DNA from: Blastocladiella emersonii ATCC 22665
Taxonomy: Eukaryota; Fungi; Blastocladiomycota
DNA: 64,000 bases
Direction: 5' to 3'
Assembly: GCA_025594325.1 (NCBI GenBank)
Contig: JANHCV010000007.1
Location: 248,001-312,000, forward strand
The translations under genes and the position numbers were made by a program. Below are positions 1 through 64,000 of this stretch, one piece after another (within the stretch, counting starts at the first letter, position 1; each line of letters begins with the position of its first letter). Below the pieces are notes generated by a model. That model saw only the letters and a program-made list of their open reading frames with translations, made no database searches and was not told the origin of the DNA.

Positions 1-1
1 C

Positions 2-2869
2 CCACGGCGGGCACACGGGCGCGTCAAAGTCAAAGAAAGTCCAGCGTCGAAGGAGCGCGACGACGCCTTCGTTGGACGCGCCTTGCGCTGTGGACACGTA
101 GGACAGGGCGGAGATGAGGCCGCACAAGTACGTCGACGTGGTGCGCGGATCGCGGCCAATGCCGACCTTGTACAGGACGACCGAGTGGATTTGGCCGAGA
201 AGTTCAAGCGTCGCTGGATCGCGAATGTCCATGCACCGGCGCAACCCCGTGATAAGCGCATTCCACATCGGTAGATTGATGCTCTGGTCGCCGTGCTCCT
301 CCATAAGCTTAAGGACACGGACCAACGCGAGCGGAACGTTAGCGCGCCCGCCAGGCACGAGAAGCGGGTCGATGCGTCGCGCAAACTCGATGAGCACCTC
401 GGGCAGCTCCTTTTCGGCGGCCTCGAGCACGCCCGAGCGCGAGTGCGGGTGCTTGCTGTCCTTGGTCCATCCGTGCAAATCATTTCGAGCACGCGGCTCG
501 GCGCTGAGAGCATCGCTCACCGCATTGAGAGTCGCCGGATCGCGGAACCGGACCGCAGCCCGCTGAAGCGCTTGGGCCACAACCGGAGACGTTCGGTACC
601 CGCGGCGAAGCATCTCGTAGTGTACGTCGAGCGCCGCATGAAGCAAATCAGCACGAAGCTCTGGCCCGGCCGTGGACGCGTTCGCAAGCGCGCTGATCAC
701 GGAATTGTAGTACCAGTCGTCGCAGAGCGCCCCTCGCTTGATCGCCCGAATGACCAAGTGTGCCTCGATGATAGCGTCGTACTGACCAAGCGCCGAGAGC
801 GCGCGAATCATGCAGTCGCAAATCTGCGAGTTCCAGTGCTTGGTGTCGTCGCCGTACTGGCCGATCAAAGCAAGCGCAGCCTCGGGATGACCCTGAGCAA
901 TATGACGATGTGCAATGAGGCTGATATTGTCGCCGTAAACAGGGAGCCCAAGTTTGGTATAGAGCGCAAGGACCCGTTCGGCATCGGCAAGGAAGAGCTT
1001 GTTAACGAGCGCATTCGAGATCCTCGCAATGCGAGCAGAAAGGAAGTCAGGAGGGCTCGGCGGCTGCAAAGTCATTGCTTCGGTACCCGGTGCGTCGCTG
1101 GAAGCAGTCGTTCCTGCACCGGAAGACTCGGGAGCTGGCAACGACGGAGGCGGTGGGGGCTGCCGGTGAGCAACAAAATCAGCAACAATTCCCTCGACGT
1201 ACTCGACCTCGGCGTCCAAGTCTTTGGCACAAAACGCAGCGTGTAAAAGCACCTCGTTCAGGTCCATGTCTGCGTACGGTCGCGAAAGCAGCCCGCAATC
1301 AACTGCTTCGTTGTGGAGAGCGCGCACTTGATTGAGCTCACCGTTTGAGGCATGGTGCGCGATGAGAACTTTGATCACGGGGTATCGAGGGACCCCAGGA
1401 AGCTGAGCAAGCCGACGAACTTCGTCGATAAGGCGCAGCTTCCCGCAGACGCTAATGACGGCGACAATGGCATCGATGGGCGCCCACGCCGGGTCGATGA
1501 GCGAAGCAAGAAAGATGGCATCTGTGTGCTCGACGTCGCGCCGCGAAGCACCGACGCAAAGGGCAGTTAAAGCGTCTGCATGGTCAAAGAAAAGATCGTG
1601 GATCCGCGGGATGCGCTCGAGTCCTCGCAAAAGGTCGCGTAGTCCCTGGCACAACAGCAGGCGCGAGTCCTCGACCTTGGACTTGATACTTGATAATGCA
1701 ACAAGCAACGCGAGAAGCGGCTCGAGTGACTTGGGCGAAAACGGGTCAATCGCGTTCCAGTTGATTTCGGAAATTGCGTTCCGGAACATTGTCGCGTCAC
1801 CCGCAAGGACGGAAGCTTCGGCGCGCGGGATCGGATCAAGCTTTGCGCGCTCTGCCGCCTGTTCAGCGGCGAGCTTACGCGCAGCTTCCTGCTCGGCAAG
1901 TTTCCGAGCCGCCGCTTCCTCTTCCGCGCGCTTCTGGGCAGCTGCAGCTTCCGCAGCCGCAGCCTCGGCCGCAGCCTTCGCCTCCGCCTCGGCAAGCTTT
2001 TTGGCCTTGCGCTTGGCACGCTTCCTTGCAGCACGCTCCTCGAGAGCAAGTCGCTTAGCCTCGGCCGCCTCGGCCGACGAGCGAATTTTGGCTGCGGTTT
2101 CGCGCTCGACATCAGCCGCAGTCTTGATCACGGTTTGGGGAGTCGATGTAACCTTTTCCGTCGCTGAAGCATCGGCAGCGGCCGCCGCAGCGGCCTTGGC
2201 CTCGGCACGTCGCATGCGCTTCCGCGCGGATTTGCTGAGAGCGGGTGTCGGAGCCTCGGGAGAATCGAGATCGGGTTTGGGAGCTGAGGGCGAAGCGAGA
2301 CTGGGATTGGGAGCCAGAGAGGAAGCAGTGTCGACCGCTGGCTCGGCAGCAAGCTTGGACTTTTTCTTTTTCTTCGCCTTGGGTTTCGCAGCTGGCTCGG
2401 CAGAAGACGAAGAAGTCTTGGCTGTCAGTGAAGCAAGACCGTTCATCGGCACAGCGGAATCGGGCGCCGACGAAGTTAGAGGGTCAGCGGGAGCAGGAGC
2501 GACCAAGCCGTCAGCCGGCTCGGGTGCTGAGTTGACCTTCGGTTTTTTCTTCTTCTTCTTCTTTTTTGGCGTAGAGGCCAGATCGCCGGTAGCTCCGACG
2601 ACATCCGAGGAAGCAGAAGGTGCGCCGATGATCCATCGGACATGAGGAACCGGCCCAGGGAGCGGCGGCCTGCTGGCCGAATCGACCGGTTCCTGATCAG
2701 AAGCTGACGAGAGAGGCTTCGGAGGCTTCACCGCAGCGGCAGGCGACGAACGAACAAACTCCAAAGCCGCCGAACCGGGTCCGCTCTGAGAAGACATGGC
2801 GGCGACCCGCGGGATCTGGGCGATTCGGCCTCGCCTGACAAATGCAGCAAGTCGTAACATCGAATACAT
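2..2869 (-). CDS. Family A (PPR-like, mitochondrial presequence) paralog A1, long form; 3' end runs off the left window edge
   Basis: Manual translation from ATG at 2869 gives MYSMLRLAAFVRRGR, near-identical to the start of 47901..51056. It contains GDATMFRNAISEINWNAIDPF (A6: GDAQMFRDAVREANWDKVDVF) and ends in frame at the window edge with ALLRRWTFFDFDAPVCPPW. The ORF track omits it, consistent with no stop inside the window. Confidence 0.85.
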   Translation of the reverse strand, partial: MYSMLRLAAFVRRGRIAQIPRVAAMSSQSGPGSAALEFVRSSPAAAVKPPKPLSSASDQEPVDSASRPPLPGPVPHVRWIIGAPSASSDVVGATGDLASTPKKKKKKKKPKVNSAPEPADGLVAPAPADPLTSSAPDSAVPMNGLASLTAKTSSSSAEPAAKPKAKKKKKSKLAAEPAVDTASSLAPNPSLASPSAPKPDLDSPEAPTPALSKSARKRMRRAEAKAAAAAAADASATEKVTSTPQTVIKTAADVERETAAKIRSSAEAAEAKRLALEERAARKRAKRKAKKLAEAEAKAAAEAAAAEAAAAQKRAEEEAAARKLAEQEAARKLAAEQAAERAKLDPIPRAEASVLAGDATMFRNAISEINWNAIDPFSPKSLEPLLALLVALSSIKSKVEDSRLLLCQGLRDLLRGLERIPRIHDLFFDHADALTALCVGASRRDVEHTDAIFLASLIDPAWAPIDAIVAVISVCGKLRLIDEVRRLAQLPGVPRYPVIKVLIAHHASNGELNQVRALHNEAVDCGLLSRPYADMDLNEVLLHAAFCAKDLDAEVEYVEGIVADFVAHRQPPPPPSLPAPESSGAGTTASSDAPGTEAMTLQPPSPPDFLSARIARISNALVNKLFLADAERVLALYTKLGLPVYGDNISLIAHRHIAQGHPEAALALIGQYGDDTKHWNSQICDCMIRALSALGQYDAIIEAHLVIRAIKRGALCDDWYYNSVISALANASTAGPELRADLLHAALDVHYEMLRRGYRTSPVVAQALQRAAVRFRDPATLNAVSDALSAEPRARNDLHGWTKDSKHPHSRSGVLEAAEKELPEVLIEFARRIDPLLVPGGRANVPLALVRVLKLMEEHGDQSINLPMWNALITGLRRCMDIRDPATLELLGQIHSVVLYKVGIGRDPRTTSTYLCGLISALSYVSTAQGASNEGVVALLRRWTFFDFDAPVCPPW

Positions 2870-2948
2870 GGCAGGGTGTGTGCAGGTCTACATGTGCGGG
2901 GAGCGCGAGTGCGCCCAAGTTGATCGAGCGGAGTTGTGCTACGCCGCT

Positions 2949-2954
2949 CACGTG
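2949..2954. promoter_or_regulatory. CACGTG E-box ~80 bp upstream of A1 ATG
   Basis: TCACGTGAG; CACGTG also lies at a similar distance upstream of A3 and A6. Confidence 0.4.
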
Positions 2955-3076
2955 AGATAAGCGCCGATCACTTACCACGCGATCCTGCGAGGCCGTACGC
3001 GTTATTAATCGAATATTCAGCAAGCTAGAGTTATGAGGGTATCGAAAAATATTTATGAACAAACACGCGGCACCAC

Positions 3077-4933
3077 CTAGGAGCCCGCCTCGACTTTGCG
3101 CCTCAGGGCCTTGAACTGCTTTGTCTTTAGCAACGGTGTAAGCTCCCGCCTGTGCGCTCGGATCATGCTCCCAAAAGTTTGGACCAGTTTCGCGTCAGGG
3201 GGATCCCTAGCCCGCTCACGGTACTCGGTCGCGCACTTGAGCGCGAGCTGGCCATCGCCAAGGCGGATCGCGGCCTCCGCAAGCGAGGTCCACAGGTTCG
3301 TATGCGTGAGCGCAGCCAGGTCACCGCGATTTGGTCCGCCTGCGAGGATCTCCTTGACCAGTCGCTGAAGCAAATCGTGTCGACCGGCGAACCCGATTGA
3401 GTCAGCAGCGACTGTGAGAGTTCGCGGCTGCCACATGGCATTGACCTGGTCCCGGCGGCCCGCTTTTGATGCGTCACCGTGCCACGGGTCGTCTTTGCCG
3501 ACCCAAGGTGGGCAGACCGACACCTCCCTGTCAAAGAAGATCCAACGGTTCAATAGGGCGATGATCGGATCGCAGTTCGCGCTGCGCTCAGACAAGATGT
3601 GTGACAAGGCCATGAGAAGATTGGTGAGGTAGATGCGAGTGGCCCGTAGGTCCCGCCCGAGTCCAGCCTGAGAAACGACCGTCGCGTGAACTTGACTCAA
3701 GAGTTCGAGAGTCGTAGGGTCTGTCCTGGACATACGCCGATGAATCGCTGTGACCAGCGCCGACCAATGGAAGAGCGACAGCTTCCGCGGGCCGTACTGC
3801 TTCAGAATATCATGCATAAGCGCGTACGCGAGGTAAATGTCGTCGCGAGTGCCCGACTCAAGGAGTGGTTTGACTTCGGCGGCAAAGGTTTCGTGCGCTG
3901 TCAGGGAACCTGTTTTGAGAGCCGTCACATGGCTGGATTTGAAGGCAAGAGGCATTGGCATCAGTTGAGTTATGCTGCTCACAACGGCCAAGAGCGCTGG
4001 ATCATTGACCTTGGCCGCAGCTCGCTTCAGGGCCACGGCGGCCATGACGGACAAGGAAAAGACTGCAGTGCGCATGTCGGCGTGAACCGCGAGCGCGTTG
4101 CTGAGCAACAAGCTGCACGCGGGATCCTCCGCCATCGATGCGTTTGAGAGCAGGCTGACGACCGTGTTGTAGTATTGCGCGTCCAGCGACACCTCGGATT
4201 TGACTAGCTCGCGATGGCACGTTTCAATGGCGCCTGGGATTCCTTTGTCCGCCAAAGCTTGAGCAAAGAAGGTATATGCAAGCGCGGGCCGATCTTGTAG
4301 GGTACGCGAAAAGGCGTGCCAAATGGGCTGCTGCCAGTGGGCTTCCCCGTAGGTGCAGATGCGAAAGCCCACGCTGCTGGCGGTGTTGGGTGGGGCATAC
4401 GTGAAGAAGACAACAAGAAGGCTCGTTGCTTTGGTAAGCCGACGGTCCGACACGAGCGCAGTCACGAGGCGCAAAACACGGGCAGGAATACGTGATGTAT
4501 ACTCGGGACTCGTGGTGAGAGTGGGCCAAAACGGTTCCTGCAGCGCGGTGGTCAAAATACGGGCTTCCTCGGCGGCGTTTCCCGCTTGATACACGGCGTC
4601 AAGCAGAAGCTCCCAGAAATCGGCGTCGGTAAAATTGGAGAACATGGCGCGGCTGTCATGGCCGAGCCGCAGCTTTTGTGCTTCGGGGTTGAGCGCGCGA
4701 ACTTCCTCGAGCTGTCCGTCATCTGCCCAAATCCGGGCGCGCTTGCGAAGCTCTTCAATTTGAGGCACAAAGGTAGGAGCGGGAATAAATCGGCGATCAT
4801 CTTCCGTCAAGTTGAGGTTGAGCTCGCCAGCCGCGCCGTTTCCGAGGCCCGCTGAAACGCGAAAGGCGCGGCGTGCCGGAGCACAAGCGCGTAACCGAAC
4901 GACATTTGCAGCAAGTCGCAGCATCGTATTCAT
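3077..4933 (-). CDS. Family A paralog A2, short form (618 aa)
   Basis: Open ORF. Arg-rich, acid-free N-terminus MNTMLRLAANVVRLRA. PPR-like helices (YYNTVVSLLSNA) and the family C-terminus WIFFDREVSVCPPW...TNLWTSLAEAAIRLGDGQLALKC. Confidence 0.85.
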   Translation of the reverse strand: MNTMLRLAANVVRLRACAPARRAFRVSAGLGNGAAGELNLNLTEDDRRFIPAPTFVPQIEELRKRARIWADDGQLEEVRALNPEAQKLRLGHDSRAMFSNFTDADFWELLLDAVYQAGNAAEEARILTTALQEPFWPTLTTSPEYTSRIPARVLRLVTALVSDRRLTKATSLLVVFFTYAPPNTASSVGFRICTYGEAHWQQPIWHAFSRTLQDRPALAYTFFAQALADKGIPGAIETCHRELVKSEVSLDAQYYNTVVSLLSNASMAEDPACSLLLSNALAVHADMRTAVFSLSVMAAVALKRAAAKVNDPALLAVVSSITQLMPMPLAFKSSHVTALKTGSLTAHETFAAEVKPLLESGTRDDIYLAYALMHDILKQYGPRKLSLFHWSALVTAIHRRMSRTDPTTLELLSQVHATVVSQAGLGRDLRATRIYLTNLLMALSHILSERSANCDPIIALLNRWIFFDREVSVCPPWVGKDDPWHGDASKAGRRDQVNAMWQPRTLTVAADSIGFAGRHDLLQRLVKEILAGGPNRGDLAALTHTNLWTSLAEAAIRLGDGQLALKCATEYRERARDPPDAKLVQTFGSMIRAHRRELTPLLKTKQFKALRRKVEAGS

Positions 4934-5127
4934 GGAAGTGAGTGCTTCATGGGAGTCGGCGGGAGGGAGAGCAAGGCGAGCGCGCCGTTCATCTCAAAAC
5001 GCCACCCGAAGCGCCGCCGACACGGCTTGGACGCGCTCGCTCTCGCCACTCCCTCGGCCCTCCTACTCTCTTCTGGAAGGGGACAAGACCGATTCCAAGA
5101 AGATATCGTTACACTCGAGCGTCTATT

Positions 5128-7419
5128 CTATATCGTCGCCTCGACCGACGTCCCCGCGGCCGCCTCGACCTGTCGCTTGACCGCCGCGTACCTCGGGTCG
5201 CGGAGGACCCACGCGAGCTCGGGCTTGTGGACTTCGACCATGGTGTGCACGGTGCGGACCATCTTGAGGTCAGGCTGCGCGCCGGCCTTCTCGCGGAACT
5301 CGCTGATACACGCCAGCGCGAGCTCGCCATCCTCCAACCGTATCGCCGCCTCGGCGAGCGACGTCCACACGTTGGCGTTGGTGATGATGCGCGGGTTAAG
5401 CTTGAGCGGGCCGCCGGCGCGGATCCCTGCCACGAGGCGGCCGAGCAGCGCGCGGTCGCCCGCGTACCCGACCGAGTCGGCGGCGACGGCGAGGGACTGG
5501 TGGGTCCACAGGATTAGCATGAAGGCGTTGCGGCCGGACTCGGCCGTGATCCCGTCAAAGGCGTGCCACGGCTCGGCGTCGTGGACCCACGGCGGGCACG
5601 CGGGCACGTCCGTGTTGCCGAACAGCCACCGGCGGAGCAGCGCGACGACGACGACGGTGTTCGACTCTGCGCGGCTCTGTGCCGACACGACGTGCGAGAC
5701 GGCGGTGATGAGCCCCGTGATATACGTCGCGGACGCCTTGGCGTCGCGGCCGAGCCCGACGCGGAACACGACCGCCGAGTGGATCTGTCCCAACAAGTCG
5801 AGCGTCTGCGGGTCGGCCTTGTCCATGTGGCGGTGCAGCGCCGTGACGATGGCACACCAGCGCGACAGCGGGAGGGACTCGGCGCCGTGGGTGTCGATGA
5901 TGGCGATCGTGTGGACCAGCGCCGTCGAGACGGACCCGGCGTGCAGCAGCGGCTCGACGGCGCGGTCAAACTCGGCCACGGCTTCGGGGACCGTGTGCGC
6001 AACACCCGTAACGCGCGGCGGGCCGGCGTGCGCGACGGCGCCGCGGACGGCCGCCTGGACTTCTGGGTCGCCGACGCGGGTGGCGGCGCGGCGCAGCGTC
6101 GACGCCGTGATCGCGTCGGGCGTGTGCCCGTCCGCGACCATGTCCTCGCACACGTCAATGGCGTGGAGGATCAGGTCGGGCTGCGGCGAGACGTCGTCGG
6201 ACCCGACGGCGGCGTTGGCGAGGGCGATCACGGTCGCCTCGTATGTCCACGCGTCGCACAGGTTGGTGCCGCGAAACGTCGCGTAGGTCTCGAGGACGGC
6301 GTCGGGCAGGTCCTTTGCAGCGAGTGCGGCGATCAGGGCGTTGACGACGCGCGGCGACCAGTGGTCGGCCTGCGCGGCGTACCGCTGGATGAGGGCGAGT
6401 GCGGCGTCGGGCAGCTCGTTGGCCGTGTACTTTTTCGCAATGTAGCTGAGGCACATCGAGTTGACGGGCCTGCCGAGTTTGCCGAGGAGCGCGAGCACCT
6501 GCTCGGCCTCGTGCAGGTACAGGCGGTCGGCGAGCGCGGTGACGGCGCGCGGGATCCACTCGAGCAGGTATTTGGGCGGCGGCGACACGTTGCCGTCGTC
6601 GCACGCGTCCTCGGCCATGGTCTCGAGCAGGCGCGCGAGGGTCTCGATCTCGCCCGCGGCGTGCGCGGCGCGGAGCAGCGCGTTGTTGAAGTTGGGGTCG
6701 GCGAGGTGGTACTCGAGCGCGCCGCTCTCGACGGCCTCCATGTTAAGCCGCTGCACGCCCGCGAGGTCGCCCGCGTACGACAAGATCTCGGCGCGCATGC
6801 ACAGGGTGATGACGGGCGGGACGCCCTTGATCTTGCCGAGCGCGACCACGTCGTCGGTGCGGCGCGCCTGCACGCACACGCGCATCGTGGCGACGATCGC
6901 GGTCAGCGGCGCCCACGCCGGGTCAATGAGCGGCAAGAGCAGCGGCGCCGCGCGTTCGCCCAACCGCCGCCTCGCTGCGCCGACGCACAGGCCGATGAGG
7001 GCGTCGCGGTTCTGGAACAGCGTGTCCGAGACGCGCGGGACGCGGGCGAGCCCGGCGAGGAGCGCGACGAGCCCGTCGTCCCACTCGGCGCGCGGGTCGT
7101 CCGAGTGCGCGGGGACGGTGCGCAGGGCGGCGCAGAAGTTGGTTAGCGCTACGTCGCCCTGCACCGCCGCGGCGGTCTCGGCGGCATCCCACGGGACGGC
7201 GGCGACGGCCGCGTGGAACCCGGCGGCGTCGGCGCTCACAACGCACGCGCGGTGGTGTGCGAGGCTGTGCAGGGGCCCGCGCGCGCGCTTCGTTGTTGCC
7301 GTCGCGAGCGGGCGCACGACGAGACGCGTCCGTGTTGCCGCCGCCGCCGCGGGTCTCAGCGCGTGCGCGGCGCACCGTGGCAGCCGCGCGAGTGCAGCGA
7401 GTCGCCGCAACGTGTACAT
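5128..7419 (-). CDS. Family A paralog A3, long form, strongly GC3-rich
   Basis: Likely start MYTLRRLAALARLP at 7419, with the same caccctgccATGTA context as A1 and A6. PPR-like motifs FNNALLRAAHAAG, VVNALIAALAAKD, WTYEATVIALANA. C-terminus WLFGNTDVPACPPW...NVWTSLAEAAIRLEDGELALAC. Confidence 0.85.
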   Translation of the reverse strand: MYTLRRLAALARLPRCAAHALRPAAAAATRTRLVVRPLATATTKRARGPLHSLAHHRACVVSADAAGFHAAVAAVPWDAAETAAAVQGDVALTNFCAALRTVPAHSDDPRAEWDDGLVALLAGLARVPRVSDTLFQNRDALIGLCVGAARRRLGERAAPLLLPLIDPAWAPLTAIVATMRVCVQARRTDDVVALGKIKGVPPVITLCMRAEILSYAGDLAGVQRLNMEAVESGALEYHLADPNFNNALLRAAHAAGEIETLARLLETMAEDACDDGNVSPPPKYLLEWIPRAVTALADRLYLHEAEQVLALLGKLGRPVNSMCLSYIAKKYTANELPDAALALIQRYAAQADHWSPRVVNALIAALAAKDLPDAVLETYATFRGTNLCDAWTYEATVIALANAAVGSDDVSPQPDLILHAIDVCEDMVADGHTPDAITASTLRRAATRVGDPEVQAAVRGAVAHAGPPRVTGVAHTVPEAVAEFDRAVEPLLHAGSVSTALVHTIAIIDTHGAESLPLSRWCAIVTALHRHMDKADPQTLDLLGQIHSAVVFRVGLGRDAKASATYITGLITAVSHVVSAQSRAESNTVVVVALLRRWLFGNTDVPACPPWVHDAEPWHAFDGITAESGRNAFMLILWTHQSLAVAADSVGYAGDRALLGRLVAGIRAGGPLKLNPRIITNANVWTSLAEAAIRLEDGELALACISEFREKAGAQPDLKMVRTVHTMVEVHKPELAWVLRDPRYAAVKRQVEAAAGTSVEATI

Positions 7420-7513
7420 GGCAGGGTGGTCATGGATGGAGCAGCGGTGCCCGCCGTCGCGGTGGTGAGATGCGCGTCCGCTCGGCGATCGGCCAAGCAT
7501 CCCCTGAGAGCCG

Positions 7514-7519
7514 CACGTG
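7514..7519. promoter_or_regulatory. CACGTG E-box upstream of A3, in the divergent A3/TF-like intergenic region
   Basis: GCACGTGG ~95 bp upstream of the A3 ATG. Confidence 0.35.
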
Positions 7520-8098
7520 GAGGGCGGCGACGCGACTTGACTCGTCTTCGCATCGGCGGCCGGCGCGTCGGCTCGCTCTCTCCCTCAAGTGCGTCGATTT
7601 GGATGTAAGCTCATGGACAGTCTGCCGATGCGAGCGCAAGACTGCGGTCCCGCAGCGGACAGATGGCGGCGGCAGCGGTCGCCCCTATGAATTCTCGGCC
7701 CCATGCGCGCTGCCGTGCCCGCGTGCGCGTTTCCGGCACCGCGGGTGGTGCAGTGCACGCCCACGTTCTTCACGGCGGGCGGCCAGTTGAGCGGACAGTG
7801 CGAGCGGACAGCCGGGATGATGAAGGCGCGCACACGCGGGCGGGGGCCTGGGCGGGGGCGACCTAGACAGCAGCTCGACAGTCCACCTGCCCCGTGAGGG
7901 AAGCCATCGCGTCGTCCTGCGCCTCGGTCGCGCGCTGGGCCACCCGCCCCTCGACATGCCAGCAGGCCCCGCCCGCCCCGCGCGGCCGCACCGTGGCGCG
8001 GGCCGCCCCGTTATATACCGCGACCTGCCCACGCCTTGGACGCTCGTCGGACGCTGCCCCCGCGCTACCGCCGCTGCACCGCTGCACCGCAACTCGCC

Positions 8099-10394
8099 AT
8101 GTCGACACCCACGGAGCACAGCGGCGCCGCCGCCCCCTATCCCCCGACGCTGCCGCTGATCGGCGCCGCGCCCACGGACACGGACCCGCGCGCCAACCAG
8201 ACCATCGACAACCTCGGCCAGCTCGTCGCGCAGCTGGGCGACCCCGCTCCTGCCCCGCCCTTCTACTCCTACGACCAGCACCAGTACTATCTCGGCCAGA
8301 CCCACCAGCATGTCGGTTCCGGCTACATGACGCCCGAGATGGTCGCCATGGCAATGCTCCCGAACCAGTAGTACGTCATCCCGACACGCTTTGGGATATG
8401 GCGGGCCAGGTTCCTAACCCATTTCTCCCGCTTCGTAGCCCGACCCACGCCGTGTCGCCCATGATCGCGCCGCTCCCGAGCCCGCAGCCCTCGCCCGTGC
8501 TCGCGCGGCGCGTTCTCGCCGGCCCCGTGGCTGCTGCCGCGCCCGTGCTCGACCCGAACGCCCTGCTCCCGACCATCGCCAACGCCGCAGACTGCCTGGG
8601 CGCCAAGTCGGAGCTGCTGCACGACCAGACCATGGTCTTGTACTTCAAGACGTCGCCCGGATGGCCGCGCCGCCTGCAGAACGGCAGCCTGCGCCTGCCC
8701 ATCGTGACCTCGCGCGTTCCCGCGTCGCTGACCCCGCCGCCCGCGACGCTGCGCCGCAACTGGGTCGTCAAGCTCGCCATCGAGAACCAGAACCAGGGCG
8801 TCGCGGCTCCGGGTAACGCCGACGGCGTCGCCTCGGGCACGATTGACCTCGACTACGACGACAACCTCAAGGCTTACACGACCACGATCGCGGTCAGCGA
8901 GAAGTGGGAGTTTGTTCTCCGCAACGGCAAGCGCAAGATGTCCGACAACGAGTACTTTTCGATGCACGTCTTCCTCGGCGACGAGCAGGTCACCATCGGC
9001 GGCACCTTCCCGTCGCGCATCCGCGTCAAGTCGTACAAGAACGACGAGGCGCAGCGCAACCTCACCAAGGAGCGCAAGACCGCCAAGAAGCGCGGCGCGC
9101 CGATCGGTGCCGACGGCGACGACGCGAGCGGCGGGTCCGAGGGCTCGGCTTCGTCATCGTCATTGTCGTCCGACGACACGTCCAGCGCGGGATCGGCGGT
9201 CGGCGCGCCGTCGGCCAAACGGCCGCGTCGTTCGACTCGGGTCGCTGCTGCCGCCGCGGCTGCTGCTGCTGCGGCTACGGTCATGGTCGACGACAGCAGC
9301 GACCCGGGCTCGCCGCCGCTCGCGTCGCCGCTCGCCGGGACCGCCGGCTCGCCCGTCTTCGTCCCCGATACTCCGTTCGAGATGTTCATGCCGTTCCTCC
9401 CTCCTCCTCCGCCGCCGCCGTCCGACCTCGGCGCGCGCGTGCTCGACCACATGCGGCACTCGCTCGACCCGCTGCCGTCGTACCTCGCGGCCCAGCTCGA
9501 GGACGGCCCCGCGGCGGTTTCGGACCCCGAGACGGCGCACATGTTCGTGGTCCTCGTCGAGCGCCACTTCAACCCGCGCGAGTCGCGGTGGCAGCCCGCT
9601 GACGTGGTCCGCGTGCTCGCGGTCCTGCTCCGCCGGCGCAACTGGTTCGATCAGCGTACGTATCGTGGGAGCGGGTGGCGCAGTTCCCCAGATCGGCAAC
9701 TCACGTCTCCCGCTTTCCTGCTGTAGATCTGTGGCACGACGTCCCACACGCGTTCCCGTACCCGCTGCACCGCCTCGCGCACGCGTCGGCCGGATACCCG
9801 GACCTCGTTCACGCCGTCGTCGGCCTGCTGTGCACCGGCACCGCGCTCGACTTCACAGTCTCCGCGCCCGCGTTGCCGCTTCACCACCCGCACCATCACG
9901 CGCCGCCGCCGCCGTCGTGGCCGCCCGCCACGCCCGCCGACTGGCTCAAGCGCGTGTTCCGCCCCGCGGCCGAGGTGTTCGCGTCGGCGCACGCCGCGCT
10001 GCCCGCGCCCGTCGTCGCGAACTCGGCCGTCGTCGACTTCCGCCCGATCCACACGGCCGCGGCCGTCGGGAACACGGCGTTCCTCGTCGCGCACGCGCGG
10101 CACGCCGAGCCGTGCGTCACGTTCTCGGCGTCGCAGCGCGTCGACGCGGGCAACGTGTTCCACATCCTGTGCCGCATGGCGGTCGCGACCGGGTCGCTGG
10201 TCGACCTCGACGCAGTGTGGAACGCGGCGCAGGGCAACGACCGCGTGCGTGAGGTCGCTGAGACGGCGCTCGAGCAGTGCGACCGGTTCCGGTACTCGCC
10301 CGCGGACGTCGCGGCCGGCGACGCGCGCGTCGTCGAGTGGGTCAAGCGGCGCGCGTGCTCCGTGCTGTTCAACGACTTCATCGTCCCCGAGTAG
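8099..10394 (+). CDS. Putative transcription factor: beta-rich (p53/RHD/CP2-like?) domain, basic NLS and C-terminal ankyrin-like repeats; 3 exons
   Basis: Exons 8099-8370, 8439-9655 and 9727-10394 join in frame across GTACGT...TAG introns (8371-8438, 9656-9726). A beta-strand-rich domain ends SRIRVKSYKNDEAQRNLTKERKTAKKR. Ankyrin-like segments PIHTAAAVGNTAFL, GNVFHILC, DRFRYSPADVA. Confidence 0.65.
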
Positions 10395-10563
10395 GCGGCG
10401 GCGGCGGATGGCGCGCTGGTCGTCGCGCGAGCAAGTTACCCAGGAAGTGAGTGAGAGCTAAGTTATTATGAAAGAGTAGACCGGCGCCCGAGGCAAGAAA
10501 GTGTAAGATAATGATGTTGTGTGTGATTGATACCAGACGATATTCTGTTCATGCCGATCATCA

Positions 10564-13539
10564 TCACCCTCGGTTCCGCAGGCGCTCGCACCCGCACCGC
10601 GCGATGACCGCCTCGACAGCCTGGAACGGGATCCCGCTGCGCGACCGGCGCGTCTGGTACGACTTGCGCAGCTACACGTCACGTCATCGCGCGTCAGTCA
10701 TCCATCGCTCATCCATCACGGCAGTCCCGCGCAACGTACGCTCTGCATCGTCAGCTTGACATTGAGATGCGTCGTCCCCTGCTCCGCGTCGACCACGACA
10801 TGCGCGGCGCGGACGATCTCGTCCCAGTCCTCGGTCGGTGCAATCACGAGCCCGCACGCCTTCCACGACAGGCACCGGAACACGTTGCGGTCCGCGTGCA
10901 GCGCGAGCCGGCCCTTGAGCCGCGTCCACTTCTTGCGCGTGAGCCCGTGCACGGCCTTCGCGTTGCCGCGCGCGTCCACCAGGTCCAGCACCTGCTGCGG
11001 CGCCGAACTCAGCAGCTGCACGTTGCCCTGCCGCCCGCGCGGCTTGATGAGCGGTGGTGGGGAGGGAGGGCGCGCGGGCGGGTCCGTGGAGGAGGAGGAG
11101 GAAGCGGCCGCGACGGCAGCGGACGTGTACTGCTCGCGGTGGAACCGGCCCATCTCGTACACCATCAGCAGGTACGACGAACGCGAGAAGGAAAAGTATT
11201 GCCGGCGCTACACGCGAGTGGGGGCAAGTCAGTCGCGGCAGCGGGGATGGTCGAGGTGGGCGGCGACGTACATTCTCGTCGCCTTCGTGATCGCTGTCAT
11301 CGTCGTCCTCCTCTTCATCGTCACGCGGAGCGGACGCGGGCGCGGACGCGGAGGCACCGTCACTCGCCGCGGCGGCGGCTTGCGCGGCCTGGTTCGCCCT
11401 GCGCGCAGCCCGACGCGTCGAGCGACTTGCAGGCGCAGGCGGAGGCACGGCCGAGATAGACGAAGATGAAGCCGAACCAGCGTCACCCGAAGCGGCCTGA
11501 GCTGCAGCACGCGCGGCGAGCGCGGCCTGGATCCCTCTCGCGCCGGCCGCGGCCCATGCTGGTGGAGCAGCAGTGGCCGGAGCCGTGGCTGAGGTTGAGG
11601 TTGAGGAAGCCGACGGCGCGGTAGCGGGGGCAGCAGCTGGTGCACCAGCAGCCTGCGTCACGGCCGAAGTTGTGACTGCGACGTGAGCGGCAGCCTCGGT
11701 CGCCATCGCCGGGGGCGGCTGCGAGACCGGCGACGGCTCCTTACGCGCGCGTTTGGCGCTACGCTTGCCCTTGGCGGCGGCGGGCGCCGGCGAGGACGAA
11801 GATGGCGGAGCAGGCTCGTCAGTCGAGTCGTTACGCGTACGCTTGCGACGCGACACGGGCGCGGGCGGATCGGCTGGCGGCGCAACCAGCTCCGTTGCAG
11901 CGGGCGCGACGGCAGGTGCGCTGGTCGTGGCGGCGCGGTGAGCGAGCGCGGCAAAGATCCCGCTCGACGCGGCCCACGCGGGCGGTGGTGCGCGCGCGAC
12001 GGGCGTCGATGATGATGCGTTGGCGGTCGATGAAGATGGCAGTGCCGCGGTACCAGACGCTGCTGGTTGCGCTCTCACGGTGTGCTCGGGAGCCGGTGCA
12101 GCAGCGGCCGCGGTAGCAAATGCCGCTGGTAGTTGAGCGGGAGCGGCAGAAGCGGGCGGGACTGCAGGAACGGGACCCGAGCCGGTCTCCCGTTGCGCGA
12201 TTGGTGACGGTGAAGCGATCGGGGCGACAGGTCGTGACGAGGTATCCTCTTTCCGCCGCAACGAGACCAAAGCGAAGCCAGGATCCGCATCGGTTGCCGG
12301 TGCAGTTTCGGGCGGAGCCGCAGCGGCGTGGTGCTGAGCGGGGTGAGAGAAGGCCGATTGGGTGGAGGAATCGACAGCGGGCCGAGGATCCCTTGGAGCT
12401 GGCCGAAGAAGCGGAGCTGGAGGCGAGACGTCCATGTGCGCGCGCGAGGAAGCATCCGCATCGTGATCGTCAAAGGTTGGTGGTGGAGGCGGACGAGGAA
12501 TCGAGAGCGGCGAAGCGACGCGCGGGAGCTCGTAGGCGGCCGCTGGTGGGTTTGACGGCGGCAGCGCGGGTGCACCGTAACCGGGCGGCGGAGGGTACGG
12601 GGGCGGCGGAGCGATCGACGCCGACGAAGAATGATGGCTGCTGCGGGTACGCGTAGGCGGCGGCGGGAGCGGCGGCGGACGCGGGCCGGCCCATGCGCGC
12701 GGCTCGGTGTAGTGGTCTCCGTGACCGTAGTAAGTTGGCGGCGGCGGAGGAGCGCTATCATGCAAAGCGGACTGATGTGGAAGCGGTGCATCGTAAGAGC
12801 CCGAGTACGGAACGGCGGGCGGCGGGCCCCAGCCAGGCGGTGGCGGCGCTGCGTAGTAGCGAGGATCGGCATCGTAGTGGGGAGGTGGAGGGCGGTAAGC
12901 GGGAGGACCGCGATACGGCGCGGGGTGGTCGTGCGGGTGCAGAGGACCGGCGGAATGGCTCCAATCGTTGTAGCCCGCGGTGCGCCGTGGATCAGGGCGG
13001 TCCCATTCGGACCAAGCAGGGCCGGTGTTCCCGCAGTAGTGCTGCTGCTGATAATAATCGCGCGGAGGCGGAGGACCGTGAGCGTGATCGAGGTAAGGGT
13101 CGGGGTGCGGCGGCAGCGGGGCCGTTTGGCTGTTCGGCTCCCAAACCACGGCGGGCGGGCCGCTTCGCCGAGGGCGGGGCGCAAATTCATGTACAGGAGC
13201 TTGATGCGGGTACGGTTCGCCAAACTGCGGTGGTGGGTGTGGCGGCTGCGGCGGCGCAAAGTGCAGTACGGGCGGGCCGCGGCGCTCGTCCCAGTGCGAA
13301 AAGCGCGACGGTGGCGGGTGGGAAGGGATGGCTCTCGGATTCGCGCGCGGTGGCGCGCCGTGGTGGTCGGGCGGCTGCGGGTGCGCGTGGTATTGGTGGT
13401 CGCCGCGACGGAAGGCCTCGGCCTCGGGATAGTAGCCGCGATTTGCCACGTGCGACGGATCGATCGGCCGCGCGGGCGCGTGCCGGTCCCGTTGCCGGTG
13501 GTTCCCGGCGGGTGGATGGCGGTTTTGCTCCATGGGCAT
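10564..13539 (-). CDS. Low-complexity (Pro/His/Tyr, then Ala/Ser) protein with a C-terminal integrase-type H2C2 zinc-binding domain; 3 exons
   Basis: Introns 11208-11271 and 10672-10739 (GTACGT...GTGTAG, CTGAC branch) splice in frame to ...DWDEIVRAAH-x10-HLNVKLTMQS|LRKSYQ...GIPFQAVEAVIARCGC. Stop at 10564-10566. No RT, RNase H or DDE core. Confidence 0.7.
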
Positions 13540-14157
13540 GCATCGGCGGGGAGCGCGGAAGGGAGTGGAGAACGAAGCTGAGATCGTGCAAGCGATCAGG
13601 TCCCCCGATCACGGCAGGCGCCTGTCAAACCAATCGGGAGCCGAACCACGCGGAATCGGATCCCACGCGTTGCGCCACACTCGGCGGAACGTGCTTCCCC
13701 ATGCCAGCGGCCGAAATTGCGGGCAAAATTCAAGCGTTTGAGTTAACTCAGCGGCAGGAGATGGTTGCCGCAGACAAGCCTCGCTGCGTAGCATCCCCCA
13801 TTCCATGATCTGGTGGCAGATTTGCACGTCATCGATGCTTGAACCCGGTCCACGGTCTGCCGGTCGAACGGGGTCCCCCGGTTTCTTGGAGGAGGCGTCG
13901 CGATGTACATGTTCGACTTCCGCCTGACCGCACTCCCTAGCAACGTTCTGGCGAGGAATTTCTGCCGCCCATACATCAGGCCACAGCTTGCGCAGTCAAC
14001 AGGTTATGTTCTTGGAAAGACGAGACGATCACCTGACGCTACTTCCCACGCGACGCGTCCTGGCGTGGCTTCTCGCCTCGTCAGCCGCGATTCCAAATTC
14101 TGACTTCAACTCACTACATTTCATGCCAAACTGATGAATTAACTCCTTGCAATCAAC

Positions 14158-17100
14158 ATGGCCTCTGATTTCGCACCGGCACAGACGAGCGCGTCCGCGA
14201 TTTATACGGATTATGCCGGTTGCGATGACTCGTACCGCGACGTCTTCGCTGCCGATCTCTTCTTGTACCACGACGCGAGCACGGCCGAGCGCGATCTCAG
14301 TGCTCTGCTCTGCGACTTCAACGACCTGAGATCGGTCGCGCACACGCTCGGCGAGGCTGAGCGCAAGAGCTCGCGCGCCTCCATGTCATTCACGCTCAAC
14401 AATTTGCGGCCGGAGCCCATTTCCCGTTTGCTCCTGGTTCTACATGCGATCATGTTCGCTTCGCTGGATTCGGCGACACTCGACCGCTTCATCGGACAGC
14501 TCTGGTTCTCGGATCACTTGGAACGCGGCGCCTGCGATTTCTGGCGCGACGAGATGCGGGCATGCCTCGAACTAGATTGGACGGAGGCCGTACTCCAGGT
14601 TCGCGTTCACGACGAGCCGACCCTTCTAGCCGTCCGTGACTGCTGGACACGCTGGCTCCCCGACTTCGCCCTCCTCCCGAGTTCGGCCGATCTAATGGCG
14701 AGGCAGGAAGCTCTACTCGATTCGTCTCCCTTGTCCGACTTCTGTCTTGCGGGAACCGATGGCCAGCATGCACCAGGCTGTAGCGACGACGAGTATCGCC
14801 AAAAGCCGGTCGCCTTCGCCGAGGACCTCGCAATGTCGCACGCGTTCATGGATCTGCCTTGGCTCCTGAAACCGTCACAGATTCTGCGTGCGCGCTCCGA
14901 AATGGATTGTCTCATCAAGCAAGGCGTGTATCTCGCGAAGCCCGGTCGCGGCTCAACTTCTACCCGTTCCAACTTGGTTGCCAATCCAACGCTACTCCAC
15001 CCGCGCAACAATCTCATTGGCTGCTCGGAGACCCATTTCGCCGGATTTTTCCTGGACGTGAGCCGTAGCCGCATCGAACAGTCGATGCGCAACCAACTGA
15101 AAACCTGGATTCGGGCGCTTGTGAAGGCATTCAAGACCAACACCGTTGTTTCCGGGGAGCCAGTTCGCTTGGGCGGCCCTCAGCATAGCATACTCTTCGT
15201 TTTCGGTGGCTCTGAGCTTGTCATGGAGAACTTTCTTGCCGATCCACAGCAGCGCTTCGACGTGATCGACACATCCGCCCTCATGGATCACTGTGGCGGG
15301 CTAATCCTGGTCATGTACGGCTCCCCCCTTCTCAAGACCAACTCTCTGGTTGCGGGTGACAGGTCAATCATGTTCCTGCACACAAACCAGCCAGTTGATG
15401 TGGTGCACGCATATCCCTTCTACCTTTTCGAGCACCTGTTCCGTCTTCCGGCGACCGATCTTCCGCTGCTCTTTGGCGTCGCTCTCTACGAGGAGGACGG
15501 CCGCTACTTCGATAGCTGGCAAGCGCACTTCCGGCCCTTTTCACCCAACACGCGCAACACTCGGGACATCGAGTCCTATCGCAGCATCGTTCTCGGTAAG
15601 CTCTCGCGTCCAGATGTCCCCGTCGCCGCCGTGCAATCACGGTTCCTCTCGGACATCGTCAGTCGCCTTCTGGCTTTGGACAAGCTGCCGTACTCGGAAA
15701 GACACGCGCGTTGTACGGCATTCTCTGGACCGCAGCTCGATGTTGACTTGATCGTTTGCTCACATGAAACCCCACCGACTCGTAGATGGAACTCAAATCA
15801 CGCCTTTATTTTCTATCAAGACCATTGCCTACGCTATGGCTGCGGGGCGTATTGTGTTGACCGGCGGCGTGCCGTACGCCGAGATTTCACATTGGTCCGA
15901 TTCATTCAGCAGCGAGTGCTTCAAAAGGATCATTGACAACGACTCGAGGGGCTCGGCAGCCGAACGCTCATTGCTTGCGCGGATTCACGGCTTCCACCGC
16001 AGCGTGTCAGCTGTCGACCGCTCCCCCAATCACGTCCTGCATGTCAGCGCCGAGTTTACTCTCCTAGAGTCCAACCCAGCGCCTTCTTCGCGCTACGTTC
16101 ACGTCGCCGTGGAACTCACTGGTCACGATCGACCAGTCGAGACGTACGAGTGCTTGGATGTAACTTACGATCGCAAGTCCAAGACAGTTCTGGTGAATTG
16201 GTACCTTGATCCCGACTTTACGAACCGCTTCGCCGAACCGCTCTTCTCGATTTATGCCACTCCCGTGCTTCCGTCGAATTTACCGCATGACTTGTGCGGT
16301 CAAGTTGACACAGTGCGGATCAGCAACCGGCTCGGTTTCCACGAGTGCGACACGCCGTCTTCCTCGTCTACGGTCCTCACCGCGGAGGTTTCGATTGCGG
16401 AGTTGCAGCATGGACTCTGCGGCATTATGGCCTACGAAGCGAGCGGCACTCGATCCTCGATTCCGAAGCCATCGTGGTTCTCGGTTGCTTACTTGGCCGA
16501 CCTGAACTCCGACTTTGCTCAACTCGTCCTTAATACTCCGCGCAGTCGTGCCAACCTTTCCGTCAAAGTCGTACCCGAGCAGGAATTGAAGCAGTATCGC
16601 GGCGGCATTGCCGTGCTCGTCGACGGCAAGGCGGTGACCTTTCGGCTGCCGTTCCCTGGCTGCACGACGAACGTCGAATCGAATCGCAATGCTCGCACCG
16701 TGACGATTATAATTCGCAAGGCCTTACCCGCCGTGATCCCCGTGCTTGGCATCGGCCCGTTGGTCCCTCGCTTTGCGCCCTTTCTCGAGTCTGCTCGCTC
16801 GTCCAAGTTTCTGTCGGAGGTCACTTTCATAGGGCTGCGAGCCATGTACACGGAGGAAGAGTGCCCACGCGGCTCTAGCTCCGTTCGAGTACCAGTGGAG
16901 GCGCCCCCAACTGACGATGTCCGGCAGGCTGCATACGAGGTGGCGATGCTAAAAGCGGCGGTCATAGACCTCGTTTCCCGCAGTGTGGAAGGGGATGGCG
17001 CCTTTGTCATCAAGCTTTCTCCCACTAGCGGCCCGCGCGGCGCCATCGCGGTCATTTTCGTGCATCGGCCCGTGATCATTCCGCAGCAGGGCCGGTCCGA

Positions 17101-17491
17101 CTGGATCACGCAGGCGCTCGAAGCCAGTTACTTGTACCTGCCGCCGATCCCGTCCAAATCGACCTCGTCGGCTACCGAGCGCGCCTCGGCTCAGCGGCTG
17201 CGCAAGCTCTTCGAGAAATCCGAGTCTGTGTACGTCCGCGCAGCCGGTCGCCAATACCCTGCTGTGAGGTGGATGGGCCGACATCCTATCGCAGTCGCCG
17301 AGTACTTGAGCTTCTGCAACGCGACCGTGGCCGGCCAGCCGCTGCTCGACATCAAGGAGTTTCTTTCGCCCAAACCCGGGGAAGAGCAGATCGCTGCAGC
17401 CACGGCTGCGTCGTTCGCCTGCCTCAAGTCGGAACTCAAGCGCGCGCTGATTCTGCCGCTTTTTCCGAGTCTGCGAAACATCTCCCGTTGA
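14158..17491 (+). CDS. Family B (DUF4470-type, SAM-methyltransferase-like) paralog B1, divergent; 2 exons
   Basis: ORFs 14158-15936 and 15764-17491 join in frame via intron 15713-15785 (GTACGG...CGTAG), at the same protein position as the intron in B2-B4. Motifs DLFLYH...DLRSVAHT, PEPISRLLLVLH, FDVIDTSALMDHCGGLIL...PLL. Confidence 0.75.
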
Positions 17492-17724
17492 TTGCTGTCG
17501 AATGCGCATATTGATTAAACTTAATTCTAGCTCTGTGCGCTCGGTTACCGTGCCTGTCGTCAAGCGAGGAGTGCGGTGAAAGCGTTGTCCCAATTAAGGT
17601 GCGTTTTTTCAATCGAGTATCATCACATGCGCGCGTAAACTTTTGAAGTATTTTGGACGCGAACTAGCCATGTCTCGGCGACTCGTGTGGCGCAACGCGA
17701 GATGGGGGATGTGAGACGTGTCGC

Positions 17725-17738
17725 GATATCATGTGACC
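17725..17738 (+). promoter_or_regulatory. Orphan copy of the B4 promoter motif GATATCATGTGACC
   Basis: Identical 14-mer at 60528-60541, ~90 bp upstream of the B4 ATG, with partly similar 5' flank. Confidence 0.3.
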
Positions 17739-19863
17739 AGCTGCGCCACACTACGCCGCTCGTGTCTTTGCGCCTTTGCTGGGTTGTCGTCGTTTCCCTG
17801 AAGCCATTGCACGCATCTTTATCCGATAGCGGCACCCGCGGCTTGTGAGTCGAGGGCAAACATCCATTGTTACGAGAAACGGCCATCGGAGATCAATTGA
17901 AACTGAAGTACTCGGCAGCGCAGCTCCACGCAGAAGACATACAACCAACAGTAAAAGTGAATTTGAACGATATAAAAAAAATACAAGCTGAGCAGGCGGT
18001 TCGGGGGGAGAGGAGACGGGCGCGAGCCACTGCCATGGACTGCGCGTTGTTGGGATTGGAACGGGCAGCTCCAGCTCCCCCGCGCAGGGGCACCCACAAG
18101 GACAATAGTGGGCGACGCTGCACACGAACCACTGTGCCAACTCAGCCGTGTGTACACGTCAAAACATTTTACTTGGCCACTTCTCGGCCGAGGGTAACTA
18201 GGGATAAATTTATGTACACGGCATCGGATCGAATACCTGCGGGATCTTGGTGATGTTGAGATTGATAGAGCCATACATGCTCCCGCTGTCTCAGTGTGAC
18301 TACGGATGGCATGAGCTACGAGTTTAGACGCAAAGAAAGTCTACCCCTGCGCGGGATGGAGTGTATGAAGTAGATTAAAGCGTTTACACCGAATCATTAG
18401 TCGTCGTCCTTCCACTGTCTTTTGCGGGGCGACCGTTGGGCCGGGACCCTAGTGGCAGCTGCGCCAAGCGCACGACTGGGACCAGGGGAACTCGCTGGCC
18501 CTGCTGAGGCGGACGTGGCCGGCTTGGTTTCCGGGTCGCAGGCGCGGCGGTCCCGGTGGCGGACGCGGTGAGAAGTAGGCGGCGACGGCGGTGGGCCAAT
18601 GACCTGCATCATGCGCCTGATCTCGCCGGAAACGGTCCCCGCCGCGAGCCTTCCTGCCGCCGACTCTTGCATGTAGTAGAGTGCGACAAGAAGCCTGCGG
18701 AGAATCCCGTAGCGCAGCGTGAGACTCTTGATACGGCGCATCGCGAGAAGGGCGGTGCGAGCCTGTGCGCCGCCATCGGTGGGACGTGCAGTGGTTCCGG
18801 TCGGCATAATGCAAGTAGTCTAGAGGCTCGTATGCATCGCAGAGAGGCGTGATGTTGACTCGCATCGACGGGAACGCGAACGCGACGCGAAAAAACCGAC
18901 GCGACGAGGTGAGGTGGCGGAACACGTGACGTGATGGGTGTGGCGCGACGCGTCTTTCACTTCCTCCCGCGTTGACCCGAGCCGAGAGCGCAAACCCAGC
19001 TTCATTTCGCAACCACCTGACTCAGTGTAATCCGTCTCACTGCCAGAGGCCGAGGTCGACCACAAACACTGCTCGAGGCTTTCGATCGCGTTCGAAGGTG
19101 CTCAAAAACCCAACCACCTGCGCAAAGTCTTGTCTCACAAGAGCGCGGCGTAAAAGGTGCGCGACGTTAGTCCTCCGGCTGTGAGCTGAAGCAGTGCCGT
19201 TGTCCGGTCGGGCTCCGAAGCTGGCAAAGCTTCGCTCACCGCACACTGAGCAGTCATCATGACGCGCGCGGGCGTCTGCACGCGTGGATTGCGACGTTGC
19301 TAGCTTTAGCCGACACATCCGCCCTCGCCGCACAACAAAACCCAACGCCGAGATTTGGTCGTATATTGTTCGCCGGCACTCGAAGGCTCAATTTCTAAGT
19401 TGATTGCGCCAACGAGGTCCACGACACGGACTCAATGCAAGTTACATGCCTGCTTTCCAAGTCGGGCGAAGAGTGGGCGTAGCGCGCGCAAGGAAGCTCC
19501 AATTGAGGGCTCGATCTGAAACGCACGCGCGTGCGCGCGTGCTGCGCCACCGCTTGCATCGGGCACCAGATCCGGTGAACTCCAGATTGACTTCTTCGCG
19601 TCGTGGAGCAGCCTCCAGGTCGCCAAAACTAGAACTTTTAATGCATTTGCTGCGGCTCCGGTCACATTGATCATGCCAACCTTCACCGCCACATCGTGCG
19701 GAACACGTTTGAGTGCAGCAGCGCAAGCCGAGTTTGGGGCAGATCTCGAGACTATAAAGACCGGCCGGCTCCCCGCCCTCCATCTCGTTGCCCTTCACCA
19801 GTCAGCCTAACTCCTCCAGCTCAGCCTACCGCCCAACACCCAAGCCCCTCCTCATCCAACACC

Positions 19864-20286
19864 ATGAACGCCGCTGCTCTCCTCGTGCTCGTCCTGGCCC
19901 TTGTCGCCATGGTCTCAGCCATCCCGCCCCCGATCTTCGACGCTCCGTTCCCGGTCCCGGCCACGTACCAGGTGACCAACACGCACAAGGCCACCTTCGA
20001 CGCGACCGGCAAGCTCACGGTCATGTCGACGCTGCCCTGCAACGGCGACCCGTGCGTCGGCGTGCGCGGCCACGGCGAGTGGTCGTACGACCCGGCGACC
20101 GACGGCCTCACTGTCAGCTACTGGATGAACCCGTCGTGGACCATCTCGCAGACCTGGGTCTGCCCCTCCAAGTCGCGCGACATGAACGTGTCGGTCCTCG
20201 GCTGCTGCAAGCTCGTCAGCGCCTCAGGCGCCCAGTCGGACGTGGCCCCGATCCCCGCCAAGTCCAAGACCTGGGTCCGCCAGTAA
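19864..20286 (+). CDS. Small secreted cysteine-containing protein (140 aa)
   Basis: accATG start, signal peptide MNAAALLVLVLALVAMVSA, 5 Cys, strongly C/G-ending codons, no intron. Confidence 0.8.
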   Translation: MNAAALLVLVLALVAMVSAIPPPIFDAPFPVPATYQVTNTHKATFDATGKLTVMSTLPCNGDPCVGVRGHGEWSYDPATDGLTVSYWMNPSWTISQTWVCPSKSRDMNVSVLGCCKLVSASGAQSDVAPIPAKSKTWVRQ

Positions 20287-21367
20287 TCGGTGATGGCTGC
20301 CGTCGGTCGAGGCGTCGAACGTGTTGTTGTGTCTAGGTTTACGTGTGCAACGATTGTATCCACCCGCCACCGCGCGGGGAGACTTTTAAGAACGAGTGTG
20401 GGCGTCCGGCCAAAATATATCACTGATCCTCCATCTATTTCCAAATTTGTGTGTACTTGAAGTGGAAAAAATCTGAGTTTGAACGTATAGAGCAAGAGGA
20501 GTGGTCCATTGTACGAAGCCATCGTTGATGGTCGCGCGGCCGCTTGGGAATTTGCGACGAGACTTGACGCCAAGTCGTGAAGAAGGGAAGCGAGAGTGGA
20601 CTAAAACGCATGTGCCATGACACAGCGATTACTCCAACTCTCCCCCTCACTCGAGCTCCCAAACCTGTCCGTGGGTCTGCTGTCATGGAGCTTGCTCCCG
20701 AACCTTTCGTGGGTCCGTTTCGATGGAGCGTGAGGGGCGACGGACGATGAGACAAATATCGAGCGCAGACGGGATCGAACTCAGGGCTCATAACCTATAG
20801 AAGGAAACAGAGTGGCGTACTTGACAGGGAGGTGGAAGCTAAGCTGGATGCGCAGCCGTGACGATACAGAGAGGAACAGAATGTATCGACGACGGCTAGA
20901 CTAGCAACTGAACAATCAAAGGAACAAAAGAGGAGGGGAGAAGCGGGGACGACCGGTCGAGATGGGCGGTGCGACGGTCGGGCGGGCGGCCGCTCCCCCG
21001 GGGCGGCGATCAAAACAGAACAAGTGGTCGGGATGACGCGATTCTCACGTGCATCACGCGCGGCTGGTCCGAGACGCGTCTCGCACTCGGTCCCCGCGTG
21101 TGCGTGTACACTTGAACTAGTCGGACTGACGAAGTCTCACAAGGGTTCGATCCATCGTATTGATGCTCTTGTATTTCAGGGGTACGAATGCAGTTGCACA
21201 GAGGATCAGGAGTGGCATCAACGGCTGGTTGAGCTCAGAGGTCGACCGGTCGGCGCGGCGGCGCGACGCGTTCGCGTTTCGGCAGGCGACTTGAGCCTCG
21301 CCTGCTCTCCCTCGCACCACCCCTCCACTTCAGGCATCGAATGGAATAACTTGGTGAAACGTCAATT

Positions 21368-24300
21368 ATGCCTCGTGGTGCTTCCAAAACTGTTGACGCG
21401 GGTCCGCCGAAGCGGAAGCGCGTGCCCAAGAACTCGTCGGTGCCAATTCCGCAGGCCGAGGACCCTTACGTTCCCCTCCCCATCGATGAGCCGGCACCCG
21501 ACCGCCCCGTGAGCGCGCCCCCGCTTACTGCCGACCACTTTGAGCGACTGCTTCGCGCCGAACGCGCCGCGTGTGGTTGGTGGCGCCCAGCCACCACGAA
21601 GTTTGGATTCAAAGTTCCGGACGACCCCAAGTGCTCGCTTGCCGCGGTTGACGTGGAGTCCATGGACGGTCACGTTTACCCGCTCGCTGACGAGGATGCG
21701 ATACTTGCGGCCGGGTTTCCCACGGACGGGGACTGGGGCGTGCTCAAGCGTATTCTCGGTAACCAGCCTGGTACGTCGTCGCTGAGTGTGCCAGATAGGT
21801 GGATCAACTTATCCTTCGCCTCTCAACTAGACTTGCTTCTCGGCTTGCATGTTGTGCCCATGTACACGCGGGTCCCGGTGCCGCGCTCTAGCCTCAACGA
21901 CGCCCAGCAGTGGGTAGGTGCAGAGCCGCCGATACTCACGTCACTCCGACTTGACCTCGAGCCCGTGCTGTGCTACGAGGACGATGGGAGCTACACCTAC
22001 TACCGCCAGTCTTGGTCTCGCAAAAATCCGTGGACTCTTCACGCCATTCAAGGCTTGAAGCAGTCCAGCTTCGACCACGAAATTGGCCTCGATCGTCGGT
22101 TCCTTAGGCGTCTGCGAACCGAAAAGTGGTCCTGCGCCAACCGCGCGACCCTGCGCCCGTTCTTGCTTCCGAGTCTTAGTGTGGAAGCTCGCTATACCGC
22201 CAAAGATCCAGAGCCTCGTGAGCTTGCCCGCCTCGCCGAGTGTAAGCTTCCTATCGGTTCGCCCGGCTGGCGTGCCCGTTGGGCGACAAACGCGTGGGAA
22301 TCGGTGATGCTTCCACTCCACAACCCGCCTTGCCCTCCTCTGCTTCGTCAAACCGACCGCGGTCTCGATCCATACGTCCGAATTGACCTTCATCCATGCC
22401 CCAGCGAGACCTACAACGCGGCGCCAGGACAGTCCGGCCAGACTTGGCGTTACGAGTGGCGCGTCTACTTGGAGACTGGCTATGTCAATCGGCACCTCCG
22501 TTACAACACGCCTGGCGCGAAAAGCGCAATCCACCGGCTTCTGCAGCTGTACCCGCCCACAGCCTTTTGTGCTCCGAGTCGCGCCCTTTCTTGCATCACC
22601 TCCACTAAATGGGTCTGGACTTGGGTTCACTCAGAGCCTTCGCATGGCCTTCATGAACCGCTCAACGAGACTCAACTTTGCACGCTCGAATGGCTTTACA
22701 CACGCGAAACGGACCCAGCCGCCCGCGGTTTTGTTAATCCTGACCTACGGCTCGCGCATCCGTACCTGCGCCTTGGCCCCGGTGGCGTGCTCTTCAACCA
22801 CGCTCTTGGCGAATGGGCCGAGCATGATATTTGGGACACGGATCGGGTTCCGCCGTCAGTTCTTGATACTCGCGATGCGGTCCTTGCGGCTTCGGATCCA
22901 ACTACACCGCTCGAGGTTGCTCTTGCATTGGTTGGCTCGACTTTGTCCGACGACCCGATCTCAGAGTTAAGTGAGGCTCGTTACCTTACGTCGCGCGCCA
23001 CGCTAGTTGCTTGTCGTGGTGTTGACCTCGAAGAAGCGGTGCGTATCGCCACCGCATCGCTTCCAGCTGGGGCTCGCATCGTTGTGCTCGGCGATTTCGA
23101 CGAATACGAGCGCACGTCATGGAACGACGTCCAATCGGCCGACTTGGTGATCCTGTCCAGCGCCCTCATGTCTTCGCGTCGATACCGTGCGCGCATTGCT
23201 GAACTCGTCGAGCTCTCAGAGTACCAGCGCCCTCGCACTCGCGCTGAGGTTGCGCTCTCGAGCAATGACCCGCAGCTCCTTCCGCTCCAGCAATTCTCCG
23301 CTCTTCTGGGCGATTTCGCCTCGGACATGCTTGTCAAGGCTCCTGATACCTACAGTGCGCGAGTGGTCGAGGTCATTTTTGAGCGAGTCTGGTTCCGCCG
23401 CGTTGTTCTTGTACACTTTGGCCAGTCGCCCGCCGGGTCTAGTTTGCCCGATCCGCGGGCAGTCGCGCCTTCGGATCCTGAGCAAGCCGATACCGCTTTG
23501 GCCGAGCACGCTCTCCAAGCTGAGAATATTCAGCGCACTGACGACTTTCTGTGCGGGCTTCGCGGATCATTTGCGATCCACTTGATCCAGTCGCCAAGTG
23601 GGAAGCCAGACTCGGAGGTTTTGCGTCCAGTCGAGCGCCTATTGTCTGCGAACGCGCCTTGCGACGGCGACGTGCGCGTGCACTACCTGCGTCACATCAC
23701 TCGATTACTTTCCCCGGCGCTGGTGACTTCGTCCCTCTTTGACTTCGAGGTCCAGTACATCCAGCCATCTTCCGTCGAGCTTGTGCTTGCGCACGCAGCG
23801 CTTATCGCTCACGCATATTCTATTACTCTACGTGCGTTTCTTGAAGGCTTCCAGCACCACCAGCTTTCGCATGCTTGGAGCTCAGCTGAGCGCGTTTTCA
23901 GTGCCGACATGGGTCCCTTGGCTCTTGCCCAGAAGATTGTTGCACACGGCCCCTTGCAACAGTCCACTGACGATTGCGTTGCAGCCCTCCGGGAAGCCCG
24001 TCGTGCCGTCGTCAACAAGGTTTCTTGGTGGCCCAATGGCCGCGCGTGGGTGCTGTCTCATGGCCTCGCCGCAGCTGATCTCGAGGAGCCTGCAACCAAT
24101 CTCGAATTATGGTGCTTTGATGAAGTCGGGAAGCACTGCGAGCACGACCTACGGCACTTGGTCCGATGCGTCCAGGTGGCGCAGCAGAAGCTCGACTTGG
24201 CCACAGTGCGGCTCGATCGGTTCCGCGACGCGCACGCGCTGCTTCGTGCCGTGTGCGAGAGAACGCCAGTCGCTTGCTCTCAGTGCGCGACTGCGGTTCA

Positions 24301-24931
24301 GTTGCATCGAGACTCTTTCGCGATTACGCAGTGTGCACATGTACTTTGCAGCGGGTGCAGCGGCGTGATTCCAAGCATTTGCTCGTTGTGCGGTTTGCTA
24401 CTAGATCCGGCCTTTGTTACTCGGTGTCCTGGTGGCATCGCTTCACTTGATGGGCCGAGCAGCTCCAAGCTCACTGCGATTGTGGAGCTCATCCAGTCAG
24501 CGATTTCCGAGGCCGGAACTGCTTGCGTCAAGGTCGTTGTGTGGACACAGTACGCAGGCCTTTCCCGCCTGCTCGCTGACCTGCTTCGCGCGGCTGACGT
24601 CGCGGTCATTGACGGCACGACGACCGCGTTTGGCACCGCCGTGGAGCAGTTCGAGGGCCACGTTGATGGCCCAGCTGTCGTTATCCTTGACGCCGAGACG
24701 GTTCGTTCCAACGCGTCGATCGGCTCCACAACGCACGTCATTTTCGCGCACCCAGTCATCGCCCCCACGGATTACGCGGCGCGCGAGCTCGAGATGCGCT
24801 TGCTTGGATGTACGTCGCAAGCGGCACCGCGCGAGCCTACCCGTAGGATCAAGGTAGTCCGTTTTGCGGCAGCGGGGACGGTCGAGGCTGAGCTCACGGG
24901 GCGCCGGATGCGGGCGCCATGGGAGCATTGA
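21368..24931 (+). CDS. Rad5/Rad16/HLTF-like SNF2-family protein with C3HC4 RING; ATPase motifs degenerate (probable pseudo-ATPase)
   Basis: 1187-aa ORF. Q-motif-like LNETQLCTLEWLYTRE. Walker A position reads DAVLAASDPTTPLEVALALV and the DEAH position reads WFRRVVLVHFG. RING CSQC...CAHVLCSGC...CSLC. Helicase-C-like SSKLTAIVELI, KVVVWTQY, THVIFAHP, KVVRFAAAGTVE. Confidence 0.75.
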   Translation: MPRGASKTVDAGPPKRKRVPKNSSVPIPQAEDPYVPLPIDEPAPDRPVSAPPLTADHFERLLRAERAACGWWRPATTKFGFKVPDDPKCSLAAVDVESMDGHVYPLADEDAILAAGFPTDGDWGVLKRILGNQPGTSSLSVPDRWINLSFASQLDLLLGLHVVPMYTRVPVPRSSLNDAQQWVGAEPPILTSLRLDLEPVLCYEDDGSYTYYRQSWSRKNPWTLHAIQGLKQSSFDHEIGLDRRFLRRLRTEKWSCANRATLRPFLLPSLSVEARYTAKDPEPRELARLAECKLPIGSPGWRARWATNAWESVMLPLHNPPCPPLLRQTDRGLDPYVRIDLHPCPSETYNAAPGQSGQTWRYEWRVYLETGYVNRHLRYNTPGAKSAIHRLLQLYPPTAFCAPSRALSCITSTKWVWTWVHSEPSHGLHEPLNETQLCTLEWLYTRETDPAARGFVNPDLRLAHPYLRLGPGGVLFNHALGEWAEHDIWDTDRVPPSVLDTRDAVLAASDPTTPLEVALALVGSTLSDDPISELSEARYLTSRATLVACRGVDLEEAVRIATASLPAGARIVVLGDFDEYERTSWNDVQSADLVILSSALMSSRRYRARIAELVELSEYQRPRTRAEVALSSNDPQLLPLQQFSALLGDFASDMLVKAPDTYSARVVEVIFERVWFRRVVLVHFGQSPAGSSLPDPRAVAPSDPEQADTALAEHALQAENIQRTDDFLCGLRGSFAIHLIQSPSGKPDSEVLRPVERLLSANAPCDGDVRVHYLRHITRLLSPALVTSSLFDFEVQYIQPSSVELVLAHAALIAHAYSITLRAFLEGFQHHQLSHAWSSAERVFSADMGPLALAQKIVAHGPLQQSTDDCVAALREARRAVVNKVSWWPNGRAWVLSHGLAAADLEEPATNLELWCFDEVGKHCEHDLRHLVRCVQVAQQKLDLATVRLDRFRDAHALLRAVCERTPVACSQCATAVQLHRDSFAITQCAHVLCSGCSGVIPSICSLCGLLLDPAFVTRCPGGIASLDGPSSSKLTAIVELIQSAISEAGTACVKVVVWTQYAGLSRLLADLLRAADVAVIDGTTTAFGTAVEQFEGHVDGPAVVILDAETVRSNASIGSTTHVIFAHPVIAPTDYAARELEMRLLGCTSQAAPREPTRRIKVVRFAAAGTVEAELTGRRMRAPWEH

Positions 24932-25158
24932 TTGCAAGGAGGTTTTCAAAAAGTATAGTATGAAATAAGCCAATTTTATTCACACAGTAGCATTCGAGCG
25001 TCGGGCAGCCGAGGAGCTCGGGTCGCGAGACGCGACGGTAAAACGTGACTGGTCAGCTGACGCTCCGCTCAGTGGCGCTGCCCTCTTCGCCGGCCAGTCG
25101 TCCGTCGTTCTATCGCTCCGCCAACCCTCTCGGGAGCATCCACCTTGCCCACGGAAAT

Positions 25159-27786
25159 ATGGAAACCAATGGATGGGACCCGTTGCAATACTCGGGGCTA
25201 GCGTGGGGGAGCGACTTTGCGCACCCCGCTTCGAGCCAGGCCCCGCTGGACTCGAACGTCGGCGCTGGCTCTTACGTAGCTGCCCCAGCTGACTACCGGC
25301 AAGCTAGTCGTGACGCATTCGGCCACCTTGTCCCTTCAACAACCCTTCAGCCGCCGACAGCCTTGCCGCCGCGCTCGCCACAAGCCCCTCCCGGATTTGC
25401 CGCCCCGCTGCCCCAGCAACAACTCGACTCTTTCGCTTCAGCTCCGGAATCTACGGCTTTGGCGTCGCCTCCGAGCTCTCGTGCCGACGACTTGGCGGCG
25501 CTACGTGAAGCCCGGAAGCTTGTACTCCCAACGCTCGACACTCCAAACCATGCCGTTGATCCAGAAACTTGGGCCCAGATCGCCGAGATCGACTTTGTTG
25601 CTCTCGGCCTTCCCCGGCGCATGTGGCACCTTGCTGCTCTCCATCACGTCGCGCCCGACCTTGCTCGCGACTTGCGCGTTCGAATTCATCAATTCGCTTC
25701 GGCCGCCGAGGATCTCTGGACTGACGGAGTCCGCCGCGCTATTGTGGAAACCACCCGTGATGCCATTTCGACGACCGCTTCTTCGATAGAACACGAGCTT
25801 GCAGCTTCGGTCACCAGCTCGTCTGAAGACTCTTCGAGCCTTAGAGATTGCGATTCCGAGCATCAACGCGAGCGCTACGACGGTGACACCTTGTCGCGAG
25901 TTTCTACCTCCTCGGCCTCCCCTGTCGCCGCTGCTACGACTTGCCCCGACGCGCTCGTGGACGATGATTCCGATGATTCTAGCGATGACCTTTACTTTGC
26001 TGCTTCCACTGACCTGTTGCCCGGCGCCGGGACCCAGCCCGACGCCGAGACCCAGCCCGACGCTGAGACCCAAGATTCCGATAGCGACGACCTGCGTGCT
26101 GAGACATCGGCCAACATCGACTCGGACCACAACGACCTTGACTCGACTGATAATGACTTTGACCCGCCGCTTTCCGACGAGATTGTGCGTGAACCCTACG
26201 CCTTTGCATTCGCCAACAGCTACAAATCCGACGACTTGCCTATTTCGGCTGGCATCCTTGTCGAGCCGCTTGATGCTGTCGCGGACGCCTCGCCCAAAGC
26301 GGAATCGTCAACTCATGCACTTGCCGAGCCCGACTTCATCTCCCTTGCGGAAGTTGACCAGGCCCCGTTTGTCCCATCTCTAGAAGATTTTCCGCCGCTT
26401 AGCCGCTCGTCTCCGGCACAACCAGCAGCAGACGCGCTTGAATCGACTCCGAACCTTGAGCTCGATGCATCCGAGTCATCAGACGGTGAACCCACCACCA
26501 AGGCTTTGACTCAGCTGGATCCGCTCACCGATTCAGCAAACTTGCCTTCGTCTCCTCAAGCTCCCGCTCCGCAGACCACTCCTTCTCCTGCCATTGCTTC
26601 GACGCAGGCCGACCGCCGCGGTGGGAATCGGGCATCTAATCGCCGGAAACCAACGGCAGCAAGAGTTCCAAGCCCCACGAGCACCTCCAAGCTTGCCGAT
26701 GCAGCGCCTGAACCTCAGATTCGCGTCCAACTCGTTGCCGAGAAATTCGTCGCCCTGGCTCACTCGGGAGTCGGTCTCTGTAATTTCAACGTGGAGCACC
26801 CTGGCCTGCTACACAGAGTTCCCCCGAGTGAAACGTGGGAAGCCTTTCTTAACCGCTTTGTTCGCGCTTCGCAAAAGCGCGATGCAGTGGAACTGATGAG
26901 TCCTTACATCGTCTTGGTGTTACCCTTCCGCGGAACCAAACCAGAGCTTGTCCGTGTCGCGCCGGAGCACCTTGTCGCTGACCCGGCAACCACGATCAAG
27001 CAGCTTTGGGAGCTTTGTCACGGCAAGGCCCGCGGCGGCCGGGGTGCTCCCGCCAACCTGTTCGAGTCCAAGCCCCTTTCCCTCTTTCTTGCGGACCGAC
27101 CAACGCACCTTGCCACCACGAAACTTCCTATGTCGCCCCCTGTCACAGCCGCCGCGCGACGTGAAGTTGGATCGCTGGTCACGTCGCGGCTGCTTCTCTT
27201 CATCAAAATCCACATTTCACCGATTGGATTGCATTACGCTCGTGCCGCTTGGGTCGACTATTCGGATACACCCGCGACGGCCCTTGCTGCTGCACTACGC
27301 AACAAGTGCGACCCGCTGTGCCCGTGCATCAAGCGCATCCTGCGCTGCCTCGTCGGCGTGTACGAGGAGAAGGGCGTGAGTCCGATGCGCAACCTCGACT
27401 CGACCAAGTCGTGGCGCAGTCTCGGCGTCAAGTGGGGCTCCATCATCGTGCTCGACTACAAACTGGTATTGCTATTGAGCCACGAGTACACCGAGCTGAC
27501 CCAGGAGCTCATCGCGTGCCCCGCCCATCAAGGCCAAAAGGTGGTTGAGGAGCTGGCCGCGATTGCGCAGTCCGCTCTTCCTGGCCAACCCGCGGTCGTG
27601 CAGCAGATGTTCTCGATCATGTCGCTAGCGAAGTGGACCGTGCTCACGCTGCTCCAGTACGTGCCGCCCTCCGCGGCGGACGTCTCCCAGGCGCCGTCCA
27701 GGGACGAGATGACGGCCAACTCGACGCACACCACGTTCCCGCAGTATCTGAGCGCGGTATCGACCCACCGCGCGATCACTCGCTAG
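25159..27786 (+). CDS. Acidic disordered protein carrying only a USP7/Ubp15-type UBL1-UBL2 (ICP0-binding) module
   Basis: Segments IRVQLVAEKF..HSG, HRVPPSETWEAF, GTKP, PLSLFLA, LLLFIKI...LHY, VYEE, GSIIVLDYK line up in order with USP7 UBL1-2 as recalled (MQVQIVAEDQF..HQG, FKVLKNSSLAEF, GTKRP, PWTIFLE, MLFLKM...LNY, LYEE, GDIIVFQK). No MATH domain or Cys/His boxes. The first ATG is at 25159. Confidence 0.7.
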   Translation: METNGWDPLQYSGLAWGSDFAHPASSQAPLDSNVGAGSYVAAPADYRQASRDAFGHLVPSTTLQPPTALPPRSPQAPPGFAAPLPQQQLDSFASAPESTALASPPSSRADDLAALREARKLVLPTLDTPNHAVDPETWAQIAEIDFVALGLPRRMWHLAALHHVAPDLARDLRVRIHQFASAAEDLWTDGVRRAIVETTRDAISTTASSIEHELAASVTSSSEDSSSLRDCDSEHQRERYDGDTLSRVSTSSASPVAAATTCPDALVDDDSDDSSDDLYFAASTDLLPGAGTQPDAETQPDAETQDSDSDDLRAETSANIDSDHNDLDSTDNDFDPPLSDEIVREPYAFAFANSYKSDDLPISAGILVEPLDAVADASPKAESSTHALAEPDFISLAEVDQAPFVPSLEDFPPLSRSSPAQPAADALESTPNLELDASESSDGEPTTKALTQLDPLTDSANLPSSPQAPAPQTTPSPAIASTQADRRGGNRASNRRKPTAARVPSPTSTSKLADAAPEPQIRVQLVAEKFVALAHSGVGLCNFNVEHPGLLHRVPPSETWEAFLNRFVRASQKRDAVELMSPYIVLVLPFRGTKPELVRVAPEHLVADPATTIKQLWELCHGKARGGRGAPANLFESKPLSLFLADRPTHLATTKLPMSPPVTAAARREVGSLVTSRLLLFIKIHISPIGLHYARAAWVDYSDTPATALAAALRNKCDPLCPCIKRILRCLVGVYEEKGVSPMRNLDSTKSWRSLGVKWGSIIVLDYKLVLLLSHEYTELTQELIACPAHQGQKVVEELAAIAQSALPGQPAVVQQMFSIMSLAKWTVLTLLQYVPPSAADVSQAPSRDEMTANSTHTTFPQYLSAVSTHRAITR

Positions 27787-27978
27787 CCGCGTGCGTCTCG
27801 CATTGCTTGGGTTAAATGAATTTTTGTTGGTTCTTGCGCGTCGCACTCCCTTGACCGTGCTGTCGAAGTACCTCTCCTGAAATCCCACGCGCTGTTTGCA
27901 ACCGAATACAGGGATATATAGTCTCAACAACACCACTTCCACCGTCGAAGCGACGCGCGCGCAACAGGTCCACTGCTG

Positions 27979-30900
27979 CTACTGAGTGCTGCGCACCGAC
28001 TCGGACCGGATCACAGCCGCGCGGGCGGGCGACTGACTCGCGCCCGACGCCTTGCTGTTCGTCGCGGCGGCGCCGCCGGACCCGCCCGCGTTCGCCTTGG
28101 AGGTCCGCGCGATGGTGATCGAGTCGCTCCAGCGCGAGGCCTCGTCGCCGGTGGCCGCCATGAACTCGAACGTCTTCTTGCCGAGGATGACGATGAACCG
28201 TGCGCCGCTGGGCCCGCCGCCGGACCCGGCGCTGGCCTTGCTGACGGTCGAGTCGGTCTGGGCGAGTTTCCCGTCGGTGCCGCGGAGCCCCGACTCGGTG
28301 ATCTGGTCGAGCGGGATGACCGTCGCGTGGGTGTCGGCCGAGTCGCCGCCCGTGTGCTGCAGGATCAGGATGCGCTGCGCGGGGAGAAGCAGCGCGCGCG
28401 CGGGCTTCCAGGGCGCGATCTGCAGGCGCAGGGCCGACGACCCAAAGCGGAAACTGAGCATGCCCTCGCGGCCGAACCCGAGCTCGCGCGCGTGGTTGAG
28501 GTCGTTCTTGCCGTGGCCGCCGCCCGCGTTGCCGTTGCCGCCCTCGTGCTGCGACGACATGAGCCCGACGGCGTTGGCCTGGTACGACGCGATGGCCGAG
28601 GACTCCTGGTTGTTGCCCTTGACGTTGGACGGGTTGCGGAACTCGTTCCACAGCTTGGGCGCGAAGTACGAGACGAGCAGCGTGGTGGTGGCGAGGAAGA
28701 TGCCGATGGACCGGATCGCGAACTGGATCGTCTGGCCGAGCACGTCCGCGTACGACATGGGGACCGCGATGGTGATAATGAGCGTGAGGTTGTAAATCGA
28801 AAACCCAATCGACTTGGACTCGGAGTAGCCCTGCCCCGCGGACCGCGTCTTGACGGCGACCCACAGCGCGGCGAGCAGCTGCAGCGAGTGGTAGAAGTAG
28901 AGGAGCCCGACCATGGCCGACTGGAACGTCGGGTCCTTGGACGAGCACGCCGTGTACCGCGACGAGGCCAGCTTGATGTCGGTGGGCAGCGGCGGGTCGA
29001 CGGCGCACCAGATGATGAGGAGCAGCGAGTCGACGGCGAGCAGGCCGCCGATCCACGTGAACAGCGTGCGGTTCGGCAGGTTGAGGCGCTTGGCGTACGG
29101 GTTGTTGAAGATCTTGTAAATGCGCAGGCCCTTGAGCGTGATGGCCGTGAGCGGGATCGAGAACCCGAAGCACAGCAGCCACGGCTGCAGGATGCACTGC
29201 GTGGACGACGGCACGTCGACGTACGTGAACACGGTCACGTACTCGATGGTCAGCCCGACGAGCACCAGGTACATGAACGCGGGCGCCGACTTGCGGATTG
29301 CGGGCCGGTTGCGCAGCGAGATGAGGTTGAGCGCGACGAGGCCGACGAGAGCGAGCCCGATGATCGAGAGCGCCATCATGGCGATGGCGACGCCGTCGCC
29401 CGCGCGCACGTTGGTCGGCGGGCCGAGGATGTCGATGCTGAGGACCGACGCGATGTTGCGGTTCATGGCGTCGAGCGCCTTGGCCTCGGGCGCGTTGCCG
29501 TTGAGCAGCGACATCCAATACGTGTAAATGGACATGGACACGTCCTGGTACCGCTGTCCCGACGCGCCGGCGGGGCGCGCGGCCACGGACATGCCGCCGA
29601 ACAGCTCGCAGTTGCCAATGGTCGCGCACACGTCCGGGTCGCGGTACAGCGACATGACCGTGGGCAGGATGCCGTGGGCGACGGTGCGGGCCTTCTGGAA
29701 CCGCGCCGACAGGAGGAACTCGAGCGCCTTGACGGCGGCGTCGGGGTTGGCCGAGAACTTGGACACGGCCCAGAGCCACCCGCCGAGCGTCGCGCCGGAC
29801 ATGCCGGGCTGCGCGCCGGGCAGCTGCGTCATGTTCCACGCCCACGACACGTTGGCGGCGCGCGTCTGGCCCGCGACGAACGGCCAGTTGCGCAGGAACA
29901 GCACGTTGCCTTGGAGCCACAGCTTGAGCGAGGTGGTCTCGTCGGCGCCGATCGACAGCGGGCCGACGATCCCGTTCTTGAGCCACCGGCGCCACCGCTG
30001 CGCGATCTTGAGCACCTTGTCGGCGACGACCGTGTTCCCGAAACTCGACAGCGTGCGGTTCGGCTCGAGGATCATGCCCGCGTCCTCGCTGCGCAGCCAC
30101 TCCATGACGTTGCACGTCAGGCCCTCGTACGGCTTGAGCTGCGAGATGTAGCCCATGAGGCCCGGGTTCACCTTTTGCTCCTGCGGCAGGATGTTGGTGA
30201 TCATGGCCTCCATCTCGGACCACTACGAATCGGGATCGCGCGGGGGGGGTGAGGGTTAGCTCGAGTCGGCGGGGGTGGCGGTGGCTCAGCAGCGGCGCGC
30301 GCCTGGATCTGACGTACCGTCTTCGGCGGCCCCGAGTACCCATACTTTGCAAGGAGATCGGCGCGATAGAACATGACTCCGAAGTCCGCCGCTTCGGGCA
30401 CAGCGAGCCTAGACGAGCGGGAACCGAGTGCCGGGTGTCAGATCGGTACTCCGACTCGCGCTCCCAACTCACGTACAGCTTGCCGAGCACGCGACCCGCC
30501 TCGACGATCTGCTGGTTGTGCTGGGCGAGGACCGAGGCCGAGACGCGGCCGTCGAGCTCGAGGAGGTGGTCGGCGAACTGGCCGGGCCAGACGACTACAA
30601 GCGGGGCCGCGGATGATCCGTGAGCTCGGGCGGCAAAACTCGTGCATGCGCGCGGGGCGCGCGGGGCGCCGCCCGCGGCCGATCGGAGTGCCGTACCGTC
30701 AACGAGGAAGATGTCGACGTAGGGCGACTTGGCGTCAAACAGGGCCTGGATAGTGCCGACGTTGTCTACACAGACGCGCGTGCGCGGGGTTAGATCCACG
30801 CGTACGCGACGAACCTCAAGCATGAGCGCGAAGCGTACCCGTCGACGACTGCGACGGCTGGAACTGGAAGTCGATGTTGATCCCGGACGTGCGCGACCAC

Positions 30901-31209
30901 TCCTGCGCGAGCGGCTCCATGACGACCGACTCGATGGTGGTGTTGGCGAAGACTACACGGACGAGCGGGCACCGAATCAGTTCTCGGAAGCTCGCTCGCT
31001 AGTCCCACGCGACGACGTACTCGGCGGCATCAGCACGCGGACCGTGGTCGCGGCCGCGATCCGGCCGACGAGGCATACGAGAAGCAGCGCGAGGGCTACA
31101 CACGCGAGATCGTCAGTGCCGAACAGAGACGCGTGAGAATCCGGGGGCGAGGCGTACCCGCGACGAGCGACGCGGGCCGCCACGGCGGCGACCTGGAGCG
31201 CTTGAGCAT
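27979..31209 (-). CDS. Class C (GABA-B-like 7tm_3) GPCR with an N-terminal extracellular solute-binding (sugar ABC SBP-like) domain; 7 exons
   Basis: Six in-frame introns (31096-31157, 30953-31020, 30766-30838, 30595-30696, 30409-30476, 30223-30317). Signal peptide ALALLLVCLVGRIAAA. SBP motifs DIFLVDVVWPGQFADHLL and PEAADFGVMFYRADLLAKYG..PPKTWSE. 7TM with IRKSAPAFM, CILQPWLLCFGF, KGLRIYKIF, YSESKSIGFSIYN. Confidence 0.9.
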
Positions 31210-31721
31210 GGTGCTTAGCTTATCGGTGATACGCGAGGGATGCAAGATGCGATCGGGGAAAGTCGAGGGCGTTCCGTGCAGAAGAGGTGCGGATGCCTTG
31301 CTCGACTCGGGTGCCTGTACTGCCGGAAGAGAGAGAAAGTGCGGGCGGGAGGGGAGAGCGGGTCGAGGATCCAGCGCGCGGGACGGGGGTGTGGGTGCAC
31401 CGGGTTGGATGCTGAGGGGGGATGCGTCTCCGGGCCAAGCGGATCGGTGCGCGAATGGCGCGCGGCTGGGCGCCCGAGTAAATTTTGGACGGTTAGCCTG
31501 AGCTCGGGACAGGCTTCGCGAATGGGGCGGTGGGAGACGTGACACGCCGCGCGTCGACGCGTCTCGTTTCGGAAGTGCGGATCATGCACGCGTCTCCCGC
31601 CGCGACCCGCACGCCTGCGCCGGATATCGGGGAGACAAGGGCAAAATTATCCATCTCTGTTCCATCCAAAGGGACACACGGCGGCGCCACCCGTTCGCGG
31701 ACAAAGGCGCTGCGTGACATC

Positions 31722-33537
31722 TCACACTTGTTGTTGCGGTCCGCCACCCGCGGCACCGCCACCGCTGCCGCCGCCGGGAGACGTGAGCGACCGGTGGTGG
31801 TGATGGCGGATCCCGAGCGCCGGCGACGACGAGCTGATGGAGCTGGCCGACGAGCCCGACGACGCGGGCGACGCGACGCCGCTCGCCATGCTCTGCCTCA
31901 GCTGCCGGCGCGACCGCGCGAGGAGCGCGTGGCTGGCGGGCGCGCTGGTGCGCCGGCTCGACGCGACGATCATGGTCGTGTGCCGCGAGAGCCGGTGGTT
32001 GTGCGGGCGCGTGGGCAGCGCAGCGAGCGGGTACGACGCGGGCGGCGCGGGCGCGAGCGGGGCGAGCTCGGCCGGGTCCTCGGCAGCAGCAGCGGGGACC
32101 GCCGGCTCGAGGTCGCGCTCTCCGACGAGGCTGTACGACGCGAGCAGCGACGCGGGCGCTGCGGCGCACGGGACGGCTGCCGGAATGGTGACGACGGGCG
32201 CGGTCTCGGTGCGCAGGCGGCGCGGGAACGTGTGCGTGACTGGCGCGGGCCACGGCGCGAGCTCATCGTCGTCGTCATCGCCGTCGCGGCCCGCGCGGCC
32301 CGCGTCGTCGAAGCTGCGGCGCGCGGGGACGTGCCAGTCGTCGACGTCCCACCGCGCGCCGCTCGGCCCGCTGCCGGCAGCCGCGTGGGACATGGTGCGG
32401 TGCCGGCGCGGCGCCGGTCCACCCGCTCCATCCGCCGCGGCGGCCGCCGACCCGCGGTGCCGGTCCGAGAAGTGGACCCAGGTCGTGCGCGCGCGGCGGA
32501 GCGAGTGGCCACGACTCGGACCATGGTGGCCGTGGAGGTGGTGGTGGCGGCGGACGCCGGCCATCTCGTCCTCGAGCGACCACGACTGGCGGCAGACGGG
32601 GCACGAGATGGGTGCGAGGCGTCCGGGCGGGGCGCGGAGGACCGACTCGAGCCACGGGCGCAGGCACCGGTCGTGGAAGTCGTGGGCGCACGGCAGCTCG
32701 CGGATCCGGTCGCCCGGCGCGTAGTCGTCGAGGCAGATGGAGCACGTCGTGCGCGTGGTGCTGGTCAGCGCGCCGGCGGGCGCCGCCGGTGCCGCGACGG
32801 GGTCTGGGTCCGCGGCGGGCGCGACGGTGAGTGTAGGGGACGAGGGCCGCGGGCCGAGCATGTCCTCGTCGTCGGGCACCGGGACGTGCGTCGGGTCGCG
32901 CGCGACGGCCATGGGTTCCAGGGCAATCAGCTCGGCGCCGTCGTCGTCGCCATCATCGTCGTCTTCCCCCAGAATCACGAACGGCGACTCGGCCGCGCGG
33001 GCCGGCGTCGCCACTGACGGAACGGGCGTGTGCGTAGCCGGGGTGCGGCGCGCGGCCTCGCGCAGCTCGACAATCTCGGGCCCGCCGTCGGGGATGTGGC
33101 GCGCCATGGCGTCGACCTGGTCCGAGTCGCCCATGGCGATGACCACGGACGTGACGGACGTCGGGTCGAACGGGAACACAGGGAACTTTTCCGAGTGCTG
33201 CAGCAGGCGACGCAGGTGCCGCCGCGTGCGGTACCGCTGCCACCGCGTGCGGACCGCGGGGATCTGGGGCGGGAGTGAGGGGAATCAGTTGGGCGATCAC
33301 GGCGTCGCGGCGGTCGACCACGGGCGTGCGTACCAGGACAGCGAGCGACCAGTGGCCCAGCACGCCCAGAATCATGCCGCCAAACAGGATCGTAAAGATG
33401 CTACGCGCGTGCGGGCAGCGGGGCGTGAGTCGCCCGCGATGATGACGGCGAGACGCTCGGACGTACTAGGCGAGCACGGTGCCGATATCGACGCCGCTGC
33501 TCGAGCCCGAGCCCATGAGCGGGTCGCTCGAGCCCAT
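31722..33537 (-). CDS. Single-pass membrane RING-H2 E3 ubiquitin ligase (ATL-like architecture); 3 exons
   Basis: Introns 33401-33466 and 33264-33333 give TM segment YIFTILFGGMILGVLGHWSLAVLIPAV followed by basic RTRWQRYRTRR. RING-H2 CSICLDDY...LPCAHDFHDRCLRPWL...CPVCR. Confidence 0.85.
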
Positions 33538-33818
33538 AGTCGCTGCTGATACGCGTGGGTTGCGTCGCGGGAGAGCGGGCGGGTCGTGTCGTCGGCGCGG
33601 GATCGCGGGTCGCGGCAGCGTGCGTGTAGCGGTGCGTGGGAGCCGTTGCAGCGGGCCGTATGCGAGACGGCGGTACAGCTGTAGAGCGAACGGCTGGGGC
33701 GAGGCGGAAGCGAGAAAGTCGAAGAGAGGGGACGGCGGGCGGGGGAGCGCGAGCCGCGGGCCGAGGCCCCGACGGAACGCGTTGCGCAGGCGGCCACGAC
33801 ACGCGTCGCTCATCACCT

Positions 33819-33840
33819 CTCACCTCACCTCACCTCACCT
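33819..33840. repeat. (TCACC)n microsatellite
   Basis: About 4 tandem pentamer copies between the RING and K+ channel genes. Confidence 0.7.
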
Positions 33841-34016
33841 CCCGCCGGCTTCCGGCGCTGCGCATCGGCCGATCGAGCGGGTCTTCTGCAACAAGAGGGG
33901 GAGAGTATATAGCAAACAGAAAATACGAGTGTAGGTTGCGCGCGCGAGAAGTCCCGCGCACGCGGGTGAGCGAGAGGAACGACAGCAGCACGCCTCGCCG
34001 CCGCCGGCCGCAGGTT

Positions 34017-36790
34017 CTAGTCCTCTTCTGGCACCGTGAGGGTCGGTCTGCTCTTGCGCGCGTCGTCGCCGGACGCTCGCCTCGTCTGGACGCCCGACTG
34101 CGGCGGGCTGGCCATGCCCATGGTCGACCCCATCTCCTCCATGATGACGCTGGGCATGGCCGTGAGGTTGGTCGCGCCGCCGACGCCGAGGAGCCCGGAC
34201 GTGGTGCCGCTGCCGCCGCTCGGCGCCAGGACGCCCGCGCTGCTGGACATGGACTGGGTGCCGTCACGCATCCCCATGGGCATGGGCGGCGGGCCGCCGT
34301 CGCGCATGAGGTCGTCGTCGTCGTCGTCGTACGGCGCCGTGACGAGCGGCGCGGCGTTGGCGGCCGGGTCGCTGGTGCGGCGGCCGCGGCCGAGCGTGCC
34401 GACGTACCGCACGCCGTCGTCGACGGGCTTGACGCGCTGCTCGTGGTTGTTGACCGAGAACCGCGACCCGGACGCGGCCGACTTGCGCCGCTTCTCGAGC
34501 TTGATCTGCTCGATGCGCTTGTGGTCCTCCTCGTCCATGACAAAGTACCCGAACGACGGGCGGCGGCCGCCCGCGCCGTTGTTCCCGCCGCCGCCGCCGT
34601 TGCGGCCCGTGGTCCCGCCGCCGCTGCTGCCCATGGACATGGTCCCGTTGGCGCCGTCGGGCCGCATCGCGGTCGCGACCGACAGGCTGCCGCGCTCGGA
34701 CGTGGACCCGCTGCGTGGGCCACCGCCGCCGCCGCCCGCGCCGCCGGGCGAGATCTCGAACAGGTCAAAGTCGTCGGTCGACTTCTTGCGCTGCGAGCGC
34801 TGCTGCTTCTCGAGCTGCTTCTGGTACGCGTCCTTGGTGGCGGCGAGCACCTTGTTGGCGTCCTCGGGGTAGTTGGCGCACGCCTGGTCGTAGTCGTCCT
34901 TGGACAGCACGTACACGTCGCAGTTGCACACGGCAATGGCCGACGCCTCGCACACGTTGCCGAGGATCAGCATGTACTCGCCGAAATAGCTGCCCTCGAC
35001 CATGGAGCTGATGGGTTTGGACTCGTCGTGGTTGAGCACGTCGACGCGGCCCTGGACCACGAAGAACATCTCCTTGCCAATCTCGCCGCGGTGGACAATG
35101 TACGTGTCGGCGGTGAAGAAGTTGATGCGCATGGCGATCGACAGCATGCGGCGGAACCCGAGCGACGTGTTGCGGAAGATGGGCGCCTTCTCGATGATGT
35201 CCTCGTTGACGCTCAGGGCCACCTCGGCGCGGAAGTTGGACGGCAGGTCGTTGAACACGTTGATCACGTCGATGCCCTTGTTGCGCTCCCACGTGTACTC
35301 GTACCAGCCCGTGACGCGCTTCTGCATGTCCTTGTCCATGTTCTGGTCCAGCATGTACTGCTTGATGGCCTCGACCTTTTGCCGGTACGCGACACGCCGC
35401 GAGTCGAGGTTGGACAGCGACGAGGCGATCGTACCGGACACGTAGCCGTACAGGAACACGCCCGTGATCATGCAGATGATGGACCAGATTCGCTCGCGGT
35501 CGTTGGTCGCGTGCACGTCGCCGTAGCCTACACGATCGGTCGTTAGCGTGATTCTCGCGCGTCTCCGATAGCAAAGAAAGGCGTACCCGTGGTGGTCATC
35601 GTCATCACGGTCCAGTACAGGGCGTAGACGTACATGGACAGGCGGTCCGAGAAGTCGGGGTTCTGGTTCGGGTCCGTGGCCCAGGACGGGGTGACGCACT
35701 GGTCGGGGCACGCCAGCACGTACCAGATGCACGTGCACCAGTGGGTGATGAGGGTGATGTAGATGGTGAACTTGTACATCTGGAACACGGCCTGCGCGTT
35801 GAGCCGCTTCTCCTCCTTGTGGAACCACCAGAGCAGCTTGAAGGTGCGCATGAGCTTGTGCAGGCGCACAATCGAGAGGAAGTAGAGCACCTCGCCGGGG
35901 ACCGCCGAGTTGCTCCACGACAGCGCGATCAGGTCAAAGGGGAGGTTGGTGAACAGGTCAAACGAGAACTCCCACGACCGCATGTAGTGCATGGCCATCT
36001 CCTTGGGGAAGATGACGTAGAACCCGCGGTCGAGGTAGCTGACGTGGAACTTGATGAAGATGTCGATGAGGTAGATGACGTCGAGCGCGTACTGCACGAT
36101 GAACGAGCCCGTGAACAGGTACCGGAACGCGGCAATGAACGGGATCGTGATGCCGTTGGTCACGGCGACGAGCACCATGAAGTAGTCCCACCACGTCAGG
36201 AACGGCTCGCCCGGGATCAGGTAGAACTTGAGCAGCTTCTGCCACAGGTCCTGCCACGTCAGCCCGCCAAACAGGCCGCCGCCGCCCTGGTTGCCGGCGA
36301 TGAACAGGTCGTTGTCGGGGCCATCGGCGAGCCGGCTCGACCGCCCACCGGCGCCGTTCCGCTTTCGCGTGGACTGGGTCGAGCCGGACCCGCTGCTGCC
36401 CCCCATTCGGGCCAGCGCGCGCGCGTCGGCCATGGGACGCGCTGGAGAGACGTGGTACCGCGGCGGTCGGTCTTGCCGGGAGGAAGACGACGGGGTCGGT
36501 GGGCGAGAGCGACGTGCAGAGGAAGGTGTACCGGCGCCGGCGAGGAGGTCAGCGTCGTCACGGTCGCCGCGTCGTCCAGCAGCAGTTGGCCCGAGTGCAG
36601 GTGCAGGATCGTCGTCGGGATCGTCGGGATCGTCGTCGTCGTCGGGCGAGTCCGAGTCGTCGCCGTCACGCGTGAAGAAGCCGAGGCGGCGGCCGGTCTC
36701 GGAGAAGAAGTGGACGGTCTCGGAGAGGAGCGGGGTGCGCGAGTAGGCCGCGGCGGCGGCGGCCGAGGTGGTTTCGAGTAGGCGCTGCAA
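34017..36790 (-). CDS. 6-TM K+ channel with GYG filter and cyclic-nucleotide-binding(-homology) domain (CNG/HCN/KCNH-type); 2 exons
   Basis: S1-S5 (WWDYFMV, DVIYLIDIF, DLFTNLPFD, VRLHKLMR). Intron 35528-35586 joins YWTVMTMTTTG|YGDVHA. C-linker and CNBD follow: HRGEIGKEMFFVVQGRVDV, GSYFGEYMLI. Confidence 0.9.
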
Positions 36791-37421
36791 TGGGACGGCC
36801 GTCGCGACGGCGCGAGGGGGAGTAGTAGGAGGTCGGGGATGGTGGTGTCGCGGGTGCTCGGGCTCGGGCTCGCTCGATCCAGCGGGCGGGCGAGAGCGCG
36901 AACGCGAACGGGGTTACGGGTGGTGGTGACGAGGAGGAGGCGTCGGCGCGGCAGCGGGCATGAGGGCACGGCGCAGCGCGGCGAACAGCAGTACGTCGAG
37001 ATGTAGTTGTGGTTCTAGACGCGGGCGAGAGGTGAGATCCGATCGATCGACAGCGGGGTCCCGAGCGCGGTGCGCGAGCATACATGAGGCAGCGGCGACG
37101 TAGGTCGGCAGCATAGCACACGATCACAGCAGCTGCATCGATGGCGAAGCGAGTCGGAAGGCGGTGACGGTGCTCAGAGTCGGCGTGGCGGCGGCGTGCG
37201 GGGGGAGGCAGTGCATGCAAAGCGCGTCGGAGCGCGGCACGGTCGGGTCGGGTCGGTCGCGGGTCGGCGTGCAGAGTGGCGGGCGGCGAGCGGCTGCGAG
37301 ACACTTGCACGGACTGTGGGGCACCCGCGCGCGCACGCAGGGGGGAGGCGATCCGGTCCGGGAGAGGGCGAGAGACGCGTCGCGCGACGCGTTCGGCGCG
37401 GGCAGGTGAGATCACCTGAGC

Positions 37422-37470
37422 GTCTCCCGTCTCGCGCGCGCGTCTCGCGCGCGCGTCTCACGCGTCTCAC
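37422..37470. repeat. Short CG-rich tandem repeat (GTCTCGCGCGCGC)x2 plus degenerate copies
   Basis: Seen directly, upstream of the K+ channel gene. Confidence 0.6.
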
Positions 37471-37776
37471 GGTGCGGCGTTACGCGTTTCGCGTTCAAAG
37501 TGTGGCGCACGAAACGTGTTCTGTTCTGGTCGGTGCCTGGAAGCGAGCGCTGAACCTGAAACGCGGACCACCGACCAAGTCATGAAGAGGAAAACGGATC
37601 ATGTTTGAAGACAAGAGGGCGGAGGGCGTGACCAGTCAAGCCCTCCCGCGTGTTGTGCGGCATGACGTGGCAGCCGGCGGCGTATGGACAGGAGAATGAA
37701 TGAATACAGCAGGAGGTGATGGTGATATCGGAGAGCGTCTTGTGGTGGTGGTGGTGGTGTTGGAGGAGAACCAGAC

Positions 37777-38289
37777 TTAGAACTCGTCAATGGCGTTGAT
37801 GCCGACGGCGGCGGCGCCCGACTTCTCCATGGTGTGGACCTCGGCGTCGTTCTCGACAGCCATGACGCCGAGCTTGGCGTTCTGGAGCGCGCCGAGGCGC
37901 TGTGCGACGTCGGCGGGAACCGAGACGGCGACCGCGTCGATGATCGAGTACTCGTACTTGACCTTGGCGCCGGCGGCGGTCAGGGCCTTGACGAGGTCGG
38001 CGCCCTGCACGTACGCGCCCGAGCCGGAAGCCGACTCCTGGATGGCCGCGGGCGACCCGCCGGCCGTCAGCGCGCGCGTCAGCTCGTCGGCGGTCAGGGT
38101 GCGGGCGCCCGCCTTGGGCCCGGTCGCCGACTCGATGCCGGCGCCCGGCTTGTAGTAGGACACGATCACGTCGACCATGCCGTTGGCGTTGGGCTTGGCG
38201 CCGAGCGGCTGCGGCGACGCGGTGGCCGACGGCGACAGCAGCGCGGCGACGGCGAGCAGCGCGAGGACGAGGGCGGCAATGAAGCGCAT
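37777..38289 (-). CDS. Secreted stand-alone peptidase inhibitor I9 (subtilisin-propeptide-like) protein, 170 aa
   Basis: Signal peptide MRFIAALVLALLAVAALLS. I9-like VDVIVSY...AGAKVKYEYSIIDAVAVSVPADV..RL...VMAVENDAEVHTM, then a stop. No S8 catalytic motifs before the next gene. Confidence 0.7.
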   Translation of the reverse strand: MRFIAALVLALLAVAALLSPSATASPQPLGAKPNANGMVDVIVSYYKPGAGIESATGPKAGARTLTADELTRALTAGGSPAAIQESASGSGAYVQGADLVKALTAAGAKVKYEYSIIDAVAVSVPADVAQRLGALQNAKLGVMAVENDAEVHTMEKSGAAAVGINAIDEF

Positions 38290-38733
38290 GGTGGGTGGGC
38301 TACCGAGGATGGGGCGAGGTCAATCCGGGGTCCATGGTGGCTCGCAGCTGGGAGGCAGAATTACATTGCAGGGAGTGGGTGATGTGGATGGCACGCGCAG
38401 CGTGGACTGATGGATGGGCGGGGGAGAGCGGGCTGCAGACCGAAGCCGCGAGATGGATCGCCCGCCAAAGTGGCTGGGCCGCCCCGCACGTGCGTGGCGC
38501 CCGATCGTATCAGCACGTGCGCAGATGCATCTCGCGCCGCGTTTCATCTTATCGCGAGGCGCGCGCGTCTCCCACTGCCAAGTCGCGACTCACGCCTTGT
38601 GAAAGCCGCTCGCGCCGGATGATGATGGATCTGCTCTCGGCGATCAAGCCGGGCGCCGAGCGAGCAGTCACTCAAATAGGCTGACCGCCCGCCCACTCCG
38701 CGACCACCACAGCTCACCCACTCTGCCTCTGCG

Positions 38734-41700
38734 ATGCCACACGGATCCGCCATGACCGCCGCTCCGACCACGACTGCTACCAGCACCCCACCCGCCGCCG
38801 CGGCCGCCGCCAAGACGCGCGCCCGCACGCGCACGCGGTCCGCGACGGGCGGCACCAACGACGTCGCCCTGCTCGACCGGTGGCGCGAGCGGCTGCGCGA
38901 CCTGACGGAGCTGCAGCTGCCGACCGACTACCCGCGCACCACGCCGCTGCGCATCGTCGAGGCCGACGAGCAGCGCGAGCTGCCCATCGCCACCACCCTC
39001 GCCATCCTGCAGCTGTCGCTCCAGTGGCAGGCCGAGCGCATGGCGCGCGGTTCGTCGGGCGACGAGACCGAGACCGACCTCGACGTGGTGTCGCCGTTCC
39101 AGGTCCTGCTCGGCGCCTTTGCCGTGCTGCTGCACCGGTACACGGGCGAGGAGGACGTCAGCGTCGGGTCGTCGAGCATCGACGGCGAGCCCGTGGTCCT
39201 GCGCCTGCGCGTGCGCCCCGACGACTCGTTCAAGCAGGTCGTCGAGCGCGTGTGCGACGTGGAGCGCGAGGCCCTGCACGACCCGGTCCCCTTCACGCGC
39301 CTCGCCTCGGCCGTCGCCTCGTCGTCCGCCTCGGCCAGCGACGGGTACCGCCCCGCGCTCTTCAAGGTCCGCTTCTTCAACATGCCCGACACCACGGCCG
39401 CGACGCTGGCCGCCGAGGGCACCGCCACCGACCTGACCATCTTCATCAGCACGTCGCCGTCGCTGCGCCGCCTGCTGCCCATCCACGTCCGCATCGCCTA
39501 CAACACGTGCCTGTACGCGCCCCAGCGCATCCGCGACATGGCCGACCAGCTCCTCCTCATCCTCGACGCGGCGCTGCGCCACCCGGACTCGCCCGTCGCC
39601 GCCATCGACCTCGTCACGCCCGGCATGCGCCCGCGCCTCCCCGACCCGCGCGCCGACCTCGGCTGGGACCAGTGGCACGGCGCCATCCACGACATCTTCT
39701 CGCGCAACGCGCGTGCGCATCCGGACCGCACGTGTGCCGTCGAGCGCACCGCCAAGGGCGGCATCGAGCGCGTGTTCAGCTACCGCCACATCCTCGAGGC
39801 GAGTAACGCCGTCGCCCACTACCTCCTCGCCCAGGGCGTGCAGCGCGAGGACGTCGTCATGCTCTACTCGTACCGCGGCGTCGACCTCATGGTCGCCATC
39901 ATGGGCGTGCTCAAGGCCGGATGCACTTTCTCGGTCATTGGTACGCCTTTCTCTCGTTGCTCGACCTTCCCGGACATCGACTAACTCGTACCGCCATCAT
40001 AGACCCGGCCTATCCACCGCAGCGCCAGATCATCTACCTGAGCGTGGCGCGCCCGCGCGCGCTCATCGTGCTGTCGCACGCCGGCACCCTGGACCCGGCC
40101 GTCCGCGCCTACGTGTCGAGCGAGCTCGACGTGGTGTGCGAGATCCCGGACCTGGCGCTCGGCGACAACGGCGTCCTCACCTCGTCGTGCCTGGCGCCGC
40201 ACCTCGCCGACGGCGCGCGCGACCCGGCCGTCGTCGTCGGGCCCGACTCGATCGGCACCCTGTCCTTTACCTCGGGCAGCACGGGCATCCCCAAGGGCGT
40301 GCGCGGCCGCCACTTTTCGCTGACCCACTTCTACCCGTGGATGCAGGCGCGGTTCGCGTTGTCGGAAACCGACCGGTTTACGATGCTGTCGGGGATCGCA
40401 CACGACCCGATCCAGCGCGACATCTTCACGCCGCTGTTCCTCGGCGCGTCCCTGTACGTGCCGACGGCCGAGGATATCGGGACCCCGGGCCAGCTCGCGC
40501 AGTGGATGGCCGACCACGCCGTGACCGTCACGCACCTGACGCCCGCCATGGGCCAGCTACTGACGGCGTGCGCGGCCACGTTGGCGCCGATCCCGTCGCT
40601 GCGCGCGGCGTTTTTCGTCGGCGACATCCTGACCAAGCGCGACGTGGCGCGCCTGCAGCACCTCGCGCCCAACTGCACCACCGTCAACATGTACGGGACC
40701 ACCGAGACCCAGCGCGCCGTCAGCTACCTCGCGGTCCCGCCGCGCGCCACCGACCCCGAGGCGCTCGCCGAGTGCAAGGACGTGCTCCCCGCGGGCCAGG
40801 GCATGCACCACGTCCAGCTGCTCGTCGTCAACGCCCGCGGCAACCAGTGTGGGGTGGGTGAGGTCGGCGAGCTCTACGTCCGCTCGTCGGGACTCGCCGA
40901 GGGGTACCTCGGGCTGCCCGACGCGACCCACGCCAAGTTCCTGCCCAACCCGTTCGGCAATTCGGGGGAGGTCGCCGACCCGCAGACGCTCGCGGCGGCG
41001 CCGTACGTCACGGGCGACGGCAGCCTGCCGTACTTCCGCGGCGCGCGCGACCGCATGTACCGCACGGGCGACCTCGGGCGGTACCGGCCCGACGGGCAGG
41101 TCGAGTGCTCGGGCCGCGCCGACGACCAGGTCAAGATCCGCGGGTTCCGCATCGAGCTCGGCGAGATCGACATGTACCTGAGCCAGCACCCGGCGGTCCG
41201 CGAGAACGTGACGCTCGTCCGCCGCGACAAGGACGAGGAGCAGACGCTCGTGTCGTACCTGGTCCTGCACGACGAGGCGGCCGAGGACGGCGCGCCTGTC
41301 GCCGCCGGTAGCCGCGTCCGGTACGCGGTCCCCGCGTCGTACGCCGAGACGGCCAAGGCGATCCGCGAGTTCCTGCGGTCCAAGCTCCCCGCGTACGCGG
41401 TCCCCGCCGTCCTGTGCCCGCTCCGCCACCTCCCGCTCACGCCCAACGGCAAGATCGACAAGAACGCGCTGCCGTACCCGGACACGTCGGTCCTCGTCGC
41501 GTCGCAGCCGCCCGCGCAGCACGACACGGAGCTGTCGGCCGTCGCCGCCCAGCTGCGCGACCTGTGGGCCGCGCTGCTCGGGGTGCCCGCGGCGTCGATC
41601 GCGCCCACCGATAACTTTTTCGAGATCGGCGGCCACTCGGTCCTCGCGACGCGACTCACGCTGCAGGTCCGCCGCCACTTTGGGGTTGCTGACGCCCCGC

Positions 41701-43313
41701 TCGCGCTCGTCTTCGACCACCCGGTGCTGGGCGACATGGCCGAGCACGTCGATGCGCTCATGTCCGTCCTCGGCCCCGCCAACGCGCCGTCGCCCGCCGC
41801 GACCGGCGCCGGCGCCGAGTTCAACTACGCGGCCGAGGCCGTGCTCCCCGACGACATCGCGGTCCCCGCCGCCTCGGCGTCGATCCCGACGGCGCGCCCG
41901 CGCCACGTCCTCGTCACGGGTGCGACCGGGTTTCTCGGCGCCTTCATCGTGGCGCAGCTCGTCGACCGTGCGCGCGCGCTCGACCCCGAGTCGACGGGCG
42001 CCGACTTCACCGTGACGTGCGTCGCGCGCGCGGGCTCGGACGCCGACGCGCTCGCCCGCGTCACGCGCAACCTGCAGCACCACGTGTGCTGGTCCCCGCG
42101 CATGGCGCCGCACGTGCGCGCGGTCGCGGGCGACCTGGCCCTGCCGCGGTGGGGGCTCAGCGAGGCGACGTGGGGCGAGCTCGCGGCGAGCGTCGACGCG
42201 ATCGTGCATAACGGCGCCATGGTCCACTGGGTGTACCCGTACGCCAAGCTCGCGCCGGCCAACGTCGCGGGCACCGTCGGGGCGCTCCGGCTCGCGGTCG
42301 CGGGGGAGAAGGTCAAGCCCGTCCACTTTGTCTCGTCGACGTCGGTCCTCGACACGCCGCACTACGCGGCGCTCGGCGCCGCCGTCGCCGAGGACGACGC
42401 GCTCGCCGGGTCGCGCACGGGCCTGCGGTCCGGGTACGCGCAGACCAAGTGGGTCGCAGAGCGTCTGTGCGCGGCGGCCGCCGACCGCGGCGTCCCCGTC
42501 ACGGTGGTCCGCCCGGGTTACATTGTCGGGCACTCAGCGTCGGGCGTCACCAACGCCGACGACTTTTTGTGGCGTCTCGTCAAGGGATGCATCGAGCTCG
42601 GCCAGGTCCCCGATATCCGCAACGCCGTCAACATGTGCCCCGTCGACTACGTCGCCGAGTGCGTCGTCGCGCTGGTCCTTGGCGACCACCACGCCGCCAA
42701 CGCTGACGCTATTGAGTCGGGCGCCAGCAGCCCGACGTCCGAGACCCACAGCGACGCCGACCTGGCGGACGCTGCGCCCGCGTGGTCCGCGTCGGCGCAC
42801 CCCGTCTACGGCCGCGTCTACCACACGTACAACGGCGAGAACTTCCGGTTCTCGGACCTCCTCGCCGGCTCGCTCGCGCCCGCGTGGCCCGTCGCGACGT
42901 GCGCGTACCTCGCGTGGCGCTCAGCCCTCCTCACCTACACGCTGCAGGAGGAAGAGTCGGCGCTATACCCGCTCCTCCACTTTGTCCTCGACGACCTGCC
43001 CACATCGACCCGCGCGCCAGCTCTCGACGACGCGCATACGTTCGCGGTCCTGACCCGCTGGCGCGCAGAGTGCCGCCGCGCCGCCCGCCGGTCGGCTGGC
43101 GGTGTGTCGTTGCCGGACGTCGCGGCGCCCTCGATGCGCGACGGCGTGCCCCGCGCGCTCGCGTACCTCGTCGCCGCCGGGTTCCTCCCGAAGCCTACCG
43201 TAGCCGAGGCGGCTGCTGGGTGGCCCAAGGTCGCGGACGAGGTGCTGCTCGCGATCGAGAAGTCGGGCGCGGCCGGGTCGCGCACGTCGGCGGCCACAGC
43301 GGCCAAGGTGTAA
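38734..43313 (+). CDS. LYS2: L-aminoadipate-semialdehyde dehydrogenase (alpha-aminoadipate reductase), C-like-A-T-R; 2 exons
   Basis: LPTDYPR, intron 39941-40002 giving SVIDPAYPPQRQ, LSFTSGSTGIPKGV, NMYGTTETQR, YRTGDLGRY, QVKIRGFRIELGEI, carrier-domain FFEIGGHS, reductase VLVTGATGFLG and GYAQTKWVAE. Confidence 0.97.
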
Positions 43314-43503
43314 TGAGTTTGTTGATGATTGGATGAATGAACTATAGCTTTGTATTCAACGACGTCTTTCAGGCCTGCTCGCGGGAGTGATGCGAGCCCC
43401 GATGCGACCCAGCCGCGCTGACGTTTCGTGTGGCGCCGCCTTTGAGCCGAACGTCGGAGTCCACTACTCCTCCCTCGCCGACTGCCATGAAACGCTCACT
43501 TCC

Positions 43504-45638
43504 ATGAATACGACGATACGACTTGCTGCATCTGCCATATTGTTACGCGCCCGTGCCCAGCGCAACCTGTCGACCAAAGTCATGCATCCGGAGCTCGTCC
43601 GCAGGATTCTCAGCAACGGGCGCTCGTTGCATCCGCCGATTTCGGGGCAATCTAAGATCAGCGCGCTTCTCAGCAGCGAGTCTCGACCTGTGCCAACTTC
43701 AATGCTGCATGCCAAAGCACAGGAACTGCTATTGTACGGCGTGAATGACCACTGTGCCGGCAGTCATTGGCCTTTTGCTGACGCCCAGTCTTTCGAACTG
43801 CTTCTCGTGGCGGCGCGCCGCGCCAAGAACGTTTCGACAGAGGCCCGCTTACTGCTGCGTGCGCTCGAAGAACCTAGCTGGCCTGCTTTCGCCAAGGATC
43901 CCGGGCTTATTCAAAAACTTGCCACCCGCGTTCCCCATCTTGTGCGAAAGCTTCCGGACACTGACCATCTTGACCGAGCCGAGGAGCTCCTTTTCGCATT
44001 CGGCGCGTTTGGACAGCCAGTTCACCTGTCCGGTTTGGAAGTTGTCGTGGACCGGCACTTGACCGCGGGACGCCTCTCGAAGGCTTCGTTCCTGCTTTTT
44101 CGCGCACGTGGTCGGCTTCGCGAGGATCTCCCTCCATTGATACACATGCTTTCTCCCCGAGTTCTCGCTGCCCAGGGAAACACACGCGACATCGTTCATT
44201 CCCATGACGAGCTGCATACCTCTGGTGCCTCCGTGGACGCCAAGTATTATTCTACCGTCATTGAGCTGCTCACCAAGGCGTCGATAGAGGCGAAGCCGCC
44301 GTGCAAAAACTTGCTTGCCAGTGCTGGCCGTATCCATGCCGAGATGTGTGACGCAGGGTTTTCTCTTTTCGTGACCGTCGCCGTGGCCTTGCATCGCGCT
44401 GCGATGGAGGCCGACGATCCAGCGCTTTCCGTTGCAATCTCCAATGTTCTTCTGTGCCCTCAACGCCCGGTCGCGCTTCATTCTTGTTCGAGCTCAACTG
44501 ACACGCTTACCGTGCCGTCCGAGCCCAAAAGATTGCGCGATGCCAATTCTGCAACGTTGCCCGCGGCACTTCCATTGATTCTGGAGCTTTATTTCGCGCA
44601 GAGCTCCCCTATGGCGGCTTCAAGGGGCGCACCTTTGCAGTGGAACGTGTCCCGCAATCGTAAGCTGGCCAACGTGTCGCGTGACCGTAGACTGATCATG
44701 CTTGTCGGTTCGGAAGGAACTCTCCCAATTACGCCATACTATCGTATTCTCGACGCCAAATCGTCACTCACTGGCAAGAGAAAAGGAGGAGGTCAATCTC
44801 GAGACTTGGCCACGGTCTATTTCGAGCATCGGCTCTCATGTATAGGGCTCGCGCTCTGCCCCCCGAAGCTCGACCCTGTCCACAACGCGCACTTGGTCGT
44901 GTTGGACATTCTCGACACATTTGGCTCAAAAAATTGCCAATCTACCACTGGACAGCTCTAATTAGCACCATCCACCGCTACATGCCCAGAACCGATCCCG
45001 CGACCCTCACCCTCCAGAGTCAAGTTCATCGGACGGCCGTTTCACAGGTTGGACTTGGTCGTGACTTGCGGTTGACAAGTGCTTACCTCACTACACTCCT
45101 CAAGGCGCTTTCACACATCTTGTCCGAGTGTAATGCGAAATGCGATCCGGTCGTTGCGATCCTGAACCACTGGGTTTTCTTTGACCGAGACGCACCAGTT
45201 TGCTTGCCTTGGGTTGCTCGGACTGATCCGTGGCTCGGTGACGCGTCCGAAGCTGGGCAGCGCGCCTTGGTTGACACCATGTGGCGGCAGCGGACGCTTT
45301 CGGTTGCTGCGGACTCGATTGGCTTTGCTGGCCGGCAGGATTTGCTCGAGCGCCTGGTCAAGGAACTTCTTGCGGGCGGACCGAACCGCAGCAACCTGGC
45401 CACTCTCACCGAGACGAACACATGGACTTCGCTCGCAGAAGCCGCGATCCGCCTTGGCGACGGTGAACTCGCTCTGAAGTGCGCGACCGAGCACCGTAAG
45501 CAGGCCGGAGTTCTTCCCGACGAGAAACTCGTTCGAACGGTTGAGAGCATGATCGGCGCGCACAGGCCAGAGCTCAAATCGATGCTCAAGTCGAAGGAGT
45601 TCAAGGCCTTGAAGCGCGAGGTCGAAGCGGCTTCCTAG
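43504..45638 (+). pseudogene. Family A paralog A4 (short form), frameshifted in an A6 run at ~44928-44933 (or a sequencing error)
   Basis: Start MNTTIRLAASAILLR with the same upstream leader as A2 and A5. One extra A in GGCTCAAAAAATTG restores FGSKKLPIYHWTALISTIHR, matching A2 YGPRKLSLFHWSALVTAIHR. Family C-terminus is intact in the downstream frame. Confidence 0.75.
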
Positions 45639-45806
45639 CTTTCTTCTTCATATACTTGTTCTATATGATTCTTGGTTTTCACTGTCGCTAGGTAGTGAGA
45701 GTGATGCAGCCCTGTCTAAGCCGTGTCGGCGGCGTTTCGGGTGGCGTCGAGATGAACGGCGCGTCCTCCTCGCTCCCCGGCCGACTCCCATGAAACGCTC
45801 ACTTCC

Positions 45807-47692
45807 ATGAACACGATGCTACGACTTGCTGCAAATGTCATTCGGTTGCGCGCCCGTGCTCCGGTGCACCGCACAGTCAACCACTCGGCGGGTCGCGCGA
45901 TCGGCTCGGTCCCACAGCCCAAGCTTGGCCCACTTGGACGGAGCTTGCATACCCCGCTGCCACGTGCTAATCTGCGAAAGCTCGAGAAGCTTCGTAAACG
46001 TTGTCAAGCGTTTCTGGATTCTGGCGAACTTGACGAAGTCCGCTCGCTGCTATCGGACGCACACTCTCAAGGCAACTTTGTCAAGTCAGTCGCGCAACCC
46101 GAATTTTGCGAATTCCTTCTTGACGCGGCGTGCCAGGCCGAAGGTGCCTCAAGGCAATTGTCGCACCTCCGAGCGGCAGTCCAGGTGGTAATGCGTTCTC
46201 AACCCGCGGACGTTGAGTTTGCGTCACGCCTCGCTACTCGCGTCCCTAGTCTCGTAGACACCCTCGTCATTGAGCGTCGCCTTGACGCTGCCGGCGACGC
46301 GCTCGCGCTACTTCCGGGGCTTCAGAAGCCGATTGACATGCAGTGCTTCAAGCTTATCGCCAATCAGCACTTTGCTCTCAGAGAACGCAGGACTCTCGAG
46401 GACGTTATTCTTCGTCTGTTTTCGTCCGAGCCTGAGAATTGGCCCTCGCTGGCTTGCACGCTTCTTGCCCGCGAGCGCATTTTCCGTGGAGCCACTACCA
46501 TTTTTCCACCGTATCACAGGCAAATGATTGAATCGAAGGCCGCCTTGGACATGCAGTACTACAACACGACCATCGAGCTGCTGTCAAAGTTCTCTGTGGC
46601 GGTGAACCCGCCGTGTGACGATTACCTTCGCACCGCGCTCGCAGTTCACGCGGACATGCGCATCGCAGGCTTTTCGCTTACCCAGATTACCACTGTGGCC
46701 TTGAAGCGTGCAGCGGCACAGGTTTACGACCCTGAGCTGCTGGCAGCTTTATATGACGTTGTTCGACTTGCTCCAACTCCGAGTTTTGCAAAATCAGTCC
46801 CGCGGCCGACTCGCAAGCCGGCGTCCTTCAGCTCCGAGTCTGACGCTGTGCGTTCTGTGCTGAAGGATCTCGCGTCGAACTCAGACGCTGATCCTGACCT
46901 GGTGTACGAGCGCATGTTGAACATCATCCACTTGTACGGCCCGACGACGCTTTCACTTCGTCATTGGTGCGGACTTGTCACGGCCATTCACCGCCGACTA
47001 GACAAAGCTGATCCTGGGACGATTGAGCTACTCTGTCGGGTCCACTTGACAGTGCTAATTGAGGTCGGCCTTGGTCGTGACTTGTCGGATACGAGCGCCT
47101 ACCTTACTGGACTCTTGATGGCCCTTTCGCACATATTTGATGCCCGCCGGACTCACAACGTAGCAGTCATCCCAGACTTCAATTGCTACCCGATCATCGC
47201 CATGATTGAACAGTACATATTCTTTGAAGATCGTCCCTTCAATTTATGCCCCCCCCCTGGGCGCACACGTGGGATGTTGCCTGGCACGGCGATCAATCTG
47301 AGGAAGGCCGTCGCGCCTTCGTCGACGCGATGTGGCGGCCTCAAGCGCTTTCCGTTGCTGCTGACGCGATCGGCTTCTCTGGCCACCGTGACTTGCTCCA
47401 GCGCCTGGTCAAGGAGATTCTCAAGGGCGGACCGAATCAAAGAGACCTGGCCACTATCACGCAAACAAATACGTGGACCTCGCTCACAGAGGCGGCCCTA
47501 CGCGTTGGCCTCGGCCAGTTGGCGCTCAAGTGCGCGACCGAGTACCGCGAGCGGGCCGGAGTCCCGCCTGACGTCAAGCTGATTCGCACGGTCAAGAGCA
47601 TGATCGGAGCGCGGGACAACAAGAAGCTCAAGTGGGTGCTTGAGGCCCCTGAGTTCGTGGACTTGGAGCGCCGAGTCAGGACGGCTTCCTGA
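45807..47692 (+). pseudogene. Family A paralog A5 (short form), frameshifted in a C9 run at 47249-47257 (or a sequencing error)
   Basis: MNTMLRLAANVIRLRA. TGC+C8+TGG breaks the conserved CPPW motif, and the downstream frame resumes WHGD...WTSLTEAALRVG. Confidence 0.75.
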
Positions 47693-47817
47693 CTTGCGCC
47701 GCCTTTGGATTTGGTTTATGTACCATTAATGTACCATTTCATACACCCTTCAATGCACGCTCCTCTCTCCAGTGCGCGATCTCGCCGGATGGCGTGATAA
47801 GTGATCGGCGCGTCTCC

Positions 47818-47823
47818 CACGTG
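47818..47823. promoter_or_regulatory. CACGTG E-box ~78 bp upstream of A6 ATG
   Basis: CCACGTGAG, homologous to the A1 site. Confidence 0.4.
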
Positions 47824-47900
47824 AGTGGCGGCATCAGCTGTGCTGATCAACTCGGGCGCATTCACGCTCTCCGCACATGTAGACCAGCACACACCCTGCC

Positions 47901-50900
47901 ATGTATTCAATGTTACGACTTGCTGCATTTGTCAGGCGAGGCCGCACTGCTATCGTCCCGCGGGTCGCCACCATGTCATCTCGAAGCGGCCTAGGCACCG
48001 CGGCGTTGGAGTTTGCTGGCCCGCCGACACCGGGCCGTGGGTCGAAGCGCCTTACCTCTCGTTCTTCGACAGCCAAACCGCAGTCGACTACGCCATCGCA
48101 ATCGCACGAGCGGCCGCGACAAACCCGTCTCACCTACTTGACGCAGTTCGCGCCAAACGCTTCGCCGTACGACGTAACTCCTGCGGAAAAATTACAGCTC
48201 TCAGTGACCAAGCCCAAACCTGCAAAGCCCTCGCCTTCACCCGCTCCTTCGCCCGTTCCTTCGCCCGCTCCTTTGCCCGCTCCTTTGCCCCCGCAGTCGC
48301 AGCCGATCCCGGCTCTCAAACCCAAAGCGATCAAGGTCAACGTTGCTGCCGCTTCCGGACCGAAGCCGCCCATTGCTTCATCTTCTGCGCCGCCGCCGGA
48401 GCCGCGGGCCCCGGTCGAACCTCTCTCCAAACGGGCCGCTGAACGCCAACGACGCGACAAAGTAGCTGCAGCCGCGGTGGCCAAAGCTTCCCCCGACCCG
48501 AACTCGGCGGAACCTAAACCCGCCCTTCCTCCCGCAAGCAGTGCTGCGGCAACGACGCCTCGCGGCGTGATTCATAAGGCCGCCGTTGGCGAACGGGCTC
48601 CCTCAGTCAAATCGCGCGCGTCGGCGGAAGCGGCCAAATCCAAGCGACTTGCTGCCGAGAAGCGCGCCAAGGTCAAGGCCGAGGCCAAAGCCCGTAAGGC
48701 TGCGGCGGCAGCGGCACGTCGCGCCGAGGAGGAGGCTGCAGCCAAAAGGCTTGCCGAAGCCAAGGCGGTTGCGGAAGCCGCAGCAGCCAAAAAACGCGCC
48801 GAGTACGAGGCTGCTCGCAAGCTCGCCGAAGAGGAAGCAGCGAAGCGCGCCAAGCTATCCCCGATCCCGCGCGCCGAAGCTTCCGTCCTTGCGGGTGACG
48901 CGCAAATGTTCCGCGACGCGGTACGCGAAGCCAATTGGGATAAAGTTGACGTCTTCTCCGCCAAAAAGGTCAAGCCGCTACTTTCGCTTCTCGCTGCGCT
49001 TCCCTCAATCAAATCCAAGTCCGACGACCCGAGTTCGGTGTGGTGCGAGGGTATTCGCTCGCTTGTTCGCGGACTCCAACGCATCCCGCGACTGCACGAC
49101 CTCTTTTACGATCACGAGGCCGCGCTGTCGTCGTTTTGCGTGGGCACCTCGCGGCGCGACGTCGAGGAGAGCGATGCCGAATTCCTCGTTTCGCTTCTTG
49201 ACCCGGCATGGGCGCCTGTCGATGCGATCGTCGCTGTCATTCGTGTCTGTGGCCAAGTCCGCCGGATCGACGAAGTTCAGCGCCTCGGCCAGCTGCCCGG
49301 GGTCCCTCGTTACCCGGTGATCGGGATTCTTGCTGCCTACTACACTCAGCGTGGCGATCTTGCTTGGGTTCGCGCGCTGCACACGGAGGCCGTGGACCGC
49401 GGCTTCATCGAGCGGCCGTACGCCGACCTGAACTTCAACCAGCTGCTTCTCGAGGCTGCAACGAATGCTCAAGATCTGGATGCGGAGGCTGCCTTCGTGG
49501 AGGGCATGGTCGAGGATTTCGCGGCTAACTCGCAGCCTTTGGCTTCTGCAACTGCTTCTGAGCCTGCGGCGCCCCGTGCTCCCGAGTTTCTGGTCAAGCG
49601 CATCACGAAGGTGGCGCAGGAGCTTGTCACGAAGCTCTACCTTGGCGATGCCGAACGTATCCACTCGCTTCGTGGCAAGCTCGGTCTTCCGCCACTCGGC
49701 CACTTCATCTGCCTGATTGCGCAGCGTCATTATTCGCAGGGTCGTCCCGAGTCGGCGCTAGCGCTCATTGGTCAGTACGGCGATGATACCGCCCAGTGGA
49801 ATGCGGGCGTTACTGAAATTTTTATCCGCGCGCTTGGCGCTCTTGGGCAGTACGACGCGGTCATCGATGCGCACACCACTTTCCGTGGACTCGAAGACGG
49901 ACGCTTGCTCGACGGATGGTACTATAGTACGTTGATCATCACTCTTTCGAACGCGGCGACTTCGGGACCGCAGCCCCGTGTCGACTACTTGCACGCAGCG
50001 CTTGATTTTCACCAAGAAATGCTTCAGCGCGGCACCCCGACACCTCCAATCGTCACTTCTGCGCTGCAGCGTGCCGCCACGAAGTTCCGCGACCTTGCCG
50101 TCCAGGGTCGTGTGCACGAAGCGCTTCACGCGACACCTGCGAGCCGGAGACGGAAAAATCGAGCTGATGCGGCTTCGGATCGGCCCCAAAGCCCCGCTGA
50201 CCCGCCCAAGGCTTCCGAGGTGCTTGCCGTGTTTGCCAGGGATATCGACCCGCTTCTCGAACCCGGTTTGCGCGCCAATGTGCCACTTGCAGTCGTCCGT
50301 ACACTCGCGCTCATGGACGAGCACGGTGACCAGAGCATCCCGCTGCCGCTGTGGAACGCGCTCGCGACGGGGGTGCGCCGCTGCATGGACAACACGGACC
50401 CCGAGACGCTTGAGCTTCTCGGCCGGCTGCACGAGACGGTCATTTTCCGCGTCGGGATCGGCCGCGAACCGCGTACGACCACCGCCTACTTGTGCGGGAT
50501 CATGGCGGCCCTCTCGCATGTCTCGTCTCGGCAGAACGTGTCTGACGACGCCATCATCGCAATGCTGCGCAAGTGGATCTTCTTTGACTCGGACGTGCCC
50601 GCGTGCCCGCCTTGGGTGAGCGAGAACGAGCCGTGGCACGGCAGGAACACGGAAGCCGACCGACGCGACTTTGCTTGGGCAATGTGGACGCAGCAGTCGC
50701 TCTCCGTCGCCGCCGACTCGATCGGGTTCGCCGACCGCCACGACCTGCTCCTGCGCCTCATCGACCTGATCTTCGCGGGCGGCCCGCACGGCGTCAACTT
50801 CGCCATGCTTACCAACGCCAACGTGTGGACGTCGCTCGCTGAAGCTGCGATTCGACTCGGCGACGGCGAACTCGCGCTCAAGTGCGTCACCGACCACCGC

Positions 50901-51056
50901 ATCCGCGCGGGCGCGCCCGTCGACGCCAAGATGGCGAACGCGTTGGAAACCATGGTCAAGAACCGCATGTCCATGTACGCGTGGATGCTCAAGGACCCGC
51001 GGTACCTCGCCCTGCAGCGCGAGTACCAGGAGCAGCAGCGACGCGCCAGCGTGTGA
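47901..51056 (+). CDS. Family A paralog A6, long form (1051 aa)
   Basis: Open ORF with presequence-like MYSMLRLAAFVRRGR and a Lys/Ala/Glu-rich helical linker. PPR-like motifs FNQLLLEAATNAQD, TEIFIRALGALGQYD, YYSTLIITLSNA. Family C-terminus present. Confidence 0.88.
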   Translation: MYSMLRLAAFVRRGRTAIVPRVATMSSRSGLGTAALEFAGPPTPGRGSKRLTSRSSTAKPQSTTPSQSHERPRQTRLTYLTQFAPNASPYDVTPAEKLQLSVTKPKPAKPSPSPAPSPVPSPAPLPAPLPPQSQPIPALKPKAIKVNVAAASGPKPPIASSSAPPPEPRAPVEPLSKRAAERQRRDKVAAAAVAKASPDPNSAEPKPALPPASSAAATTPRGVIHKAAVGERAPSVKSRASAEAAKSKRLAAEKRAKVKAEAKARKAAAAAARRAEEEAAAKRLAEAKAVAEAAAAKKRAEYEAARKLAEEEAAKRAKLSPIPRAEASVLAGDAQMFRDAVREANWDKVDVFSAKKVKPLLSLLAALPSIKSKSDDPSSVWCEGIRSLVRGLQRIPRLHDLFYDHEAALSSFCVGTSRRDVEESDAEFLVSLLDPAWAPVDAIVAVIRVCGQVRRIDEVQRLGQLPGVPRYPVIGILAAYYTQRGDLAWVRALHTEAVDRGFIERPYADLNFNQLLLEAATNAQDLDAEAAFVEGMVEDFAANSQPLASATASEPAAPRAPEFLVKRITKVAQELVTKLYLGDAERIHSLRGKLGLPPLGHFICLIAQRHYSQGRPESALALIGQYGDDTAQWNAGVTEIFIRALGALGQYDAVIDAHTTFRGLEDGRLLDGWYYSTLIITLSNAATSGPQPRVDYLHAALDFHQEMLQRGTPTPPIVTSALQRAATKFRDLAVQGRVHEALHATPASRRRKNRADAASDRPQSPADPPKASEVLAVFARDIDPLLEPGLRANVPLAVVRTLALMDEHGDQSIPLPLWNALATGVRRCMDNTDPETLELLGRLHETVIFRVGIGREPRTTTAYLCGIMAALSHVSSRQNVSDDAIIAMLRKWIFFDSDVPACPPWVSENEPWHGRNTEADRRDFAWAMWTQQSLSVAADSIGFADRHDLLLRLIDLIFAGGPHGVNFAMLTNANVWTSLAEAAIRLGDGELALKCVTDHRIRAGAPVDAKMANALETMVKNRMSMYAWMLKDPRYLALQREYQEQQRRASV
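48240..48290 (+). repeat. 12-bp coding minisatellite x4 (PAPS/PVPS/PAPL) in A6
   Basis: cccgctccttcg / cccgttccttcg / cccgctcctttg / cccgctcctttg. Confidence 0.7.
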
Positions 51057-51374
51057 GCAGGTTTGAATGTTGATTGGTATATACAACGCGTTTTCTAGTC
51101 CCGACACCCATTAGTTTCTCTTCTAGGGGAGTCCGCGAGACGCATGAGACGCGTCGCGAAATCGCGTGAGCCTCAGCTGACGCCGCTGCATTTCGGTGGC
51201 GGCGCCCAGGTGGGCCCACGCTGCCCCTTGTTCGGGATCACTGCAGGATCAGGATCAGGCGCCGCTGGCCGACGCCAACCGCGAACCCCTAACCCAGCGT
51301 TCTTCGCCCACTTCTCCCTCTTCCTCCTCCCTCTCGATCGGGTCTCTTGCACTCGAGGCACCACACTCCCTGCC

Positions 51375-52889
51375 ATGTCGACCTCGATATCGCCCGACTG
51401 CGCTGCCGTGACGCAGATCCGCTGGCGCGCGGACAAGCCGGCGGACCCCGACTGCTGCAAGTGGGCTGGGATCAAGTGCGAGCTGAACAAGGTCACCGAG
51501 CTCAACCAGGTCACCGAAATGTATGTTCGTGCTCTGCCGCGTGGAGCCCAACCTCGTCCACGGAAACTGACAGCGTGTTGATTCGTAGCAACCTCAACAA
51601 CAAGACGCTGAGCGGCCCGATCCCGCGCGATCTGGGCAAGCTGTCGGTGCTCAGGATCCTGTACGAGACTTGTAGGTTCTCGTCGGAGATCTCAGCTAAC
51701 GTGCTCCTGCACCGTAGGGCTCTGGGCGTCAACGAGCTAGGCGGGTCGATCCCGAGCGAGCTCGGCGACCTGCGTTACCTCGAAACTCTGTACGCTTGCT
51801 CACGAGAACGCTCTGTCGTGGGTTACCGACTCAACCTCGATCTGGCTCGTAGCGCGCTGGATCAGAACAAGCTGGGGGGCCAGATCCCCCGAGAGCTTGG
51901 GAACCTCGCGCGGCTCAAGGTCCTCGCTCTGTACAACAACATGCTGACTGGTGCCATCCCAACCGAGTTGGGCAATCTCGGGGCACTGGAGAATCTGTAC
52001 GTCTTGTCTCGGCCAACGGTGACGAGCGAGGAGAATGCTGACGCTCGGATCGTCGTAGCTCGCTCGAGTACAACTCGCTGTCCAAGTCGATCCCCGCCTC
52101 GTTTGGGAACCTCACCAAGGTCACCGACATGTACGTCGCCTTGCGTTTCACCTCTTGACCATCGACTACTGCTGACCAAACGCTGGTCCGCGCAGTTACC
52201 TCAACAACAACCGCCTGAGCGGCGAGATCCCGCGCGAGCTCGCCAAGCTGAAGCTCGAAAAGCTGTACGTTTCTGAACCGTGCGCTTGCTGATTGTGGAC
52301 AGCACTCTCACTCTTGCCAAGATAGGGTCGTCAAGCAAAACGCGCTGACGGGTCCGGTCGAGTACTTACCCGCCGTTTCGTACGTCGATCTCGCATTTCT
52401 TCTTGACCGCTGCGAGCTCAGCTGTCCTCGATCAACTGTAGGACTAATTGCGAGCTTGTCGGGACCGACGAGACCAACACCTTCTCGTGCTTCTCCGTCG
52501 CCATCAACAGCGGACCGTGCTACACCAACCTCAACGGTCGCATCCCAAGCGTCTGCCCGGTCGCGTCGGGGCTCCCCACCGCGACCCCAGCAGCCTCGTC
52601 CGTGTCTGCGTCCGAGTCGACGCTGCCGATCCACTGGATTGTCCTGCCCGCCGTGGCCCTGGTCGCGCTGTCTGGTGCAGTCTTCATTATGCGCAGACGG
52701 CGTAATGACGAGCGTCAGGACGCGCCTGCCAAGCCGACGCGTACCGCCGCGATGGTCGAGGCGGGCGTTATTCAGGCGTCCGCTCCCACTGTGTACGAGT
52801 ATCGTCCGAACCCCGCTTCCGTCGCCGTGGTCAACGACGACACGCTGTACCTCCCTGGCGGCCCCGCAGCTCCCACTCGCCAGAACTAG
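51375..52889 (+). CDS. Plant-type LRR receptor-like protein (Cys N-cap, ~6 LRRs, TM, short cytoplasmic tail, no kinase); 7 exons
   Basis: Six phase-2 introns (51521-51588, 51661-51717, 51790-51852, 51997-52058, 52131-52195, 52265-52325) plus a seventh at 52380-52441, so exon count is 8 if all are used. They splice CCKWAGIKC and repeats of L.L..N.L.G.IP.ELG.L..L..L. TM segment WIVLPAVALVALSGAVFIM followed by RRRR. Confidence 0.85.
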
Positions 52890-53001
52890 ATTGATATACA
52901 TGTTCGCGCATGCAGTGCCCGATTTGACGCTTGAAATGCATGAAATGCACACGTTGACAAAGTGAGAAAGGCTTTACAGAGAGACAAGTCCGCGAACCGA
53001 A

Positions 53002-53040
53002 AGACGCGTTCGGCTATCACATTTAGCTCAGGTGACGCGT
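53002..53040 (+). promoter_or_regulatory. Conserved family-B upstream element (ACGCGT...TATCAC...GTGA)
   Basis: agacgcgttcggctatcacatttagctcaggtga aligns with B3 agacgcgttcgtttatcacgtctagcccacgtga. Confidence 0.45.
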
Positions 53041-53130
53041 GGCGGGCGATCGGCGTTTTTGCGTTGGGGCGAGCAGACTTCGCTCGCTCGCTCCGCCCTC
53101 CCTCGCCCTGCCCTCGTCCGCCTCGCTACC

Positions 53131-56100
53131 ATGAAGCAAAAGAAAAAGACTAACGGCAAACGCGCCGCCAAGGGCGCGTCGACCACCCAGGTCAGCAAGG
53201 CCGCGGCGGTCGAGGCTTCGCTGACTTCGGCGACGCTCGCTCTCAACGACACGGCCGACCCGTACTACGCTTTCGGCCGCTCATATGAACGCGACATCTT
53301 CTTCCTCTACAACCCGCGCACCTTCCGCCGCATCGATGCTCTCGTCTTCCAGTGCGGTGACCTGCGCGACGTGGCCTACACGTTTAACGAGGCCAAGCGC
53401 AAGTACGGCCGCGGCGCCGATCTCACTTTCGTGCTCAGCGACATGCACCCCGAGGTGCTTGCCCGTAACCTTCTTGTTCTGCACGGTATCGCCCAGTGCG
53501 ACCCGGACGACCTCTACCCGCACGTCGCTCACATCGGCCAGCTCTACTACTCGCATCTGCTTGAGCCCAAGACCCGCGACTTCTGGTTTGCCCACATGCG
53601 GTCGTGCTTGACTGCCGACTGGACCCGCGAAAACGCCAAGTCGCGTGTGCTCGACGACGACACGCTGCGCGCCGTTCGACATTGCTGGAAGTCGTGGCTG
53701 GCTTGCGACTGGGCGCCGGCTAAACTTACTCGCGAGCGCGACGCTCATTTCACCCGCGTGCGCCCCGAGGGTGAGACCCGCGATCATGCGCGCGTCGCCG
53801 TCGATCGGATTCTGGAGGCCGCACGCAGCGCGAACGGCCAAAATTACCCGATTGGTTCCCAGAAGACAATGCTTGAGCGCGAGATCCGCTCGCTGGTCAA
53901 GTATCACACTTTTCTGTTCAAGATTCCGCCGACGCAGTACGACGGGTCGGACCGCACTCGCGAGCTTGCTGGCCTCGTTGTGAACCCGACCATGCTTCTC
54001 GTTGGGAATGACGGCGCGCTTTCGTTCTCGGCCCCCTTTGGTTTCTCTCCTGTCGAAGTTTTCCCTCTGTTTCTTAACGGTGTGGCCGATGGTATGTTCG
54101 AGACAGTGTACAATCTCGTCCTAACGCTTATTGAGGCGTTCGGCCCCGGCAGCGACCGTCGCCGCGACCCTGCCCAGATGGTCCCAATCGCGAGCTGGGA
54201 AGATCACCCGATTACTGCGCCGTTCCTGTGCCGCCTCGCCTTCATTGCCGGGCACCCGCTCAAGGTTATGGACAAGCTGATTGCGCACGGTCAGCTTTAC
54301 CATCCTCCGCAGCCGAATTATCAGTATCAGCAGCGCCTCCAGGTCGAGCAAAACTTGCTCCGCTTCAACATCATCGAGACGGGCAACCTCATGGACACGG
54401 TCGGCCTTCTCAACCTGATTGTTCACGCGTCCCCGCTTCTTGGTGTTCAGTGGGAGCACGGACACTCGTCGATTCGCACTTGGACCGATCAAGCTTACAC
54501 GATCGGGACTTCGCGTCTCGATTTCCTGCGCCGCGTCACGGGCCTCCCGCTTGAGGCCTTACCAACTCTACTTGGCGTGAACCTTTATGAGCGACCCACT
54601 TCCGACTTCTGGGCCTCGCACGTCACGCGCATTGCGTGGAGCGAGGAGCAGGTCATGCGCCGCCATGGCTGGAGCCGCGAGGAATTTACATTCGACAAGC
54701 TCCCTGCCCCGAACGTTCCCATTTCTCTCCGCGATTCGCCGGTCTTGCGCAACGCGCTGGTCCAATGCGTCGAGGAGCTGTGTGGGAGCGATACAGCTGA
54801 CCTTGTTGGCGTAGCTGGTACGTCCACTTCTCTTGATCACGCTCCCGTCGCTGTACTCCTTGTCTGACCTCATCGCTTCTTGCCACGCGTGTAGCTGGAC
54901 CGCACTCGACTGGCGCGCTTCTGCCCAAGCTCCTGGCTAATGCTTTTGCCTCCGGCCGGCTGGCGTGGACCAACGTTTCGGCGCTCGTCTCGGCGCCGTG
55001 GCCCGATATGCGCGAGTTGTGGGCCGCCATCGAGTCGTGCCCGCGGCTTCCTTCTCGCACCGCCGAAATCTTTGCGCACGCGCTGCTTCGCGGCTTCCCG
55101 CTTCATGTCAGCAACCTGCTCAACGACAAGCACTTGTACCGCGTTGAGGGGACGCTTGACCGCACGCACCTTGCTGCCGCGAGTGCTATCAACCCGCTTT
55201 CTGCAATGGTCCTCGAGATTACAGTCGAGTCGACCGTGCACCAGTTCCGCAGCCTTCTTGTGACCCCGACGGGCGACGGCGATCAGCAGCTGCTTCGTGT
55301 CGCCGCCTACGTGCCGCGCTTTATTGTTGAGGGCTCGCCGAGCGACCTTGACGCCCGTGTTCGCGTCCGCTTTGACCACGGCCTTGCCCACGCGGCTAAG
55401 TTGAGCGAGAAACGCGTCACACTTACGTCTGTCTCGGCGGTCAAGGTTCCTGTCAGCTCGCTTGCGGATGCCACGAAATGTATCGCTGAGTTCGCTGCTG
55501 CCACCCGTCTCGTTTGTACCAGCGACGGCATGCATCTTCCTACCACGAACCCAATCTTTCCCGTGACGAGTGCCGTCGAGACTCCTGAGAAGGTCTTTTT
55601 GACGCTCTCACTGCCACGCTCGCACGAACGCGCGAAGATTGGGGAAGCTGGCGTCCTTGAGGCGGCCATTGGCCATGGCGCTGCAGTGATTTCAATCAAC
55701 GGACGTCCGCAGATCATGCGCCTTCCGTGCCACACGACTGTTGACTCGATCCGCGTCAACGCGCAGCGCCGCCAGGTCGACGTCATTCTTTCGCGCGCGC
55801 TTGCGCCCGTCACGCACAAGTTCGCGCACCTTCCCCCTGTCCCTTGCATCGCCGAGCACCCCGACAATTACCCGCTTGGTCGGATCGCATGTTCGATCCA
55901 AGTCGCGGCGCTGCACTCGTTGCGATTCGCCGCGACTGACGAGGACTTTAATGACGTCGAAGCTTGCACGCGGCGTGCGCCTGGTGAGCTCGCGCCCACG
56001 GCGGAGCAGGAGGCGCGCTTCATGCGTGTGCTTGTTGCTGACATCTTCGGCGCGTATGCGCGCGGCGTCCGCGTGGTCGAGCTTATGCTCGAAGGTTTTG

Positions 56101-56640
56101 AGCTCATTCTCAATCCCGACGAAGTTATATACGCAGCCGTGCTTGTCCTCCACCGCCTTTCCGTGATCCCGCAGTCGGACCCCTCTCGCGCGCACACACC
56201 TGTGCTCGAGATGAGCTACATGCCCAACCCCAATCTCACCAAGGGCGGCACGCTGGTACCGCCCGTCAATCCCGCTGGGCTCGCGTTCATGTCCAAGATC
56301 GCGCCCAACTTTGGCAACCGCCCGCCTGGGTCTCCGCCCCACTCGATGCGCTTGGGGGTTCCGCTTGAGTACATGGTGTGTTTGCTGCACTGCCTCGAGC
56401 ACGGCTTCCTCACGGTGCCAAACAAGCACGTGGAACGAGACGGGCGCGTTCGAGACCAAGTTCTGGGACCGCGTCCAGCCGTTCCTGTACCGCTGCTACC
56501 TCATGCCGTTGTTCCCGGCCCACGGCACGCAGTACCGCGTCGCGATCCCGCCGCCCCGCGATGTCACGTCGCCCGCGGCGGAAGCGGACGGCGATTCGTC
56601 GGATGACGAGGATGAAGATGACCGTATTGTGGAGACTTGA
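53131..56640 (+). CDS. Family B paralog B2 (DUF4470-type); 1 intron; apparent frameshift near the 3' end (~56431-56437)
   Basis: MKQKKKTNGKR start; YYAFGRS, LVFQCGDLRDVAYT, LSDMHPEVLARNLLVLH, FNIIETGNLMDTVGLLNL. Intron 54818-54894. The final ~65 aa homologous to B3 (ETGAFETKFW...DDRIVET) lie in a shifted frame. Confidence 0.75.
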
Positions 56641-56849
56641 GATATGGAGCTGTATCAATTTACGCTGTTTTGTTTGCCTGATTGCTCAGCGGTGTTGATG
56701 GACGCGGAGCTCATATCTGCATGCGACCAATAGAACCTTGCTTCTTGCCTCAGCTACATTGTCCTGTGAGTTGGGTGTATCGGAAGGTGTAGCCTATTCC
56801 GGGCGACAAGAGGTAGGACTTGCTGGCGGGGGCGTCTTCGCGAGCTGTG

Positions 56850-56884
56850 AGACGCGTTCGTTTATCACGTCTAGCCCACGTGAT
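56850..56884 (+). promoter_or_regulatory. Conserved family-B upstream element, B3 copy, with inverted ATCACG...CGTGAT
   Basis: Aligns with 53002-53040 and contains ACGCGT and CACGTG. Confidence 0.45.
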
Positions 56885-56977
56885 GAAATTCCCACGCGCC
56901 GGGCTTGCATCGGGTAGGCGGTCGTTTCCGAGCCTCAGCTCTCGCTCCGCACGTCCGCACCCGTGTATCTCACTACC

Positions 56978-59900
56978 ATGAAGCAAAAGAAAAAGACTGG
57001 CGGCAAACGTACCGCCAAGGCCAAGCCGACATCGGCAACCAGCGAAGCCCCCGCGGTCGAACCCTCGCTGACGTGCGCTACGTTCGCTGCGAACGACTCA
57101 GCCGACCCGTACTTCCCCTACGGCCGGTCCTATGCGCGCGACCTCTTCTTCTACCATAACCCGCGCCTCGTTGACGGACTTGATGCGCTTGTCCTCCAAT
57201 GCGGCGACCTGCGCGATGTGGCGCGCACCATCGACGATGCCAAGCGGAAAAACGGAAACACCCAGCTCACTTTTGTCCTAAGCGACACGCACCCCGAGGT
57301 GATTGCGCGAAACTTGCTCGTCCTGCACGCCGTGGCTCAAGACACTACAGCGAACGTGGCCGAATGGACTCGACGCGTTGGCCAGCTGTACTACTCGTCT
57401 ATGCTTGATCCAGCTACGCTCGACTTTTGGCTTGCGCAGATGCGCGCGTGTATTGACGCGGATTGGACCCGCGCCGATGCGGCAGTCCGCGTCCTCGACG
57501 AGGAAACGCTGCGTGCCGTCCGTCGCTGCTGGGAGGCGTCGCTTGCTTGCGACTGGACGCCAACCAAGCTTTCGCAGGAGCGCAACGCCCATCTCGCTCA
57601 AGGGCGCAGCAAGGACGGCATTGCCTACATCGACGCTACTGTCGTCCGCCTCATGAGGCAGATGCGCGCAGTTTACACTCAGACCTTTACCCCCGCCCAT
57701 GCATCGACGATTGAACGCGAAGTCCGATCGGCACTTGCAGACGGGTTGTTTTTATTCGATCGGAACCCCGTCGATTACTCGACCGAGACCATCAGCTCGC
57801 TCGAGGTGAATCCCACCATGCTTCTTACTCGCGCGAACGGCTCACTCTCGTTCTCCGCCCCGCCTGCCTTCTCACCACTCGATGTCTTTTACATCGACCG
57901 GTCTGGCGTCCATTACAGCATGGGTCGAGCGCTTTTCGGACATGTGCAGGCGCTCATTGAAGCCTTTGGACCTCGCAACGACGTTCGTGGTGGCAAGCCG
58001 AGTGCGACTGAAACCACCCCCTTGGTGTGTCGCGTCGCTTTCATTGCTGGCCACCCTGTGCAAGTCACGGAGAAACTAGCTTCGCAGTATCTTGGGCACG
58101 AGCCTCATCATGATGACCCAACTCTACTCCGCTTCGATGTCGTTCAGACTGGCAACTTGATGGACACATGCGGGCTTCTCAATTTGTTGGTACACGCTTC
58201 GCCCCTGCTTGGCGTCGGATGGGGCGACGCGCGTTCTCTCATCTCGGCACATACTGACCACGCCGACACGATTGTAACCTCGCGCGTTGAATTTCTGCAA
58301 CGCATCACTGGGCTTCAGCTTGAAGCTTTCCCAACGCTGCTTGGGCTCGACCTCTTTGATTGCGCAAGCGTCGGCGACTTTTGGGCCATTGAAGTGACAC
58401 GCATTGCCTGGAGTGAAGACCAGGTCATGCGACATGATGGCCGCAGCCGCGAGGAATTTACTTTCTACGGACTTGCTTCCCCAAGCGTCCCGATTTCGCG
58501 ACGCGACTCGGCCTTCCTGCTTAACGCACTGGTCAAGTGCGCCGAGGAGCTCTGCGGGGACGATGCGGATGCACTCGCTGCCATTCCTGGTATGCATTTG
58601 ACGCGTATTTCCGTCCAAATCGACCACGCTAACACATTACTTGTGCAACATATAGCTGGCCCGCACGCGACGGGCGCGCTTCTGCCCAAGCTTCTTGTGA
58701 ATACTTTGGCCTCCGGGCGCTTGACGTGGACTGGTGCCACCATGGCTGATTCGGCGCCCTGGCCCGACATGCGCGGGCTGTGGTCCTCAGTTCGGACCAG
58801 TCGCTGGCTCGCGGCATGCGCGGCTGAAATCTTCGCACAAGCGCAGCTATATGGGTTCCCTATCAACGTTGGTGATATGCTCGGTGACAACCACGTTTAC
58901 CGCGTCGAGGGAACCTTTGACCGCGCCTTCACCGATACTACAGGCGCTGCGAATCCGCTTACGACTTTGGTGCTTGAACTTTCAGTCGGCTCCGTCGTGC
59001 ATCAGTTTCGCAGCCTGATTGTCCAGCGGCTTGGTGACGGAAATAAGCTTAGCGTCGCCACATACGTTCCGCGTTACATTGTTGAGGGCTCGCCATCGAC
59101 TAAACTGAAACTACGCGTCTGCCTCGACCATGGCTCCGCGCCAGACTCGGCGAATAACGTGTTGTGCGTTCAGCTTGTGTCCGTGTCAATGGCCAAGGTG
59201 TCTGTCAGCTCGCTCGCCGGAAAGACGGCCTGCATCGTCAAGTTTGCTGCCGTAACGCGGTATCTTGCCACTCAAAAGCAAGCAACGCCTTCCACAAAGC
59301 AGCCGCTCCTTCCTGTCCTCAGTGCCATTCAGTTCATTGACAAGATTGAACTCACGCTTTCGATTTCTTGGGCTCATCCTAATTCTGTCATCAAGCAAGC
59401 GGAGCCCTCGGAAACTGCAAACGCTCTTGGAGCAGCCGTTTTCATGGTCAACGACCAGCTACAGGCGCTCCGACTTGCATACCGCGTGCGGCCCAAATCC
59501 ATTGAAATTAATCGGCAGGAGCGTACTGTCTGCGCGACGTTCACGCCGTCATTTGTGCCCATCTCGTACCACGTCGGTCTTACGCCTCTCATCCCAAGCG
59601 TCCCCGACTACTCTCACTTGTACCCGGTTGGTTCGGGATTCAAGTTGGACCACACGGCGGCTTTCCATGCGGCAAGCTTTGTGCTCTCAGACGCCGACGT
59701 ACTCACCTTCAAGTCTCAGTATGATCCATTCGCAATGGATATGGTTTCACGCCAGCAGGAGGCATGGTTCATTCGAGCACACTTGCTTCGTATTTTCTCT
59801 GCTTATATTTCTGGTGTGCGGGTCGTCGAATTCGTCACACCGGGCTCAAGTGATGCCGTCAATGGACCTGTCTACTTGGGCGTTCTCATCTTGAACGGCG

Positions 59901-60409
59901 TGCAAGTGATTCCACCGCCCGATTCATCGCGTGCGCACACCCCCATCCTCGATGCGCTGTACCTGCCCAACCCGGAACTTGAGGAGGTGGTGAAACTTCT
60001 GACTCCCAAGCCGCAAAAGGCGAGCGGCCCATACCTCGCTCAAATCTCATCGAACTATCGCCCTCGCGGGCCCGAAACGCACACCATGCGACTCGAGATT
60101 GGACATGCGTACTTGGCGTGCCTCCTTACGTGCCTCGAACACAGTTTTTTCTCAGCGCCAAGCACGACCGTTGCAGACGAGGCTGGCGTCTTCGATCCGC
60201 GGTTCTTTGCGAAGATAGAGCGGCACCTGTACCGCATCTTCATTTTGCCAGCGTACCCCGCTCCCGGAGAGCAGTATCAGGTCCCTGTCCGTCTTCGCGC
60301 GGCTTCAAAAATGGCTGTCACAGCAGATGTGGAGCCGCACGAAGCCGAGCGCGCTGGAGCGGGCATTGAGGAAGACGCTGACGACGATCGCATTGTGGAG
60401 GTTGACTGA
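56978..60409 (+). CDS. Family B paralog B3 (DUF4470-type), intact; 66-bp stopless in-frame intron 58590-58655
   Basis: MKQKKKTGGKR start, LVLQCGDLRD, LSDTHPEVIARN, FDVVQTGNLMDTCGLLNLL. GTATGC...GCTAAC...TATAG intron at the conserved family position. Ends DDDRIVEVD with no MYND finger. Confidence 0.85.
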   Translation: MKQKKKTGGKRTAKAKPTSATSEAPAVEPSLTCATFAANDSADPYFPYGRSYARDLFFYHNPRLVDGLDALVLQCGDLRDVARTIDDAKRKNGNTQLTFVLSDTHPEVIARNLLVLHAVAQDTTANVAEWTRRVGQLYYSSMLDPATLDFWLAQMRACIDADWTRADAAVRVLDEETLRAVRRCWEASLACDWTPTKLSQERNAHLAQGRSKDGIAYIDATVVRLMRQMRAVYTQTFTPAHASTIEREVRSALADGLFLFDRNPVDYSTETISSLEVNPTMLLTRANGSLSFSAPPAFSPLDVFYIDRSGVHYSMGRALFGHVQALIEAFGPRNDVRGGKPSATETTPLVCRVAFIAGHPVQVTEKLASQYLGHEPHHDDPTLLRFDVVQTGNLMDTCGLLNLLVHASPLLGVGWGDARSLISAHTDHADTIVTSRVEFLQRITGLQLEAFPTLLGLDLFDCASVGDFWAIEVTRIAWSEDQVMRHDGRSREEFTFYGLASPSVPISRRDSAFLLNALVKCAEELCGDDADALAAIPGMHLTRISVQIDHANTLLVQHIAGPHATGALLPKLLVNTLASGRLTWTGATMADSAPWPDMRGLWSSVRTSRWLAACAAEIFAQAQLYGFPINVGDMLGDNHVYRVEGTFDRAFTDTTGAANPLTTLVLELSVGSVVHQFRSLIVQRLGDGNKLSVATYVPRYIVEGSPSTKLKLRVCLDHGSAPDSANNVLCVQLVSVSMAKVSVSSLAGKTACIVKFAAVTRYLATQKQATPSTKQPLLPVLSAIQFIDKIELTLSISWAHPNSVIKQAEPSETANALGAAVFMVNDQLQALRLAYRVRPKSIEINRQERTVCATFTPSFVPISYHVGLTPLIPSVPDYSHLYPVGSGFKLDHTAAFHAASFVLSDADVLTFKSQYDPFAMDMVSRQQEAWFIRAHLLRIFSAYISGVRVVEFVTPGSSDAVNGPVYLGVLILNGVQVIPPPDSSRAHTPILDALYLPNPELEEVVKLLTPKPQKASGPYLAQISSNYRPRGPETHTMRLEIGHAYLACLLTCLEHSFFSAPSTTVADEAGVFDPRFFAKIERHLYRIFILPAYPAPGEQYQVPVRLRAASKMAVTADVEPHEAERAGAGIEEDADDDRIVEVD

Positions 60410-60517
60410 ATCCCGAGCTGGATAGGGAATACATGTTTCGTGTATACATATCACATTTCATCGATTCGATCCTTTTTTGAGCGTTCGGGCGAGCGCGTGG
60501 GGGCGGAGACAAGGTGT

Positions 60518-60551
60518 GACGCGTCGGGATATCATGTGACCTCACGCGTTA
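60518..60551 (+). promoter_or_regulatory. Family-B upstream element, B4 copy
   Basis: gacgcgtcgggatatcatgtgacctcacgcgtt, with two ACGCGT sites. Confidence 0.35.
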
Positions 60552-60630
60552 GAGTCCGGCGTGGGAGCTCGTCCGCGAAAGCTCCGCGCCTGCCACTCTC
60601 GCTCCTCGCTCCCCGCCGATATTCACTACC

Positions 60631-63172
60631 ATGAAGCAAAAGAAAAAAGACTGGCGGCAAACGCTCCGCTAAAGGCCATGCAACCACTGCGGCCAGCAGG
60701 CTTCCCGTGGTCGAACCTTCGTTGACGTGCGCCACCCTTGCCCCTAGCGACTTGACCGACCCTTACCTTCCCTACGGCCAAGCTTACGCGCGCGACCTGT
60801 TCCTCTACCACAACCCGCGTTCGTTTCGCCGGCTCGATGCTCTCGTCTTCCAGTGCGGCGACCTGCGTGACGTGGCACGCACTTTTGACGACTCAAAACG
60901 TAAGTATGGCCGCGCGGACCTTACCTTTGTTCTTAGCAACGAACGGCCCGAGGTGCTTGCCCGAAACCTGCTTGTCCTACACGCAGTCGCTCTAAGCGAG
61001 GCTGCCCAAGTGCCGGACCTGGTTCGCCACGTTGGCCACCTCTACTACTCGTCGATGCTCAAGCCAGCTGCCCAAGGCTTCTGGCTCAAGCACATGCGCG
61101 CGTGCTTGGATGCCGATTGGACCCGCGAGGACGCCCAGGTCCGAGTGCTTGACGACGCCACATTGCGGGCCGTGCGTTGCTGTTGGGAGGCTTGGATTGC
61201 ATGCGACTGGTCCTCGACAAAGCTTTCTCAAGAGCGCACCGCTTACTTCGCTCGAGTTCGACTTGACGCGGATGGGGGCGGGCCTCTGCCGTCCCCCACC
61301 AGCCACTTCGTGGCCCGTGCACGGACAATGAACCCCGAAAACTTCTTGACTGGTGCTCGCGTCACGTCTCTTGAGGAAAAGTTATCGGTGTTTGCAGATG
61401 ACGTATTTTTGTTCGATTCGGGATCTGGCGCTAATTGTTCAACCGCGACCGACTCGCGGTGAACCCAACTTTGCTTCTTGTGGGTGCTGACGGCTCGCTG
61501 TCGCTCTCGGCTCCTCACACCTCGTCATTCGACGTCTTTATTGTCGATGCGGACGACCCTCAAGCGAGCATCCAGTGCGCCCTGGCGAAGACCGTTGGTA
61601 CGCTTCTCGAGGCGTTTGGACCTGGAAGCGACCGCCGTCGCTCCTCTGCTTTGACGGAACCCGCTCGCGGGGGCAAGTACGTTCCGACTCCAGCTGCCTT
61701 TCTGTGTCGCATCGCGTTCATTGCCGGGCACCCTATCGAGAGGTAATGGAAAGGCTCATTTCACAGAATCAGCTTCATCATTCCCGCCGACTGAACCCGC
61801 CGACGCAGCAGCTGATTCTTCAGCCGGCCCACCATGAGCAGCAGCTGCTCCGCTTCAACATTATCGACACGGGCAACTTGATGGACACGTGCGGGCTTCT
61901 CAACTTACTTGCGCACGCGTCGCCGCTTCTCGCGCCCGAGTGGAAGGAATCTCGCTCGTTGATCTTCACATGGACCGAGCACGCGCAGTCGATTGCTTCC
62001 TCGCGTGATGACTTCCTGCGCCGCGTCACGGGCCTCCCAATTGAAGCGTTCCCGACGCTCTTGGGTCTTAACCTTCCCGAGCGCGCGACTGATGCTTTTT
62101 GGGGCACGCAGGTCACACGTGTTGCTTGGAGTGAGGCGCAGGTCATGCGCAGTGGTGGTCGGAGTCGCGAGGAGTTTATATTCTACAAGATGCCCTCGCC
62201 GACGGTCCCGATCACGCTCCGTGACTCGCCATTCCTCCTCAACGCGCTTGTCCAGTGTACCGAGGAGCTTTTGGGGCCGGATTCAGTTTCTGTCGTCGGT
62301 GTTCATGGTACGGTTTTGTCCGTCTCGCCGTAACTCACACTGGCTTACTCATTTCGATTTGTAGGCGGACCGCACGCGACTGGCGCGTTGTTGCCGAAGC
62401 TGCTTGCTTTCGCCCTCGCTTCGGGCCGCCTGACATGGACTGGTGCCAAACAGCTCGACTCTGCCCCGTGGCCCGACATGCTTGAGTTTTGGTCGTCGAT
62501 TCGTGCCAGTCCTTGGCTTGCCGCGTGCGGCGCCGAAATCTTCGCGCAAGCGCAGCTTTACGGGTTCCCGATCAATGCCACCGACTTGACTAACGACAAA
62601 CTCTTGTACTGCGTTGAGGGCACTCTTGACCGCTCGCTCCTTGCATCCGCTGCGTTCTCGAGTCCGCTTACCGCCATGGTGCTTGAGATCTCAGTTGGGT
62701 CCGTCGTGCATCAGTTCCGCAGCCTGATCGTCCAGCCGATCAATGATGGGACGAAGCTTCGCGTCGCCGCCTACGTCCCTTGCCACGTTGTCGAGGCTTT
62801 GGGCAAGGGCCTCTACGTCCTCGTGCGCATTGATCGTGGTTACGCTCGCTCAGCCTCCGCGACACCTGATTGCGTTCCGCTTGCATCCGTTTCCAAGGCC
62901 AAACTGGGTGTTGACTCGCTCGTCAGCGTGACGAACAACATTTCCAAGGTTGCTGCAGCCACCCGGGTCCTTCCTATTCCCACTATCGCGACGCCTCCGA
63001 CCTTGCTTCCCATCGTCAGTACGGTTGAAACTGCAGACGGGGTTACGGTGACTATTTCGCGCTACTGCACCTACCCTTACTCTGTCGTCGCCCAGGTGCC
63101 AACCACTCTTGCAGTTAGTACTGCATTTCCGATTTCCTTTATGGTCAGTGACAAGGTCGAGGTTCTGCATCG
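60631..63172 (+). pseudogene. Family B paralog B4, multiply frameshifted and 3'-truncated
   Basis: Extra A at codon ~6 (AAGAAAAAAGACT vs B3 AAGAAAAAGACT), a -1 shift at ~61450 (before LAVNPT) and a shift at ~61738 (GAGAG). Intron 62308-62364. Homology to B3 stops at FMVSDKVEVLH (~63172). Confidence 0.75.
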
Positions 63173-64000
63173 CACTCCCTCTGGCGACTCGGCTGGCTCC
63201 CTCACGCCGCTGGATGCGCCGAGGTCGACCCGCTCAACTTCTCCAACGCTCCGCCCCGCGAGGCGAGCGCACGCATTCGACGTCCATTTGGCCAACACAG
63301 GGCCACCCTCAAGTTCATCAACAAACACCACTACTGCACGCAGTGCTTGCACTCGATGCACTCCCACGCCCCCAACCCCTCTGGGCGTGAAGAAGACCCA
63401 CCCGTGTGCCCGCCCACCACTGCGGCCCAGGCGGCTCTTGCTGCAGATCCCTCTGTCCGTCTTTGGCTGCTCGGCTCCCCAAGCACATCCTGAAGTGACA
63501 AGTCCAAAGGAACCGCGTGGTCGTCGCTGAATCATGCCCATCGGTGCATTGATTGACACAAAAGAAAAGAAAAGAAAAGACAAAACAGAAGAAGAAAAGA
63601 CAAAACAGAAGAGGAAAAAGAAAAACTGACATTCCTCTCGGGCCACGGCCGAAGCCACAGTACTGCTACTGACTTTCCGGCGTGCCCTTGCTCTCTCGCT
63701 GGCCAGCCCAGCATGTCGCCCTGCTCGGTCTCGATTATTGTTCATTCGCTCCCTCTCTCGCTACTGCTCGTTTAACGCTACTGGTCTGCTTTGCTCTGTC
63801 CGTCTGCTCTATCTTCACTCCTTCCCTCCCTACTTCCTTCCCCTTTGCTCCTCGACGTGCGTGGTCCAGGCCTTGCTGAATTGCAGCTCAGCCAGAAAAA
63901 GCCGGCGCCTGTCGTACAGTGGATACTCTGCTTGCAGGTGTCAACCGCTGTTAAGGAATAAATCAAAGGTTCCAAAAAAGGTCGAGGTTCTGCAGCTTCC
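63173..64000 (+). mobile_element. Possible LTR-retroelement remnant: gag-knuckle-like fragment, purine-rich tract, then TG-starting candidate LTR
   Basis: One frame reads RATLKFINKHHYCTQCLHSMH (C-x2-C-x4-H). Purine-rich tract 63560-63626 is followed directly by TGACA at 63627. AATAAA at ~63957. The segment replaces the B4 3' end. Confidence 0.25.

Follow-up and report, generated by a model that had tools for sequence, protein, structure and literature searches.

The window analysed here, a stretch of 64,000 nucleotides on contig 19 of Blastocladiella emersonii ATCC 22665, contains six intronless paralogs arranged in two head-to-tail arrays that point apart, one on the minus strand (A1-A3) and one on the plus strand (A4-A6), with 169-212 bp between adjoining copies. 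All six lie where a first-pass annotation, made from the sequence alone, had placed them. The outermost copy of the first array, A1 (1..2869, minus strand), is of the long subtype and its open reading frame (ORF) runs 436 bases beyond the start of the window; the whole ORF (L016:3564-6869:-) encodes 1102 aa, of which the public annotation holds only the last 247 aa (P0002), and A1 is therefore intact and not frameshifted. It is followed by A2 (3077-4933, minus strand), an intact copy of the short subtype (618 aa) with four in-register pentatricopeptide (PPR) repeats at approximately 4025-4495 and a C-terminal domain at 3080-3886 (both minus strand), and by A3 (5128-7419, minus strand), which is also intact, counts 763 aa from its MYTLRR start and is identical to the public model P0001. 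In the second array A6 (47901-51056, plus strand) is an intact long copy of 1051 aa, with a Lys/Ala/Glu-rich insert at approximately 48642-48854 and the C-terminal domain at 50232-51053 (both plus strand).

The two frameshifted copies that had been reported are A4 and A5, both of the short subtype and on the plus strand, and they differ in the extent of the damage. The frame of A5 (45807-47692) is interrupted only once, where a nine-C run (47249-47257) within the CPPW codons contains one C too many, which could be a real mutation or a residual assembly error. A4 (43504-45638) is broken: its N-terminal part (43504-44511) is read in another frame than its C-terminal part (44928-45635), and between the two lie approximately 300 extra bases (44511-44928) that have no counterpart in the other copies. 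The frame of A4 changes several times, it is shifted at the A-run 44928-44933 and it contains an in-frame stop; one TAG falls within the match recorded for this copy.

The proteins begin with a presequence-like N-terminus and continue with a conserved helical block in their N-terminal region, central 35-residue PPR repeats and, as the fourth part, a strongly conserved C-terminal block of PPR-like hairpins. The division into long (A1, A3, A6) and short (A2, A4, A5) subtypes held up, the conserved N-terminal block being missing from the short copies; A1 and A6 carry an additional insert that is Pro/Ser-rich and Lys/Ala/Glu-rich. An Arg-rich N-terminus of mitochondrial type had also been proposed, and the N-termini of all six paralogs are indeed Arg/Lys-rich and acid-poor, with 5-8 Arg/Lys in the first 40 residues; among the intact copies of the genome the first acidic residue is at position 30-69 (except in B2, at position 20). 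In composition these N-termini resemble mitochondrial presequences. Most copies are basic (pI 8.4-9.5), the acidic ones being A3 (pI 5.9) and B2. The conserved C-terminal domain was likewise recovered, but its length, given earlier as ~170 aa, is ~270 aa when measured; in an alignment of 11 copies it has a mean column identity of 43% and 22 invariant residues. Overall, the copies are strongly diverged, as had been stated, with 35-59% protein identity between them, which is still far above chance; the closest pair is A1/A6 (59% identity).

Several lines of evidence support the assignment of these proteins to the PPR-type alpha-solenoids, partly by prediction. The family profile matches maize PPR10 (E 1.5e-11), the plant mitoribosomal protein rPPR5 (E 2.6e-10) and designer PPRs (E 2.4e-37), and its positions 323-472 align with four successive 35-residue repeats of the latter without loss of register; one of the copies outside the window, E, matches the designer PPRs by itself (E 4e-11). 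No single copy reached the gathering score of the Pfam PPR models, significance being attained by the family profile only: the best single-copy score was 18.2 bits for PPR_long vs a cut-off of 27, and PPR, PPR_2 and PPR_3 gave E values of 3e-4 to 1e-3 in one to three of nine members. Low Pfam scores are common among fungal PPRs. The AlphaFold model of A2 is all-alpha (pLDDT 76), as is that of its C-terminal “CPPW/WTSLAEA” domain (pLDDT 92.9), which is predicted to fold into PPR-like helical repeats. The suspected PPR fold is thus borne out by the model, an alpha-solenoid whose best-ranking structural neighbours in Foldseek and VIA-align are PPR proteins. Of these, PPR10 scored Z 13.5, Rmd9 of yeast Z 12.1 and an entry that comprises the translational activators Aep1/Aep2/Atp25, also of yeast, Z 10.9; Z scores of approximately 13 are within the range obtainable from any helical repeat. 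Language-model neighbours, which serve as leads only, include clusters of fungal PPR, MNE1 and Aep2 proteins. A profile of the C-terminal domain found no significant match among the sequences of solved structures. At PPR positions 5 and 35 the canonical code of plants is mostly lacking and, because the residues are mostly non-canonical, RNA targets cannot be read from them.

CIA84 is a fungal complex I assembly factor that binds ND2 and is encoded by a single-copy gene, and the family could be CIA84-like, with solenoids that bind mitochondrially encoded membrane subunits instead of RNA and paralogs that serve different subunits or complexes. Yarrowia CIA84 (7zkq_C) ranked second in both structural searches; the C-terminal domain aligns over 208 residues with the C-terminal part of CIA84 (Z 12.7; whole model Z 13.2), and the nearest language-model cluster of copy E is ‘Complex I intermediate-associated family protein’ (score 0.96). 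CIA84 is a fungal-only protein, of 852 aa, PPR-like by HHpred and with its functional core at the C-terminal end (PMC9668296). However, 7zkq_C showed no sequence match to the family even at E values up to 10, and the Z scores equal those of generic PPR proteins. Moreover, PPR motifs can be recognised in register in the sequences of the family, but none are reported for Yarrowia CIA84, which is furthermore described as one protein and not as a multi-copy family (PMC9668296). We consider an assembly-factor role of this kind unlikely.

RNA editing, another of the functions suggested earlier, finds no support because a catalytic domain is absent. Beyond the PPR fold itself nothing points to editing specificity factors; Pfam scans revealed neither a DYW or deaminase domain nor any other with a catalytic function, and the C-terminal domain is predicted to be made of helical hairpins. 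It is very improbable that the family has this function.

Genome-wide, 12 copies of the family and two distant ones were counted; besides the six in the window, the 12 include two tandem pairs and two singles. A tandem expansion of this kind is unusual for a fungus, with 12 copies vs approximately seven other PPR loci in the same genome. Among 1.84 billion (1.84e9) protein representatives there were only nine matches, and the eight that are named or lie on contigs of this genome all belong to Blastocladiomycota. Homologs were found in Catenaria, B. britannica and Allomyces, with one copy at each of the three loci examined. The six copies of the window form a single clade (support 100/100). In the unrooted tree a branch (85/89) separates copy E and the three relatives from the remaining 11 copies; having no root, this tree does not fix the timing of the 11-copy clade relative to the species split. 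No synteny was found between the B. emersonii loci and those of the relatives and, consequently, the orthology of copy E is inferred from the tree alone.

The public protein set lacks nine of the 12 copies and holds only A3, E and the fragment of A1. Exact look-ups of the ORFs tried gave none on record, and a literature search retrieved no paper naming both pentatricopeptide and Blastocladiella. A word-based protein search was blank for A2 and for a first family alignment, and with a trimmed alignment it returned copy E alone, though sequences of the relatives were part of the query; since these went unreturned, the blanks from this search mean little.

With its clustered, fast-evolving paralogs the family had been likened to the restorer-of-fertility (Rf) PPR loci of plants. 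In that case it would undergo rapid birth-and-death under diversifying selection and silence a shifting set of selfish mitochondrial ORFs or introns. The RFL clusters of flowering plants likewise contain P-type, intronless PPR genes with pseudogenes and length variants, and the birth-and-death part of the comparison fits: the genes occur in two three-gene arrays with two tandem pairs elsewhere, there are length variants, A4 and D are pseudogenes and one further copy is frameshifted. Among annotated relatives the expansion is found in B. emersonii only, and positions 5 and 35 differ even within the sister pairs A1/A6 and C1/C2. The Rf-like part finds no support. The proteins fall outside the angiosperm RFL clade, named homologs of the defining domain being confined to Blastocladiomycota, and in contrast to the RFL genes the family has no known mitochondrial target. 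Recent, ongoing duplication is not seen: dS is approximately 0.7 or more in every pair tested and 1.1 in the closest pair, A1/A6, and there were no young copies among those compared. Diversifying selection finds no support either, omega being 0.23-0.55 in nine out of ten pairs, although dS is saturated and the power of the selection tests is low. The nine code columns (positions 5 and 35) have a mean identity of 0.21 vs 0.26 for all columns, a value equally low being reached by 28% of randomly drawn column sets (p ~0.28; low power); hence, no excess of variability over the remaining repeat region was seen. Finally, B. emersonii has a small mitochondrial genome of 36.5 kb (PMC9730499), and no link between the family and selfish elements of that genome emerged. 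Mitochondrial DNA was sought in the present assembly and was absent. Taken together, a mito-nuclear conflict of the plant type seems a rather doubtful explanation. The copies are old and constrained, and they look like a diversified mitochondrial helper set rather than the outcome of a plant-style arms race.

The constraint also bears on whether most copies have a function at all. Only A3 (GC3 0.93), the sole window copy with strong codon bias, and E (0.91) have a housekeeping-like GC3, comparable to that of a Lys2-like gene (0.94), whereas the other ten of the 12 copies have a weak codon bias (GC3 0.57-0.76). RIP-like mutation was rejected as the origin of this low GC (TpA/ApT 0.35-0.55; CpG not depleted). 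With nine of the 12 copies missing from the public proteins, many may be weakly expressed; besides A4, copy D is broken and no longer has a presequence, and in B2 the ancestral start codon is gone. It could thus be argued that one or two working genes (A3, E) are accompanied by ten drifting, barely expressed duplicates without distinct function. However, nine copies retain open frames of 600-1100 codons despite heavy synonymous divergence, while, by our own estimate, ~3% of the codons of a random sequence with 60% GC would be stops; together with the low omega values this requires purifying selection. The invariant residues of the C-terminal block, shared by 11 copies, also argue against drift, and such a scenario has, in our view, little chance of being correct.

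The explanation that we favor, with some but not great confidence, is that the family consists of Blastocladiomycota-specific, nuclear-encoded, intronless PPR solenoids that are imported into mitochondria and act as gene-specific transcript factors. Import into mitochondria is the most likely fate given the composition of the N-termini; that the proteins bind RNA there and that targets are divided among the paralogs is what we infer from the fold and from the precedent of gene-specific PPR factors in fungi (PMC3185421, PMC4179968). In the B. emersonii lineage, tandem and segmental duplication would have led to the 12 copies, with the six in the window forming the two diverging arrays. Each paralog would bind a particular mitochondrial transcript via its repeat surface, as the yeast gene-specific PPR factors do, and the bound transcript would be stabilised or presented to the mitoribosome; contact with a common partner may be the role of the invariant C-terminal block. 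Neither the Pfam scans nor the helical C-terminal model gave an enzymatic domain in these proteins.

The yeast factors (Pet309, Aep3, Rmd9 and Aep1/Aep2 of S. cerevisiae and Ppr1-Ppr10 of S. pombe) are, like the family, encoded in the nucleus and form degenerate PPR solenoids (600-1000 aa) without a catalytic domain and with presequence-like N-termini, and Rmd9 and the Aep1/Aep2/Atp25 entry are among the structural matches noted above. Orthology with them is, however, undetectable, the family being confined to Blastocladiomycota. Furthermore, the yeast factors are each encoded by one gene, and the sequences of these genes are unrelated (PMC3185421), in contrast to the 12 copies, largely in tandem, described here. 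The family also has a strongly conserved C-terminal block of its own.

A more far-reaching version of this idea, which we regard as speculative and rather unlikely, is that blastoclads have built a system with roughly one paralog per mitochondrial transcript from one PPR ancestor, the arrays tracking changes in the mitochondrial genome and the invariant C-terminal module serving as the dock through which all paralogs attach to a shared partner, e.g., the mitoribosome. If true, it would be a fungal counterpart of the plant Rf-like clusters and of the NCL cluster of the alga Chlamydomonas. The latter comprises octotricopeptide (OPR) genes and is a case outside plants in which genes for organellar RNA-binding proteins with helical repeats have expanded as a cluster within one lineage; it differs from the present family in its repeat type (OPR, not PPR), in its organelle (the chloroplast) and in the much younger age of its paralogs.

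This study thus describes a lineage-specific, tandemly expanded PPR protein family that is probably mitochondrial. From one PPR gene to 12, the expansion has more than doubled the detectable PPR complement of the genome. The arrayed copies share a strongly conserved C-terminal module that is found in no other group, and they provide a natural series for studying how the specificity of helical repeats diversifies in mitochondria. Most of these long, intronless genes, with their low GC3, had escaped public annotation, and the members of families of this kind may, consequently, be systematically under-counted in early-diverging fungi.

The conserved C-terminal signature of the family occurs six times in the window in motif and ORF scans, and a six-frame search of the genome (32.65 Mb, 21 contigs, with the window at bases 248001–312000 of contig 19) located all six window copies, which bears out the first-pass annotation of six paralogs, A1–A3 on the minus and A4–A6 on the plus strand. 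They lie head-to-tail with intergenic gaps of 169–212 bp, in two three-gene arrays that diverge and have 36 kb between them. The family genes are intronless and a spliced model is, therefore, unnecessary. Four window copies are intact: A1, which extends past the window start (1102 aa), A2 (618 aa), A3 (763 aa, counted from the start shared with the public model), and A6 (1051 aa). The other two had been noted as frameshifted, and indeed they are. A5 contains a single frame change, where a run of nine Cs (47249–47257) within the CPPW codons has one C too many; this could be genuine or a leftover homopolymer error. In A4 the decay is real: the N- and C-terminal parts are read in different frames and separated by ca. 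300 bases without counterpart in the other copies, and an in-frame stop and another frame shift, at an A-run, add to the damage. Outside the window, copy D is interrupted by an in-frame TAA and no longer has a presequence region. Broken copies were read piecewise, or with an X marking each break, solely to build the tree.

With the profile of the C-terminal domain exactly 12 copies were found genome-wide, i.e., the six in the window, tandem pairs on contigs 2 and 11, and single copies on contigs 3 (E, identical to KAI9164262.1 of Blastocladiella emersonii ATCC 22665) and 15 (D). A Pfam PPR_2 scan revealed only ca. 7 other PPR loci, so that, with this family included, the genome's detectable PPR loci more than double in number. 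Contig 11 also contains two more distant relatives (E ~1e-28 to the family HMM), open frames of 971 aa (L024:3683–6595, minus strand) and 688 aa (L025:2252–4315, plus strand), whose match covers the repeat region together with the final part of the C-terminal block. The published genome was assembled from PacBio HiFi reads, with Pilon for polishing and funannotate for annotation (10,031 genes), and has a separate mitochondrial contig of 36,503 bp (PMC9730499); cox1 is absent from the 21-contig assembly searched. The public protein set lacks nine of the 12 copies (loci L016–L020); it includes A3, E, and a fragment of A1, annotated only as a 247-aa tail. The published annotation seems to under-call low-GC3 genes. 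GC3 is 0.93 in A3, 0.91 in E, and 0.94 in the neighboring Lys2-type gene, against 0.57–0.76 in the ten remaining copies and the DUF4470 genes, a split that holds even between adjacent genes (A2 is just 195 bp from A3). No RIP-like dinucleotide signature was found. The simplest reading of this codon bias is that A3 and E would be the well-expressed members and the remaining copies weakly or conditionally expressed, which would explain why gene finders missed the latter.

All Pfam PPR matches of single family sequences are sub-threshold. A nine-member profile, however, matches maize PPR10 (1.5e-11), designer PPRs (down to 2.4e-37), and rPPR5 and rPPR4 of plant mitoribosomes, and the alignment follows four 35-residue repeats in a row, in register. 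The AlphaFold2 model of A2 is an all-helical solenoid (pLDDT 76) with PPR proteins as best matches (Foldseek, VIA-align). These results substantiate the PPR-like helical repeats proposed earlier. Modeled alone, the C-terminal domain (pLDDT 92.9, pTM 0.89) also has PPR solenoids as best matches, i.e., PPR10 (Z 13.5), Yarrowia CIA84 (12.7), and rPPR5 (12.6), followed by yeast Rmd9 (12.1) and an entry with Aep1/Aep2/Atp25 (10.9). Helical repeats can reach such Z scores by arrangement alone, so the matches establish the class of fold but no kinship. The domain's signature “WTSLAEA...GDGELAL” reads like a PPR motif in which Thr at position 5 and Asp at the final position are invariant among the nine intact copies. 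CIA84 is PPR-like and fungal-only, with its functional core at the C-terminal end (PMC9668296), ranks second in both structural searches, and gives its name to the language-model cluster nearest to copy E. A serious rival explanation, if an unlikely one, is that the proteins help to assemble mitochondrially encoded subunits as CIA84 does; no sequence similarity, however, supports it. No catalytic domain was found anywhere in the family proteins, which leaves the suggested role in RNA editing unsupported.

The Arg-rich, acid-poor N-termini were confirmed by residue counts: the first 40 residues include 5–8 Arg/Lys, and the first acidic residue of intact copies is at position 30–69 (position 20 in B2). 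Most copies are basic (pI 8.4–9.5); A3 and B2 are acidic. This N-terminal composition, which is that of mitochondrial presequences, suggests a mitochondrial location. In A1 and A6 only, a Lys/Ala/Glu-rich stretch of ca. 70 residues (48642–48854 in A6), preceded by a Pro/Ser-rich linker, sits between presequence and conserved body. The best-supported account, which we consider reasonably probable, is that the proteins are mitochondrial PPR adaptors of a family specific to this lineage, similar to the yeast mitochondrial factors that stabilize RNA or activate translation in a gene-specific way (PMC3185421, PMC4179968). Targets would be chosen through the variable repeat region, with the invariant C-terminal block making contact with a common partner. 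Tandem and segmental duplication would have multiplied the family long ago, and moderate constraint would have maintained the copies since.

In the maximum-likelihood tree the window six form one clade (support 100/100), resolved as (A1,A6), A3, (A4,(A2,A5)), with the contig 2, 11, and 15 copies as sister clade; copy E groups with the three relatives beyond a branch supported at 85/89. The pairs A1/A6 and A2/A5 are arranged as mirror images, which is consistent with an ancient inverted duplication of a segment that held one short and one long gene. Every copy pair tested is old, with dS of 1.1 for A1/A6 and ca. 0.7 or more for all others. Omega is 0.23–0.55 in nine of ten pairs; the exception, E/A3 (omega 1.1, dS 0.68), is probably biased because both genes are very GC-rich. 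For frames of 600–1100 codons to be still open across such divergence, purifying selection is required. The mito-nuclear conflict proposed previously, by analogy with plant restorer-of-fertility (Rf) genes, agrees with the tandem multiplication but lacks its other hallmarks, young copies and focused diversifying selection, and we regard it as quite improbable. At the nine columns of the PPR code (positions 5 and 35) mean pairwise identity is 0.21, vs. 0.26 in all 155 repeat-region columns, and 28% of random column sets were equally low in a permutation test; at the low power of this test, there is no sign here of the focused hypervariability of plant Rf-like genes.

A literature search found no paper on PPR proteins in Blastocladiella. 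An exhaustive search of 1.84 billion protein representatives with the C-terminal domain profile yielded nine matches in total: three from B. emersonii (A3, the A1 fragment, and E), Catenaria anguillulae (5e-32, plus a fragment), Blastocladiella britannica (1.3e-18), Allomyces macrogynus (2.8e-11), A. javanicus, and a weak repeat match to an unnamed protein. The relatives' proteins are homologous to the family along their whole length and solitary within 10 kb either side, and no synteny was found between their loci and any B. emersonii locus. With nine of 12 copies absent from public proteins in B. emersonii itself, the relatives too may have unannotated copies. In A. macrogynus an exact duplicate of homolog residues 13–164 lies 4.3 kb upstream of the gene (L023:5224–5679).

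The window also contains a second tandem family, of DUF4470 (PF14737) proteins ca. 1150 aa long, with four or more members that are 27–60% identical (14158–17491, 53032–56606, 56963–60409, and 60707–63530). One is a single 1148-aa ORF and the others are in two to three ORFs, split by introns or frame breaks. An alpha-aminoadipate reductase-type ORF (39921–43313, plus strand) has adenylation, carrier, and reductase domains but no N-terminus, which may lie in an upstream ORF (38734–39984), across an intron or frame change.
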